NCBI GenBank assembly: GCA_030390025.1
Contig: CM059432.1
Coordinates: 33,110,001 to 33,174,000, forward strand
Direction: 5' to 3'
Origin: Squalus acanthias
Lineage: Eukaryota
DNA length: 64,000 nucleotides
Shown here: positions 1-64,000 of the stretch, piece after piece
How positions within the stretch are numbered: position 1 is the first letter of the stretch
Layout: each line of letters opens with the position of its first letter
Notes under the pieces: model-generated
The model's database searches: none
The model's input: the letters and a program-made list of their open reading frames with translations, nothing else
Told to the model about the DNA's origin: nothing
Translations under genes and position numbers: made by a program

Positions 1-397
1 GCTTCTTCCTCCCTGAAGAAGGGAAGAGCACCTCCTTATGAGCTCTTGCTCCATCTACCAGGGCTTGCAGGGCGACGTCCTCAAATCTTGGAGCAGACTT
101 AGGTTTGCTGGTGCACATGATGCCTCCAGGTCAATGTAGGAACAAAGGCCAGAAGGTTGGCAGTCTGCAAAGGAAGCAAGTCCTCTTGCAGACCTTAAAA
201 GCAGCAGCAATGATGATGTCATCGGAGGCGACTTTCAGACTGGAAAAGCTAATTGGGCCAGGGGTTCTCCACACAGGAACTCAATTGCCCAATCTCGGGA
301 AAATCGCGTTTGTAACACACATCGCATGAGAGTCGGGTGGATAACACGGAAATCGGATGACACAACGCCAGTCCGCCCCCATGGGAAAATCGAGCCC
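1..397. mobile_element. Right end of a PIF/Harbinger element (family A) including start of Myb/SANT-like exon 1; runs off window start
   Basis: 1-397 is homologous to 6182-6575; ends in gaaaatcgagccc, the reverse complement of the GGGCTCGATTTT TIR seen at 2333, followed by ttt. Confidence 0.85.
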
Positions 398-2332
398 TTT
401 GTGTTTAATGTACAAGGACCCCCAGATCCCTCTGTACTACAGCATTTTGTAGTCTCCATTTAAATAATTTTTTTTATTTTTCTTACCAAAGTGGATAACC
501 TCACATTTTCCCACATTATACTCCATCTGCCAAATTTTTGACCTCTCTCTTAACCTATCTATATCCCTTTGCAGATTCTTTGTGTCCTCTTCATAACTTG
601 CTTCACCACCTATCTTTTGTATCATCAAATTTGGCTACATTATACTCGGTCCCTTCATCCAAGTCATTAATATAGATTGTAAACAGCTAGAGGCCCCAGC
701 ACTGATCCCTGTGGCACCCCACTAATTATACTTTGCCAACCTGAAAATGACCCATTTATCCTGACTCTCTTTCCTGTTAGTTAGCCAATCCTCTATCCTT
801 GCTAATATATATTACCCCCAACCCCATGAGATCTTATCTTGTGCAGTAACCTTTTATGTGGCACCTTATCGAATGCCTTCTGGAAATCCAAATACATGAC
901 ATCTACTGGTTCCCCTTTATCCACCCTGCTTGTTACATCCTCAAAGAACTCCAGCAAATTTGTCAAACATTATTTCCCTTTCATAAAACCATGCTGACTC
1001 TGCTTGACTATATTCTGATTTTCTAAATGTCCTGCTATCACTTCCTTAATGATGATGGACTCCAGCATTTTCCCAATGACAGATGTTAGGCTAGGTCGAT
1101 GGTTACCTGCTTTCTGTGTCCCTCCTTTCTTAAATAGGGGTGTTACATTTGCGGTTTTCTAGTCCGCTGGGACCTCTCCAGAATCCAGGGATTTTGGTAG
1201 ATTACAACCAATGCATCCACTATCTCTGCAGCCACCTCTTTTAAGACTCTAGGATGCATGTCATTGGGCCCAGGGGACTTGTCCACCTTTAGTCCTATTA
1301 GTTTGCCTAGTACTTTCTCTCTAGTGATAGTGATTGTTTTAAGTTCCCATCCCGCCCCCCCCCCCCCCAAGCCCAATAGCCCCTTGATTATCTATTATTG
1401 GGATGCTTTTAGTGTCTACTACCGTGAAGACCGATACAAAATATTTGTTCAAGGTCTCTGCCATTTCCCTGTTTCCCATTATTAATTCCCCAGACTCATC
1501 CTCTAGGGGACCAATGTTTTCTTTCGCTACTCTCTTCCTTTTTATATACCTGTAGAAGCTCTTACTGTCTGTTTTTATATTTCTTGCTAGCTTACTCTCA
1601 TAAGCTATCTTCTCTCTTTTTTTTAGTCGTCCTTTGCTGGTTTTTAAAAAGTTACCAATCCTCTGGCCTTTCACTCTTCGTCGCAACATTGTATGCTTTT
1701 GTTTTCAATTTGATACCACCCTTTACTTCCTTAGTTAGCCACGGATGGTTCATCCTTCTCTTAGTCTTTCTTTCTCTCTGGAATATATCTTTGCTGAGTG
1801 TTATGAAATATCTCCTTAAATGTTTGCCACTGCTTTTCTACAGTCTTACCCTGTAATATATTTTCCCAGTCCACTTTAACCAAGTCTGCCTTCATACCTT
1901 TGTAATTACCTTTGTTTAAGTTCAGGACACTAGTTTGAGACCTAGCTTTCTCACCCTCAAACTGAATTTGAAATTCTGCCATGCTATGATCACTCTTCCC
2001 AAGAGGATCCTTCACTTTGAGATCATTAATTAATCCAGCCTCGTTACACATTACCAGATCTAAAATAGTCTTCTCCCTGGTTGGTTCCACAACATATTGT
2101 TCCAAGAAACCATCCCATATACACTCTAAGAACTCTTCCTCAAGTCTGCCAATTTGCTTTGTCCAATCAATATGAAGATTAAAATCTCCCATGATTATAG
2201 CCGTACCTTTCTTACAAGCCTCTTATTTATCGTCCTTCAGTGTGGCTACTGCTTTGGGGGTCTGTAGACCACTCCCACCAGTGACTTTTTTTTACCCTTA
2301 TTATTTCTTCTCTCCACTCAAACTGATTCTAT
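398..2332 (-). mobile_element. CR1 LINE ORF2 fragment (APE endonuclease to RT), degenerate
   Basis: Minus-strand pieces MGDFNLHIDW...PTREKTILDLV...SDH (endonuclease), KSPGPNDMHPRVLKE, WQMEYNVGKCEVIHFG (RT C-terminus); resumes at 6576 after the Harbinger insertion. Confidence 0.9.
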
Positions 2333-2851
2333 GGGCTCGATTTTGCTAAGCCCGAGGAGGCGGGAATGGAGGCGTGTGGGGAGTTAAAATAGCAAAAAAT
2401 GGCGGGCGACCACGGTCCCGCCTCCGAGCAATTTTCCAAAATTGGGGGTTTCCGATCCCGACTCCATCCCGCCTCCAAGAGGCGGGATAGGCCTTTAAGG
2501 CCCTTAACAGCCACTTAGGAGCCTCTAAAATGCCATTTTGACAGCCCTTTGTGAGTTTAACCCTGTTTCCACATGAAGCACGCGTCCTCTGAACCACGAC
2601 GGTGAAACCTGGCGGTTTCTCATTTGGATAGCTGACTTTCAGCTGTAGCTCCACCATTAAAAGGGAGTTTTGAGCAATCATCATTTGCAGGTGGCAGAAC
2701 TTTGTTGTCTCAAGTCTGGGGGAACTTTTATCAGCCATAAGCATTGGTGTGGAAGTTTGGAGCCTGACACCCATCTCCAGTGTGACCTCCTGGGAAACCC
2801 CTCTCGCCACCTTCACTGAGCACTTCCTCAATTGAGGCATATACCAGAAGC

Positions 2852-4069
2852 ATGGGTACCATTACTTTCCTTTCCTCCTAGACATCAGATGAGGACGAGG
2901 AGCAGCCGCGGCAGCAGCCGAACCCTGAACAGCAACAGCAGCAGCTCCAAGCTGCTGCTCACCCACCTGAAGCTGCACAGGCCAGAGGGCGCCAGTGCTT
3001 GGAAGCACGACGGCGCAGGAGATACCCCCCAAACAGGGTGTACAGACAGAGGATCAGCTACCTCAGCATGACTGAACAGCAGTGCCAAAGGCGGCTCCGA
3101 CTTTCGCAGGAAGCAGTGGGTGACATATGCGCAATGGTCCAGGAAGACCTGCAGCCCAGAGGAGCAGGTGGACACCCCTTACCAGTGGCCGTCAAGGTCA
3201 CCACCACACTCAACTTATTTGCCACAGGCTCAGTCCAGGGATCAGCTGCAGACATCAGCGGCATTTCGCAGGCGGGCGCACACACCTGCATCATGCAGGT
3301 AACCGATGCCATCTTTGCCCTCACTCACAATCACATCCATTTCTCCAAGGATCGACCAAGTGTCAGGGCGCGTGCAGTTGGATTTGCTCATCTGGCAGAC
3401 TTTCCAAGGGTGCAGGGCGTCGTTGACTGCACACATGTGGCCCTTAAGGCACCCCATCGCAATCCAGGTATTTTTGTCAACCGCAAGTGCTTCCACTCCC
3501 TCAACGTTCAGCTGGTGTGTGACCACAAGAAGGAAATTTTGCATGTTTGTGCCAAGTACCCTGGCAGTTGCCATGACTCCTTCATCCTGCACCAGTCTAG
3601 TGTGCCTCCGCTCTTCAGTCCGCCAGACCAACTTTTCGGATGGCTACTTGGAGACAAGGGCTATCCCCTGAAGACGTGGCTAATGACTCCGTTGAGGAGC
3701 CCATCCAATGAGGCTGAGGAGCGCTACAACTCCAGCCACATTTCCACCAGATCCATAATCGAGCAAACCATCGGTTTGCTGAAGATGCGCTTCAGATGCC
3801 TGGATAGATCAGGTGGAGCCCTGCAGTACTCAGCAGCCAGGGTCTCCAGAATCGTCGTGGCTTGCTGTGCACTTCACAACATGGCACAGCATCGTGACCT
3901 GCAGATGCCTGAGGACCAAGTGGCTCCTCACATATCCTCCTCAGATGACGAGGAGGAGGAGGGCGACAACGGTCATCCTGCAGAGGCGCATCAACCAGTG
4001 GCAGGAGTACGCGAGCACATTGCTGCCCGGGATGCAAGGAATGCACTCATCCTGGCCAGATTTGCTTAG
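2852..4069 (+). pseudogene. Harbinger DDE transposase (HARBI1-like) with one early nonsense codon
   Basis: Catalytic motifs [24 protein letters not shown] plus CCALHN; ATG at 2852 is in frame but codon 10 is TAG (2879-2881) where sister copies have TGG; open from 2882 to 4069. Confidence 0.9.
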
Positions 4070-4339
4070 CCTAGCCAATCAAGCATTTCGGACTCGCAGC
4101 TTCTTACCAGAGCTTCGACAATGGCCAAGAACCAATGGATTCCTAGCACTCTGAGCACTATACTGACAAGTGCAAGTCATCCTAAGCCCTCAATGTGGAA
4201 GTCCCATCAGCGATATGACAAACGCTACAAGGGCACCAGTTGCCATCTGATTTTTTTATTTACATGAAACGACAGATGGCTTGTCCACAATAAACATAAC
4301 ATTTTACCCAAGTGACTACCCTTGTGACTATTTCTGCAG

Positions 4340-6296
4340 TATCTTTCTCTTACGCGTGCTCCGACGTGATGGTTCCCCTGTGGCTTCAGCAGATGTGGAG
4401 GCCCCTTGCTCACTTTCTTGCTGCTCCTGTCTCGACTCCTTTGGCGGGTGTCCTCTGGGGTTGCGAACCTGTGAGGGCTCGGCAACAGTCTGCTGCTGAG
4501 CAGGGGATGAGATGCCGATCTCAGTTGGTGTGGACTCTGATGGGGCTCTGACCGAGGACTTTGCAGTGGCATGGTCATGTGGGCGCTTGGAGAGGAGCCC
4601 CCACTTCCTTGTTCTCTGCCACCAACATCCCTCTCATGGGTCAGCCCCACTTCAGAGCTAGCAAGTGGCTTGACAGCACCTTGCTGCACTTCAGGGGGGC
4701 CATTAGGACCCGTTTCTGTACTGGAAGTCCTACTGGCGAGGACTTGCCTGAAGGTCTGGTTTGATTGCTCAGTAGCTGACCATCGCTCCTCGAGATGTCA
4801 TTCTATTCTGAGCAAATACCATGGTTTCCATACCCTGGCGACTAAGCTCCTCCATGGACGTAGCCAACCTCTCCTCTACCGTTGCCATCCTCTCCTCAAC
4901 GGTAGTCAGCCTTACCATGGAGGTAGACATCCTTTCCATGTAGGTTGCCATCCTTTCCGTGGTGATGCGCTCATGCGCCAAAGTCTCCACAAAGGCTCTG
5001 CTCATGCTAGCAAGGGACTCCTCCATTCACGCCACACTTGCAGCGACCCTGGAGACAAAACCTGCCAGAGACTCCTGCACCTCTTCCTGGAGTTCCAGCA
5101 CCGCTCTTCTGGATGGACCCAGAGGCAGAGGGTCGACATGCAGCTGAGCCGAGCTGGGAGAGTCCTGCGCCCTCCGACTAGCACTCTCCACTGCTGTCCC
5201 TGTCTCCACTATCTGCTGATGCTCACTTGTGAGCTGTGATACACCAGGTGACAACACTACTCTATGTCTCGAGGGTCCCACCGAGGTGTGAGTGTCTGCG
5301 CTGTTGCTGGGTGGGCTGAATTCTGCTGACGCTGCGCCCTCCTCTGAGGAGTCTGGAGGTTCCGGATGTTCCTCCTCGAGTGGGGACGAGGTGCTTGCGA
5401 TGGTCCTGTGGGGGAGTAAAGGAAAGAGTCAGAGATGTGAGGCCAAGGTTACATGCACATTGAATATTGCAGATGATCATAAGTCCATCTGTTAGAGCAT
5501 CAGATTCATTATCAGCGACTCATGCAATGTCAATGAGAGAGATGAAAAACTCTTCTGTCACCAGCTTGCTCTGATGCACCCGTCTGTCCGTCCCCCACTT
5601 GTGCATCATCCTCGACCCCGACTATCTGCAGGGCCGCCTCCTCCCAAGTCGTGAGCTGAGCTATGGAGGGTGGCCCTCCTCCTGTCCTCGCTCCTTTCCT
5701 TTTATTGTGGGCTCTCTTTTCCTGCAATGAGGGAGACGAGTGGAGTTTGAGTGAGAATGAAGGAGTGAGTGTAGAGAATCCATAGCATAGATGCTTAGAA
5801 GGAGACAAAGATGGAGTGAGGTGGCAAGACCAAGGGCCCTCCCTGTGCGTTGTAAGTTGTTGTCATAGCAACACAGTGATAGAAAGTGAGAGGGCTGCAT
5901 AGTCGAATAGTTAGGTGAATGTGAACATACAGAGAGAGGGAATGGGTAAGGGGGCAGGGATGTCTGTCAAGTGGGATGTGGAGGAAGAGGTTGTCAAAGC
6001 TGAGTGCTGGAGAGGAGAGGCAATGGGGATGAATTTGAGGGTGATGGGAAAGTCATACTCACTTTTCCAGTGCGTATAAGGTCATGGAACCTCTTCCTAC
6101 ACTGAAGCCAGGGTATCTGCGCCAAGGAGGACACCTCCTGGGCCACTTGAAGCCACACAGCCTTTGTCTGTTGGGGAGGCGGCTTCTTCCCCGAGGAAGG
6201 GAAGAGCACCTCTTTGTTAGCTCCTGCTCCCTCTATCAAAGCTTGCAGGGCGACGTCCTCGAATCTCGGGGCAGACTTAGGTCTGCTGAAACTCAT
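4340..6296 (-). pseudogene. Harbinger ORF2, Myb/SANT-like DNA-binding protein, 3 exons (6296-6063, 5721-5562, 5405-~4340), frameshifted in exon 3
   Basis: PRFEDVALQALIE...W..VA.EV...WLQCRKRFHDL Myb/SANT-like pattern; donor gtgagt, acceptor ttgcag, exon 2 EKRAHNKR...TGGGPP, donor gtgaca, acceptor cacag; coiled-coil-like exon 3. Confidence 0.8.
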
Positions 6297-6939
6297 TTTG
6301 CTACTACTTTCGTGTGGTTGCTAATACAGAAAGCTTGGCAGTCTGCAGAAGAAGCAAGGTTTCTTGCAGACCTTAAATGCAGCAGCAATGATGATGTCAT
6401 CGGACCTGACTTTCAGACTGGAAAAACTAATTGGGCCAGGGTTCCCACACGCAGGAAATCAATTGCCCAATTAGGGGAAAATTCATTCTTATCCCCACAT
6501 CCAATTGGAGTCGGGTGGAGACCACGATTTCCACCTGACACGACCCCAACCCGACCCATTGACAAAATCCAGCCCTATGTCTTGATCTTCTAGGTCATTA
6601 TAGGCTATTATACCCTGGGTAGGAGAGAAGCTGGTCACTACTGCAAAACCCAAAGGATTCTCAGTCTGGTTGCCAACCATTGAGAAGGTTATCTTTGCTC
6701 TGGCAAGGAGGGCATTGATGCCTTGCTTGCTGCAGTGGTGTACTAGTGTCCCTCATAGTAGCCTGAGGTGAAAAAAGCTAAAGGTGGTGTAAGTGGTGAC
6801 TTGGACGATTACTGGCAAAGCATAGTTTCCATTTTTCATCATTTAAATAAATGTTCCTGAGCTGTATAGGGACCTGCAGCGAAGGCCCAGAAGTCATGTA
6901 CATCGATTTAGGGTGGAAAATTGGCTTCTGTCCCACATT

Positions 6940-8484
6940 TTTCAACGACCTCACTCGGGTTGTCAGGGTGAGTGGCTTTTTTTCAATAGCTCTCCATCCC
7001 TCCATCTCAACCTCACTCTATGGCCAGAGGGTCTTAAAACCCCAATGCACAACACTCATCCAACACCTATGGCCCCCTCATAAAACACACATGCACATTC
7101 CACACCTTGCATACAGTGAGGGCTATTCAACTATGGGAGGCACACCAGGCAAGACCATGGCTGTATATTTACTCAGACGCCGTCCTTTTTCTTGCAGGCC
7201 AAGCTATCTCATAACAGGAGACAGCAGCAACGGACGGGTGGAGGGCGGCCTCAGCTGCAACCCCTCAGCGATCTTGAGGCGCACAGCCACAGGATTGTGG
7301 CAAGCCGGGTGATCGGTCCCGTCTCCCTTGGAGAGGTCGACCCCGTTCGGGACAGCAATGGTAAGGTCATCAGCTTTCTCTCTTCTCTCATTCCACTTGT
7401 CCCTCAACACCAGCCTTTGACACTTTCAATCCAATTTACTAAATCGCTCCACTCCTTCCTCCCTTCCTGCCCCCCTGTCCTCACACTAAAGCCACTCTTG
7501 TACCTCCCTGCTTTCAGATGGTGATTCACCAGCTGAGGAGATGGGCCCTCAAGCTGCCAATGGGAGCGAGGCAGCAGGCGAAGAGGAAGTCGGAGCCTCA
7601 GCGCCACCCTCTCCCGAGGAAGCCCATGCCCACACTGGGGCCACGTCTTCCCTGGAGGGGAGCGGGGGGGAAGGGTCTGATGAGGGTAAAGCTCCGGGTT
7701 CCAGCGGGCTGCAGCAACGCGATGGGGGTAGGGAAGCTCAGGGGCCTTCTGCCCGGAGGGAGAGTAGGCCAGCGAGTCCTGCTGCACTGGATGCAGAGGA
7801 GGAGTGGCTCATCGCTGAAATGAACACCCAGGCGGTGGACATGCACACTCAGCTCATGGGTGCAGTGGGAAGGGTGCCCGAAAGCATTGATGCACTGGCA
7901 AGGAGTGTGGAGCACTACGCTGTTGCACAGGTGGATGCCACGCAAATGCTTAGTGCTACAATTCAGTCACTGGCTGCCGTGATCACATCTCCGACTGCTC
8001 TCATGCAGTCTCAGATTGAGGCCACACAAGCACTGACTGCTGCCATTGTCGCTGGTTCGGACACATTTCCCCGGGGCTCTCACTGCGCCGCAGCAGGCCA
8101 GCAATCTGTGCTCCAGCAGATTGCTCCGGATGCTGAGGTGCTGCCCTGTGGGAGTGCCAGTGTCGGTCGAGCAGGGAGGTGCTGTCCTCTCAAGATGACA
8201 GCATTCCTGCTGCCACCCCTATCACTTCCCCACTTCACTTGCCACCGCCTGTAGTCCAGACTGCTGCTGCGCATGCAGAGTTGGTGCAGTCTGCAGCCGG
8301 GTCCTCCAGGCCTAGAGCTGGTCGAGGTCATCCTTCAAGAGCATCTGCAGTCTCAGGTTCAGACAATCAGCAGCCTTCCGCCAGCCTTGCTGCAGCCACT
8401 GGGGCCCCATTACGGAGGAGCAGTAGGGTGGGAAGGGGGGAAGTGCGCAAGGGAAGGAGATCACCCTCGAAGGGAAAAAAGTAG
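6940..8484 (+). pseudogene. Harbinger B Myb/SANT-like gene remnant (end of exon 1, exons 2-3)
   Basis: FNDLTRVVR|gtgagt, AKLSHNRRQQQRTGGGRPQL, ends RKGRRSPSKGKK* as in the copy at 27188-29293; frameshift near 8170. Confidence 0.8.
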
Positions 8485-8607
8485 GAGGTCTGACTAAATG
8501 TTGGGAATGTTTTTATTAAAGGCTGAGGTTCGTGTAATAACTTTTGTTTAGTGTTTTGGTCATTATCTCCAGGTTGAGAGAACCAGTTATGTTAATTAAT
8601 GACGTTT

Positions 8608-8844
8608 TGTTGAGGCTGCCGCGAAACACGAATTAAAGCTGAATCCATGTGTGGAAAAAGAGAGACTTTAATGCAACTGCATGGTCCAAAAATGGCTGAA
8701 CACTGCTCCCAGAATTCTCTGGAAAAACCTGAGGCCCCGCCCACTCCTGCCTTAAAGGTAAGGTGCCTTAAAGGGAAGGTGCATCGAATTATTGTCCACG
8801 GACGGAAAAGTGGATAATGCCCATTTAGGTGGCGATCCGCCACA
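8608..8844 (-). repeat. 3' LTR of Gypsy element 1
   Basis: Direct repeat of 12702-12923 with 3 substitutions, a 1-bp indel and a 16-bp duplication. Confidence 0.95.
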
Positions 8845-8864
8845 CAGCTCCCCCCAGAATCTGC

Positions 8865-11800
8865 TTAGGAGGTGTGGACGAGACGGTGCGGCGGTCTGAT
8901 GGGCCGGCCGGAGCGGCTCTTGTCGGACGCCGGTGGACGTGGAACGGCCGGGCGTGGAGCAGCCGGGTGAACTGGCTTGAGGGCAGGTCGGCCGTGTGGA
9001 GGTGGACGAGCTACAGGGACCTGCTCACCGGGCTCCGAGTGTGCTGGTTTGAGTCGGTCATCCGACACTTTTTCGGTCCTGTCGCCCACTTGCAGGGTGA
9101 AAAATTTGTCCCCAGCCTGTAGCACCTTGTAGGGCCCGTCGTACGGGGGTTGAAGGGGTCCGCGGTGGGCGTCGTGCCGGACGAAAACGAACCGTGCCTG
9201 GTGCAGGCTTAGTGGGACATGTGAGGTGGATTCGCCGTGTCGGGCAATGGGCACCGGGGCAAACTACAGCACCGGTGAGGCGAAGTCGTGGCGTTGCTGG
9301 TCGACTGACCAGGGTGTCGTGGCGGTGGGCAGGAACTCGCCGGGTACGCGCAGCGGCTGACCGTACACGAGCTCTGCTGCCGATGCGTGGAGGTCTTCTT
9401 TAACCGCGGTGCGCAGGCCGAGGAGGACCCACGGAAGTCGGTCGGTCCAGGCGCCGCCTTGGAGGCTGGCTCGAAGAGATGCCTTCAAGGATCTGTGGAA
9501 CCACTCACAGTCTGCTGGCTTGGGGGTGGTACGCTGTGGTGCGGTGAATGGTCACCCCGCGATTGCGTGCGACGGCGGTCCAGAGTTCAGAGGTAAATTG
9601 CGGACCTCTGTCCGACGTCATGTCGGAGGAGACGCCGAACCGTGCGACCCAGGTGCTGACTAAGGCTCTGGCGATGTCGGCGGTGGTAGTAGAGGTCAGT
9701 GGAATTGCCTCAGGCCAGCGTGTGGTGCGGTCAACGATGGTCAGCAAGTGCGTGTGGCCTTGCGACGGCGGCAGGGGACCGACGATGTCCACGTGGATGT
9801 GGTCGAATCTCCGCGAGGGGATGGTAAACTCCTCGAGGGGTGCTTTCGTGTGTTGCTGTACCTTGGCCCGTTGGCAGGCTAGGCAGGAGTTGGCCCAAGT
9901 ACGCACATCCTTGCGAAGGCCGCGCCAGACGAAGCGGTTGGCTACCAATTTGATGGATGCGCGGGCGCCGGGGTGGGAGAGGTTGTGGAGAATGTTGAAT
10001 ACCCGGCGGCGCTGGGACGATGGGCCGAGGTTGACATAGGGATATGTCTGTCACACTTGACCGTGACTGCAGTCGGGCCACAGGCGACGTCTGCCAGGCG
10101 TAGCCCTGGTACGTTGGTGGGTGCGGAGAGCAGATCAGGGTCGGTGATCTGGTCTGCTGCGAGTTGAGCGTAGTCGACTGCTAGGTGTGCGGCGTGGATG
10201 GCGGGGCGGGAGAGGCAGTCGGCTACCACATTGTCTCGGCCGGAGACGTGTTGGATGTCTGTGGTGAACTCTGACACTGCCGCGAGCTGGCGCTGCTGCC
10301 TGGCGGACCAGGGGTCGGTTGTCTTTGCCATTGCGAATGTCAGGGGCTTGTGGTCGACAAACGCCGTGAAGGGGTGGCCCTCAAGCAAAAACCGGAAATG
10401 GCGGACCGCCAGGAACAGCGCGAGGAGCTCGCGGTCGAAGGTGCTGTACTTGACCTCCGGGGGGCGTAGTTGGCGGCTGAAGAAGGCAAGTGGTTGCCAG
10501 GCGCCGTCGACCCACTGCTCATACACGGCGCCGACCGCGTGGTCGGAGGCGTCCGTGGTGAGCGCTACCCTGGCATTGGGCCGTGGGTGCGCGAGCAGGG
10601 TGGCGTTGGCGAGCGCGGTCTTGGTGGAGTCGAAGGCGGCGGACGCGTCTGCCGTCCATTCGACCGCCATCTTGCCGCTCCTGCCCCGGAGGGCTTCATA
10701 CAGGGGCCTCATGAGGGACGCCGCTTTGGGGATGAAGCGGTTATAGAAATTCACCATCCCGAGGAACTCCTGGAGGCCTTTGGTGGTGGGGCGGGGAAAT
10801 TGTTGGACGGCCTGCACCTTGGTGGGCAGGGGAATGGCCCCAGCATGGGTGATGTGGTGGCCGAGGAAGTCGATCTTGTCCAGGCCGAACTGGCATTTGG
10901 CTGGGCTGAGGAGCCCGTGGTCGCTGAGGCGCCCGAACAGGATGCGAAGGTGTTCGAGGTGTTCCTGCAAGAGGAACTGGCTACCAGGATGTCGTCCAGG
11001 TAGATGAACAGGAACTTCAGGTCCCGAAGGACCGAGTCCATGAGCCGTTGGAATACCTGGGCCGCGTTTTTGAGGCCGAAGGGCATCCGCAGGAACTCGA
11101 ACAGGCCGAAGGGGGTGATTACGGCCGTCTTGGGGACGTCCGCGGGGTGGACGGGGACTTGGTGGTAGCCGCGCACCAGGTCGACCTTGGAAAAGACTGA
11201 GCGGCCGGCCAGTCTAGCCGAGAAGTCCTGAATGTGCGGCACGGGGTACCGATCAGGGGTGGTGGCGTCGTTGAGGCGGCGGTAATCCCCGCAGGGGCGC
11301 CAACCCCCACCTGGTTTGGTGCGATGTGGAGTGGGGAGGCCCAGGGACTGTTGGAGCGGCGGATGATGCCGAGCTGTTCCATGGTGGCAAACTCGGTCCG
11401 CGCGATCTCCAGTTTGGTCGGGTCCAGCCTGCGGGCGTGGGCGTACACTGGGGGGCCTGTGGTGGGGATGAAGTGTTCCACTCCATGTTTGGCGGCCTCC
11501 GCGGAGAAGGTCGGATTGGTAAGGGCCGGGAATTCGGCCAGGAGTGCTGAGTAGTCATCCGTGGCCCGGGCGTGGCACTGTGACGCCATGTCGGCGGGTT
11601 GACGGGGGGCCATGGCGCCCAGGATGGGGGACATGGTGTTCATGTCCACGAGGCGGTGACGAGGGATGTCTACCAGTAGGCCGTGGGCGCACAGGAAATC
11701 TGCGCCGATGAGAGGGGAGAGCACCTTGGCAGTGATGAACTCCCATCGGTAGCGGTGACCAGCGAGGCCGCGGGTGACTGTCCGGGTGCCATAGGTCCGG

Positions 11801-12661
11801 ATTTCTGAGCCATTAGCAGCAGCCAGCGCCGGTCCTTGTTCGCCCTTTTGGATGTCGAAGGAGGAGGCCGGGATGATGCTGTGCTGAGCCCCAGTGTCGC
11901 ACAGGAGCCGGTGGCCGGTTTTGTCATCCGTGACGAACAGCAGGGAGCCCGCGTGGCCCACGGCCATCGCGGGGGCTGGTACGAGGGCGGACTTGAAAGA
12001 GCAGGGAGGTGTGCACCGTTGTGCCCTGGCGCCGAACCGTGCATGGTAGTAACACTGGCCCGCGTGAGTGGGGCGTGAAGGCCCCGTGGGCCTGGTGGCA
12101 GGCCCTTGTGGTCGCATGCTGGCTGGTGAGGGACGCGCCCAGGCATTGGCTGCCAGGTCCGGAGTGACGTCACGGCTGGAGTGAGCGGACAGCAGCTTGT
12201 TGGCCTCATCGGCCAGGGCTTCCAGGTTCGTGAGGCCGGACGCCACGATCGCTGGGCGGATGCTGAGAGGGAGCTGGCGGATGAACAGCGTGCGGAAGAG
12301 GGATCCGGGTGGGCTCTCGTCGGTGAGGGAGAGCATGTGGGAGAGGAGGTCTGACTGAGGCATCACCGAGGCCTGGAAGGTCGAGGAGGTGGCAGTTTCG
12401 CTGATATGCCGAGGCCGTAAACTTTTTAAGGAGCGCTGTCTTGAGTTGTGCGTACTTGCCTTCCTCTGGTGGGTTCTGCAGCGTTGTCCAAACCTTTGAA
12501 ACTGTGGCGCTACCGAGTGATGTGACGAGATAGTCGTACTTCGTCCCATCTGTGGTAATGCGTTGCAGCCGGAAGCGCGATTCAGCTTGGAGAAACCAGG
12601 CTTCGGGCTGGTTTTCCCAAAACTCCGGCAGTTTCACAGAAACTACGTTCGTGTCAGCCAT
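8865..12661 (-). pseudogene. gag-pol polyprotein of Gypsy element 1 (several frameshifts)
   Basis: gag KLPEFW..QPEAWFLQAE; CYYHARFGARAQRCTPPC; protease LCDTGA; RT MPFGLKNA...YLDDIL; RNase H TTDASD...DRELLA...VADCLSR; integrase HVDIVGP...TSDRGPQF; GPY/F motif YDGPYKV. Confidence 0.93.
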
Positions 12662-12686
12662 TGCAGTGCTCGGAATACGTTCTGAG

Positions 12687-12700
12687 CGTCGGAGTCACCA
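12687..12700 (-). promoter_or_regulatory. Primer-binding site complementary to tRNA-Trp
   Basis: Minus strand TGGTGACTCCGACG, 1 nt after the 5' LTR; 1 mismatch to the canonical tRNA-Trp PBS TGGTGACCCCGACG. Confidence 0.85.
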
Positions 12701-12701
12701 A

Positions 12702-12923
12702 TGTTGAGGCTGCCGCGAAACACGAATTAAAGCTGAATCCATGTGTGGAAAACGAGAGACTTTAATGCAACTGCATGGTCCAAAAATGGCTGAACACTGC
12801 TCCCAGAATTCTCTGGAAAAATCCTGAGGCCCCGCCCACTCCTGCCTTAAAGGGAAGGTGCATCGAATTATTGTCCACGGACGGAAAAGTGGATAATGCC
12901 CGTTTAGGTGGCAATCCGCCACA
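12702..12923 (-). repeat. 5' LTR of Gypsy element 1
   Basis: Direct repeat of 8608-8844; adjacent to PBS. Confidence 0.95.
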
Positions 12924-13065
12924 GTTTTATGTTTGTTTCTATTAGTTTGTCATGAAGCAATGTACATGTTTGGCCTTTGGAATCATTGCTGCCTTGGCCG
13001 GCTATAGGGGTTGCGGGTTGCTTTCCATCATGTTCTCCATGCCAGAAGCCATTTCCTGAGTAGGG

Positions 13066-14185
13066 GCCTAGAAGTGGCTTGTTATCCGTCTTTGACGGAC
13101 GGCCCTTGTAGTTTCAACATTGTGGGCCTCCCTCCCACCTTGGTGCTGCTGCTGATCCTCCTCCGGTGGTGCACCAAGGTCTGGTGGCATTGGCTGGGTC
13201 CTGAGGATGCAGCATGCAGCACACAACTATGAAGAGGGAGACTCGCTCAGGCGAGTACTGCAGGGCTCCTCCTGAGTGGTCCAGACAGCGGGAACCATTG
13301 CTTGAGCACGTCGATCGTCTGCTCAATTGTGTTCCTGGTGGCGAGATGGCTCTCGTTGTACTGCAGCTCAGCAGGGGTGTTGGGGTTATGGAGCGGTGTC
13401 GTCAGCCACGTGCACAGTGGATAACTCTTGTCCCCGAGGAGCCAACTACTTGGCTGATGTGCTGCCTGGAAAAGATCTGGTGCAGGATGAAAGCATCGTA
13501 GCTGTTGCCAGGATTGCAGGCATTGACAGCGAGCATCAGCTGTCTGTGGTCACAGACCAACTGGACATTTAAGGAGTGGAACCCCTTGCAGTTTCGGAAT
13601 ACCTCTGCATTCTCCTGCAGTGCCCGCAATGCCACATGCGTGCAGTCAATGGCGCCCTGCACCATGGGGAAGCCCACTATCCTCGCAAAGCCCAATGCGC
13701 GTTCATGCTCTTTGGCCCGGGTCACCGGGAAAGAGATGTACTGGCGTCTCCTTTTATAGAGGGCATTTGTGACCTGCCGGATACAGCAATGGACCGCGAA
13801 CTGGGAGATATTGGCGATGTCCCAAGTAGCTGCTTGAAAGGAGCCGGTGGCATAAAAATTCAGAGCCACTGTGACCTTCACTGCCACCAACAGATGTCCT
13901 GGTCCTCAGTTGAGGCTGCAGATCTGGCTGCAGCAGGTGGCAGAGCTCAGTGACCACCTCCTTGCTGAAGCGCAGCCTGCGCAAACACTGCTCCTCAGAC
14001 AAATGAATGTAGGAGAATTGTTCCCGGAATACCCAGGGAGGGTAAGGTCTCCTGTGCAGAGGCCTGTTGGTGCTCCTCCGTCTGGCCATGATTGCCACTC
14101 TCTCTCTCTGCGTCTCTGTTGCCTCCGATTCTGCTGGCGCAGGACGACGCCCCGAATCAGTGCAGCCCCCAAAGTCTCTTGACAA
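13066..14185 (-). pseudogene. Harbinger B transposase pseudogene
   Basis: [41 protein letters not shown]; frameshifted relative to the intact 29588-30748. Confidence 0.9.
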
Positions 14186-14277
14186 TCGAAGTAATGAAGG
14201 TCAAATCCAAAAGAACCTGCAAAGTGATGCTCAGTAGCCAAAACTACTTCACACAGCGTTGACTCTGTGCAGAAGTG

Positions 14278-14316
<39 letters not shown>

Positions 14317-14340
14317 CTCTCTCTCTCTCTCTCTCTCTCT
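14278..14340. repeat. (CT)n microsatellite upstream of Harbinger B transposase
   Basis: Visible CT run; shorter homologous run at about 30852-30891 in the other copy. Confidence 0.9.
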
Positions 14341-14680
14341 GTCAGAATGAGTGGTGCAAAAATGTCTACCACAAAAAAAGGCAGGAAGAGAGCACCTTTA
14401 AAATATCACCCTCAGCCCCTCACTGACTGGAAAACGTTCCAGTCTCCGTCGTTGCTTGCGGCAGGCGAAAAGGAGGCGGGCGCCACTCAATATCCAGCTC
14501 AGGGCGTTGCACGCTCGACTGACGTCACGATCTGCGGGCGCAGGAGATCAGGGCGGTAGACTTTTGCACTGCCTCAAAAACTCCAGTCAACTTCGTGAGC
14601 GGCGCAAACATCGCCGCCCCCGAGCGCTAGTTGCTTTGCGCCGCTAACGGGAGGTGCAAAGCAACCGAATTTTTCCCCCC

Positions 14681-15052
14681 TAGTCCTCAACTGACACATC
14701 TACTAGTAGCATAGGAACCATTTATACCCTGTCATCCTGGTCCTCCGATTCGGAGGAAAAGCAGCCGCGGCAGCAGCAACAACAGGAGCGCCAACCTCCT
14801 CCTCACCCACCTGATGCTGCAGAGGGCATCAGCGCAAGCCTGCACGTCACCGCAGGAGCTACCCCCAACACGGTTTATAGGCCGAGGATGAGCTTCCTCA
14901 ACATGACTGAGCAGCAGGAGGAGGCTGAGACTTTCGCGAGAGGTAGTCGCTGACATCTGCGCAATGCTGCACCAACACCTGGAGCCCAGAGGAGCAGGTG
15001 GACACCCCTTACTAGTGGCTGTCAAAGTCACCACCGCCCTCAATTTTTTTGC
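14681..15052 (+). pseudogene. 5' fragment of a family A-like Harbinger transposase
   Basis: Homologous to 2826-3220 ([24 protein letters not shown]); cut off by CR1. Confidence 0.8.
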
Positions 15053-17835
15053 TTTTTTACTCTTATACTCCAACCCCCTTGCAATAAAGGCCAACATGCC
15101 ATTTGCCTTCCTTATTGCTTGCTGTACCTGCATGTTAGCTTTCTGTATTTCTTGCACAAGTACACCCAAATCTCTCAACACCAACATTTGAAAGTTTCTC
15201 ACCATTTAAAAAATATTCTGTTTTTCTATTCTTCCTACCAAAGTGAATAACCTCACATTTCCATACATTATACTCCATCTGCCACCTTACTGCCCACTCA
15301 TTTAGCCTATCTATATCCCTTTGCAGACTCTTTGGCATGGATTTTCATTGACCCGTGCAGGTGGGTTTGGAGGCTAAAATTGCGAAAATTGGTGGGCGGG
15401 CACAAGCCTGCCTCCATCCCGCCTCCACGCAATTTTCATTAAATCGTGTCTGCTGGTCCCGACTCCGTCCCACCTCTAAGAGGCGGGATAGGTTCTTAAG
15501 GCCCTTAACCAGCACTAAATTGTCTCTAATGCCATTTTGAAAGGCCTTTGTGATTTTAACCCTTTTTCTACGTGAAGCACGCCTGTTCTGAACCACGAAT
15601 GTGAAACCTGGCAGGAGCACATTTGGATAGCTGACTATCTAGCAGGCAGGCAGACATCTGGCTGGTTGGCTATGGGGATGCATATATGGATGGCTATGTG
15701 GAGGAGACATATCTGGGAGTGGTGGTGTAAAAATATCTGGGAGCAGACTGGGAGCTGCTGCTGCTCATTTTGCATCCAGGTCCCCTCTCAGCAAAGGCCA
15801 GGCAGTGTTTGAAGACCTTCAATGCATCAGAGGTGACTTTCAGACTGAAAACACTAATTGGTTCATGGGTTCCCACATGCTGGAACTCAATTGCCCAATT
15901 AGGTGAAAATCGCATCAATCTCCCACATCCAATTGCAGTCGGGTGGATAACACGAAAAGTGGATAACACGACCCCAACCCGCCCCAGTATCAAAATCCAG
16001 CCGTTTATGTTCTCCTCACAGCTTACTGTCCCACCTAGCTTTGTATCATCAGCAAACTTGGATACATTACACTCGGTCCCTTCATCTCGGTCATTAATAT
16101 AGATTGTAAATAGCTGAGGCCCCAACACTGATCCTTGCGGCACCCTACTAGTTGCAGCCTGCCAACCTGAAAAGATCCGTTTATCCCTACTCTCTGTTTT
16201 CTATCTGTTAACCAATCCTCTATCCATGCTACTGTATTACCCCCAACCCCATGAGCCCTAATCTTGTGTAATAACCTTTTATGTGGCACCTTATCAAATG
16301 CCTGTTGGAAATCTAAATATACTGCATTTTTTTAATTTGTTTATGGGATGTGGGCGTCGTTGGCAAGGCCAGCATTTATTGCCCATCCCTAATTGCCTTG
16401 AGAAGGTGGTGGTGAGCCGCTGCCTTGAACTGCTGCAGTCCATGTGGTGAAGGTACTCCCACAGTGCTGTTAGGTAGGGAGTTCCAGGATTTTGACCCAG
16501 TGATGATGAAGGATCGGCGACATATTTCTAAGTCAGGATAGTGTGTGACTTGGAGGGGAACTTGGAGGTGGTGGTGTTCCCATGCGTCTGCTGCCCTTGT
16601 CCTTCTAGGTGGAAGAGGTCGTGGAACATCCACTGGTTCCCCTTTATCTACCCTGCTAGTTACAGCCTCAAAAAACTCTCATAAATTTGTCAAACACGAT
16701 TTCCTTTTCATCCCTTAACCTAATTTGCCAGTTCACTTTAGCTAGCTCTGCTTTCATGCCCTCATAATTGCCCTTATTTAAGTTAAAAATACTAGTCTTG
16801 GACCCACTCTTTCCCTCAAACTGAATGTAAAATTCAATCATATGATCGCTGCTACCTAGGGGTGCCTTCACTGAGGTCATTAATTAATCCTATCTTATTG
16901 CACAATACCAGGTCTAGTATAGCTTGCTCTCTGGTTGGCTCCAGAACGTGCGGTTCTAAGAAACTATCCCGAAAACATACTATGAACTCCTCATCTAGGC
17001 TACTTTTGCCCATCTGATTTTTCCAGTCTATATGTAGATTAAAATCCCCCATGATTATTGCCGTACCTTTCTGTCAAACTCCCATTATTTCTTCCTTTAT
17101 ACTCCATCCTACCATGTGGTTACTGTTAGGGGGCCTGTACACCATTCAAATACTCACTTACCCTTTTCCCTGTGATGTCACCTTTTTATTTTTCTCTGAA
17201 TGCGGTTGGGGGGGTTTCACAGAGCCGAACTCCCAGCTGGTTCTCTGTCCCCTCTCGTGCAGCTTTTTAACTCCTGCTGTCCTGGAGGCTGACAAAGATA
17301 GAAAAAGAGGAAAGGAGCACCTTCCTCCCCTCCTCTCCAAATTCCCTTACTCACCAAACTCGCAGGTTTACACTCTGTTCCAAGCTGCACTGGGTATCAT
17401 ATTATGATCACTTTGCCCCAGAGGATCCTTTACTATGAGATTGCTAATTAACCCTGTCTCATTACACAATACAAGATCTAAAATAGCCTGATCCCTGGTT
17501 GATTCCATGACGTATTGTTCTCGGAAACTGTCCCGAATGCATACTCGTCCTCCAGACTAGCTTTGCCAATTTGATTTGTCTAGTCTATAAAGATTAAAGT
17601 CCCCCAAGATTATTGCATTACCTGTATTGCAAGCTCCTACTATTTCTTGATATTCTGTCCAATGGTATAGCTAGTTAGGGGGCCCTATATATTACTCCTA
17701 CCAGTGTTTTCTGCCCCTTGTTATTCCTTATCTCCACCCATACTGATTCTACTTCCTGATCTTCCGAGCTCGGATCCTTTCTCGCTACTGTCCTTAGGTC
17801 ATCCTTTATTATCAGGGCTGCTCCCCCTCCTCTGG
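15053..17835 (-). mobile_element. Stack of CR1/L2 LINE fragments (interrupted by the MITE-like Harbinger)
   Basis: RT motifs [34 protein letters not shown]; endonuclease MGDFNLHIDW, ESVWVEIRNNKGQKTLVGVIYR; second LINE 3' end at about 16330-16625. Confidence 0.85.
15334..16003. mobile_element. Non-autonomous (MITE-like) Harbinger family A derivative
   Basis: Ends GGCATGGATTTTC and CAAAATCCAGCCG, TSD TTT; both halves homologous to the termini of 2333-6575; CR1 rejoins across it. Confidence 0.85.
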
Positions 17836-18594
17836 ACCTCAGGATCACTGGAAACAATCTGTTTCTATTTACCACATCTTAAATTGCATAATTTTAAACA
17901 CCTACCAAATCACCCCATAATCTCCTTTGCGCTAATGAGAATAGTCCCAATTTTTCAAGTCTGTCTTCATATTTGTATTTCCCTTTATAGTAGGCAGCAT
18001 CTTTGTGAATCTCCCCACACTGGTGTTTTGGTGGTGTCAGTGACAGGGAGGAACGGGATGTTACCTGCCCAACTTGATTTTAAACATGTGGTGTACAGGA
18101 CACCGGCAGAGAATGAATTGGTGACCACTCCCCCCTCTTCTCCCCCCCCCCCCCCCCCACCTTGATGGAACCCGTCAACATGTTAAATGGTTGTCATTAG
18201 GAGTAAGTTCATATTCTCTCATCGTAGCTTAGTCATGCTGATGGTTGCTAGACCTTCACTGCAGCAAGGCAGTTCAGTACATCCTCCTCCTGCAGTGCTC
18301 CAAACCTGATATTTTTCCACATCCACATTGATCTTTCAACCCTCACTTGACCAGTATCTGCAGGCCTCTCCACCATGGTTCAGGATACAGTTTTACTTGG
18401 ATTATTTTCAGGTGCCTCTCGAAGGGGGGACCGGCCTTATTCAATTTGAATTTAGATGGGGGACAGAAGATTAGAAGACATGTGGAGAGGGAAGAAAAGC
18501 TATAAATAATAAATCCTAAAATATACAAACGTGCATGAGATGAAGTCAATGAAACTGGGGAGAGTTCGCCTCTACCTGCGTGCTTCATGGTTTA

Positions 18595-18828
18595 ACAGGG
18601 GAGTTATCCCTGGTGTCCTGGCCAATATTTATCCCTCCATCAACATCACTAAAACAGATTATCTGGTCATTATCACATTGCTGTTTGTGGGAGCTTGCTG
18701 TGCGTGAATTGGCACATTTCCCACGTTACAACAGTGGCTACATTTCAAAAGGTAGTTTATTGGCTGTAAAGTGGTTTGGGATGTCCGGTGGTCGTGAAAG
18801 GCGCTATAGAACAGCAAGTCTTTTTTTT
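18595..18828 (+). mobile_element. DeuSINE-type SINE 3' part
   Basis: gtcctggccaatatttatccct...attgctgtttgtgggagcttgctgtgcg...ttggctgtaaagt..tttgggatgtc...aaaggcgctata; inverted homolog at 40.9-41.3 kb. Confidence 0.7.
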
Positions 18829-18844
18829 ACTCCTTCATACTTGG

Positions 18845-19331
18845 AAAGATGCGAGAAGTCGCACAACACCAGGTTATAGTCCAACAGCTTTATTTGAAAT
18901 CACAAGCTTTCGGAGCGCTGCTCCTTCATCAGGTGAAGTGAAGAGATGCATATAGGCACAGCATATATAGTCAGAGAACACTGCCAGATGATTACAGTTA
19001 ATCTTTCTAACTGCCCTTTATCACACCTCGGCAGAGAGATAATCACGGCAATCAAAGGTGTGGATGGTGTCCAAACAGGTCAGTCAGGAAAACATTACAT
19101 CAAAGACAATGAGGTGGGGTCACAAGGGGTCAAATGTGGCAGATGCTGGGGTCTGTATGGAAAACAAAAGACTTTTTTTGCTGGAAATCACAGCAGGTCC
19201 GGCCGCATCTGTGTAGAGAGAACAAGCCAACGACGACTCGAGTCTGGCTGACTCTACGTCAGGTGGGGTTACATGTAGCGTGACATGAACCCAAGATCCC
19301 GGTTGAGGCCGTCCTCATGGGTGCGGAACTA
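18845..19331 (-). mobile_element. Penelope-like element 3' terminal fragment
   Basis: Near-identical to 56880-57331, where it follows a GIY-YIG ORF; includes the ORF end RTHEDGLNRDLGFMSRYM*. Confidence 0.88.
18900..18936 (-). ncRNA. Minimal type I hammerhead ribozyme (Penelope-associated)
   Basis: Minus strand UCAC-CUGAUGA-a-GGAGC-agc-GCUCC-GAAA-GC-UU-GUGA: conserved core, 5-bp stem II, palindromic AAGCUU stem III, stem I UCAC/GUGA. Confidence 0.82.
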
Positions 19332-19766
19332 TGGATAAGAGTCAGATGGTCTGGGCAAAGAGGAATAAAAGGAGACTGTTTGACCTGAGAGATACAGATG
19401 TAGAGAAAAGGATGACTGTACCTGTAGAGGCCGATTCATGCTGGTCAGGTGCACCTAATGCTTCTCTGGTATGCTGGTATTGGGGAATGGATCCATGCTG
19501 GTGAAAGCATAACGCTCTTCTTTGCTAGTAAGAAAACCGTGAGAATGGAGACGTCGCACGCTAAGCTGTCCGGTGACCAAACCGGGTAATATCCTTCGGA
19601 ACTGAATTACTGCCAGTCAATATTGGTCTTTGCCGGCTGTATTGATTTCCACTGTATACCAATGGGACATCTACCATTGCCAACATGTAGTCACGTCCAA
19701 ATCAGGAAGTTTGAGAAAATGCTGGAAATACTCAGCAGATCAGGCAGCAACATGGAGAGAGAAACA

Positions 19767-19804
19767 GAGTTAACATTTCAGGTCGATGACCCTTCGTCAG
19801 AACT
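19767..19804 (-). ncRNA. Minimal hammerhead ribozyme motif of second Penelope family
   Basis: Minus strand AGUU-CUGACGA-a-GGGUC-auc-GACCU-GAAA-UG-UU-AACU; stem III palindrome broken by one change (AAUGUU instead of AACGUU). Confidence 0.75.
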
Positions 19805-21400
19805 GGAAAAAGTTGGAGAAGTAACCGATTTTTAAGCAAGTGTAGGGGCAGGGAAAGGGAGGAGGGGAGGAAAGAACAAAAGGGAAGGTCTGTTAGGATG
19901 GAAGGCAGGAGAGATTAAAAGACAAAAGGGATGATGGTGCAAGGCAAAAGGCGATGGTAATGGGACAAGTTAAGAAACAAAAGATGACTCTAGATGAAGT
20001 GTAAATGGCAATGGCAGGATGATCAACAGCTGCCATGTGAGAAAGAAGAAAACATAGGGGCCGAGGTTATGGTCTGAAATTGTTGAACTCGATGGTGAGT
20101 CCAGAAGGCTGTAAAGTGCCTAATCGAAAGATGAGGTGCTGTTCCTCGAGCTTCGTTGGAACAGTGTAAGAGACAGAGAACGAAGAGATCAGAGTGGGAG
20201 TGGAGCGGAGAATTAAAGTGACAGGCGACCGGAAGCTCAGGGTCACGCTTATGGACTGAACGAGGTGTTCCGCAAAGCGGTCACTCAATCTGTGTTTGGT
20301 CTCCTCAATGTAGAGGAGACCACATAGTGAGCAGCGAATACAGTATACTAAATTGCAAGTACAAGTAAATCACTGTTTCACCTGGAAGGAGTGTTTGGGG
20401 GCCCTGGACAGTGGGAAGGGAGGAGGTAAAAGGGCAGGCGTTGCATCTCCTGCATTTGCATGGGAAGGTGCCTGGGGAAGGGGTGTTGGGGGTGATAGAG
20501 GAGTGGACCAGGGTGTCGCGGAGGGAGCAGTCCCTTCGGAATGCTGAAATGGGGGGAAGAGGGGCTTGGTGGTGGGATAATGCTGGAATGTCGGAGGTTG
20601 ATCCGTTGAATATGGAGGCTGGTGGGGTGAAAGGTGAGGACAAGTGGAAACGCTATCGTGGTTCTGGGAGGGGAAGGGATGAGAGCAGAAGTGCGGGAAA
20701 TGGAACAGACACTGTCCAGGGCCCTGTCAACTATGGTAGAGAGGAATCCTCGGTTGAGGAAAAAGGAAGGTGGCATAGTCAGAGCAGATGCGGCGGGGAT
20801 GGGGAAACTGGGAGAATGGAATAGAGTCCTTACAGGAAGCGTAGTCCAGGTAGCTGTGGGTGTCAGTGGGCTAATAGTGGATGTTTGTCGATAGCCTATC
20901 CCCAGAAATGGAGACAGAAGTGTCGGAGATGGACCAGGTGAAGGTGAGGGAAGGGTGGAAATTGGAAGCAAAGTGAATGAAATTTTCTAGTTCATGGTGA
21001 GAGCAGGAAACCGCACCAATAGTCATCAATGTACTGGGGGGGAAAAGGTGAGGGAGGGGACCGGAGTAGGACTGGAACAAAGAATGTTCCATATATCCCA
21101 CGAAAAGGCAGGCATAGCTCGGGCCCATGCGGGTTCCCATAGCAACACCTTTAATTTGGAGGAAGTGAGTGGAGTCAAAGGAGTTGTTCAATGTGAGAAC
21201 AAGTTCAACCAGGTGGAGGAGGGTGGTGGTGGATGGGGACTGGTTGGGCCTCTGTTCAGGGAAGAAGCGGAGCGCCCTCAGGCCATCCTGGTGGGGGATG
21301 GAGATGTAGAGGGATTGTACGTCCATAGTGAAAAGGAGATGATTGGTTCCAGGAAACTGGAAACTGTTAAAGTGGTGGAGGGTGTCGGAAGAGTCGCAGG

Positions 21401-22001
21401 TGTAGGTCTTTTAATGGTTTTCCACTATTTCGTGATGCGTCGGAAAAGTTTATTAAGCATAAAAATACCTATCTTACCAAAGCTATGCAGTAATTAACAG
21501 GTTTAGACAAGCTTTACTTCTGTTTTAACCTTGGACGGTGGAGCGCGCTGACTCGGCTTTTGTGCATCGTGACGTCTTCCCGTCCTCCCTGGCTCGTCCT
21601 TCGTTTCTCTGCTGTGTCCGCCAACGCTTGGCTTGCTTCTTTTATGCAGCCTCTGCCAGCTGGCCTCCTCGTACGCGATCCTGCTGAGCTCAGCGATTGG
21701 TCCTCAGGCTGCGTGATCAGTCCACAATTGGTCCTTAACGCTCTGGCACCGGCCTCTGTCCAATGGCGTCCTTCCACGGGGAATTACATAGACAAGCTCG
21801 CCCCATTCGTTCCTTTTTAGCAGTTATCAACCAGTTTCCACTCGTCTGATCTGCCCTTGCGGTTACATTTTAAACAAGTTCTCACTGTTTTAGGCATGTA
21901 CACAGTTTACAGTCAAAGGTTACAGTTCAAAAGTTCAGAGAATATTTAGCCTTAATTCTTTAACAAGCTTTACATTAATTCTTTAACAAGCTTTCCTCAC
22001 A
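21401..22001 (-). mobile_element. Probable solo LTR inserted in the Penelope RT
   Basis: About 600-bp interruption of the RT frame with TGT...ACA ends; minus-strand gcataaaa TATA-like and attaaa polyA-like signals; TSD not clear. Confidence 0.6.
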
Positions 22002-23629
22002 GTGGGAAGAGACTGGACAAGGGGAGAAAAAATAGTTGAGATAGAAAGAGGTAAGTTCTGTGGGGCAAGAACAGGCTGAAACAATGGGTCTACCAGGGCA
22101 GTTCTGTTTGTGGATCTTGGGAAGGAGGTAGAAGCGGGGTTGGGGAACTGAGGTTGGCGGCCATGGAGGGAAGATCTCCAGAGGAGATGAGGTCAGGGAC
22201 AGTTTGGAAACGATGGCTTGATGTTTGGTAGTGGGGTCACGGTCCAGGGGGAGGTAGGAGGAGGTGTCAGAGAGTTGGCGTTCAGCCTCTGCTTTGTAGA
22301 GGTCAGTTCGCCAAACAACAACAGCACCACCCTTCGTCAGCAGGTTTAATGACAATGTTAGGGTTAGATCTGAGAGAATGGAGTGCTGCAAGTTCAGAGG
22401 GAGGTAGGTTGGAGTGAGTGAGGGGAGCAGAGAAATTGAGACGGCTGATATCACGCCGGCAGTTTACAATGAAAAGATCTAGAGCGGTTAAGAGGCCAGA
22501 GGAGGGGGGGGGGGGGGGGGGTCCAGGTCGACCGTGAATTCTGAAAAAGGGAGAAAGGGTCAGCTGTGCAGGGGGTGGGGGGAAAGACTCCTGGCCAAAG
22601 AAGTGGGCACGGAGACAAAGGCGACGGAACAAGAGCTCCGTGTCGTGCTGAGCTCAAAATCCATTGACATGGGGGGCGTAAGGGGATTAAATTCAGGCCT
22701 TTGCTGAGGACTGATCATTCAGGGTCAGAGGGGATAGTGAAAACACAGCAGGGGGTGAGATTGGAAGAGGGGATGGGCTCAAGAGGAAAGTGAAGGGGAA
22801 GAAGGTTCCGGAGGGGCATTGGTGTCCAAGAGTTTTTGAAGCGTACGATCCTTGACATCTGAAAGGAAGAAAAAAGTTTTGTTTAAGCGCTGGATGAGGT
22901 GAAGGATGAAATGGAACTGCGGACCAGGACAGCTTTAAGATAGTGAGTCGGTGCTGCTGAAGAGAGAGGTCGAGAGCGTGCATGTGGCTGCGCATGGCAT
23001 TGAGCGTGGATCTCCAGATACAGCGAGAGCAGTGGTTTGAGGAACGCTGAATATCTCTGATATCTGTAATCCTGGGTGGAACCAAAACATGAAGGGTGGA
23101 ATTTCAGTTGGAATCCACATGGAATAAATCGGAGTCGGAGACAGTTGCTGAGGATCAATAGTATAATAACGGTTATACAATAGACTCCCATAACATATCT
23201 GCAGACCCAAAATGATCAAGCTTGGCTTCCGTAGGTGTTGGACATCTGACTGTCCCCTGAGTTCTAGTTACAAGATGGCTGCTACACATTCTTGTGTATC
23301 CCACTTTACCCATCCAAAGACCTTCTGTTCATCCTTAAAGGACCTTCCTCTTTAATGTGAGTTATAGATATCCAAAATGTATGTTGAAGTGAGGTTCCTT
23401 CTCTCCAAACCTCCAGATCTTGACATAATGGCCATCTTGACGGTTTAACTGCTAATCAATATAACCTGATTTTTCCTGCCTGACATTACAAAGGAACAGG
23501 AGATGCCCTGGACCTTCCCCGATAGACCAGCCAGTAATCATATTAACTATCAGTTTTCTGCCCCTCCATTGTTCCAGCTAACCTCTGATAACACACATTC
23601 TTATCTGACAATGACCTCAAACTTTGGGA

Positions 23630-23840
23630 TCTGAGCATCGGTGAGCAGGTTATTGGTAAGTAAGTGCAGCTTGATAGCACTGTCGACCCCTTCCATCACT
23701 TGCTGATGATTGAGAGTAGGCTGATGGGGTGGTAACTGGCTGGATTGGATTTGACCTGCTTTTTGTGGACAGGACATACCTGGGCAATTTTCCACTTTGG
23801 TAGATGCCAGTGTTGTAGCTGTACTGGAACAGCTTGGTTC
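23630..23840 (-). mobile_element. CR1/L2-clade LINE RT fragment
   Basis: WKIAQVCPVHKKQVKSNPASYHPISLLSIISK; same family as 62315-62728. Confidence 0.85.
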
Positions 23841-23849
23841 CTTGAAGTG

Positions 23850-24420
23850 AAAGTGAGGCTGTCAAAAATTTGACCTTTATTAGACACTCTGGCAGCCTAC
23901 AGAAGTGGGATGCGTCTCAACCCGAAAATTCGCAGAGCACTGCACAAAAATTTGTGATCCATCCTTTTGAATGCCTTCTCCTGATCCACGGAGAAATTGT
24001 TGCTCGGCTGACCAGTCCTCTGGGGAAGCTGGATGAGGTCCCGGGCCAGCTGGCTATCGTTGTACATGGACTGGACCGTGATGACGTGGAACTGGTCATG
24101 TTCGCTAGTACAGTGTCAAGGCAGGCAGACATGGTCTTGGCTAAGATTTTATAATCTGTGCTGAGGAGGAAGAACAGGCATCAGTTTCTTAAGGAGATGC
24201 AGATGCCTCTTAGATACCAGGGCAATGGTTGACCTGTGCCAAGAAAGAGGCATCTGTCCAGTTGCTAAAGCTTTCCCCAGGGTGACCAACACGCTGTGTG
24301 GGACTGTACGGTCCAGCCTGGGAACTTTATTATGGGAGGACTGGTGTATGCAGCAGTTAGCTCTGTAAGGGTTATTGGAGCCTTGTTGATATGAGTCGAC
24401 CTTTCATGGGACCACCCTCA
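23850..24420 (-). mobile_element. Tx1/L1-clade LINE RT fragment, old
   Basis: Minus-strand YKILAKTMSACLDTVL and VDQEKAFKRMDHKFLCSALRIFG; further upstream piece near 25270-25440 (DRGSPLYSLEKK). Confidence 0.7.
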
Positions 24421-27187
24421 CCCTCTCCCCCCCGGCAGCCTCAATGGAGAGAAAGGCGCTGCAAAATAGGCACAGGTCTCAGCGTTTGTTTGTTTTTTAA
24501 ATTCGTTCTCACGATATGGGCATCACTGGCAAGAGTGGCTTGCTAGACCACTTCAGAGGGCTGTTAAGAGTTAACCACGTGGGCCAGACCCAGTAAGGAT
24601 GATGGGCTTCCTTCCCTAAAGGACATTAGTGAATCCGTTGGAATTTTACAACAACTGCGACAGCTTCATGGTCACTTTTACTGATACCAGCTTTTTATTT
24701 CCAGATTTGTTTCAACTGAATTCAAATTCTCAAACTTCCATGGTGGCATTTGAATTTGCGTTTTAGAATTACATAGAATGTAAGGCACAGAAACAGGCCA
24801 TTCGGCTCAACTAGCCCATGCCGTTGTTTATGCTCCACACGAGCCTCCTGCCATCCCTCTTCCTCTTACCCTAACAGCAGAGCCTACTATTGCTTTCTTC
24901 CTCATGTGTTTATCCAGATTCCCCTAAAGTGCATCTATGCTTTTCGCCTCAACTACTCTATGTGGTAACGAGTTCCACATTCTAACCACAGTCTGGGTAA
25001 AGAAGTTTCTCCTGCTTCCCTACTGGATTTATTGGTGACTATCTTATATTTATAGCCCCGAGTACTGGACTCTCTCAGAAGTAGAAACATTTTCCCTGTC
25101 TACCCTATCCAACTCCAAATCTTAAAGACCTCCATCAGGTCACGCTTCAGTCTTTTTTTGTCTAGAGGAAAGACCCCCAGCCCATTCAATCTTGCCTGAT
25201 AGTTATAACCACTCAGTCTCTGGATTACCTGTCCATTAACATAACGACCATACTACCATACCCTCTGTTGTTCACCTCCAGATCTCTGACACGAGATCTG
25301 TCATCGGCCAGCAGACCAATCAATGAGCTGCTTTTTCTCCAATGAGTACAAGGGTGAGCCACGGTCCACGTCTGGAAGGAACTGGAACTGCAACCTCATG
25401 AACGCACCTAGAGATCAGATGAGTTGCAGGTCCTTCAGGCCCTTAAGAACATAAGAAATAGGAGCAGGCATAGGATATACAGCCCCACGAGCCTGCTCCG
25501 TCATTTAAGAACATAAGAACTAGGAGCAGGAGTAGGCCATTCGGCCCTTCGAGCCTGCTCCGCCATTCAATTAGATCATGGCTGATCTTCTGCCTCAATT
25601 CCATTCACCGGCCCTATCGCCATATCCCTTGATGCCCTTACTAGTCAGAAATCTATCGACTTCTGTTTTGAATATACCCCACGACTGAGCCTCCACAGCC
25701 CTCTGGGGTAGAGAATTCCAAAGATTCACCACCCTCTGAAGAAATTTCTTCTCATGTCAGTCCTGAATGGTCTACCCTTTATCCTGAGGCTGTGGCCCCT
25801 GGTTCTAGACTCCCCAGCCAAGGGAAACATTCTCCCAGCATCCACCCTATCAAGCCCTGTAATAATTTTATATGCTTCAATGAGATCCCCTCTCATTCTT
25901 CTGAATTCAAGAGAATACAGGCCTAGCTTACTCAATCTCTTCTCATACGACAGTCCCGCCATCCCAGGAATCAATCTCACGAACCTTTGTTGCACTCCCT
26001 CTATGGCAAGTATATCCTTCCTTAGGTAAGGAAACCAAAATTGTACACAGTACTCCAGGTGTGGTCTCACCAAGGCCCTATATAATTGGAGTAAGACTTC
26101 TTTACTCCTGTACTCTCATCCTCTTGTAATGGAGGCCAGCATACCATTTGCCTTCCTAATGGCTTGCTGCACCTGCACATTCACTTTCAGTGACTCATGT
26201 ACAAGGACACCCAGGTCCCTTTTGAACATCTGCATTCCCCAATCTTTCACCATTTAGGAAATACTCTGCCTTTCTGTTTTTTCTACCAAAGTGGAGAACT
26301 TCACATTTATCCACATTATAATCCATCTGCCATGTTCTCGCCCACTCACTGACCCCGTCGAGATCCCCTTGAGGCCTCTTCACATCCTCTTTACAACTGA
26401 CACTGCCACCTAGCTTTGTATCATCAGCAAATTTGGAAATGTTGAATTTAGTCCCCTCATCCAAATCATTGATATAGATTGTGAATAGCTGGGGCCCAAG
26501 CACCTATCCTTGCGGTACCCCACTTGTCACAGCCTGCCATCCTGAAAAAGACCTGTTTATCCCTACTCTTTGTTTTCTGTCTGTTAACCAATTCTCAATC
26601 CATGCTATTATCTTACCCCCAATTCCATGTGCCCTAATTTTGTTCACCAACCTCTTGTGTGGGACCTTTATTGAAGGCCTACTGAAAATCCAGATACACC
26701 ACATCTACCGGTTCCCCTTTGTCTACTCCATTAGTTATATCCTCAAAGAACTCCAATAGGTTTGTCAAACAGGACTTCCTTTTCATAAATCCATGTTGAC
26801 TCTGCCCAATCTTACTATTAGTTTCTAAGGGGTAGAAATTAGGTCGCGCCCCATTTGGGGCGCAAATATCGTCCGCGCGCAAATATTAGCGCCTGGCGCT
26901 AATTATCGGCACTGACAGGAAACTTCACTTTTACCGCCCCGGGAGGTGAGTGGAGCGCTAAATTAGGCGCTGCACACCTCTCTCAAGGCGCAAAGGCCTA
27001 GGAGTGAGGCGCTAACTCAGCGCACGAGCGCAGCGCAGCTGCTGCCAGTTAGCGAGGGAACACAGACACACTGGCGCCGGACACTTCTTAAAGCGGGGGG
27101 GGGGCCACTTGCTCCCCAGCCACACCCTGCTCATTGCAGCCTTGAATCTCAGCCTGGAGAGACCTGTAATCCATTTTGCTGCCAAGC

Positions 27188-29293
27188 ATGGAGAGGGTGA
27201 GAGAACGCGCTCATCGCTTCACCGAGCGGGCCTTGGATGCTCTGGTTGACGCAGTGGAGCGCAGACGATGCATGCTGTTCCCAGAGAGTGGTAGGAGGCC
27301 TTTGCCACGCGAGTTCAGAAGAGTGTGGAGGGAGGTGGCTCAGAGCGTCTCCTCCAGGAGCATGGTGCCCAGGACCCATGTCCAGTGCCGCAAAAAGTTC
27401 AACGACCTCACTCGGGTCGTCAGGGTGAGTGGCTTTTTCTCAATACCTCTCCATCCCTCCATCTCAACCTCACTCTATGGCCAGAGGGTCTTAAAACCCC
27501 AATGCACAACACTCATGCAACACCTATGGCCCTTTCATCAAACACACACACACATTCCACACTTTGCATACAGTAAGGGCTATTCACCTATGGGAGGCAC
27601 ATCAGGCAAGACCATGGCTGCATACAGTAAGGGCTATTCACCTATGGGAGGCACATCAGGCAAGACCATGGCTGCATATTGTAAGGGCTATTCACCTATG
27701 GGAGGCACATCAGGCAAGACCATGGCTGCATATTGTAAGGGCTATTCACCTATGGGAGGCACATCAGGCAAGACCATGGCTGTATATTGACTCAGATGCT
27801 GTCCTTTTTCTTGCAGGCTAAGCTGGCTCATAATCGGAGACAGCAGCAACGGACGGGTGGAGGGCGGCTTCAGCTGCAACCCCTCAGCGATCTGGAGGAG
27901 CGCGTCCACAGGATTGTGGCAAGCCGGGTGATCGGTCCCGTCGCCACTGGAGACGCCGACCCCGTTGTGGACAGCAATGGTAAGGTCATCACCTTTTTGT
28001 CCTCTGTCCTTCCACTTGTCCCTCACAATACCAGCCTTTGACACTTTCAATCCAACTTGCTAACTCGCTGCACTTATTCCTCCCTTACTGCCACCCTGTC
28101 CTCACGCTAAAGCCACTCTTGTACCTCCCTGCTTTCAGATGGTGATTCACCAGCTGAGGAGATGGTCCCTGAGGCTGCCACTGGGAGTGATGCTGCAGCT
28201 GAGGAGGAAGAGGAAGCCGGAGCATCAGTGCCACCCTCTCCCGAGGAAGCCCATGGCCACACTGGGAACACGCCTTCCCCGGAGGGGAGCAGGGGGGAAG
28301 GGGCTGATGATGGTGAAGTTCCAGGACCCAGCGGGCTGCAGCAACGCCATGGGGGGGGGAGGGAAGAACGGGGGAGCAGGGGGGAAGGGGCTGATGATGG
28401 TGAAGTTCCAGGACCCAGCGGGCTGCAGCAACGCCATGGGGGGGGGGAGGGAAGAACGGGGGAGCAGGGGGGAAGGGGCTGATGATGGTGAAGTTCCAGG
28501 ACCCAGCGGGCTGCAGCAACGCCATGGGGGGGGGAGGGAAGAACGGGAGTCTTCTCCCCAGAGGGAGAGTATGCCAGACACTCCTAATGCAATGGACGCA
28601 GAGGAGGAGCGGCTGATTGCAGAAATGAACAGCCAGGCGGTGGTCATGCACACTGAGCTCATGGGTGCAGTGGGAAGGGTGCCCGAATGCATTGAGGCAC
28701 TGGCAAGGAGTGTGGAGCACTTCGCTGTAGCACAGGCGGATGCCACACTAAAGCTTACTGCTGCAATTCAGTCACTGGCTGCCAGGAACCCATCTGAGCC
28801 TGCTCTCATGCAGACTCAGATTGAGGCCACGCGAGCACTGACTGCTGCCATCCTCGATGGTTCGTGCACATGTCCCCGGGGCTGTCACCGCGCCGCAGCA
28901 GGCCAGCAATCTGTTCTCAGGCAAATTGCTCCGGATGCTGAAGTGCTGCCCCGTGGGAGTGCCAGTGTGTCGGGCGAGCAGGGAGTTGCTGTCCTCTCTC
29001 ACGATGACAGCATTCCTGCTGCCAACACTGTCACTTCTCCACTGCACTTGCCACCGCCTGTAGGACAGACTGCTGCCGCCCATGCAGAGTTGGTGCAGTC
29101 TGCAGCCGGGCCCTCCAGGCCCAGAAGTGGTCGAGGCCGTCCTTCAGGGGCATCTGCAGTGTCAGGGTCTGACAAGCAGCAGCCTTCCACCAGCCTTGCT
29201 GCAGCCACTGAGGTCCCATTACGGAGGAGCAGTAGGGTTAGAAGGGGGGAAGTGCGCAAGGGAAGGAGATCACCCTCGAAGGGCAAAAAGTAG
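27188..29293 (+). CDS. Harbinger B Myb/SANT-like DNA-binding protein, exons 27188-27424, 27817-27979, 28139-29293 (one +1 G in a homopolymer)
   Basis: RAHRFTERALDALVDAVE...WREVAQSVSS...RTHVQCRKKFNDL; canonical gtgagt/ttgcag and gtaagg/tttcag junctions with matching phases; basic NLS-like C-terminus RKGRRSPSKGKK. Confidence 0.85.
27565..27785. repeat. 54-bp tandem repeat x4 in intron 1 of the Myb-like gene
   Basis: Unit tgcatacagtaagggctattcacctatgggaggcacatcaggcaagaccatggc; single unit in the other copy near 7108-7161. Confidence 0.93.
28284..28547. repeat. 87-bp coding tandem repeat x3 in exon 3
   Basis: Unit encodes GSRGEGADDGEVPGPSGLQQRHGGGREER; G-runs are 9, 10 and 9 nt. Confidence 0.93.
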
Positions 29294-29587
29294 GAGGTGT
29301 GCCAAAATTCTGGTCATTTTTTTATTAAAGGCTGAGGTTCATGGCCCAACTTTTGTTTAGTGTTTTGGACATTATCTCCAGGTTGTGAGAACCAGTTATG
29401 TTATTGACTGTTTTTTTGTGTTTATTTCTATGAGTTTGTCATGAGGAATTGACACACACAGAGTTTGTACAATAAATAAGTTTCTGTATTCAAAATATAC
29501 ATGGCTGGTGGTTAGAATTATTGGTGCCTTGGCCGGCTTAGGGGTTGCGTGCTGGGTTGATTCGTGTTTGTAGCACTGGCAGGGGCC

Positions 29588-30748
29588 CTAGAAGCGGCTT
29601 GCTATTAGTCGTTGACGGACGGCCCTTGCAGTTTGACCATTGTGGGCCGCCCTCCTGCCTTGGTGCTGCTGCTGATCATCGTCCTCGGCCTGTTCCTCCT
29701 CTTCCTCCTCCTCCTCTTGTGGTGCTGCAAGGCCTGGTGGCATTGGCTGCGTCCTGAGGATTGCCATGTTGTGCAACATGCAGCACACCACTACGAATTT
29801 GGAAACTTGCTCAGGCGAGTACTGCAGGGCTCCTCCGGAATGGTCCAGACAGCGGAATCGTTGTTTGAGCACGCCGATTGTGCGCTCAATAATGTTCCTC
29901 GTTGCTTGTTGGCTTTCCTGGTACCGCAGCTCAGCAGGGGTGTTTGGCGCACGGAGCGGTGTCATCAGCCAGGTGCTCAATGCGTACCCCTTGTCCCCCA
30001 GAAGCCAACCAACTGGCTGATGCGGTGCCTCGAAAATTTCTGCCACAGTACTCTGGCGCAGGATGAAAGCATCGTGGCAGCTGCCCGGATAGTGGGCATT
30101 GACAGCGAGAATCACCTGTCTGTGGTCACAGACCAACTGCACATTCAAGGAATGGAACCCCTTTCTGTTCCGGAACTCCTCTGCATTCTCTCGCGGAGCA
30201 CGCAAAGCCACATGCGTGCAGTCAATGGCGCCCTGCACCATGGGGAAGCCCGCTACCCTCGCAAAGCCCATAGCACGGTCATGCTGCTTGTCTGGGGTCA
30301 TAGGGAAGGAGATGAAGTCTCGTCTCCTTGTGAAGAGGGCATTGGTGACCTGCCGGATGCAGCGATGCACCGCAAACTGGGAGATATTGGCGAGGTCCCC
30401 AACAGCAGCTTGGAATGAGCCAGTGGCGTAGAAGTTCAAGGCCACTGTGACCTTCACTGCCACCGACAGAGACGTCCTGGACCTCAGCTGAGGCTGCAGA
30501 TCTGGCTGCAGCAGGTGGCAGAGCTCAGTGACCACCTCCTTGCTGAATCGCAGCCTTCGCAAACACAGCTCCTCGGACATGTGGATGTAGGAGAGCTGTT
30601 CACGATATACCCTGGGAGGGTAAGCTCTCCTGTACATGCGCCTGATGGGCCTCCTCCGTCTGGCCATCATTGCCACTCTCTGTCTGCGTCTCACTCTGCT
30701 CCGATTGAGCTGGAGCAGGACGACGCCCCCAATCATTGCAGCCCCCAT
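29588..30748 (-). CDS. Intact Harbinger DDE transposase, 386 aa
   Basis: Uninterrupted ORF with GAIDCTHV (D), LLGDKGY (D), RNIIERTIG (E), CCMLHN. Confidence 0.95.
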   Translation of the reverse strand: MGAAMIGGVVLLQLNRSRVRRRQRVAMMARRRRPIRRMYRRAYPPRVYREQLSYIHMSEELCLRRLRFSKEVVTELCHLLQPDLQPQLRSRTSLSVAVKVTVALNFYATGSFQAAVGDLANISQFAVHRCIRQVTNALFTRRRDFISFPMTPDKQHDRAMGFARVAGFPMVQGAIDCTHVALRAPRENAEEFRNRKGFHSLNVQLVCDHRQVILAVNAHYPGSCHDAFILRQSTVAEIFEAPHQPVGWLLGDKGYALSTWLMTPLRAPNTPAELRYQESQQATRNIIERTIGVLKQRFRCLDHSGGALQYSPEQVSKFVVVCCMLHNMAILRTQPMPPGLAAPQEEEEEEEEQAEDDDQQQHQGRRAAHNGQTARAVRQRLIASRF

Positions 30749-32006
30749 CTTCTCTTTGCCAGAAAAGTAATGAGGTACAGCAACGAAAGTAGCAGCAAAG
30801 TTAGGATGAACTAGGCAAAACTACCTCACAAAGCGTTGAGTCAATGTAGAAGTCTCTCTCTCTCTCTCTCTCCGAATCTCTCTCTCTCTCTCAGAACGAG
30901 TGGTGCATAAATGTCGACCACAGAAAAAGACAGGAAGAGGCCCCCTTTAAATAGCGCCCCCCCCAGCCCCAGACCGATTGATAACGTTCCAGTCTTCCGG
31001 TCGTTGGAAGCGCCAGGCGGTAAGGCAGGGGGCGCCACTCAATTTCCGCTCCGGGGCGCCCCAAGAGCGTTGCACCACGGACTGACGTCACAATCTGCGC
31101 GCGCAGGTGGTCGCAGCGGTAAGTTTTAGCGCCACCGCACAATCTCAAGTTAAGTTCTCGAGCGGCGCAAACAGCGCTGCGCCCGGGCGTTCGCGCCTTA
31201 ACGCCCCATTAGCGCCCATTTAAGGCGCTAACGGGAGGCGCAACCAACTGAATTTTTACCCCTAAGTGTCCAGTTATTGCTTCCTTTTATAATAGATTTC
31301 TGCATTTTCCCAACTACTGATGTGAGGCTAACAGGTCTGTAGTTCCCCGTTTTCTCTCTCCCTCCTTTCCTAAATAGCGGGGTTACATTTGCTATCCTCC
31401 AATCTGCAGGAACCATTCCAGAATCTATAGAATTTTGGAAGATGACAACCAATGCGTCCACTATCCCAATGGCCACCTCTTTCAAAACCCTAGGATGTAG
31501 GTCATCCGGTCCTTGGGATTTATCAACTTTTAGTCCCATTAATTTTGCTAGTACTGGGTTTTTTTTGCTAATCATTTCTTTAAGTTCCTCATTCTCGCCA
31601 CACCCTTGGTTTTCTCATATTTCTTGGAGGTTTTTTGTGTCTTCCTCCGTGAAGACAGAAGCAAAGTATTTATTTAATTTCTCTGCCATTTCCTCATTCC
31701 CCATTATAATTTCTCCCGTCTCTGACTGTAAAGGACCTACATTTACCTTTGCCAGTCTTTTCCTTTTCACATACCGATAGAAGCTTTTACAATCCGTTTT
31801 TATATTTTTCGCTAGTTTGTGCTCGTATTCCCTTTTCCCTTTATCAATTTCTTGGTCCCCCTTTGCTGATTTCTAAAAAGATCCCAATCTTCAGGCTGAC
31901 TGCTTTTTCTGGCAACTTGTCCCTAAAGGCCCCTTTACCACAAGATTATTGATTAGCCTTTCTCATTACACAGTACCAGATCCAAAATAGCCTGTTCCCT
32001 GGTTGG

Positions 32007-32784
32007 TGTAGGATAGGGTGTATTTGTATGATTTAGTAAAACATTTTTGTATAACTATAATAGCCTGTATAAAATAGCGAATGGCTGAGAAAAAAAGCAG
32101 GATGGGAAATTGTGCTAACCTGACTGAAACTCGCTCTGTTTGCAATTACTGAAGTAATGGAATGTAATGCTAAGTTTATGGAGACTATCAGGGAGGTGGT
32201 ATTCAGTAATGTGATAGAAAAGAGATAAGAGTTGGAGAAGAGAGAGAGATAAGAGAAGCACCACTTAGTGATACTACTATAAACTGGACAAATTGTTTAG
32301 ACAACATCTTGGGAAATGGTCTTTGGAAAGAGAATATCTAAAGTTAAAAGGGCCCTTTGATATGCACAAAGCGAGTCCGAGTGGGATCAACAAGGTCGTA
32401 AAACATGTACCAGGTGTCGGATAGCTGTTTGCAGTCACGTAGGAAGAGGGAAAAAGGTGTATAAAGATACGGATTTTGAACACTGAAGGCAGCGTGAACC
32501 AGAGTTGAAGAAGCTTCAGTCGACAGAACACAGCAAGAAACCAGAGAAGCGAGCTTCAGTCAAGAGAAAACAGCAAGAGAAGAAAGAGACCGCGCCACAG
32601 TCGCTCGGAAGGAACGCCGAGGCTCAAACAAACAAGACTGTGACTATCTCCTTGTTAAGTATTACTTCTTTGTACTGGATGTTTAATGCTTAATAAACCT
32701 GTTTTACTGATACACAATATACCTGTAGCCAGAGTGGTTTGTGTAGTCACGGACAAATTATTATAAGAGCTTTTGGAAGCTACA
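32007..32784 (+). mobile_element. 5' LTR of an ERV/LTR element whose internal region is truncated
   Basis: Inverted termini TGTAG...CTACA, TATAAA near 32460, AATAAA near 32693, PBS immediately downstream; interrupts CR1. Confidence 0.8.
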
Positions 32785-32787
32785 ATT

Positions 32788-32804
32788 TGGCGTCCAACAT
32801 GAGG
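32788..32804 (+). promoter_or_regulatory. Primer-binding site resembling tRNA-Lys(CUU) PBS
   Basis: TGGCGTCCAACATGAGG versus canonical TGGCGCCCAACGTGGGG (3 transitions), 3 nt after the LTR end. Confidence 0.75.
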
Positions 32805-34199
32805 TTGTGACTATTAACTGAAACCAGGTCCTGCTTTTTAATTTATTTCCTAGCTCCCTATATTCTGCTTGCAGGACCTCCGTCTCTCTTTCTACCTATG
32901 TCGTTGGTACCGATATGGACCACGACTGTTCGCCCTCACCCTTCAGAATGTCCTGCAGCCACTCAGTGACATCCTTGACCCTGGCACCAGGGAGGCAACA
33001 TACCATCGAGTCACGTCTGCGGCCACAGAAACGCCTATCTGTTCCCCTTACGATAGAATCCCCTATCACTATTGCTCTCCCACTCTCTTTCTTCCCCTCC
33101 TGTGCAGCTGAGCCACTCGTAGTGCCACGGACTTGGCTCTTGCTGCATTCCCCTGAGAAACCATCTCCCCCAGCAGTATCCAAAACAGGAAATCTGTCAG
33201 AGAGGGAGATGGACCCAGGGGACTCCTGCACTACCTTCCTAGTTCTTTTACTCTGTCTGGTGGTCGCCCATTCCCTTTCTGCCTGTGCACTCTTTACCAG
33301 CGGTGTGACCACCTCGTTAAACATGCTATCCACATAGATCTCAGCATCGCGGATGCTCCAGTGACTCCAGCCGCAGTTCCAGCTCCAAAATGCGGATTTC
33401 GAGTAGCTGCAGCTGGAGACACGTCCTGCACACGTGTTCGCCCTGGACACTGACTTCCCACATAGCACAGGAGGAGCACTCCACGCTGCCGAGCTGCCCT
33501 GCCATGTCCTACCTACCCTAAATTTACTCCCTTTACTTCCTCTAAATTAGGAATATTAAATACACTAGGGGCCTTACTTCATTTTACACACTACTTACTC
33601 TAAACTAGAGACCTTACTTTTACTTTAATGACTAGACTGTAGAAATACTCACCAGGTCTTACCAATCAGCTCCTTCCCTGGTTGTGACGTCACTTTAGCG
33701 GTTTTGCAGTTGTTGTTTGACTGCTCCTGCTCTCAGACTCTTTCCTGGGTGTAAAGTAAGAACCAATTCCTACAGGGTGAAAAGTTAGGGAAAGCAAAGG
33801 CGAAGCAAGTGAGCTCCTCCTTCCACTTCACACCCACCTAACTCCCTCACTCACCCAACTCCCAGCACTCTGTTCAAACTGCACTCCGAAGCCTATTTTT
33901 ATAGGCCCTTAAACAAGGGAAGTTTCCCTAATTAACTGCCTTCAGCGGCTCTGAATTATCCTCTGCCTTCGTGGGGGCTGCCGACTCCTTTCAGGTCCGC
34001 TGTCCTCGGCCTCCCGCGCTCTTTATCCTCTGCCTTCTCCGGGGCTGCCGACTCCTTTCAGATCCCTGAAGATCAGCCATAATTTAAGATTATGGCTGAT
34101 CTTCTACCTCAACCCCACTTGCCCACCCTATTCCCATATCCCTTAATTACCTTTGTGCTCTTCCTCATATGCCTGCCGCAAGGCTGGATTTTTGGTGAT

Positions 34200-35650
34200 G
34201 ATGAGATTCCAGATCACGCACCTTCTTCTCCAACTACTTGATCTTAGAATTTTGCCACTTGGTTGACATTGCACGTTGATCAGACCCAGGGCTCCCGTTA
34301 GCTCTGAGGTGTCCCCTACCCATAGCTATGCTGGCCCTATTATCTGTATTGCTGAGGCTATCATGAGTGTCCTTTTTGCAAGGTAGCCGTCTGCCTTGAG
34401 GTTAACAATCATCATTGCAGAGTTCTCAGTCCTGCGAACATCTGTTTTCTTTGCTTCCTAGTTAGAAGACAATGGCTAATTTTGTGCTCGGCTGCAGCTT
34501 GCACGAGCTGGAACAATAGGTTGCGTTAGCCAGCTCGACAAGGTCAGAATGCAGTCGTCAGCTCTTAGATAATGGCTGAACACATCAGGCTTACAGTTTT
34601 GTTTTGCCATGTGCTCTTCCATTAACCATTGGGACTTACATGGCTTCATTCTGTGTGTGGTTTTAAATAGACCCTCAATACTTGATTGCCGATTGCCTAT
34701 TTAGTAGGGTTGCCCAGTCGACCTTTGCCAGATCTTCAGCCATTTTTGGAAAGTGAGCCCCATTAAAATCTGGGACCAGCCTTAGATTGGCTAATAAGAT
34801 TAAACCTAATTGATGATATGATCAGAGCTGGTCAGATCAGCTCCCCCACATGGAGGTTGGATACAGCACGAGGATCACTGCTAAAAACAGATCTAGAATG
34901 TGTTTATTCCTAGTTGCCTTACCAACAGGTTGAGTCCGATGATTCTTCTGTTCCTGCAGAACTCGGTAGCACTGATAGCAGGCCTTTGCTTCCTTGTCCT
35001 TCAGTGCATAAATCAAATTCCTGTATTTGTCCTGCAAGAGAAAGGACTTTTTAATCCATCACACCATTAGTTCCTACAAGTAATGGCACTGGTTCCATCC
35101 TTTCATGAGATCATCCACTCCTTCATGTAGATCCTTAACTTAGGCTCCGAGAAAACACACAACTGCTCAAGACAAAGGCTCTTCACCACGTGGTGTTAGT
35201 ATGTTTAACAATAGAGTCCCCGCTGTCTTACCAGTCTGTCTTTCTTTGGCTTTACCTTGCTTGGTTTTCTTTTGGTGGTAACGTGGGCAGTGCTGACGGG
35301 TGTGAGTGCAGTGATGCTGTCGCCTGTATCTGAATTTGTCTCTTCCTGTGTGAGAGCTGCAGACCTGTTCTCCGTTGCAAAAGTGCGATCCAGAGTACAG
35401 AAAGAAGTGGAGTCAAGTGGAGAAACGGCCATGCCAGTTGTCTGATTTAAGGAAGTCATCAAAATTCACCAGCTATTTCAGGTCTTCAGCTTGTTTCTAG
35501 TTGTGGATCTCCTATCTAAAGGACTCAAACTCTACACATTTGGAGCACGTGAAGGAACCATAGTGCCTAATGTCAACTCCCTCCCTCCCCAAATGTTACA
35601 CGTCACACTGGAGATGCTGCAGGTGGCTATGTTTGTGTCCTGTGTGTGGG
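34200..35650 (-). mobile_element. Ancient, highly degraded CR1/L2-like LINE
   Basis: Residual esterase-like VVCFLGA*VKDL...LVGTNG and endonuclease-like ATRNKHILDLFL motifs, with many stops and deletions. Confidence 0.5.
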
Positions 35651-36689
35651 AAAAGGAGAACACACACATCTGCAATGGTATAAGCAGATACTAAAGTAAA
35701 ATTCAAAGGAACCCTCTGAAGACTTTGTGCGAGACCACAGCAAAGTGAGAATGAGAAGTCCGTAGCTTTGGGAGTTGCGAATAAGGGAGTTGGAACAGTT
35801 TCTTGTGCTGTACCCTGTAGAATATCATTGTCACTTCCTGCCACTGCAACATAAATGATGTGCATGCCCCCACCCCCACCCCCACCCCCACCCCAGTACA
35901 TCTGGTGACTCCTGTAAGTGGTGCGAGGATCCTGTATTCAGGAGAGTGCTCTATTATGGCAAGTTATACGACAGTACAACCCAGGTATCTAATAATAGAA
36001 CCACCTTGTGATCTGAACTGGATATTGTCTCTTGCAGGTTTCCTATGTATGCTGCTCCCATCTTTTCAGTGGAGGATTGAGAAACATTTGGTGAGATGAG
36101 GCCGGGTACGAACTGTTGATTTAAAAATAAAATGAACATACAGAATAACCGTCAAAGGAAATCTCACTTAATTCGATCTCGCTTCTCTCCTCAAAAACAT
36201 GAACAAATATTAACCACGTGTATTGCCCCTTTTTTGTGGGCAGGCTTTCGAATTGCTTCTAACTGCAAAAACCAGAAGCACTTGATGTGGCAATACCGGG
36301 CTGCTTTTATTTCCAGACCCTCCAGAACATTCCATCAAGGAATAACCAAGTAACACGAGCAGAGTGTAATTGCTGCAGTGTTCTTAACTCCCAGCAGTGG
36401 GCCATCTAGTGTTCACTTAATTTGTATGTAAGTACCATACAAAACACAGCTGATCTGCAGTTTTACCTTTCGGCTTGGGGTGAAGGCCTGTGTCTCTCCG
36501 ATCTCTGCTCAAAACTGGTTCCCTTGAGCCTTTTCTCTGTTTCTTACCTACTTCCCAGGCAGAGATTCACCAGCAGGCCTGTCAACTTCCCCCCTCTCCA
36601 GGGTCATTATTTAAAAATTCATTCTCTGGATGTGGGCATCGCTGCCAGTGCCAGCATTTATCGCCAATGTTTCTCCCCCACCCCCGTCC

Positions 36690-37657
36690 CAATTTTATTT
36701 TGGGTGCGGCTCATTCACAGCATGCGCAAAATTTAACTTTGAGAAAGCCGGTCTTGGGCTGTGCGGGACCGGCAGGGAGCGGACTGTGACAAGTAGCGAG
36801 TACCTGCCCCGATCGGACAGACGGCTGGCGTGCACTAACCGCTCTCCTCCTCGTCTCGCGTGTCTCTCTTTTTGAACTGCTCCAGAGTGTTGGGCCAAAG
36901 TCAGCATGGATCCACACTCTGGAGCTCTCTACTCCACCGCAGACGGTGCGCAAGAGGCTTTTCAGGTCTTTCTTTTATACTCTTTTTAGGGGTGGACCTG
37001 GGGTAGAATATCATGGCCTTACGGCATACTGATGACTGTTTCCCCTTATCCCTGTTCTCCCAAGGTTAGAGTCGACAACTTCGGAGACCTACCAGGCTCG
37101 GCCTTCAGATGGTTTGTAGCTGCTTGGTATCAGTTAATTATGTTCAAAGCTGTTCATGCAGCTCGCTGTGCAAACTAACTATTTCATTCCATTATCAGAC
37201 TATTGTACCATGGAATGAATCATTAAATTCCCAAAGATATCCTCTATTCTCTTCTCACACACTGGTTAACATATGCATCTTAGCAAGCAGTTTTTGTTAA
37301 ACAGTCAAAATCCTAACTTAGCATTATAATATGGCTATTAGCGGTAATGGAAGAAACATGGGCGTTAGGCCTTGGTTGGCCAAATTAAAAATAGTGTCAG
37401 CAGCCTTCCTAGCACACAAACAGCAGACAGCTAGCCTGGGAAGCAAGTCATATGTGACTGCCACTGTGTGGAATGTTATAATATCTGCAGGGAACCAAAA
37501 GCATAGGCAAATTTTAAGCATCTATCCCGCTACTCTAATACTAGTCTGAAGACACTGTTATCTCGAGCTCTAGTACAATCATCTAAACACAGTATTATTC
37601 ACGTTACAATTTCATTCGCGTAACCATATACATGTTGGATATCCCTAATTTCTAACA
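36690..37657 (-). mobile_element. Probable solo LTR (about 1 kb)
   Basis: Begins TGTTAG on the minus strand; minus-strand TATAAAA near 36975; about 36781-37620 is an inverted homolog of about 54340-55143. Confidence 0.65.
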
Positions 37658-38277
37658 ACGTATCGGTCAGACCAGGTAAGGACAGCACAGCAGATTCCCT
37701 TCTCTGAAGGACCTCCTCTTCCACAGACACCTCAAGCTCGCTATAAAGTTTTTCAATGATGGGAAAAGGCCACAAATGCTGTTCTGTAACAGATGGTGTC
37801 TAACAGCCCTCGTTGTCTGAGCTCTATTGTTGAAACTGTGGCAAATACTGTTTTAGTTAGAATCGTACAGCACTGAAGGAGGCCATTCGGCCCATCTTTC
37901 TGAACGAGCTATCCAATTAGTCTCACTTACCTGTTCTTTTCTCCACAGCCGTGGAAAGTTTTCCTTCGTTCTTTGAGCTGCCTTGATGTAATGGGTGGCA
38001 CTGTAGTACGTTGGCATTTATGAAGTTATATTTTAAGTCTGTGAACTCTGAACACTAGTTAAATAGGTGGCACTATTTACACTGTAATGTAAATGTAGAT
38101 GCTGCTGATTTGGTTCTTCGAACTGTTGTGACGTTTTGAATGGTGCACCCTTACAGTGATGCTTAAACGGCAGCATTTGTTTTAACTGTTGGAGCTGGTT
38201 AGAGGTTCGGTATGTGTTCGAGCCTTTTACAGTCCAACAGGTGGTGCTGTGGGACCTTTTGTGGGTTTTAAGATTTT

Positions 38278-40855
38278 GGGCTGAATTTTGCCAGTGCTCA
38301 GAGGGAAGGTTCGGAGGCTGGTCCGCTGACGGCGGGGCAGTATCCCACTATGAACCTGCCGCCTTGAGTTTCCCCAGTGCCGGCTCTGCCTGCGCTTTGC
38401 AGACCCAGCACTAAGCGGCGGGTCATGCAATTGAGATAGTTAAGAGGGTGTTTAAAGCAATTTGATCAGCATTTTCCCAAGTTTTCCACGAGGTTCATGT
38501 CACTCGGGGATCACGTCAGTTAAGTAGGTCGGGTTCTGACAACTCTCCATCTCTTTGAATAGATGACAGCTGCAAAAGTGGTCTAAGAGCTACCATTTTA
38601 AAGCTGGTCACTTTCCAATCTCGGAAGCTTCAGCCTTCAGTATTTGGAAGAGATTTTTCAGCTTTATGCAGTTGGGAAGTGTTTACAGTAAACTCTCTAT
38701 TCACTGTCACCTCCTTGGAACATCATATCTTACCCTTGCTTCTGTCAGCTCAACTTCACCTGCCATATGAATCATCAGAATGGGCACGATTTATGCTCTG
38801 TCACCTTGGTCCTCAGAATCTGATGATGATCTCCCGCAGCAGCAACAAAAGCGCCAACCTTCTCCTGAACCACCTGATGCTGCGCAGAGCATAGGGCATC
38901 AGCGCAGGGCTGCACCGCGCCGGAGGCGATACCCCAAAACAGGGTATACAGGCAGAGGATGAGCTTCCTCAACATGACTGAGCAGCAGTGCCAAAGGAGG
39001 CTCAGGCTATCGCGCCAGGTTGTTGCCGACATTTGCGCTTTGTTGGAGCAAGACCTGCAACCCAGAGGAAGGGGTGGACACTCCTTACCATTGGCTGTCA
39101 AAGTCACCCTTGCCCTCAACTTCTTCGTCGCAGGCTCCTTCCCGGCATCTCGAAGTCGGCCGCCCACAGATGCATCTAAGTCCGCAAATTATATCAATTT
39201 TGCCACTGATGAAGCCAGTGTCAATGAACGAGCGCTTGGCTTTGCTGCAACGACCTCCAAGTGTCACAACTGGATGATTTATTAAAAAGACTTCATAGAA
39301 TATAAACATTACATTGATAATGAAAAAGACACTCTTGTGACTATTTGTGTGGGATCTTTCTTTTCCAGGTGCTACCCCTGTGGCTTCAGCAGAGGTAGAG
39401 GCAGCCTTCTCACCTCCGTGCTGCACCTACTTAGACACCTTTAGTGGTTGTCCTCTGGGTTTTGGAGCCGGTGATGGCTCCGCCAAAGTCTGCTCCTCCT
39501 GCGACTGTGCATGCGCAGACTTGGCCATCGCTGTCCGGGGAGGCATCTGGGGCTCTGACTGAGGAGTTGGCAAGGGGGTGGAAGTCAAAGCGCTTGGAGC
39601 GGAGCCTCCACTTCCATGTCCCCTCCCATCATCATCCCTCAGAGGCAGGAGGCTCCTCCTGAGGAGTCTTCTTGCTGTTCCTCCTGGACATTGGGGTGGG
39701 GGCTCTTGATGGATCTGTGGGAGAGTGAAGACATCAGTTAGATATACAGGATGTCTACTGCAGACACATACCAATATCCACATGATGAGCATTCATCTTG
39801 TCTTGACATCACACCCCATATGAGGGACTGATGAAAGGCATGCAATTGTATGGAAATTCATTCTGTCACTAGCTTCTACTGAGCCCCTCTCTCCGTCCCC
39901 CACTTCCGGAATGTCCAGCAATCTGCAGTGGTCAGATATGACATGGTTTGTTGACTGCCGCCGCCTCTTCTCTCCCTCTTATTGTGGGCTGTCTTTTCCT
40001 GCAAGGAGGGAAAGAAGAGAAGGTTAAGTGAGTGATTAGATTGAGTGTAAGGAATGGAATGGCATAGAGCTTTACAGGGAGACTTTGATGGAGTGGGTTG
40101 GCAATACCAAGTTGCCTCCTTTTGTGGTGTTATTGGTAGGCAATGACAGCAATTGAGGCTGAGTGTGAGGGCTGCATAGCAAGATGGGGACCTGATAATG
40201 TAGATAGAGGGATGGATGAAGGTACAAGGGATGTTTGAGTGTGTAACGTGCAGGAGTAGGGGTGCCAATGTAGAGTGGTGGGAATGTGATGACAGGCACA
40301 GTAGCATCAAGGTAAGTGTGGTTTTATAGTCATTTTACTTGATCTTGCCAGATCATTGAACCTCTTGCGGCACTGCACCCAGGTGCGAACCACCACTGAC
40401 AGCCCCGTAACCTCCTGCGATATCTGCAGCCACACTGCCTTTGTTTGCTGCGGAAGCCTCTTCCTGCCGTCTGCAGGGAAGAGAACCTCTTTACGTGCTC
40501 TCGCTCCCTCCACAAGATGATGGAGGGACTCATCTGAGAAGTGGGGCGCTGCTCTTTGGTGCTGGAAGCTCATAGTTCAGAGACTCAAACACTGACGGCA
40601 CTGAATGGTATGAAATTGCATCTGAGACTAACTGGGGCCATGGCCCCTTTTAAATAAACCAGCAAGAATCGCGTCATCCGGTGACCTCACCAGACCCGCA
40701 CCTTTTAATAGGACCGGGATACGTGCAGGGCGTGCCTAACAAGGCCCATTGGGACAAGATCATATTTATCGATGGGATCCACGCAGCAGCGGGGTCCGCC
40801 CCCCGCCGCCAACCTCTCCTGCCTTGAAGCCGCCCAGGTAGGCAAAATTGTGGCC
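38278..40855. mobile_element. Internally deleted Harbinger element
   Basis: Ends GGGCTGAATTTTGCC and GGCAAAATTGTGGCC, TSD TTT; truncated transposase on + (38780-~39270); Myb-like gene on - from 40573 (PHFSDESLHHLVE...RTWVQCRKRFNDL). Confidence 0.85.
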
Positions 40856-40909
40856 TTTGAGTGGGCTAATGATCAAAATCTCCGACCAGCTCATAGTTAA
40901 GATAAGTGC

Positions 40910-41302
40910 AGTCTTTTATAAGTATCCCAGCATGGGACACCACCGCAGGATGTCCCAAAGTGCTTTACAGCCAATCAAGTAGTTTTGAAATGTAGTCACT
41001 GTTGTAATGTCGGGAAACGCGGCAGCCAATTTGTGCACAGCAAGCTTCCATAAACAGCAATGCGATCAATAGATCTGTTTTAGTGATGGTTGAGGAATAA
41101 ATGTTGTCCCGGACACACAGAATTTCCCTGCTCTTCTTCCAATAGTGCCATGGGACCTTTTACGTACACCCAAGAGGAAAGACAGGGCGCTGGTTAAACC
41201 GTACTTTCTGCACTGAACTGTCAGCCTGGATTATGTGCTTAAATTGCTGGCGTCGGGCTTGAACCCATAACCTTTTGACTTGGTGCTACCACTGAGCCAA
41301 GG
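40910..41302 (-). mobile_element. DeuSINE-type tRNA-derived SINE
   Basis: Minus-strand head tggctcagtggtagcacc...gggttcaagccc (A and B boxes), body homologous to 18595-18828. Confidence 0.75.
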
Positions 41303-43139
41303 TTAATGCTCTAGGTATCGATTCATGATTTAATTCATACCAAAAATTAAAAACCTCCAAATCTCCACTGTTGCACTGTAGAATTCTGCCAGGGATTCCA
41401 TTAAAAGTAGGCTGAGGTCCTAATGTAGGTAGAGAGACCCATGTTGTCTCTTTACTTGAGTAATAAAAGTAGTTATTGCTTCAGGTTCAATACCTTTATT
41501 TCTTCAGTCAGTATGCAAAGCATTTTACAAGCAAAGTAGATTAAACAGATACGAATGCAGAAATGTCGACGAGCATTTCACTGTTCCCTCGCTGCATTAA
41601 TTCCCTAAGCACAAAATGTCTTTTTATAGGATTCTTGTCCCCTTACTCGAGTGTGCTTCTTCTCCCTTGATTGGATTCCTTCTGCACCTGACTTAACATG
41701 ACACCTTCCCATGGTGTCCAGGCTGAACCAAGGCCCAAGCACCATGGCGCGTAGCTTCCCTTATGTCGTCTGCCCCCAACACCTAGTCACTCTGCTTTTC
41801 TATGAACAATGGAGTCTTAGTTATTACACTGTCTGCAGCTGCATATCCAATCTGGGTTCCTAGGCAACTGTCGTAAAAAGCTCCTCTTTGGCAAGTTTTT
41901 CCAAGGTCCAGGCACAGTACTTAAATTAAGTTTCTGTTACCAAGTGCTTGTATGTAATTTCTATTTCATATGCCAAGTTAAGTTTTAATCTTCCAGCAAG
42001 CTTTCTGCCAAGCTAATTCATTTGGCTCTCAAGTTAATTGTAATTACCTATGCGAATATATAAAGAAAATACGTGTTAATAAACAAATGCACACTATCTT
42101 GTAGTGTTTGCTCCCGATACTATATGCTAAGCTAGCCTTAATATCCCATAAAGCTCTCTGCCTCTTCTTTCTCCATGTTTCAACATGTCCCATGTTCCCA
42201 CAGGTCCTACTACACCACCTACTAGATTAAAGGATTTTGCCCAGGATTCCATTGATTGCAAAATTAACACACTGCCACCTGTTGGACTATAGATTTTATA
42301 TGGGACTCTGCTCATTCAGAGCGACCTGAGTCCCCACTGTAGGATTCCATTATTTGAACCCTCCATACATAATTTGTTTCAGTCAGGAATTCAAGACGTT
42401 AAGAACAGGAGTAGGCCATTCAGTCCCTCGAGCCATTCAATTGGATCATGGCTGATCTGTACCTCAACTCCACTTACCCGTCTTTGATCCATATCCTTTG
42501 GTACCCTTACTTAATAAAAAATCTATTGATCTCTGTCATGAAAAGTTCAATTGACCCCAGCATCCACATCTTTTTGGGGTGCGTTCCAGATTTTCGCTAC
42601 CCTTTGTGAGGAAAGCATGCTTGGGTTGTGGATTTTGCTGGCTCTCGCTCTCTACAAGCCCTCAGACATTCGGTATTTACTCTACTCTCCAGTCCTTCGT
42701 TGCCCAGCTTCTGCTTCTCCTCCAGATTATCCTAATTTCTGTTGATGCTAGTGTTTTACTACTTGGCTTGAATGAAAAGCACTTTCACACTTCTCAAATG
42801 ATTTGTGTTCCTCTTCATTACTGACAGCTGCGCTACCACCTTGTGATCTTTCGATTCAGGTTTGTGTTGCCATTTCCTTAGAACAATGGTTTCCTTGCAA
42901 CACTTTGTGTGGTGATCCTGCTCCAATATGCTAGCACTTGGCACGGGCCACATTCAGCAGAAGTTACTACAGAATAAATAGATAAACCATATTGGTGGTT
43001 ATTTTTATTTCGATTATATTTACTGCTATGGCTGCTCCCTGATACCTGGCACGTCTTGGCTGGAACCACTGCATCAACATTTGGAGCAATGACTCAGCTG
43101 GTGCTATCTTGAGTATCTAGTTCTGGTTTGTGTTACAAA

Positions 43140-43870
43140 GGTGAGAACGTAGTTTAGACTTGTTGATATTCGTGACTGAGAATACTTGTTCACACGTGTA
43201 CGTGGTCTCAAATATGGAAAGAATTCTTGGTGCAAAGGACTTCAGATTGCGAATTTTGTACTGGGTATTGATAAAATTTGTACTTCAACAGTGTCTCACT
43301 GCAGTTCAATAACTTCCATTTGGAACTCCTCTAGTGCGTCATCCACATAGACAGAAAATGTTGTGCTGCAAGTTGCAAACTCTCTTTCGTGGCTCCGGAA
43401 GTCAGAGCATCGTTCTTGAAATTTCTTCCTCAGTTCAGCAATTTTGCTTGTGTACTCTTCTGTGACGCCATTACATTGAGTCCTAACAGTGTTGTGTAGT
43501 GATTTCAAGGTACTCTGGGAAAGTTGCTTCTCCCACAGCTGAAGCTTCATCTCAAACACCCGAACACGGTCATAATATTCTGTCATCAATTAGTTGCGTC
43601 CTTGCATTCTTCTGTTGAGTGAGTTCAGGTGCTCCATAATAACCACTATGAAAGCAATGTCTTGAAGCCATTCATTGTCCTCTAATTCACTAACTTCTTT
43701 CCCTTTCTGATCTATGGTTGGCTCTCACCATGCAATTCAAAAAAAGGGCTTCCACGCAGCTCCGACTTAGCCACTGAACTGCAGTATGATATGGCAGTCC
43801 ACAGTGAATTTCACACTCTTTCAACATCCAGCCAAACTGCTGGTGGTTGAGACCTGTACTTGTAGCATGC
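43140..43870 (-). pseudogene. hAT (SPIN/Charlie, GTF2IRD2-like) transposase C-terminal remnant
   Basis: GLNHQQF...LPYHTAVQWLSR, FEMKLQLWEKQL, F.ERCSDF, QMEVIELQ. Confidence 0.8.
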
Positions 43871-44559
43871 CTGCCCCCCACCACACACTCTTAACCAGAC
43901 TGCCAGCTGAGCCCAACCATTACTGAGATTCTGCAGTTGGGCCATCTATGGCCAGAGGAACTCAAGGTCATCCACCATGACTGTCTAAGGAGTCCTCAAT
44001 GAAGTTCAACAGCTTTCCACATCCCTTGCTGTAGCCACTGGGGATGCACCTTGTATGACCACTACAATAGGTAGAGCACAGAAGACAGGCACTAGTGATA
44101 TTGTTCTTAGTTCTATATTTTCAGTATCGGAGTGACTGCTGCCAATGACCGGAAGCTGCACAGAAATGTACTGCGCATTAATCTGGAACCGGGAGCATGA
44201 TGTTTCTGGTTTTTTTTTACACGAGCCTGCTCCCTCCCTGGCACTTGTTTGAAGGAGCCGGCATTTAAATTTTTTTTTTTAACGAGCTGGAAGCACGCAC
44301 GCGCAGAACGCTTCTACTCAGCTTCCGATTCGTTGGCAGCAGTTTCGTCCTTTTTAGTATAAGTAATTTTCAAATGAAGTGATTAAGTATCTTGGTACAG
44401 TAAACATTTTTTCTCTGATTGCTGTTGATTTTGTTATTCTTGGTAGGGGTAGCACCCATGAAATTGAACTGTATGAGGGCATTCAGATGGTAGGTGTGAG
44501 GACTGGGGTTAGATGGATGGGCGTGAATGTTGCTGCATTGGGGAGGGAGCATTCGTTAG

Positions 44560-45745
44560 AATTTTTCATCAGTGAGTTGCTGCCTAAGACTCTGTTGTCA
44601 GGCCGTGCTTTTCCTCTGCTGCCTCAGCTTCCTGATCCCATCTTCCTGCTCTTGTGGCTCCAATTCTTGCTCCCTTTTCAGGGTGAGGTTGTTCAGCATG
44701 CAGTACACAATGACAACTCTTGACACTCACTTCGGGCTATACTAAAGAATGTCGCCAGTTCTGTCGAGGCGATGGAACTTTTCCTTGAGCCTGATTGTCT
44801 GCTGGATGAGAGCCCTGGTGATGCTGTTGCTCTCGTTGTGTGCATGCTGTGCATCTGTGGCCGGGTCCTTTAACAGGAGTCGAGAGACGGATGTTCAGGG
44901 GTTGGCCTGTGTCCCCAAACAGCCAGGCCGATACCTAGAAGAAAGGACTGATGTAGGATGAAGGCATCAGGACTTACCAGGATACTGGGCACAGACCTGC
45001 ATAATCTGTTGCCTACGGACATTTCATAGAATCATACAGCACAGAAGGAGGCCATTTGGCCCATTGTGCCGGCTCTTTGAGAGGGCTATCCAATTAGTCC
45101 TACTCCACTACTCTGTCCCCTTATCCTGCAAAGTTTTCCTTTTCAAGTGTCTATCCAAGTTAATGAATACAATTCCTTTCTGTTGTAACAGAAGGCTTAG
45201 TTTTGTACGGGAGCATGTAGGGCCACGAGGGTGCAGTCAATGCCTTCCTCCATTTAAGGAAATGCAGCAACACTCAAAACCCACCATACGCTCCTCTTGC
45301 TTAGCGGCCTCCATTGGGACAGTAATAAATTCGTGCTGCCGAGCATCTGTGACCTCCTTGATTGCAGTGTGGACAGCAAACAGAGAATTTCCTGATGTCA
45401 CTGGCTGGATGTTGGAACGAGCCCGATGTATAAAACTTGAGGGTCACAGTAACCTTCACAGGCAGTGTTGTGGATGCCTTTGGTGCAAGGCTGCAATTCT
45501 TAGTTGAGCCAGGTGGCAGAACTCAGTCACTGGCGTCTCCTGACGCACTAACCCTCTGTAAAGAATGATAGGAAATCAGTTCCTGTACATGCTCATGATG
45601 CAAGGCCTTCTGCGTCCATCCTTCCCTCCTTCGCTCTCTTCTAGCAGCCTGTCCAGCCCTCTGCTGCCTTCAATACTGCTGCTGCTGCCATGGCCCTGCC
45701 CCTCATGTCAGAGCCCCAGAGGCAGACCAAGCAGGACATCCATTT
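44560..45745 (-). pseudogene. Old Harbinger (family D) transposase pseudogene with CR1 tail insertion
   Basis: Minus-strand EGIDCTLVALHAP and TRALIQQTIRLKEKFHRLDRTG..YSP..VSRVVIVYCMLNN, with stops. Confidence 0.8.
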
Positions 45746-46333
45746 TCCAACAATGTTGGGAAGGCAATCTTTTGACGAAGTGAAGGACCTTCCAAAAATC
45801 ACTCTCGGGAGTTCAGCTCAGCAAAACAGTAGCCAGAAATAATGGCCCAAAAATTCGGCCGTTCCCGCGTGAGTACGTATTCCTTCCCGAAGTGCCGGTT
45901 TCCTGCATGCACTGCGCATGCGCGGGAAACCGGCACTTCCGGTGGCTTCAAGTAAAGGTTTCTTCGGTGAATCGCGTGCGCCGGAGAGTCTGCGCGTGCG
46001 CAATGAACTTGGCTTTTTTTATGAATGGTTTGAGTGTGTGTAAGATCGCAGCAATTACACTTGTAAAAAGCTTGAGTAAACCATCTTGGAAAGCTCCGTA
46101 ACCAGCAGGAGGAAGAAATCTTTCAGCAGTGGGGCTACTAAAGTGAACATTTTTAAATCTGAAAGGCAGCAAAGTTTATTTAATAAGTCTGAGGTAAGTT
46201 TGCAATTTTAAAAAAAGTTTTAAAACGGGTTTTGACCATTTGGAGTAGTCTAGCAACTCTGGGTGTGTACAAGGCCTATTGAATTAGGTTTCTGTCTTAA
46301 ATGTGAAAATGACTGTTTAAAAAAGAAAATGAT

Positions 46334-46527
46334 TGTCGTAAGAATGAGCCTTACGCGTGGTGAACTTAAAGTAAGCTTTAATCAACTAAAAAGGTGCTAC
46401 ATACAAAAGAGGTCTTACTCTATGCCTCTCCAGGATCCAACTGATCAGTCCAGTATTTATCCTGGACTAATCACAGGAAGTAATGCAATAAAGTTCGAGT
46501 CACAGAAAGCTGTATTGTGTTACCACA
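46334..46527 (-). repeat. 3' LTR of Gypsy element 2
   Basis: Direct repeat of 50561-50754. Confidence 0.97.
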
Positions 46528-46546
46528 TTCTCCCCCCCCCAAAAGA

Positions 46547-49500
46547 TTAGGAGGCCGGGATGCTCCCTCCATTTCGTAGCCGCTGGACGAGGGAGAGCCG
46601 CACCCGTTTGGGTTCTCGTAGCGGTAGAGGGCCCCTAGCCCGTTTACCTGCCGCGGGCCGTGGACCAGAGTCCGAGGGGTCAGGACGATCCTGACTGTGT
46701 ACTGGTGCCCGAACGGGTGTCGGGCAGGGCTGTGGCAGATCCATTTCCGAGCGTACGGTACGGGGTGGATCGTGGCTGCGCGTGCGAGCCCCGACGGGCT
46801 CATAGTCAGTCTGCCCCAGGTCGGCACGCTGGAGTGAGGTACCAGCCGGCGTCACATCCAGATCGTGATGAGAGGCACCTGGCGAGCCCAGAGATGTGCC
46901 TGGTACAATATCATCCCCTGGTGTCCCTCTATGTTTCGGCGGGCAGGGAGCCAGATCCCGCAATGACACGGTAGATTCCCGACCGTCAGGATACCGAATA
47001 TAGGCGTAGGTCGGGTTGACGTACGTGAGCTCAACCTCATCTACCAGGGGGTCATTCTTAGACGCCCGGACATATCTTCGGAGTAGCACTGGTCCCGGTG
47101 CAGTCAGCCACGACAGGAGAGATATCCCATAGGATGAGCGACGCTGAAATCGGAAGAACCGTTCATGAGGCGTCATATTTGTGGCGGTCGAAAGGAGGGA
47201 CCGTGTGGAGTGTAATGCGTCTGGAAGTACTGCTTCCCATTGCTGGTTGGGTAGGCCCCGAGATCTCAAAGCCAGACGTACCGCTTTCCAGATGATAGCG
47301 TTAAAACGCTCGACTTGCCCATTCCCGACCGGATGATAAGGCGTCGTTTTGCTGGCAGCAATACCCCGTTCCGAGAGATAGGCCTTGAGTTCTCCTGACA
47401 TAAAAGAAGGGCCCCGATCCGAATGAACATAGGATGCCATGCCACAGAAAGCAAATACCTGCTCAAGGCAGCTGATAACCGTGGTCGTCAGCATATTGGG
47501 GCAGGGAAAGGCAAACTGAAAACGGGAATACTCATCGACCATGGTCAATAGATAAGTGTTGCGAGTTGAAGAGGGCAACGGCCCCTTAAAATCGATGCTA
47601 AGCCGTTGCATTGGCTGGGTCGCATGTATGAGTATACCACCCGAGGGGCGGAAAAACTGAGGTTTCAATTCCGCACAGACTCTGCAGTCCGAGCACATCT
47701 TCTTTACATCCCCGGTAGAGAATGGGAGATTTTGGGACCGCACGAAGTGTAGCATGCGAGTAACGCCCGGATGACACAACCCATCATGGATGTCTACGAG
47801 CGTAGAGGGTGCCATGGCGGAGCAGAATGCTTGTGTGAGGGTATCCGGAGCCACATTCTCCTTGCCAGGTCGATAGTGGATGGTGTAACCAAAAGAGGCC
47901 AATTCCAGCCGCCAAAGCTGGATTTTATTATTTTTAATTTTGGTCCGTTTTCGATTATCGAGCATGAAGGCGACCGATCGCTGGTCCGTGATTAAGGTAA
48001 AGTGCTGGCGAGCTAGGAGATGACTCCACTTCCGTACTGCCTCTATGATGGCTGTAGCTTCTTTCTCGACTGGAGGATAATGTAGCTCAGCCCCTTGAAA
48101 AGTCCTGGACAAAAATGCCACCGGACGACCTTCCTGATTCAGAGTGGCCGAGATCGCCACCTCCGAGGCATCACACTCAACAACAAAAGGAAGACGCTCA
48201 TCGATGGAGTGAAGAGCCGCTTTCTCCAACTGTTTTTTCAGGAGGTTAAAGGCTGCAACAGCCGCTGTGTCCAGTGGGAATGTGCTGGCCTTCAGTAGAG
48301 GTTGGATTCGGTCCGAGAAGTTAGGAATCCATTTAGCATAGTATGCAAACAGGCCGAGGGCCCGGCGCAAGGAGGCCGGATTCTTAGGTGGCGGGAGTTC
48401 TTGGAGTGGGCGAAGCCTTTCAGGGTCAGGTTTAATGATGCCATTGCCCACACAATAGCCAAGGATGTTGATGGTTGGTTGTGACTCAATGGATTTAGCC
48501 GCATTTAATGTCAAATTACGGTGCTGGAGTGCATCCCAAAATCGTTGGAGATTGGCGTCATGTTCCCGCTGATTGCGACCTGCGACAGTAATATTGTCCA
48601 GATAAGGAAACGTATCCTTCAAGTCTTCCTGTTTGACCAGGTCATCCATTGCTCGCTGGAAGACAGCCACTCCATTAGTGACCCCAAAGGGGAGGCGACT
48701 AAATTGATACAGCCGTCCATTGGCTTCAAAGGCCGTATACTGCTTGTCTGAGACCTTCAAGGGTACCTGATGATAGGCACTTTTCAGATCATATGTTGAG
48801 AACACCGTGTACTCAGCCAGTTTATTAACCATATCATCGATGCGCGGCAATGGGTATGCGTCCAAGTCCATATATTGATTGATGGTCTGTGAATAGTCAA
48901 TGCACAGCCGTTTCTTGTGAGGTTGTAGAGGGTTCTTAACAATAACGACCTGGGCGCGCCATGGCGACGAACAAGGCTCGATGATATCCTCTGCTAAAAG
49001 CCGAGAAATCTCAGCCGCAATAAAAGACTGGTCTTCCTGGCTGAAACGTCGTGACTTTGTTATAATCGGTTTGCATCGAGGAGGGATACTGGTAAACAGT
49101 GAGGGTTCATCCAGTGAAGCTGCTGACAATGCACAGAACGGTAATCGAGGTAGTATATTAGAAATAGTGAGTTCAGGTTTGGATCCGCCGAACTCAATGG
49201 TGAGCTTCTTATGCTGCTTTTGAAAATCCAGCCCTAAGATAAGATCACTACATAAGTTCTTGAGCACCGAAAGCCGGGTGGAGGGATACCTGTGACCATT
49301 AAGTGTTATTTCAACCATACAAAAGCCAGAAATTCTGGTATTAAGTGATGACTGAGCCATCGCAATTGCCTGGTCCGATGGGAAAACATGTAGCTTTAAC
49401 TCTGCAACAATCTGTTCCCTAATGAAACTATCAGTGCTACCTGAGTCAATTAAGGCATCTAAAGTATGTCCATTAATTGATGCTTTTGTAGCTGCATGGA

Positions 49501-50482
49501 ATAGGTTCTGAGGACAAGCAGCTGTAATTGGTGTCGTTGCACAAAGAGTGGCTGAAACTCTAGGTGTGTTTCTTCGAGAGGAAACCCGAGAGGAAGCACG
49601 ATAGATTTTAGCCGGAACATCTTGATAGGCCCTTACCGGGGCAGTTCGGTAGGACTTAGCTTGATAAGCCCTCGTAGAGGCTCTTGATAGGCAAACCTTT
49701 GCAAAATGACCCTTTTTGTTGCAATGACTGCAAAACGCATTGCGAGCAGGGCAGAATTTCCGAGGGTGAAACTCATCACCACAAAAGAAGCATTTCTTAG
49801 ATTGCCAAGAGGCTGCCACAGTGGGGTCATCATCCTCTTCATCAGTGAAGTCATCAGATTGATCGTCAGGGATAAAGTCCTCCCTAATAGAGTTCACCTG
49901 TGGCCTCTTAAATTGCCTGACTGTAGTTAAGGCAGTAGACCGAGGTCTGGGCATTGTATAAAGGTCTGCATTTCTTTTTGCCAGATCTAGAGAGCAAGCC
50001 ATGTCATAAGCTCTCTGAAGCTCAAGTATCTTACTTTCCAGTCGACGCTGGCGTATAAATGGGGAGGCAAGCCCGCAGATGAAAGCATCATGGATCATTT
50101 TTTCACGGTACAGCTCAGCTGAGGCCGCCTGAAAGTTACAGTCCATACTAAGTCTGCGAAGCTCTTGGAGGAATTTATCAATGGATTCCTCCGGCCCTTG
50201 TTGGGCTGTAGCTAGTAGATGTCTGGCATAGACCTCATTCGATGTCTTAGTATATAGTCTCTTAAGCGTCCGAATTGCCTCCTCGTAACTGCCCCATTCC
50301 TCCACATACTGAAATACATTCGGGGTGACACAGTTGATGAGTATCCGCAACTTTGAGTCATCATCAGCCTTGCAATATTCAAGAAAATTGTCAAACGTGC
50401 GATACCTGTGTTTCCACACCTTACCGGCTACTGGGGTGTTTGGGTCCAAGTCAAGACGCAATGGTTTAAGGATGTTTTCCAT
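46547..50482 (-). CDS. gag-pol polyprotein, 1311 aa
   Basis: Double zinc knuckle CFFCGDEFHPRKFC and CSHCNKKGHFAKVC; protease LIDSGS; RT LPFGVTNG...YLDNIT; RNase H ECDASE...EKEA; integrase H..HPG..C..C, IDFKGP, HSDRG, GNGQVERFN. Confidence 0.96.
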   Translation of the reverse strand: MENILKPLRLDLDPNTPVAGKVWKHRYRTFDNFLEYCKADDDSKLRILINCVTPNVFQYVEEWGSYEEAIRTLKRLYTKTSNEVYARHLLATAQQGPEESIDKFLQELRRLSMDCNFQAASAELYREKMIHDAFICGLASPFIRQRRLESKILELQRAYDMACSLDLAKRNADLYTMPRPRSTALTTVRQFKRPQVNSIREDFIPDDQSDDFTDEEDDDPTVAASWQSKKCFFCGDEFHPRKFCPARNAFCSHCNKKGHFAKVCLSRASTRAYQAKSYRTAPVRAYQDVPAKIYRASSRVSSRRNTPRVSATLCATTPITAACPQNLFHAATKASINGHTLDALIDSGSTDSFIREQIVAELKLHVFPSDQAIAMAQSSLNTRISGFCMVEITLNGHRYPSTRLSVLKNLCSDLILGLDFQKQHKKLTIEFGGSKPELTISNILPRLPFCALSAASLDEPSLFTSIPPRCKPIITKSRRFSQEDQSFIAAEISRLLAEDIIEPCSSPWRAQVVIVKNPLQPHKKRLCIDYSQTINQYMDLDAYPLPRIDDMVNKLAEYTVFSTYDLKSAYHQVPLKVSDKQYTAFEANGRLYQFSRLPFGVTNGVAVFQRAMDDLVKQEDLKDTFPYLDNITVAGRNQREHDANLQRFWDALQHRNLTLNAAKSIESQPTINILGYCVGNGIIKPDPERLRPLQELPPPKNPASLRRALGLFAYYAKWIPNFSDRIQPLLKASTFPLDTAAVAAFNLLKKQLEKAALHSIDERLPFVVECDASEVAISATLNQEGRPVAFLSRTFQGAELHYPPVEKEATAIIEAVRKWSHLLARQHFTLITDQRSVAFMLDNRKRTKIKNNKIQLWRLELASFGYTIHYRPGKENVAPDTLTQAFCSAMAPSTLVDIHDGLCHPGVTRMLHFVRSQNLPFSTGDVKKMCSDCRVCAELKPQFFRPSGGILIHATQPMQRLSIDFKGPLPSSTRNTYLLTMVDEYSRFQFAFPCPNMLTTTVISCLEQVFAFCGMASYVHSDRGPSFMSGELKAYLSERGIAASKTTPYHPVGNGQVERFNAIIWKAVRLALRSRGLPNQQWEAVLPDALHSTRSLLSTATNMTPHERFFRFQRRSSYGISLLSWLTAPGPVLLRRYVRASKNDPLVDEVELTYVNPTYAYIRYPDGRESTVSLRDLAPCPPKHRGTPGDDIVPGTSLGSPGASHHDLDVTPAGTSLQRADLGQTDYEPVGARTRSHDPPRTVRSEMDLPQPCPTPVRAPVHSQDRPDPSDSGPRPAAGKRARGPLPLREPKRVRLSLVQRLRNGGSIPAS

Positions 50483-50560
50483 GATGGGTGATTCCCTGGA
50501 TCCTTAGTTCCAAGTTCGTCCAAAAAGTTTGAGTGCGAAGTTTTCCAAAGTTGATTAAAT

Positions 50561-50754
50561 TGTCGTAAGAATGAGCCTTACGCGTGGTGAACTTAAAGTA
50601 AGCTTTAATCAACTAAAAAGGTGCTACATACAAAAGAGGTCTTACTCTATGCCTCTCCAGGATCCAACTGATCAGTCCAATATTTATCCTGGACTAATCA
50701 CAGGAAGTGATGCAATAAAGTTCGAGTCACAGAAAGCTGTATTGTGTTACCACA
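50561..50754 (-). repeat. 5' LTR of Gypsy element 2
   Basis: Direct repeat of 46334-46527, 78 nt upstream of the gag ATG. Confidence 0.97.
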
Positions 50755-50954
50755 ATGATAATCAATTATATTCCTTTAAGTAAGTATGTATGTATGTATG
50801 CATGACTTTCTGAAAATGTTACAGTTAGAAACATAGAAACTAGGAGCAGGAGTAGGCCATTCGGCCCGTCGAGCCTGCTCCACCATTCAATACGATCATG
50901 GCTGATCATCCAAATCCAGTACCCTGTCCCTGCTTTCTCACACAGAATCCCCAT

Positions 50955-51271
50955 CGAGCCTGCACCGACACATATCCCACCCTATCCCCGCAACCCCACA
51001 TATTTAATTCCCCCTAACATATCCCATCCTATCCCCGTAACCCCACATATTTAATCCCCCCCTAACACTAAGGGTCAATTTATCATAGCCAAATCAACCT
51101 AACCCGCACATTTTTGGACTGTGGGAGGAAACCGGAGCACCCGGAGGAAACCCACGCAGACACGGGGAGAATGTGCAAACTCCACACAGACAGTCACCCG
51201 AGGCCAGATTCGAACCCGGGTCTCTGGCGCTGTGAGGCACCAGTGCTAACCACTATGCCACCGTGTTGCCC
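50955..51271 (-). mobile_element. HE1/V-SINE-type tRNA-derived SINE
   Basis: Minus-strand A box TGGCATAGTGG, B box GGTTCGAATC, V-domain gtgtggagtttgcacattctccccgtgtctgcgtgggtttcctccgggtgctccggtttcctcccacagtccaaa. Confidence 0.88.
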
Positions 51272-52006
51272 ACGAGTTCTGGAAAATCATCTCGGGCCAT
51301 GAGGCGGGTAGCCGTGTTCCCAATCCGATACCGCACATTTCCCACCATAGCCCGACCTGATTTTATAGCCACTCATTATTAAAGTTACTTTAACAACTCT
51401 TTCCATTTTTTCCTTACAACTTTCTGTTCAAAGAGGAAGCCTGTGAGGGAGCAGCTGGTAGCCAACACCTTCACGAGGTAGTGTCGCCTTGTACCTCCCC
51501 CTCCCCCAGCAAGGCAAAGAAAGGAACAGACACAATTTAAAGTGAAACAGTGAACTTTTATTGCAGCATTAAAGACTTCTGAGGTTCAGTGTTGATGTAC
51601 ATAGTTTATAACTTTTAAATGTTAACTAGCTATTTTCAGCTTTTCAAACATTCGTAAACATAAATAGGTTAGAATAAAATTTGTAAACAGTTTACAGTGA
51701 CCTTTTTGGTTTGTTACTGCAATAAAGACATTCAAGATGGAAACTAGGTATTTTCTAAATTTAAAACAGTTGTAATGTTAATTTTTTTTGCAAATAAACA
51801 AGTTGAATTTTTTCAAAGTGACTAGAGGCTGTACTTTTTAAATGAAAAGTTTACATACACTTTCAGTGACAAATATATATTTCAATAAAAAAACAATGAA
51901 AACAAGTAACATTTAAATAAAATGAAAAATTAAACAATTGAACGATTTACCCCCTCACATCTATGCCTGAGGGTCAATGGATGTGCATTGTGGAAAAGGT
52001 GACATC

Positions 52007-53621
52007 CTACCGTCTCCTGCGCTTTCCCGCTCCCCGTGACCGGAGCCCTGTGCTGCGACTTGAAAGGGCCCTGTTTGCCATCTCTTGCCCTTCAGCAATT
52101 GCCTCCTGACAGGGTTGCTGTTGCTGCTGCTGCAAGGCAATGTTTGCTTGCATCACAACTGGTGGAGCAGCTGGCTCTTGGGCCCGCACTGTTTCTGCGC
52201 TGGGAGCAGGTAAGGGCGGTTCTGCGGGAGTCACAGTAATGGCTGCAGAAGGTGGTTGAAGCATATGCAAGAGTCCAACGAGAGACTCATTTATTTGATG
52301 AAGCTCCATTCCCACATCTGGTTTCTGCAAGAGTCCAAGGACAGACTCATTTATTTGATTAAGTGACATGCCAATAGAATCCATTTCCTGCCTGATCGAG
52401 GCAAGAGAGTCAACTTGTTTCTCTGTAAGAGAACACATCGATTGCCTCAACCCTTCAAGATGCTGCATCTGACCTTGTAACTCCTGTTCTGTTGCATATA
52501 TATCTGCTTCTCCCACATGCACTGCAGTATCAAGCTGGTGTCTGTCTGGCACAGAGCCAGAGGGACCAGGAGATGGAGAGGACCTCTCCAGCAACCCAGA
52601 TTCCATACCCTCCACTTCCACTACATCAACAAGTTGCTCCTCACAGGCTGCCTGCTGAGCACCTTGCCGGACAGGCGCAGGGACTTTGTGTGTCGGGCAG
52701 GTGAGACCGACTGACCAGCCCTTCCCTCGCCTCAGGGCTGAATTCCATCTCCGTGTCACACCGTCCAACCAGTGGCGTCACTCTGCACTTTCCCAAAACA
52801 AGGGATGAGCCGAGCATGCTGGTACCCTCAGCCTGGACCTTGCAAACCCTGCGAACCAATTTAGAGACACTTTCAAACCACCACCACCTCACTCACAGCT
52901 CCCATTGCCTCAACAACCCCTTCCCCAAAGCCCTCTGCGGCTGCAGACTCAACGCACTGCTCATCCCGCGTGTGAGAAGTCTGCTGTAAACCTATGGAAA
53001 GGAAACAGTAAACATTAGCGAAGGTAAAGCATGATGTGCCACATCACAGAAGCTGATATTCAACACACATCTAACATTTTTAAACATTAGCTGGCCAGAG
53101 CAAATCACGGTTATGCATACCTGTGTCGGTTCGTACAGCTTCAAAGGGGCAGTCGCTACTAAATCCAAATAGATGCTCGAGCCTTTCCTCATGTTCGGAT
53201 AAAGCCCTTAACGTGACAACACCACCGCCTGTCAGTGCACGTTCTCTGGCGTTGTGAGCAGTTTTTACTCTAAAATGAAAACAGAAAACATGAAATGTAA
53301 GGTTTTTCTAAATATACCTACACCCAAAGTGCATTGGGACACACACAGTTAACTCACTAAACAACTCAAAGCAGTGGAATCAAGATAAGAGCACAATGGA
53401 TGACCCTGAGCTGGCCCCAAAAGCCATAAAAATTTATGGCAACATCTTGTGACTGCAGGTAATTCACTTGAGTAACATTTGGCCTTTTCGTGGCGCCTTG
53501 GACTTCTCAGTTCCAATTATCCGCAAGCGCTTCGCCTCAACCTCGTCGAGGAGTGTGCTGAGATCATCGTCACTGAAATTTTGAGTCTTTTGATAATTTG
53601 AATTGTGCTCATTCCAGCCAT
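52007..53621 (-). pseudogene. Harbinger C Myb/SANT-like gene, spliced, disrupted exon 1
   Basis: KTQNFSDDDLSTLLDEVEAKRLRIIG near 53590-53515; long last-exon ORF with a coiled-coil-like segment ending RSRGAGKRRRR*. Confidence 0.65.
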
Positions 53622-54209
53622 TTCACTTTGCTGATTAAATAAAGTAAAATGAATGAAAAAAATGCTTTCAGGGCTTTTAAAACTATTAAAATTATTTCAA
53701 ATCTATTTAAAACTGTTTAAAATTCTTCCAATTCATGTAAAAGTCTTTAAAAGTTTGCAAAACATGCATTTAAATACAACTTACTTTGATAGCAAAGTCC
53801 TGCGTCGCTTGAAATCCCTGTGTTGCTATTTCCAAAGCTTGCCAGGAGTTAAAAAAAAAAAAAAATTGGGGGCGTGGCCTATGCTAATGCGGCCTTCCAG
53901 GGCGTGTCTTCACTGCCCTCCGCACGGGAGGCAATGCGCACGCTGCGCTCCAGGGCGGTGTGACGTCAGATGCTGCCCAGGAGTGCTGCTCAAAAAAAAC
54001 AAAGTTCCTGCGGGGGCAAACAAGAACGGCAGACGCGGTAGGTGATATCGCGCGCGATCCTTACCCCCGCGGCAAGCCTCCGAATCAAATTTCTGGGCCA
54101 ATGTGAAAAATCACCAAAACACACTCCAGTAGCCTATCGTGTCCAAACAGAGATTTGCCTCAATGGTGGAGGTGAGTGTCCCTTTAAATAATAGACCAGG
54201 AGGTTATTG

Positions 54210-55271
54210 CTTTAAGATCCAGCGAAATCAGGCACTTCCAAACACCAATATAAGAAACTGGTCATTATTCGGGTGCAAAACCCACATTTTAATTAAATCT
54301 ATTATACATTCTAGGTACGCTAATTTCTATGGTTATGCGAATGAAATTGTGATGCGAATAATACTGTGTTTAGATTGTATTCGAGCTTGAGATAAAAGTG
54401 TCTTCAGACTAGTATTAGAGTAGCTGGATAGATGCTTAAAATTTGCCTGTTTTTAGTTCCCTGCAGATCTTTTAACGTTCTGCACCGTGGCAGTCATATA
54501 TATGACCTTGCTTCCCAAGCTAGCTGTCTGCTGTTTGTGTGCTAGGAAAGCTGCTGACTGTATCTTTAATTTAGCCAACCAAGGCCCAACGCCTATGTTT
54601 CTTCCATTACTGCTAATAACCATATAATAATGCTAAGTTAGGATTTTGACTTTGTTTAACAAAACTGCTTTAAAATGCTTAAGTTAACCAGTGTGTGAGA
54701 ATAGAATGGAGGATATTTTGGGGAATTTAATGATTCATTCCATGGTACAATAGTATGATAATGGAATGAAATAGTTTGCACAGCTAAACTGCATGAACAG
54801 CTTTGAACATAAATAACTGACACCAAGCAGCTACAAACAATCTGAAGGCCGAGAATGGTATGTCTGACTCCAAACTTAGGAGGACAAGGCCGGATGAGAT
54901 GAGGGGAAAACAGTCCTCCGTATCTTCTACTCCGGTCCACCACTAAAAAGAGTATAAAAGAAAGACCTGAAAAGCCTCCCGCGCAAACGGTGGACTGAAG
55001 AGCTCCTGAGAATGGATCTATGCTGACTTTGGTCCAACACTCTTGGGCAGTTCAAAAAGAGACATGCGAGACGAGAAGGAGAGCTGTTAGTGCACGCCAG
55101 CCGTCTGTCCGAACGGGGCCGGTACTCGCTACTTGTCACAGTCGTATGTTTTTGCCGTATAACTAATGTGCGTTATTCCACCTTAAACTCCAATTAAACA
55201 CAGTATACCCACCGTATTGGTTGCAGTCGATCCTGATCATTTGAAAGACCAGAGATAATCTAATCTCAACA
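54210..55271 (+). mobile_element. Probable solo LTR, same family as 36690-37657
   Basis: Inverted homolog; TATAAAA near 54953; ends ctcaaca; left boundary approximate. Confidence 0.65.
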
Positions 55272-55442
55272 ATCGGTGCTGCACTTCTTGTAGGCAGCTG
55301 CCAGGGCTTCCTAAACACAGCTCAGGAATGGCCTGGGCTTATGCACATGTCTGAAGTGGGCTATTTAAACTACTAACTTTGTTATCGTTCCATGCATTTT
55401 ACAACCGAGAAAGGGGCTCAATGATGTGTAATTTAAACCCCA

Positions 55443-55800
55443 CTGTTTCTGCAGCCTTTAGCATGCAGTTACGAACAATGGCGGACAGGTAAAGACCATC
55501 TGGTCCATCGAGCCTGTCCCACACAATTGCGATACCTTGTGTATCACAATATATACACTCCACCCCACCCGAAACCGTGATCTCCTGGGAGAGGCAAAAA
55601 AAAATGTTCTTCAAAGATTCTCCCTCAGAGAATGGTTTTGATGACTCAGCTATTTCATGGGCAATCACACCGCTCGCCTTAACAGCGGCATCACTTGCAC
55701 GGTGAGCGTCAGTAAACATTGCTGCTTTTTCAACGACTCTATCTTCCTGTAACTTGCCTGCGTACTTAGCATTATTTCTCACCATGGTTAGCTTCATACA
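55443..55800 (-). pseudogene. hAT (GTF2IRD2-like) transposase N-terminal remnant with a small LINE-tail insertion
   Basis: DAAVKASGVIAHEIAESSKPFSEGESLKN...CMLKAAETV. Confidence 0.75.
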
Positions 55801-56837
55801 GGAGAATTTTAACAGGCAAGGGCGTGTGGATCGGGGTTTGGGAGGGTGGATAAATTTGCCGAAAATGGAAGTGCGACCGCAACCCGGCTCCAACGTAGTG
55901 TCATCTGTGCTAAACTCGGGTGTGTTAGGCTGCGTGTGCCAAACCCCTTCCAGAGTGACGGATTACTGATACTTAAATCAGGCTATTTCAGTGATATTTT
56001 CACCGGGATTTAAATTTAACACCACATACACGGGTTTCCCAGGCTTCCTAGAAGGTAAGAAGATTGTGTGGCAATTTATGGGTCTAATTAAAAGGCATGA
56101 ATATGGATATCAGTGAAGGCTCAGTGCTCACATCTGCTTTCTTAGCTCCCACTGGGAAAGGATTTGGTGAGACTGCGTGTTGTTGTGAGGCGCTAATTTG
56201 TTGACACTCAGCACATCAGGATGGGTGGGGCCATAGAGAGACCTGCTGGTCTCAGAGGGGAGCAACAGAAGGGTCGAGGTCACAGGAGTCACTACCCACG
56301 TACCAGGGTGTACAGACAGAGATAAAAACAGAAAATGCTGGAAATACTCAGCAGGTCAGGCAGCATCTGTAAAGAGAAACAGAGTTAACGTAGCAGGTCA
56401 GGCAGCATCTGTAAAGAGAAAGAGAGTTGCCGGGCCCGATTTTAATGGACTTCAAAGGGCAGGTTTGGAGGCGGGTCGGCAGCCAAAATTGAAAAAATTG
56501 CCGGTAGGCTGCGAACCCACGCCCACGCTAATTACGTAAGTGTCGGGTCAGCCGCTCCTAAACTGACCCGACACCAAACGGCGGGACAGGCCGTTAACTG
56601 CCTTGCTAATCCTATTTTAATATTTGATTCCAATTTTGGTGCTTTTGGCTCCTGTTTCCCGTCTTCCGAGAAACACGCCAGCTGCAATGAGTCGGGTTTC
56701 TCGAGGACATGATTTGTTGTCAATTGCTGCAGCCGCTTATAAACGCTCCTGCAACATCGCTGACATTCAAATGTCACAACTATGTTGTTGGAGATTTGGG
56801 ATAAGATTTTGCTACTCTACTGACCTTGTGACTATGA

Positions 56838-57920
56838 TGTGGAGATGCCAGTGTTGGACTGGGGTGGACAAATGTGAGCAGTCGCACAACACCAGGTTAT
56901 AGTCCAACAGCTTTATTTGAAATCACAAGCTTTCGGAGCGCTGCTCCTTCATCAGGTGAAGTGAAGAGATGATGCATATAGGCACAGCATATATAGTCAG
57001 AGAACACTGCCAGATGATTATAGTTAATCTTTCCAACTGCCCTTTATCACACCTCGGCAGAGAGATAATCACGGCAATCAAAGGTGTGGATGGGGTCCAA
57101 ACAGGTCAGTCAGGAAAACATTACATCAAAGACAATGTGGCAGATGCTGGGGTCTGTATGGAAAACAAAAAACTTTTTTTTGCTGGAAGTCACAGCAGGT
57201 CCGGCCGCATCTGTGTAGAGAGGACAAGCCAACGACGACTCGAGTCTGGATGACTCTACGTCAGGTGGGGTTACATGTAGCGTGACATGAACCCAAGATC
57301 CCGGTTGAGGCCGTCCTCATGGGTGCGGAACTTGGCTATCAGTTTTTGCTCGACGATTTTGCGTTGTCGTGTGTCTCGAAGGCCGCCTTGGAGAACGCTT
57401 ACCCGAAGATCGGAGGCTGAATGTCCTTGACTGCTGAAGTGTTCCCCGACTGGGAGGGAACACTCCTGCCTGGCGATTGTTGTGCGGTGTCCGTTCATAC
57501 GTTGTCGCAGTGTCTGCATGGTCTCGCCGATGTACCATGCTCCGGGGCATCCTTTCCTGCAACGTATGAGGTAGACAACGTTGGCCGAGTCACATGAGTA
57601 TGTACCATGTACCTGGTGGGTGGTGTCCTCGTGTGATGATGGTATCTGTGTTGATGATCTGGCATGTCTTGCAGAGGTTGTCGTGGCAGGATTGTGTGGT
57701 GCCGTGGTCCCTGTTCTCCTGAAAGCTGGGCAAGTTGCTGCGAACGATGGTCTGTTTGAGGTTAGGCGGCTGTTTGAAGACGAATAGTGGAGGCGTGGGG
57801 ATGGCCTGAGCGAGGTGTTCGTCGTCATCGATGACATGTTGAAGGCTGCGAAGAACATGGTGCAGTTTCTCCGCTCCGGGGAAGTACTGGACGACGTAGG
57901 GTACTCTGTTGGTTGTGACT
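56838..57920 (-). mobile_element. Penelope-like element 3' portion with GIY-YIG endonuclease
   Basis: CDSANVVYLIRCRKGC...YIGET..TLRQRMNGH...EHF...EQKLIAKF...GLN. Confidence 0.92.
56923..56959 (-). ncRNA. Minimal type I hammerhead ribozyme
   Basis: Identical to 18900-18936. Confidence 0.82.
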
Positions 57921-58075
57921 CTTCAAGCTGACCGCCATCTGCAGTGTGAGCTGATTGGAATAATCTCAGGCCACTTTGTGCGCTTGCAAGCTTCTTGCCT
58001 CAACTGAAATCTATAGCAACAGTATGGGAACCATTTATATCCTCTCATCCTGGTCGTCAGATTTGGAGGAAGAGG

Positions 58076-61040
58076 AAACATAGAAACATAGAAGATAGGA
58101 GCAGGAGTAGGCCATTCGGCCCTCTAGCCCGCTCCGCCATTCAATGCGATCATGGCTGATCATCCAAATTCAGAACCCTGTCCCTGCTTTCTCCCCATAT
58201 CCCTTGATCCCTATAGCCTTAAGAAATATATCCAACTCCTTCTTGAATATATTTAATGAATTGGCCTCTACTGCCTTCTGTGGTAGAGAATTCCACAGGT
58301 TCACCACTCTCTGGGTGAAGAAATTCCTCCTCATTTCTGTCCTAAATGGCTTACCCCTTAGACTGTGACCCCTGGTTCTGGACTCCCCGACCGTCGGGAA
58401 CATCCTTCCTGCATCTAGTCTGTCCAGTCCTTTCAGAATTTTATAAGTTTCAATGAGATCCCCTCTCATTCTTCTAAACTCTAGCGAGTATAAGCCCAAT
58501 CGACCCAATCTCGCCTCATACGTCATTCCTGCCATCCCAGGTATCAGCCTGGTGAATCTTCGCTGCACTCCTTCCATGGCAAGAACATCCTTCCTCAGAT
58601 AAGGCGACCAAAACTGCAGATGTGGTCTCACCAAGGCCCTGTACAACTGCAGCAAGACATCCTTGTTCCTGTACTCAAACCCTCTCGCTACGAAGGCCAA
58701 CATACCATTTGCCTTCTTAACCGCCTGCTGCACCTGCATGCTTACCTTCAGCGACTGGTGCACAAGGACACCCAGGTCTCGTTGCACTTCCCCTTCTCCC
58801 AATCTATTGCCATTCAGATAATAATCTGCCTTCCTGTTTTTGACACCAAAGTGGATAACCTCGCATTTATCCACATTATATTGCATCTGTCACGCTTCTG
58901 CCCAATCACCCAACCTGTCCAAATCATTCTGGAGTTTCTCGGCATCCTCCTCACAGCACACGCCCACCCAGCTTTGTGTCGTCTGCAAACTTGGCGATAT
59001 TACATCTAGTTCCCTTGTCTAGATCATTAATATATATTGTGAATAGCTGGGGTCCAAGAACCAATCCCTGCGGTACCCCACTAGTCACTGCCTGCCACTC
59101 GGAAAAAGACCCATTCATTCCAACTCTTTGCTTTCTGTCTGCCAACCAGTTCTCTATCCAAGTCAATACCTTGCCCCCAATCCCATGTGCCTTAACTTTA
59201 TATGCTAATCTCTTATGCGGGACCTTATCGAAAGCCTTTTGAAAGTCCAAATACACCACATCCACTGCTTCTCCCTTATTTATTTTCCCAGTTACATCTT
59301 CAAAAAATTCCAGCAGATTAGTCAAGCACGATTTACCTTTTGTAAAACATGTTGACTTTGTCCGATCCTGTCACTGTTTTCCAAGTGCTCTGCTATTACA
59401 TCTTTTATAATGGACTCTAGCATTTTCCCCACTACCGATGTCAGGCTTACCAGTCTGTAATTCCCCGTTTTCTCTCTACCACCTTTTTTGAATAGTGGGG
59501 TAACATTAGCTACCCTCCAATCCATGGGTATTGTTCCAGATTCCATTGAATGTTGGAAGATGATCAGCAATGCATCTACTATTTCTAGGGCCACTTCCTT
59601 AAGTACCCTAGGATGTAGATTATCAGGCCCTGGGGATTTATCGGCCTTCAATTTCCCTAACACCATTTCCCTACAAATACTGATTTCTTTCAGTTCCTCC
59701 CTTTCATCAGACCCTATGTTCTTCAACATCTCTGGGAGGTTATTTGTGTCCTCCTTTGTGAAGACAGAACCAAAATATGTATTTAATTGGTCTGACATTT
59801 CTTTGTTCCCCATTGTAAGTTCCCCTGATTCTGACTGCAAGGGACCTATGCTTGATTTCACTAATCTTTTTCTCTTCACATATCTATAAAAGCTTTTACA
59901 GTCAGTTTTATGTTCCCTGCAAGCTTACTCTCGTATTCTATTTTCCCCTTCTTAATTAATCCCTTTGTCCTCCTTTGTTGAATCTTAAACTGCTCCCAAT
60001 CCTCAGGGTTACTGCTTTTTCTGGCCAATTTATATGCCCTCTCCTTGGATCTTATGCTATCCCTAATTTCCCTTGTTAGCCAGGGTTGAGTCACCCTTTT
60101 TGTTTTATTCTTATGCCAAACTGGGATGAACAAATTCTGTAGTTCGTCCATGCGGTCTTTGAATGTTTGCCATTGCCTATCCACCGTCAACCCTTTGAGT
60201 GACAGTCCCCAATCAATCCTACCCAACTCGCACCTCATACCATCGTAGTTTCCTTTATTTAAATTCAGGACCCTAGTCTCTGAGTCAACTACTTCAGTCT
60301 CCATCCTAATGAAGAATTCGATCATATTATCGCTCCGACCCAAGGGGCCTCGCACAACAAGATTGCTAATTAATCCTTTCTCATTGCATAATACCCAGTC
60401 TAAGGTGGCTTGATCTCTGGTTGGTTCCTCGACATATTGGTCCAGGAAACCATCCCGTAAACATTCCAGGAATTCCTCCTCCATAGTATTGTTACTAATT
60501 TGGTTAGCCCAATCTATATGTAGATTAAAGTCACCCATGATGACTGCTGTGCCCTTATTGCACGCTTCTCTAATTTCCCTTTTAATGCCATCCCCAACCT
60601 CCGCATTACTGTTTGGAGGTCTATATATCACTCCCACTAACGTTTCCTGCCCCTTGTTATTTCTCAGTTCAACCCATACAGATTCCACATCATCAGAGCT
60701 AATATCCTTCCTTTCAATTGTGTTAATCCCCTCTTTAACCAGCAATGCTACCCCACCTCCCTTTCCTTTTTGCCTATCTTTCCTGAATATTGAGTACCCC
60801 TGGATGTTGAGTTCCCAGCCTTGGCCACCCTGGAGCCATGTTTCGGTAATCCCAATCAAATCATATTCGTTTACCTCTATTTGCGCAGCTAATTCATCCA
60901 CCTTGTTCCGAATGCTCCTTGCATTAAGACACAAAGCCTTCAGACTTGTTTGTTTAACGCTCTTAGACCTATTAGAATTAGTATTCATTGAAAACCATAC
61001 CCACGTTCTCTGCCTCCACACACGTTACCTTTTTGGTCTC
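58076..61040 (-). mobile_element. CR1 LINE with nearly complete ORF2 (few frameshifts) and 3' tail
   Basis: [57 protein letters not shown]; tail ctatgtttct repeats. Confidence 0.93.
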
Positions 61041-61209
61041 TAATAGACCCTACTCTTTCCTTGGTTATTCTCTAGCTCTTTATGTATTTATAAAACATTT
61101 TTGGGTTTTCCTTAATTAAACTTGCCAACATTTTTTCATGCCCTCTCTTTGCTTACCTAATTTCCTTTTTAATTTCATCCTTGCACTTCCTATACTCCTC
61201 TAGGCTTTT

Positions 61210-63288
61210 TAAAATTCATTCCTAGGATGTGAGCATCGCTGGCAAGGCCAACATTTATTGCCCATCCCTAATTGCCCTTGAGAAGGTGGTGGTGAACCAT
61301 CTTCTTGAACTGCTGCAGTCCTTGTGGTGAAGGTACTCCAATGGAGCTGTTAGGCAGGAAGTTCCAGGATTTTGACCCAGCGACTATAAAGGAACGGCGA
61401 TATACTTCCATGTCAGGGTGGTGTGTAACCTGGAGGGGAACTTGCAGGTGATGGTGTTCCCATGCTGGTCTTGTCCTTCTAGGTGGTAGAGGTCACGGGT
61501 TTGGAGTTGCTGATGAAGAAGCCTTGGTGAGTTGCTGCAGTGCATCTTGCAGATGGTGTAGACTGCAGCCACGGTACGCCAGTGGTGCAGGGAGTGAATG
61601 TTTAAGGTGGTCGATGGGGTGCCAATCAAGCGGGGGCTGCTTTGTCCTGGATGGTGATGAGCTTCTTGTGTTGTTGGAGCTGCACTCATCCCGGCAAGTG
61701 GATCACACTTTTGACTTGTGCCTTGTAGATGGTGGAAAGGCTTTGGGGAGTCAGGAGGTGAGACACTCGCTGCAGATAACCCAGCCTCTGACCTGCCCTT
61801 CGGGTCGCAGTATTTGTGGTTGGTCCAGTTAAGTTTCTGGTCAATGGTGACCCACAGGATGTGGATATTGGGGGATTTGGCGATGGTAATGTCGTTGAAT
61901 GTCAACGGGAGGTGGTTAGACTCTCGCTTGTTATAGATAGTTATTGCCTAGCACTTGTGTGGCGTGAATGTTACTTGCCACTTATCAGCCCAAGTTTGAA
62001 TGTTGTCCAGGTCGTCTTGTATGCGGGCATGGACTGTTTCATTATCTGAGGAGTTGCGAATGGAACTGAACACTCTGCAATCATCAGTGAACATCCCCAC
62101 TTCTGACCTTATGATGGAGGGAAGGTCATTGATGAAACAGCTGAAGATGGTTGGACCTAGGACACTGCCCTGAGGAACTCCTGCAGCGATGTCCTGGGGC
62201 TGAGATGATTGACCTCCAACCACCTCAACCATCTTCCTTTGTGCAAGGTATGACTTCAGCCAGTGGAAAGTTTCCCACTGACTTCAATTTTACTAGGGCT
62301 CCTTGATGCCAAACTCAGTCAAATGCTGCCTTGATGTCAAGGGCAGTCACTCTCACTTCACCTCTGGAATTCAGCTCTTTTGTCCATGTTTGGACCAATG
62401 TTGTAATGAGGTTTGGAGCCGAGTAGTCCTGACGGAATCCAAACTGGGCATCAGTGAGTAGGTTATTGGTGAGTAAGTGCCACTTGGAAGGTGTCATCGA
62501 CAATGCTATCATCACTTTGCTGATGATTGAGAGTAGACTGATGGGGTGGTAATTGGCTGGATTGGATTTGTCCTGCTTTTTGTGGACAGGACATACCTGA
62601 GCAATTTTCCACATTGTCAGGTAGATGCCAGTGTTGTAGCAGCTGTACTGGAACAGCTTGGCTAGAGGCGCGGCTATTTCTGGTGCGCAAGTCTTCAGCA
62701 CGACAGCCGGGATGTTGTCAGGGCCCACAGCCTTTGCAGTATCCAGTGCACTCAGCTGTTTCTTGATATCACGTGGAGTGAATCGAATTGGCTTGAAAAC
62801 TGGCTTCTGTGATGGTGGGGACCTCAGGAGGAGGCCGATATGGATTATCCATTCTACTTCTGGCTGAAGATAGTTGCAAATGCTTCAGCGTTGTCTTTTG
62901 CACTCGCGTGCTGGGCTCCACCATCATTGAGGATGGGGATATTCATGGAGCCTCTTCCTCCCATTAGTTGTTTAATGGTCCACCACCATTCACAACTGGA
63001 TGTGGCATAAATGTAGAGCTTTGATCTGATCCATTGGTTGTGGGATCGCTTAGCTCTGTCTATAGCATGCTGCTTCCGCATGTAGTCCTGTGTTGCAGCT
63101 TCCCCAGGTTGGCACCTCATTTTTAGGTATGCCTGGTGCTGCTCCTGGCATGCTCTTCTACACTTCTCATTGAACCAGTGTTGGTCCCCTGGCTTGGTGG
63201 TAATGGTAGAGTGAGGGATATGCCAGGCCATGAGGTTACAGATTATGGTGGTATACAATTCTGCTGCTGATGGCCCACAGCACCCAGT
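61210..63288 (-). mobile_element. CR1/L2-clade LINE, second family, RT and 3' end
   Basis: [55 protein letters not shown]. Confidence 0.9.
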
Positions 63289-64000
63289 TATAACCTTTCT
63301 ATAGTATTGAGCTCCCGGCATCTGACAAGTGTCCCTTTTTTTTCCCCCTTATCCTACCCTGTATGCTCCTTGACTTCCAGTGGGCTCTAATGAGAGTCCC
63401 ACCCTTTTTCTTTGTGGGAACATATTTGCTCTGGACCCTCCCTATGTCCTCCTTGAATGCCTCCCACTGCTCTGACACTGATTTACCTTCAAGTAGATGT
63501 TTCCAGTCCACTTTTGCTAAATCACATCTCAACTTAGTACCTTCCTCAATCAAGAACTTTTACATCTGGTCTATCTTTGTCCTTTTCCACAACTATGCTA
63601 AATCTAACTGAACTGTGATCACTACCACCAAAATACTCTCCCACTGATGCCCTTTCCACCTGCCCAGCTTCATTCCCTGGAACTAAGTCCAGAACCTCCC
63701 CCTCTCTTGTTGGGATTGTTATGTACTGGCTAAAAAAGTTCTCCTGAATACATTTTAAGAATTCTGCGCCCTCTTCTTCTTGCACTAATTCTAGTCGTTG
63801 AAATTCCCTTCTATTACTGCCCTATTGTTTTTGCACTTCAGAAATTTGCACACATTTACTGTTTGGGGGTCTATAGTACACTCCCAGCAGTGTGATTGCC
63901 CCTTTTTTGTTCTTCAGTTCAATCCATATGGCCTCATTTAATGATCCTTCTAACATATTATCCCTCCTCACAGCTGTAATTGTTTCCTTAACCAATATCA
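63289..64000 (-). mobile_element. CR1 LINE endonuclease-region fragment, continues past window
   Basis: FLKCIQENFFSQY..PTREGEVLDLV...GSDHSSVRF; host CR1 resumes at about 61040-61205. Confidence 0.85.

Follow-up and report, generated by a model that had tools for sequence, protein, structure and literature searches.

The closest described systems are the uni-strand piRNA clusters of Drosophila, namely flamenco and the flam-like clusters, which exceed 100 kb, are dense in nested transposable elements (TEs) of one orientation, lie away from contig ends, and contain young LTR elements (PMC10643416). Flam-like clusters are LTR/Gypsy-selective and specific to the somatic ovary, and layout criteria like those applied here have led to genuine uni-strand clusters in Drosophila (PMC10643416). 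In mammals, the pre-pachytene piC-DoGs are long uni-strand loci located downstream of genes and dense in antisense fragments of LINEs and ERVs (PMC11615739). Concerning gene bodies, human genes show an antisense TE bias of about 2:1 at most, which leaves repeat age and density unaltered (PMC3517506). A search by title and abstract start, with subscription papers mostly outside its reach, found no study mapping piRNA clusters in cartilaginous fish, and the locus described here bears on whether non-mammalian vertebrates have dedicated antisense transposon traps.

In the current study, we analyzed a 64-kb window of the Squalus acanthias genome (GCA_030390025.1), numbered from CM059432.1 33,110,001 as position 1, with negative positions lying to the left; strand tallies were made with a single repeat library applied to all DNA, window and controls alike. 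A previous sequence-only reading had claimed an extreme minus-strand bias of retroelements, and this excess was confirmed: protein probes supplemented by DNA probes directed at tails and SINEs detected 1 plus and 21 minus retroelement loci (234 vs 31,170 bp), protein probes alone detected 0 and 14, and 51 of 54 pairs in a library-free self-BLAST were on the same strand. The three plus-strand exceptions that it named are present, namely a SINE at 18.6 kb and solo LTRs at 32.0–32.8 and 54.3–55.1 kb, the LTRs having been identified by eye and being absent from the probe library. Both hAT remnants are minus, as claimed, and the bias is common to old (67–77% alike) and young (91–99%) copies. PIF/Harbinger DNA transposons, which amount to some 17 kb, had been omitted from that reading (Table 1). 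Two seemingly unique stretches of the window proved on inspection to be largely old repeats, and there were no Rfam matches in the window. A search of RNA data with window positions 33.6–43.5 kb listed no RNA carrying them, a result given no weight in either direction.

Table 1. Repeat features of the 64-kb window, in window numbering.
Feature	Position	Strand	Remark
Old CR1-type LINE body	396..2347	-	
Harbinger family A, near full length	2333..6577	+	DDE_Tnp_4; transposase plus, Myb-like gene minus
Harbinger family B copy, split by Gypsy element	6941..14683		Myb plus, transposase minus
Gypsy-type LTR element, frameshifted	8608..12923	-	LTRs 91.6% alike
Old broken CR1-type LINE	15050..17833	-	piece of second LINE family inside
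SINE	18596..18830	+	plus-strand exception; presumably a Deu-domain SINE
Pieces of two families, taken to be Penelope-like	18842..23103	-	RT by Pfam
LINE fragments and tails, Tx1-like pieces, CR1 3' half	23631..26828	-	
Very young Harbinger family B copy	26829..31262		TAA target duplication; Myb plus, transposase minus
CR1-type LINE 5' part	31243..33546	-	split by solo LTR
Solo LTR	32008..32790	+	plus-strand exception; AATAAA on plus; by eye
Solo LTR	36782..37645	-	inverted vs 54.3-kb copy
Old Harbinger family A copy	38276..40858	+	oriented like other A copies
Deu-domain SINE	40938..41280	-	
hAT transposase remnant	43120..43589	-	weak Dimer_Tnp_hAT match below cut-off
Young Gypsy-type LTR element	46332..50754	-	1318-aa open frame; LTRs 99% alike
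SINE fused to CR1-like tail	50826..51270	-	SINE presumably HE1-type
Solo LTR	54290..55143	+	plus-strand exception
Transposase remnant	55402..55962	-	assumed to be hAT-like
Penelope-like 3' parts	56331..57999	-	
Young CR1-type LINE, then LINE of second CR1/L2-clade family	58081..64000	-	

The bias runs across the window, as had been stated, but extends past it. Change-point analysis placed the polarized domain at -127,163..+67,328 (LLR 19.9, the highest of 60 permutations being 11.6), so that the domain measures about 190 kb (192 kb was used in the tally) and the window is its right third. It contains 4 plus and 55 minus retroelement loci (about 14:1; binomial 1.7e-12), or 955 vs 72,313 bp (76:1), with 56 of 60 minus in the change-point count, which is the strong one-strand orientation over at least 100 kb seen in flamenco-like clusters. 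Library-free same-strand counts in tiles of the domain were 17:2, 17:13, 19:4, and 17:2, by a measure that is less clean, since control C1a gave 13:2 and the tile at -200..-150 kb gave 89:19. The idea that a mirror-image arm on plus lies beyond -125 kb to the left was dropped when fuller libraries gave 13:6 and then 13:17.

The background consisted of 20 control blocks of 50 kb (1 Mb in all). Sixteen pooled blocks were near even (171:189), four further blocks gave 13:13, 8:15, 6:6, and 7:19, and none of the 20 reached a majority of 0.85; the highest was 0.82 (n=11, in a block of mostly simple repeat) and the next 0.76. The tandem-rich controls C3, C11, and C16 were omitted from young-repeat coverage, and all controls were kept in the strand tallies. 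The introns of ALS2CL, the gene to the right, gave 22:35 vs 4:55 in the domain (Fisher 3.9e-5, the domain being more one-sided). The ratio therefore differed from both the genomic and the intronic backgrounds, the comparison on which the sequence-only reading had staked its claim. A candidate second trap, C15 at 50.63–50.78 Mb, picked for four clustered LTR copies, was strand-unbiased.

The composition of the domain is also distinct. Ancient L2 and Deu SINE loci number 2 where 25 were expected, and repeat cover is 0.88 vs 0.47–0.74 in the flanks by a measure that favours the domain. Gypsy/ERV-type loci (9 in the domain, about 7 elements after joining split pieces, all minus, vs 3 in 1 Mb of controls) and Harbinger loci (4.15 per 50 kb vs 28 in 800 kb of controls) appear enriched, to a degree that is inflated because their probes were drawn mainly from the domain. 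LINEs, Penelope, Gypsy/ERV, Tx1, hAT, and Tigger-like elements are all mainly minus. As in flamenco and the flam-like clusters, the domain is TE-dense and nested, contains young LTR elements, and lies away from contig ends. Unlike flamenco, it is dominated by LINEs and Penelope-like elements, with LINE loci outnumbering Gypsy/ERV-type loci; its DNA transposons are abundant and uniform within families, and piRNA output from it is a prediction. The uniformity of the Harbingers, which the sequence-only reading left out, is a new observation: family B lies one way in 7 of 7 copies and family A in 9 of 10, and Harbinger transposase genes occur on both strands in the window.

Inspection of the flanks, which had been suggested as a check, found host genes on both sides, a PKR-like kinase (minus) and ALS2CL (plus), which are divergent, but no CpG island at the left edge. 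This edge is a mostly single-copy, AT-rich block, and two GC-rich candidates for such an island turned out to be transposon DNA. Short Myb-type and TATA motifs occur at both edges and are indistinguishable from chance. The right edge is a single-copy block (+67.9..+69.3 kb) with its sole strong plus-strand splice donor at +68.4 kb, and this block is a candidate first exon of ALS2CL. The polarity by count stops abruptly at +67 kb, with 13:13 in the next 40 kb.

The domain resembles the mammalian piC-DoGs in being a long vertebrate locus filled with antisense LINE and ERV pieces on one strand. It differs in its position, on the 5' side of a divergent gene pair: the closest gene found upstream is the kinase, on minus, and a low-sensitivity screen gave no plus-strand exon over the cut-off in -167..-121 kb. 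Likewise, among 419 + 72 ORFs around the domain, no host-gene match over the cut-off fell inside it, in a screen that recovered just 2 of the roughly 25 exons of ALS2CL. TMIE, considered as a hidden gene in the domain, is actually 1.75 Mb away.

Based on this evidence, we lean modestly towards reading the domain as a uni-strand, piRNA-cluster-like trap, in which a predicted plus-strand transcript would give antisense small RNAs. The piRNA-trap reading proposed from the window is thus supported in part, by the ratio test and by a composition that fits a trap. Points that speak against it are the plus-strand SINE and two plus-strand solo LTRs inside the window, one of these LTRs with AATAAA, the absence of a plus-specific AATAAA loss, the antisense lean by bases that continues rightward, the less clean library-free counts, and the predominance of LINEs over LTR elements. 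Transcription would start from a promoter at about -125 kb, close to the left edge, and run rightward; antisense insertions would add silencing sequence and be retained, and sense insertions would be lost. New elements landing in old ones would make the domain grow and dilute its ancestral DNA. Harbingers, carrying two convergent genes, could supply antisense RNA from either orientation. We propose that they are uniform within families because a copy opposite to a resident one would expose the precursor to its own piRNAs or fold it into double-stranded RNA. The expected output would be plus-strand, 1U piRNAs between -125 and +67 kb.

The domain could instead be a giant 5'-UTR intron, either of ALS2CL or of a long non-coding RNA, in a transcript that begins at around -125 kb and diverges from the kinase, with selection against sense insertions that end or mis-splice the transcript and no piRNA role; we consider this less likely than the trap. 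ALS2CL is the next plus-strand gene, and antisense bias within introns is well known (PMC3517506); the retroelements here would likewise be antisense to a plus-strand unit, as they are in the ALS2CL introns (61% of loci, 76% of bases). Measured in bases, the lean towards antisense persists rightward, at 86% in +69..+109 kb and the above 76% in ALS2CL, and on to +186 kb. A spliced 5'-UTR exon of ALS2CL lies at +108.9 kb, and one transcript contig (contigs were unstranded, from three runs) carries 166 letters of further exon upstream of it that map outside the stretch examined, so the first exon could sit left of the domain; homologue N-termini stop short of the upstream exon. Against this, the polarity is far above that of the same gene's introns (p 4e-5) and ends abruptly by count, and the candidate first exon lies to the right of the domain. 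An ordinary intron, with a bias of about 2:1 and a normal repeat make-up, does not predict that ancient repeats are lost, that whole LTR and DNA elements accumulate, or that the Harbingers are uniform. A purge of poly(A) signals specific to the plus strand was not found either, AATAAA standing at 72:125 vs 330:554 for control hexamers (p 0.87; pooled count excluding control C3).

It is quite improbable that the polarity arose from insertion or DNA stability, that is, from integration with a strand bias beside a fixed replication origin or in open chromatin, or from loss of inverted repeats by recombination in a repeat-dense region. Such a process would explain the family-wise uniform Harbingers without any transcript, and the ends of one Harbinger B copy do not match each other, which is a mark of recombination between direct copies. 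However, under inverted-repeat loss, each family's direction would be random, yet the single-direction classes are all mainly minus, and control blocks retain inverted copies at about even rates. Known replication-linked strand biases are mild. An origin by local tandem or segmental duplication, which would make same-way copies non-independent, is largely refuted and very improbable: the domain holds 127 long self-matches and two Harbinger B copies have an ERV-like right flank in common, but most long matches stop at element ends, pairwise identities range from 65 to 98%, target-site duplications are present, both Gypsy copies have their own flanks, and local amplification of the Harbingers is rejected by left flanks that differ in 9 of 9 ends checked and by nearest relatives scattered through the genome. 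One captured Harbinger copy shows 100% identity to all 40 dispersed copies that were scored, and the copies have mostly inserted independently.

Returning to the uni-strand trap, we tentatively suggest, as a rather doubtful extension, that cartilaginous fishes keep long-lived flamenco-like traps that catch every element class under a rule of one family, one orientation, Harbingers included, since a copy inserted the other way would direct the cluster's piRNAs against the transcript they come from. If this is true, such traps may be found in vertebrate genomes by sequence inspection and serve as a record in which past invasions are dated. The Harbinger pattern could help to distinguish whether antisense piRNAs are selected for or self-targeting is avoided. 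The locus itself, with its exact edges, neighbouring genes usable for synteny, and an explicit prediction, belongs to a jawed-vertebrate lineage that evolves slowly. The genome also contains PIWI-clade exons; for two of them, E values are about 1e-23 to PIWI proteins and about 1e-7 to Argonautes.

Retroelements in the window lie almost exclusively on the minus strand. Protein probes alone detected 0 plus and 14 minus loci, against 89:81 (plus:minus) in 16 control blocks; with tail and SINE probes added, the window gave 1 plus and 21 minus (234 vs 31,170 bp), the same controls 171:189, and four further control blocks 13:13, 8:15, 6:6 and 7:19. The sequence-only reading, which had described roughly 25 minus against 3 plus retro-insertions, is matched by our count by eye (about 25 vs 3), and its bias stands out from the genome background. 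A library-free self-match check placed 51 of 54 window pairs on the same strand, this measure being the noisier statistic (17:13 in one domain tile, 13:2 in control C1a).

These data cover -400 to +264 kb in window coordinates, with negative values upstream, and 20 control blocks, each 50 kb long, from a 3.7-Gb genome; 16 blocks and C2b were set at round-number positions, and three C15 blocks were picked as a possible second trap. Probe orientation was set from protein frames, and one procedure served all DNA, domain and controls alike. A locus denotes merged matches; split elements may score twice and adjacent elements once. Pfam supplied domains only, without family labels, and the names CR1, L2, Penelope, Tx1, RTE, HE1, Deu SINE, SNAP47 and JMJD4 are those we presume to apply.

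A change-point search over 387 loci delimited the polarised segment, hereafter the domain, at -127,163 to +67,328 (56 of 60 loci minus), with an LLR of 19.9 against a maximum of 11.6 among 60 permutations, 0 of 60 coming near. The tally over -124 to +67.8 kb was 4 plus to 55 minus (955 vs 72,313 bp; p 1.7e-12), a value so small that it survives the window having been picked out of the whole genome. Of the four plus loci, two belong to a single SINE-plus-tail insertion, and one, abutting a minus LINE, is probably a 5' inversion. A single-copy block forms the right edge, and the left edge is single-copy except for a 200-bp repeat. These data demonstrate that the one-strand transposon domain is a real, rare and sharply bounded feature.

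The flanks, where the sequence-only reading had suggested looking for a host gene, hold a minus-strand PKR-like kinase on the left and plus-strand ALS2CL on the right; therefore, the domain sits 5' of two divergent genes, whose closest listed relatives are from sharks and rays. Naming of the kinase is inconsistent between sources, its relatives have no RNA-binding domain in their Pfam lists, and in several sharks it shares a contig with ALS2CL. The left-boundary block, mostly single-copy, carries a motif resembling what we take to be the CTCF consensus and is a candidate promoter or insulator. The Tx1/L1-like element just outside it is single-copy in the sample and contains a plus-strand CR1 chimera within its first frame.

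Features in and around the domain (window coordinates).
Feature	Stretch	Position	Strand
PKR-like kinase (name in most sources)	L002-L004	-167.4 to -202.3 kb (stretches, -202 to -167 kb)	minus
ALS2CL, coding part		+110.5 to +185.6 kb	plus
JmjC exon		beyond the kinase/ALS2CL pair	minus
SNAP47-like exon		beyond the kinase/ALS2CL pair	plus
Tx1/L1-like element	L007:200-7540	just left of boundary	minus
Left-boundary block	L008:4330-5290	-125.7 to -124.7 kb	
AT-rich block	L021:3870-5270	+67.9 to +69.3 kb	
ERV-like/Harbinger B pair	L012-L014	-86.6 to -67 kb	
ERV-like/Harbinger B pair	L018-L019	-23.3 to -10 kb	
Harbinger B copy		26829-31262	
HE1/CR1-like-tail composite		50826-51270	
HE1/CR1-like-tail composite	L014	-66.7 kb	

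Could the domain be a giant 5'-UTR intron? In contigs of three runs (presumed RNA), GT..AG joints mark exons of ALS2CL, among them one of the 5'-UTR at +108.9 kb, and one contig has 166 more letters upstream, outside +104..+114 kb. At the right boundary of the domain, the AT-rich block, which is single-copy, has one strong splice donor on plus (+68.4 kb) and is a candidate first exon for ALS2CL. ALS2CL introns also lean antisense (22:35 by count, 76% by bases), and the 40 kb between domain and gene is 13:13 by count, yet 86% minus by bases. We place the strong polarity at about 194 kb in length and regard the lean beyond it as ordinary genic bias. However, the sequence-only reading's comparison with intronic background comes out for the domain, whose polarity is much above that of ALS2CL introns (Fisher 3.9e-5); in human genes the antisense bias reaches about 2:1 at most, according to passages of PMC3517506, against 4:55 here. 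Where 25 ancient loci (L2 and Deu SINE) would be expected, the domain has 2, and repeats cover a fraction of 0.88 of it, compared with 0.47-0.74 of the flanks. Young-repeat cover, counting outside partners only, is 0.41 against 0.10-0.47 in 13 controls, high but not unique, and Gypsy/ERV-type loci, found with probes drawn from the domain, total 9 and are without exception minus, compared with 3 across 1 Mb of controls. The AATAAA deficit on the plus strand is no larger than base composition predicts. Of the listed non-repeat ORFs, 419 out of 445 were scanned, together with 72 out of 85 shorter ORFs, and no above-cut-off host exon appeared in the domain; the screen is weak, since it caught just 2 of about 25 ALS2CL exons. 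The composition of the domain is unlike that of an ordinary intron, and we regard the giant-intron explanation as rather unlikely.

The transposon inventory of the sequence-only reading was right on retroelement bias and left out the Harbinger DNA transposons. Their transposase strands in the domain, 9:9, look unbiased because two families with opposite layouts are mixed: 7 of 7 family B copies and 9 of 10 family A copies share their family's orientation (14 of 15 without the two query copies; about p 5e-4 by hand arithmetic). Controls show both orientations, although in one block the four short B copies point the same way; immediately beyond the domain, three B copies run in the opposite direction. 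Left flanks differ, target duplications are present, and nearest relatives are dispersed in the genome; the best 39 other matches of the 2.3-kb copy, 95-97% alike, all lie outside the domain. An ERV-like flank on the right is common to one pair, and the ends of one copy do not match, so limited rearrangement took place. We infer that the first captured copy would fix the family orientation, opposite copies being purged as self-targets. Alternatively, strand-specific signals inside the element may produce the uniformity; a weak sign of this is that AATAAA is slightly less frequent on the plus strand in 6 of the 7 listed copies.

In the 26.8-kb B copy, 601 bp of transposase is 100% identical to 40 of 40 scored matches (of 931 candidates), and family B is, by this identity, in a very recent burst. 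Its transposase frame is open for 410 aa, and the 40 identical copies are dispersed on contigs C1 and C2. Elsewhere, both members of a pair of ERV-like copies, 85-92% alike, lie next to a Harbinger B at the same internal site, the two Harbingers being 96-97% alike; this may reflect repeated targeting or gene conversion.

The simplest account is a plus-strand RNA spanning the domain and mediating selection: antisense insertions would be retained and sense insertions lost, and the domain would grow as new insertions land in earlier ones. Parts of PMC10643416 put forward such a trap for flamenco and report that the same DNA criteria located true clusters in flies. Productive mammalian piRNA clusters are likewise antisense-rich, as stated in sections of PMC11615739. 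PIWI-clade exons are present in this genome, and an excerpt of PMC7618676 records that the elephant shark retains nuclear Piwil4. On balance, the piRNA-producing trap proposed from sequence is the preferred reading: somewhat more likely than not, the domain works like a uni-strand piRNA cluster.

Other repeats were also observed. Two young composites, each joining an HE1-type SINE to a CR1-like tail through a short tandem spacer, lie in mutually opposite orientations. Low-complexity repeat fills about 35 kb of control block C3 (L057-L060), whose AT skew is extreme (-0.67 over the block). Large tandem arrays occur in controls C11 (L101-L105) and C16 (L116-L119), the latter with several open frames of 300-1200 aa that have no Pfam match.

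Follow-up and report, generated by a model that had tools for sequence, protein, structure and literature searches.

The window, i.e. the whole 64,000-nt stretch of Squalus acanthias DNA analysed here (GCA_030390025.1, CM059432.1, 33,110,001–33,174,000), carries on its minus strand an intact, recently active Ty3/Gypsy LTR retrotransposon, in which the sequence at the primer-binding site (PBS) position is complementary to a segment of the element's own LTR. This LTR–PBS pairing is maintained by compensatory change across a metazoan-wide clade; such change is evidence that the pairing matters, and covariation alone leaves its function unnamed. Judged from the sequence, the best reading is that the pairing probably serves self-primed reverse transcription of the Tf1 type, which would replace the tRNA primer.

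Architecture of the element and its copies

The element is 4421 bp (~4.4 kb) in length and has the features expected of an LTR element, that is, TG...CA LTRs, a target-site duplication and a polypurine tract ahead of the 3′ LTR (Table 1). Its pol domains follow the Ty3/Gypsy (Metaviridae) order of protease, RT, RNase H and integrase, with Pfam matches to Asp_protease (residues 333–420), RVT_1 (522–676), RT_RNaseH (763–864), Integrase_H2C2 (894–941) and rve (955–1051) along the polyprotein. We placed the LTR ends at TG...CA, giving LTRs of 194 nt, because the 5-bp ATCAT duplication flanks both of them; the 196-nt repeat returned by repeat detection is two bases too long, owing to a chance match between the duplication and internal sequence.

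Table 1. Positions of the element's features in the window, in the order of its sense (minus) strand
Feature	Position	Strand	Remarks
5′ target-site duplication ATCAT	50755..50759	(−)	identical 5 bases beside both LTRs
5′ LTR, 194 nt, TG...CA	50561..50754	(−)	99% repeat pair; ends set by the duplication
5′ arm AGTTGATTAAA, proposed self-primer, includes ATTAAA	50604..50614	(−)	within the LTR; homologous arm in relatives
Small hairpin GCUUA-CUU-UAAGU	50591..50603	(−)	directly 3′ of the 5′ arm; from folding
Second hairpin CGUAAGG-CUCAU-UCUUACG	50564..50582	(−)	at the LTR end; from folding; 7 bp, one G–U
Single spacer A	50560	(−)	between the terminal CA of the LTR and the PBS; same spacer in most relatives
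3′ arm TTTAATCAACT, proposed primer-binding site	50549..50559	(−)	complementary to the 5′ arm
gag-pol, single open frame, 1311 aa	46547..50482	(−)	two CCHC knuckles, protease, RT (YLDN), RNase H, integrase; no chromodomain
Polypurine tract GGGGGGGGGAGAA	46528..46540	(−)	adjoins the 3′ LTR; comparable tracts in relatives
3′ LTR, 194 nt	46334..46527	(−)	2 differences from the 5′ LTR
ATTAAA arm copy in the 3′ LTR	46377..46387	(−)	candidate working poly(A) signal
3′ target-site duplication ATCAT	46329..46333	(−)	same 5 bases as on the 5′ side

The host genome (3.7 Gb) contains at least 1258 candidate copies of the LTR–leader stretch, and all 40 copies that were scored, out of these 1258 first-look candidates, are 98–100% identical. 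Sequencing runs filed under five other organism codes contain 47–73% of the element's sampled 31-mers (runs X1–X15; 46332–50754), which indicates that near-identical copies exist in several taxa, either because these are close relatives of the host or as a result of horizontal spread. In contigs from two other organism codes (X1 and X5), which inform on presence and variants rather than on transcript ends, the arms are unchanged, and differences occur at seven further positions across the 501-nt stretch; run X9 yielded 0 contigs. One X5 contig that matches 50550..50614 and then diverges was considered as a marker of the U3/R border and rejected, its loose end aligning upstream of the arm with several changes, as in a diverged subfamily.

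The element was inserted into older repeats. On the minus strand, a G-rich unit (..gggggattaaatatgtggggtt[ag]cggggatagg..) occurs just upstream of it (50860–51100) as two near-repeats, together with a stretch resembling a common interspersed repeat.

Pairing between the LTR and the primer-binding position

The complementarity of 11 nt between the PBS position and the LTR, described in an earlier note on this DNA, is confirmed: TTTAATCAACT (50559..50549) and AGTTGATTAAA (50614..50604) are perfect reverse complements, and the duplex is exactly 11 bp long because the neighbouring bases fail to pair at both ends. Since the duplication fixes the LTR end at 50561, a single A (50560) separates the LTR from the 11-mer at the PBS position. 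The arms enclose a loop of 44 nt, which holds two hairpins (50603..50591 and 50582..50564); the second of these is the inner hairpin of the earlier description, and proved real, with CGUAAGG and UCUUACG forming 7 bp including one G–U pair.

When the LTR was subjected to mononucleotide shuffling, with the site anchored 0–5 nt after the LTR, a complement of at least 11 nt arose in 11 of 20,000 shuffles, and an inverted repeat of such length was found in none of 100 shuffles of the 176-nt leader. Folding of the RNA, proposed as a check alongside the original observation, gave −15.4 kcal/mol for the 75-nt RNA (z = −3.3), a value equalled by 2 of 200 shuffles; the fold of the whole 275-nt stretch is unexceptional (z = −1.6).

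Search for a tRNA-type primer site

That the element is without a tRNA PBS, as the earlier note had also stated, holds for the window copy, which has no TGG-type site directly at the LTR border, and for all 30 other genomic copies that were compared, each of which has the same leader; none of the 30 carries the normal TGG PBS that would have counted against self-priming. Both arms are intact in 28 of these 30 copies. The two exceptions, L022 with a substitution in the 5′ arm and L023 with an insertion in the 3′ arm, reflect decay and were rejected as evidence on the pairing. The 30 copies are too alike to serve for covariation analysis within the family, and this approach was set aside.

Priming at or near 50559..50530 by a cellular RNA, whether a whole tRNA, one of its halves or fragments, or some other small RNA, appears very improbable. 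Such a primer might use the TGG that lies 13 nt after the LTR (50546..50544), and the tRNA screen, which could have revealed a partner, covered Lys and Cys genes only. However, this TGG reads TGA in genomic copy L019 and in the main variant of X1 and X5. Canonical tRNAs have C61, and the 3′ end implied by the downstream TGG would give an A there. No exact match to the required T-loop plus 3′ end was found in the genome, and a search allowing 1–2 mismatches returned 176 matches versus 273 for the reversed control. Moreover, the site varies by family, each time fitting the family's own LTR; it tracks the LTR and so cannot target a conserved cellular RNA.

An Rfam tRNA search of the genome gave 63 matches, which lie in tandem clusters. 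ARAGORN, run on 30 of these loci, identified Lys(ttt) and Cys(gca) alone; none of the recovered tRNAs is complementary to the leader over 6 nt or more, in a set that is too small for this result to count. No tRNA was detected by ARAGORN in the window.

Conservation of the geometry among relatives

A protein search identified full-length relatives with 50–66% identity, some of them from shrimp, copepod, isopod, whipworm, tunicate, soft coral and anemone, the hosts among the listed homologues including cnidarians, protostomes and deuterostomes. DNA of relatives was taken from 80 metagenome-contig loci and from 11 loci in records filed as bacterial metagenome-assembled genomes (MAGs). The metagenome relatives, with 40–68% protein identity, keep the pairing geometry with letters that vary by family. 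In relatives with two LTRs, an LTR segment ending in ..TAAA is located 24–68 nt before the site, and this segment is complementary, over an arm length of 11–18 nt, to the bases beginning 0–1 nt after the CA of the LTR.

An unbiased scan of the 170 nt before gag revealed an inverted repeat of at least 11 nt at 20 of 33 start sites (L045, which is too short, and L115, whose start is off the contig, were left out); each of the 20 repeats was reached by 0–1 of 100 shuffles, and ..CA(A) precedes the 3′ arm in every case. When 32 loci were scored with the site anchored, 21 proved to pair perfectly over 11–18 nt, seven had 1–2 mismatches and four showed no recognisable pairing (L066, L089, L090 and L094), the leaders of these four being decayed or truncated. 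In L099 and L108 the site fits the 3′ LTR version of the arm, so the mismatch reflects later decay of the 5′ LTR. A double change is seen between the two mutually closest relatives: L044 has CAAGTTGATTAAA in the arm and TTTAATCAACTTG in the site, whereas L039 has CAAGTTTATTAAA (in both LTRs) and TTTAATAAACTTG, such that a G in the arm and a C in the site of L044 correspond to a T in the arm of both LTRs and an A in the site of L039. In minimum-energy folds of 18 families, 11 have a compact hairpin that begins 0–2 nt past the 5′ arm.

The gag ATG lies 1–28 nt past the 3′ arm in the pairing relatives, leaving no space for a tRNA site. This proximity of the stem to gag, along with the additional hairpins predicted in the loop and the silence of covariation as to function, would also suit a leader structure for packaging, dimerisation or translation control, with priming by some other, unknown route. 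We consider this improbable, since the 3′ arm is positioned exactly at the LTR border and the 3′ end of the 5′ arm is directed towards U5, a primer geometry that such a structure would not need, and since no alternative primer site is present.

Two features of the database records for the relatives were observed. Full or partial copies of this animal retrotransposon clade are present in bacterial-MAG records (L111–L118, L120 and L121) with titles naming Hyphomicrobiales, Rubritalea, Ekhidna, Cyclobacteriaceae or simply ‘bacterium’; these are eukaryotic DNA binned as bacterial. Contigs L041, L045, L057, L112, L031 and L111 show circular permutation or carry the same sequence at both ends, within the coding region, and span pol, one LTR and gag in this order, as would result from assembly collapse of the LTRs or from one-LTR circles.

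Covariation of the two arms

The earlier note had proposed that relatives be inspected for compensatory changes, and these are indeed seen. In a MAFFT alignment of 24 sequences, with one locus per near-identical group (L048, L062, L068 and L075 were dropped; the decayed L038, L074, L077, L079, L099 and L108 were retained), both sides have changed in 12 of the 15 pairs, with 65 cells showing compensatory change. Pairing was observed in 92.9% of 351 cells, versus 72.1% in shuffles, with coordinates picked via the best complement, which introduces a bias toward pairing, and with a row (L112) that MAFFT misaligned and that, being left in, counts against the structure. None of 500 shuffles reached any of the five covariation measures, and shifting the partner by 1–3 columns reduces pairing to 27–49%.

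These results bear on the simplest alternative, i.e. chance complementarity in AT-rich sequence. Both arms are AT-rich, as this explanation would have it, but its probability is negligible given the rarity of such complements in the LTR shuffles, the recurrence of the geometry in 28 of the 32 anchored loci, and a level of covariation that no shuffle matched; chance is refuted by the anchored scoring and the covariation.

Proposed mechanism of self-priming

In the mechanism that we propose, the R segment of the genomic RNA, AGUUGAUUAAA (50614..50604), would fold back across the 44-nt loop, with its two hairpins, and pair with the 11 nt beginning one base past the LTR (50559..50549). The RNase H of the element would then cut directly 3′ of the paired segment, after ..UUAAA, as in Tf1. 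Because the 3′ end of the arm points into U5, such a cut would free a 3′-OH there; extension of this new 3′-OH via the spacer A and U5 would give strong-stop DNA of ~45 nt, which is predicted to transfer to the 3′ R.

The self-priming advanced in the earlier note is supported by the pairing, by its position, by the lack of a tRNA-type site and by the compensatory conservation of the pairing, whereas the presence of the arm in the transcript (ideally at the 5′ end), the start of the transcript at the arm, the RNase H cut and the priming itself are steps that we infer. Raw RNA run X16 gave 0 reads on 50350–50850, a result that carries no weight as a test of these steps. The sole TATA-like motif of the window LTR, GATAAATA, is located ~75 nt, rather than ~30 nt, upstream of the arm, and across 21 families no TATA was found at a constant distance from the arm. 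Consequently, the RNA may, unlike that of Tf1, begin at a point further upstream, and the arm is perhaps not its very 5′ end.

Possible overlap of the 5′ arm with a poly(A) signal

The last six bases of the 5′ arm are AATAAA or ATTAAA in the window element and in L031, L039, L041, L044, L045, L070, L105, L108, L111 and L112; arm ends in the other families are one-letter or non-canonical variants, for example GTTAAA, CTTAAA and AATTAA. The copy of the arm in the 3′ LTR (46377..46387) is unpaired because no PBS follows there. The 3′ end of the primer may therefore double as a poly(A) signal that the pairing would mask in the 5′ copy, leaving the version in the 3′ LTR accessible. A comparable arrangement is known from the HIV-1 leader, where, in the 5′ copy of R, the poly(A) signal is paired within a local hairpin and priming is by tRNA-Lys3; in the window element, by contrast, the partner strand would be the PBS itself.

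The earlier note had suggested that the pairing hides ATTAAA, either instead of or in addition to priming. The suggestion is compatible with the A[AT]TAAA-like arm ends of many families; as the sole role of the pairing it falls, because no other primer site exists. A related possibility, that the pairing mainly masks the poly(A) signal in the 5′ R so that the 3′ copy is used, with something else acting as primer, would account for the AATAAA/ATTAAA arm ends and for the lack of a complementary site after the arm of the 3′ LTR. It is nonetheless unlikely: no alternative primer site is present, relatives have gag close behind the 3′ arm, and this arm is fixed 0–1 nt after the LTR end, i.e. at the primer position, which occlusion does not need; in addition, several families have non-canonical hexamers (GTTAAA, CTTAAA, AATTAA). 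As a function added to self-priming, masking of the poly(A) signal is quite possible.

A wider reading, which we put forward tentatively and with some doubt, is that a chromodomain-less animal Gypsy clade, with members in a shark-like vertebrate, a tunicate, crustaceans, a nematode and cnidarians, has exchanged tRNA priming for self-priming, a single segment of 11–18 nt acting as primer, poly(A) signal and 5′ silencer. The body of the arm would be the primer, its A[AT]TAAA 3′ end would serve the 3′ LTR as poly(A) signal, and in the 5′ copy this signal would be silenced by the arm–PBS pairing. Since plus-strand synthesis copies the primer, every cycle would homogenise the arms, which would account for the ease of paired change.

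Relation to known self-priming elements and placement of the clade

Self-priming has been demonstrated experimentally for Tf1/Tf2 of S. pombe, and the window element resembles these in the 11 nt beside the 5′ LTR that pair with the element's own R, in the orientation of the primer 3′ end towards U5, in the single gag-pol frame and possibly in the stem-loops that folding places between the arms. In Tf1, according to the account in PMC7175516, bases 1–11 of the RNA anneal to the PBS, and the RNase H cut falls between bases 11 and 12. The compact hairpin that follows the arm in 11 of 18 families recalls the U5-IR-like structure that Lin and Levin (1998, cited in PMC7175516) reported for Tf1. There are also differences: Tf1/Tf2 are fungal chromoviruses with a chromodomain, whereas the clade of the window element is without one; in Tf1 the RNA opens with the 11 nt of the arm, whereas the place of the window element's arm in its RNA is our proposal; and the relatives of the window element, unlike Tf1/Tf2, have arms of 11–18 nt that end in a poly(A)-signal-like hexamer.

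The earlier note overstated its case in so far as self-priming is no novelty in vertebrates: PMC6317226, citing Butler et al. (2001, J Mol Evol 52:260), ascribes self-primers to the ‘Tf1/Sushi group ... from yeast and vertebrates’. The vertebrate members of this group (sushi-ichi and kin), for which self-primers are thus described, are Ty3/Gypsy elements like the window element; according to PMC6317226 and PMC2774666, they are chromoviruses, whereas the window element has no chromodomain. For the latter, no Pfam match was obtained in the last 250 residues of the polyprotein at E values up to 10, none of 26 aligned proteins (the window element and 25 relatives) has a Chromo match, and PF00385 is in none of the 120 homologues listed. 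The chromodomain at the integrase C-terminus by which the Tf1/sushi group is defined is thus not present, and on this ground we do not file the clade under Tf1/sushi.

In plants, the Tcn1 clade of Gypsy and the TAR clade of Copia are predicted self-primers (Neumann et al. 2019, PMC6317226), identified there by complementarity to the 5′ LTR over no fewer than 10 bp, beginning 0–5 bp past its end; Tcn1, like the Tf1/sushi group, belongs to the chromoviruses. In the window element the complementarity extends over 11 nt and begins 1 nt past the LTR, and the element shares with the plant elements, as characterised in that paper, the lack of a tRNA match; the plant elements belong to other clades or superfamilies and other hosts, and neither is an animal non-chromoviral Gypsy.

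Steamer and the Steamer-like elements of bivalves (Mag lineage, C-clade) have a similar build, with one gag-pol frame, ~4.8 kb in length, LTRs of ~180 bp and aquatic hosts (PMC11046912, PMC8905726). Steamer is described as having a TGG-type tRNA-Leu site directly after the LTR (PMC8905726), and MchSLE1 as having a putative tRNA-Asn site (PMC11046912). Unlike these, the window element is without a tRNA site, the LTR being followed by A and then by TTTAATCAACT. The host range of the clade fits that of the Mag cluster as described in PMC2774666, which is only a lead. The Gypsy-clade papers PMC6238403 and PMC2774666 contain nothing on the primer sites of a matching clade.

Implications

Self-priming is already known, including from vertebrates, as the published accounts cited above indicate; what is new here is its probable occurrence in a clade of another lineage, as the absence of a chromodomain indicates. 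The open-access papers searched contain no account of self-priming by an animal Gypsy clade that lacks the chromodomain. Self-priming is usually presented as a quirk of the Tf1/sushi chromoviruses and of a few plant and fungal clades, while here its signature is borne by a very successful young family and also by relatives from many animal phyla. This would make tRNA-independent priming in animals more widespread than annotation pipelines assume. LTR finders that require a tRNA PBS will misjudge such elements, and host defences aimed at the tRNA PBS, e.g. 3′-tRNA fragments, could not hit a clade that primes itself. With young, near-identical copies, the transcript start and the primer should be directly measurable in native tissue.

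Further features of the polyprotein

The C-terminus of the polyprotein (46550–46900, minus strand) has a Pro/Arg/Ser-rich tail ~100 residues longer than in most relatives and with no Pfam match. In P0073, the closest listed relative with the tail region (81% identity in the alignment), the tail is even longer and consists in part of repeated units.

The RT active-site motif of the window element is Y-L-D-N rather than YXDD. The same is true of 21 of 26 aligned relatives, with D-D being present in five. The second Asp of YXDD is normally regarded as catalytic, and an Asn at this position in a thriving clade is odd.
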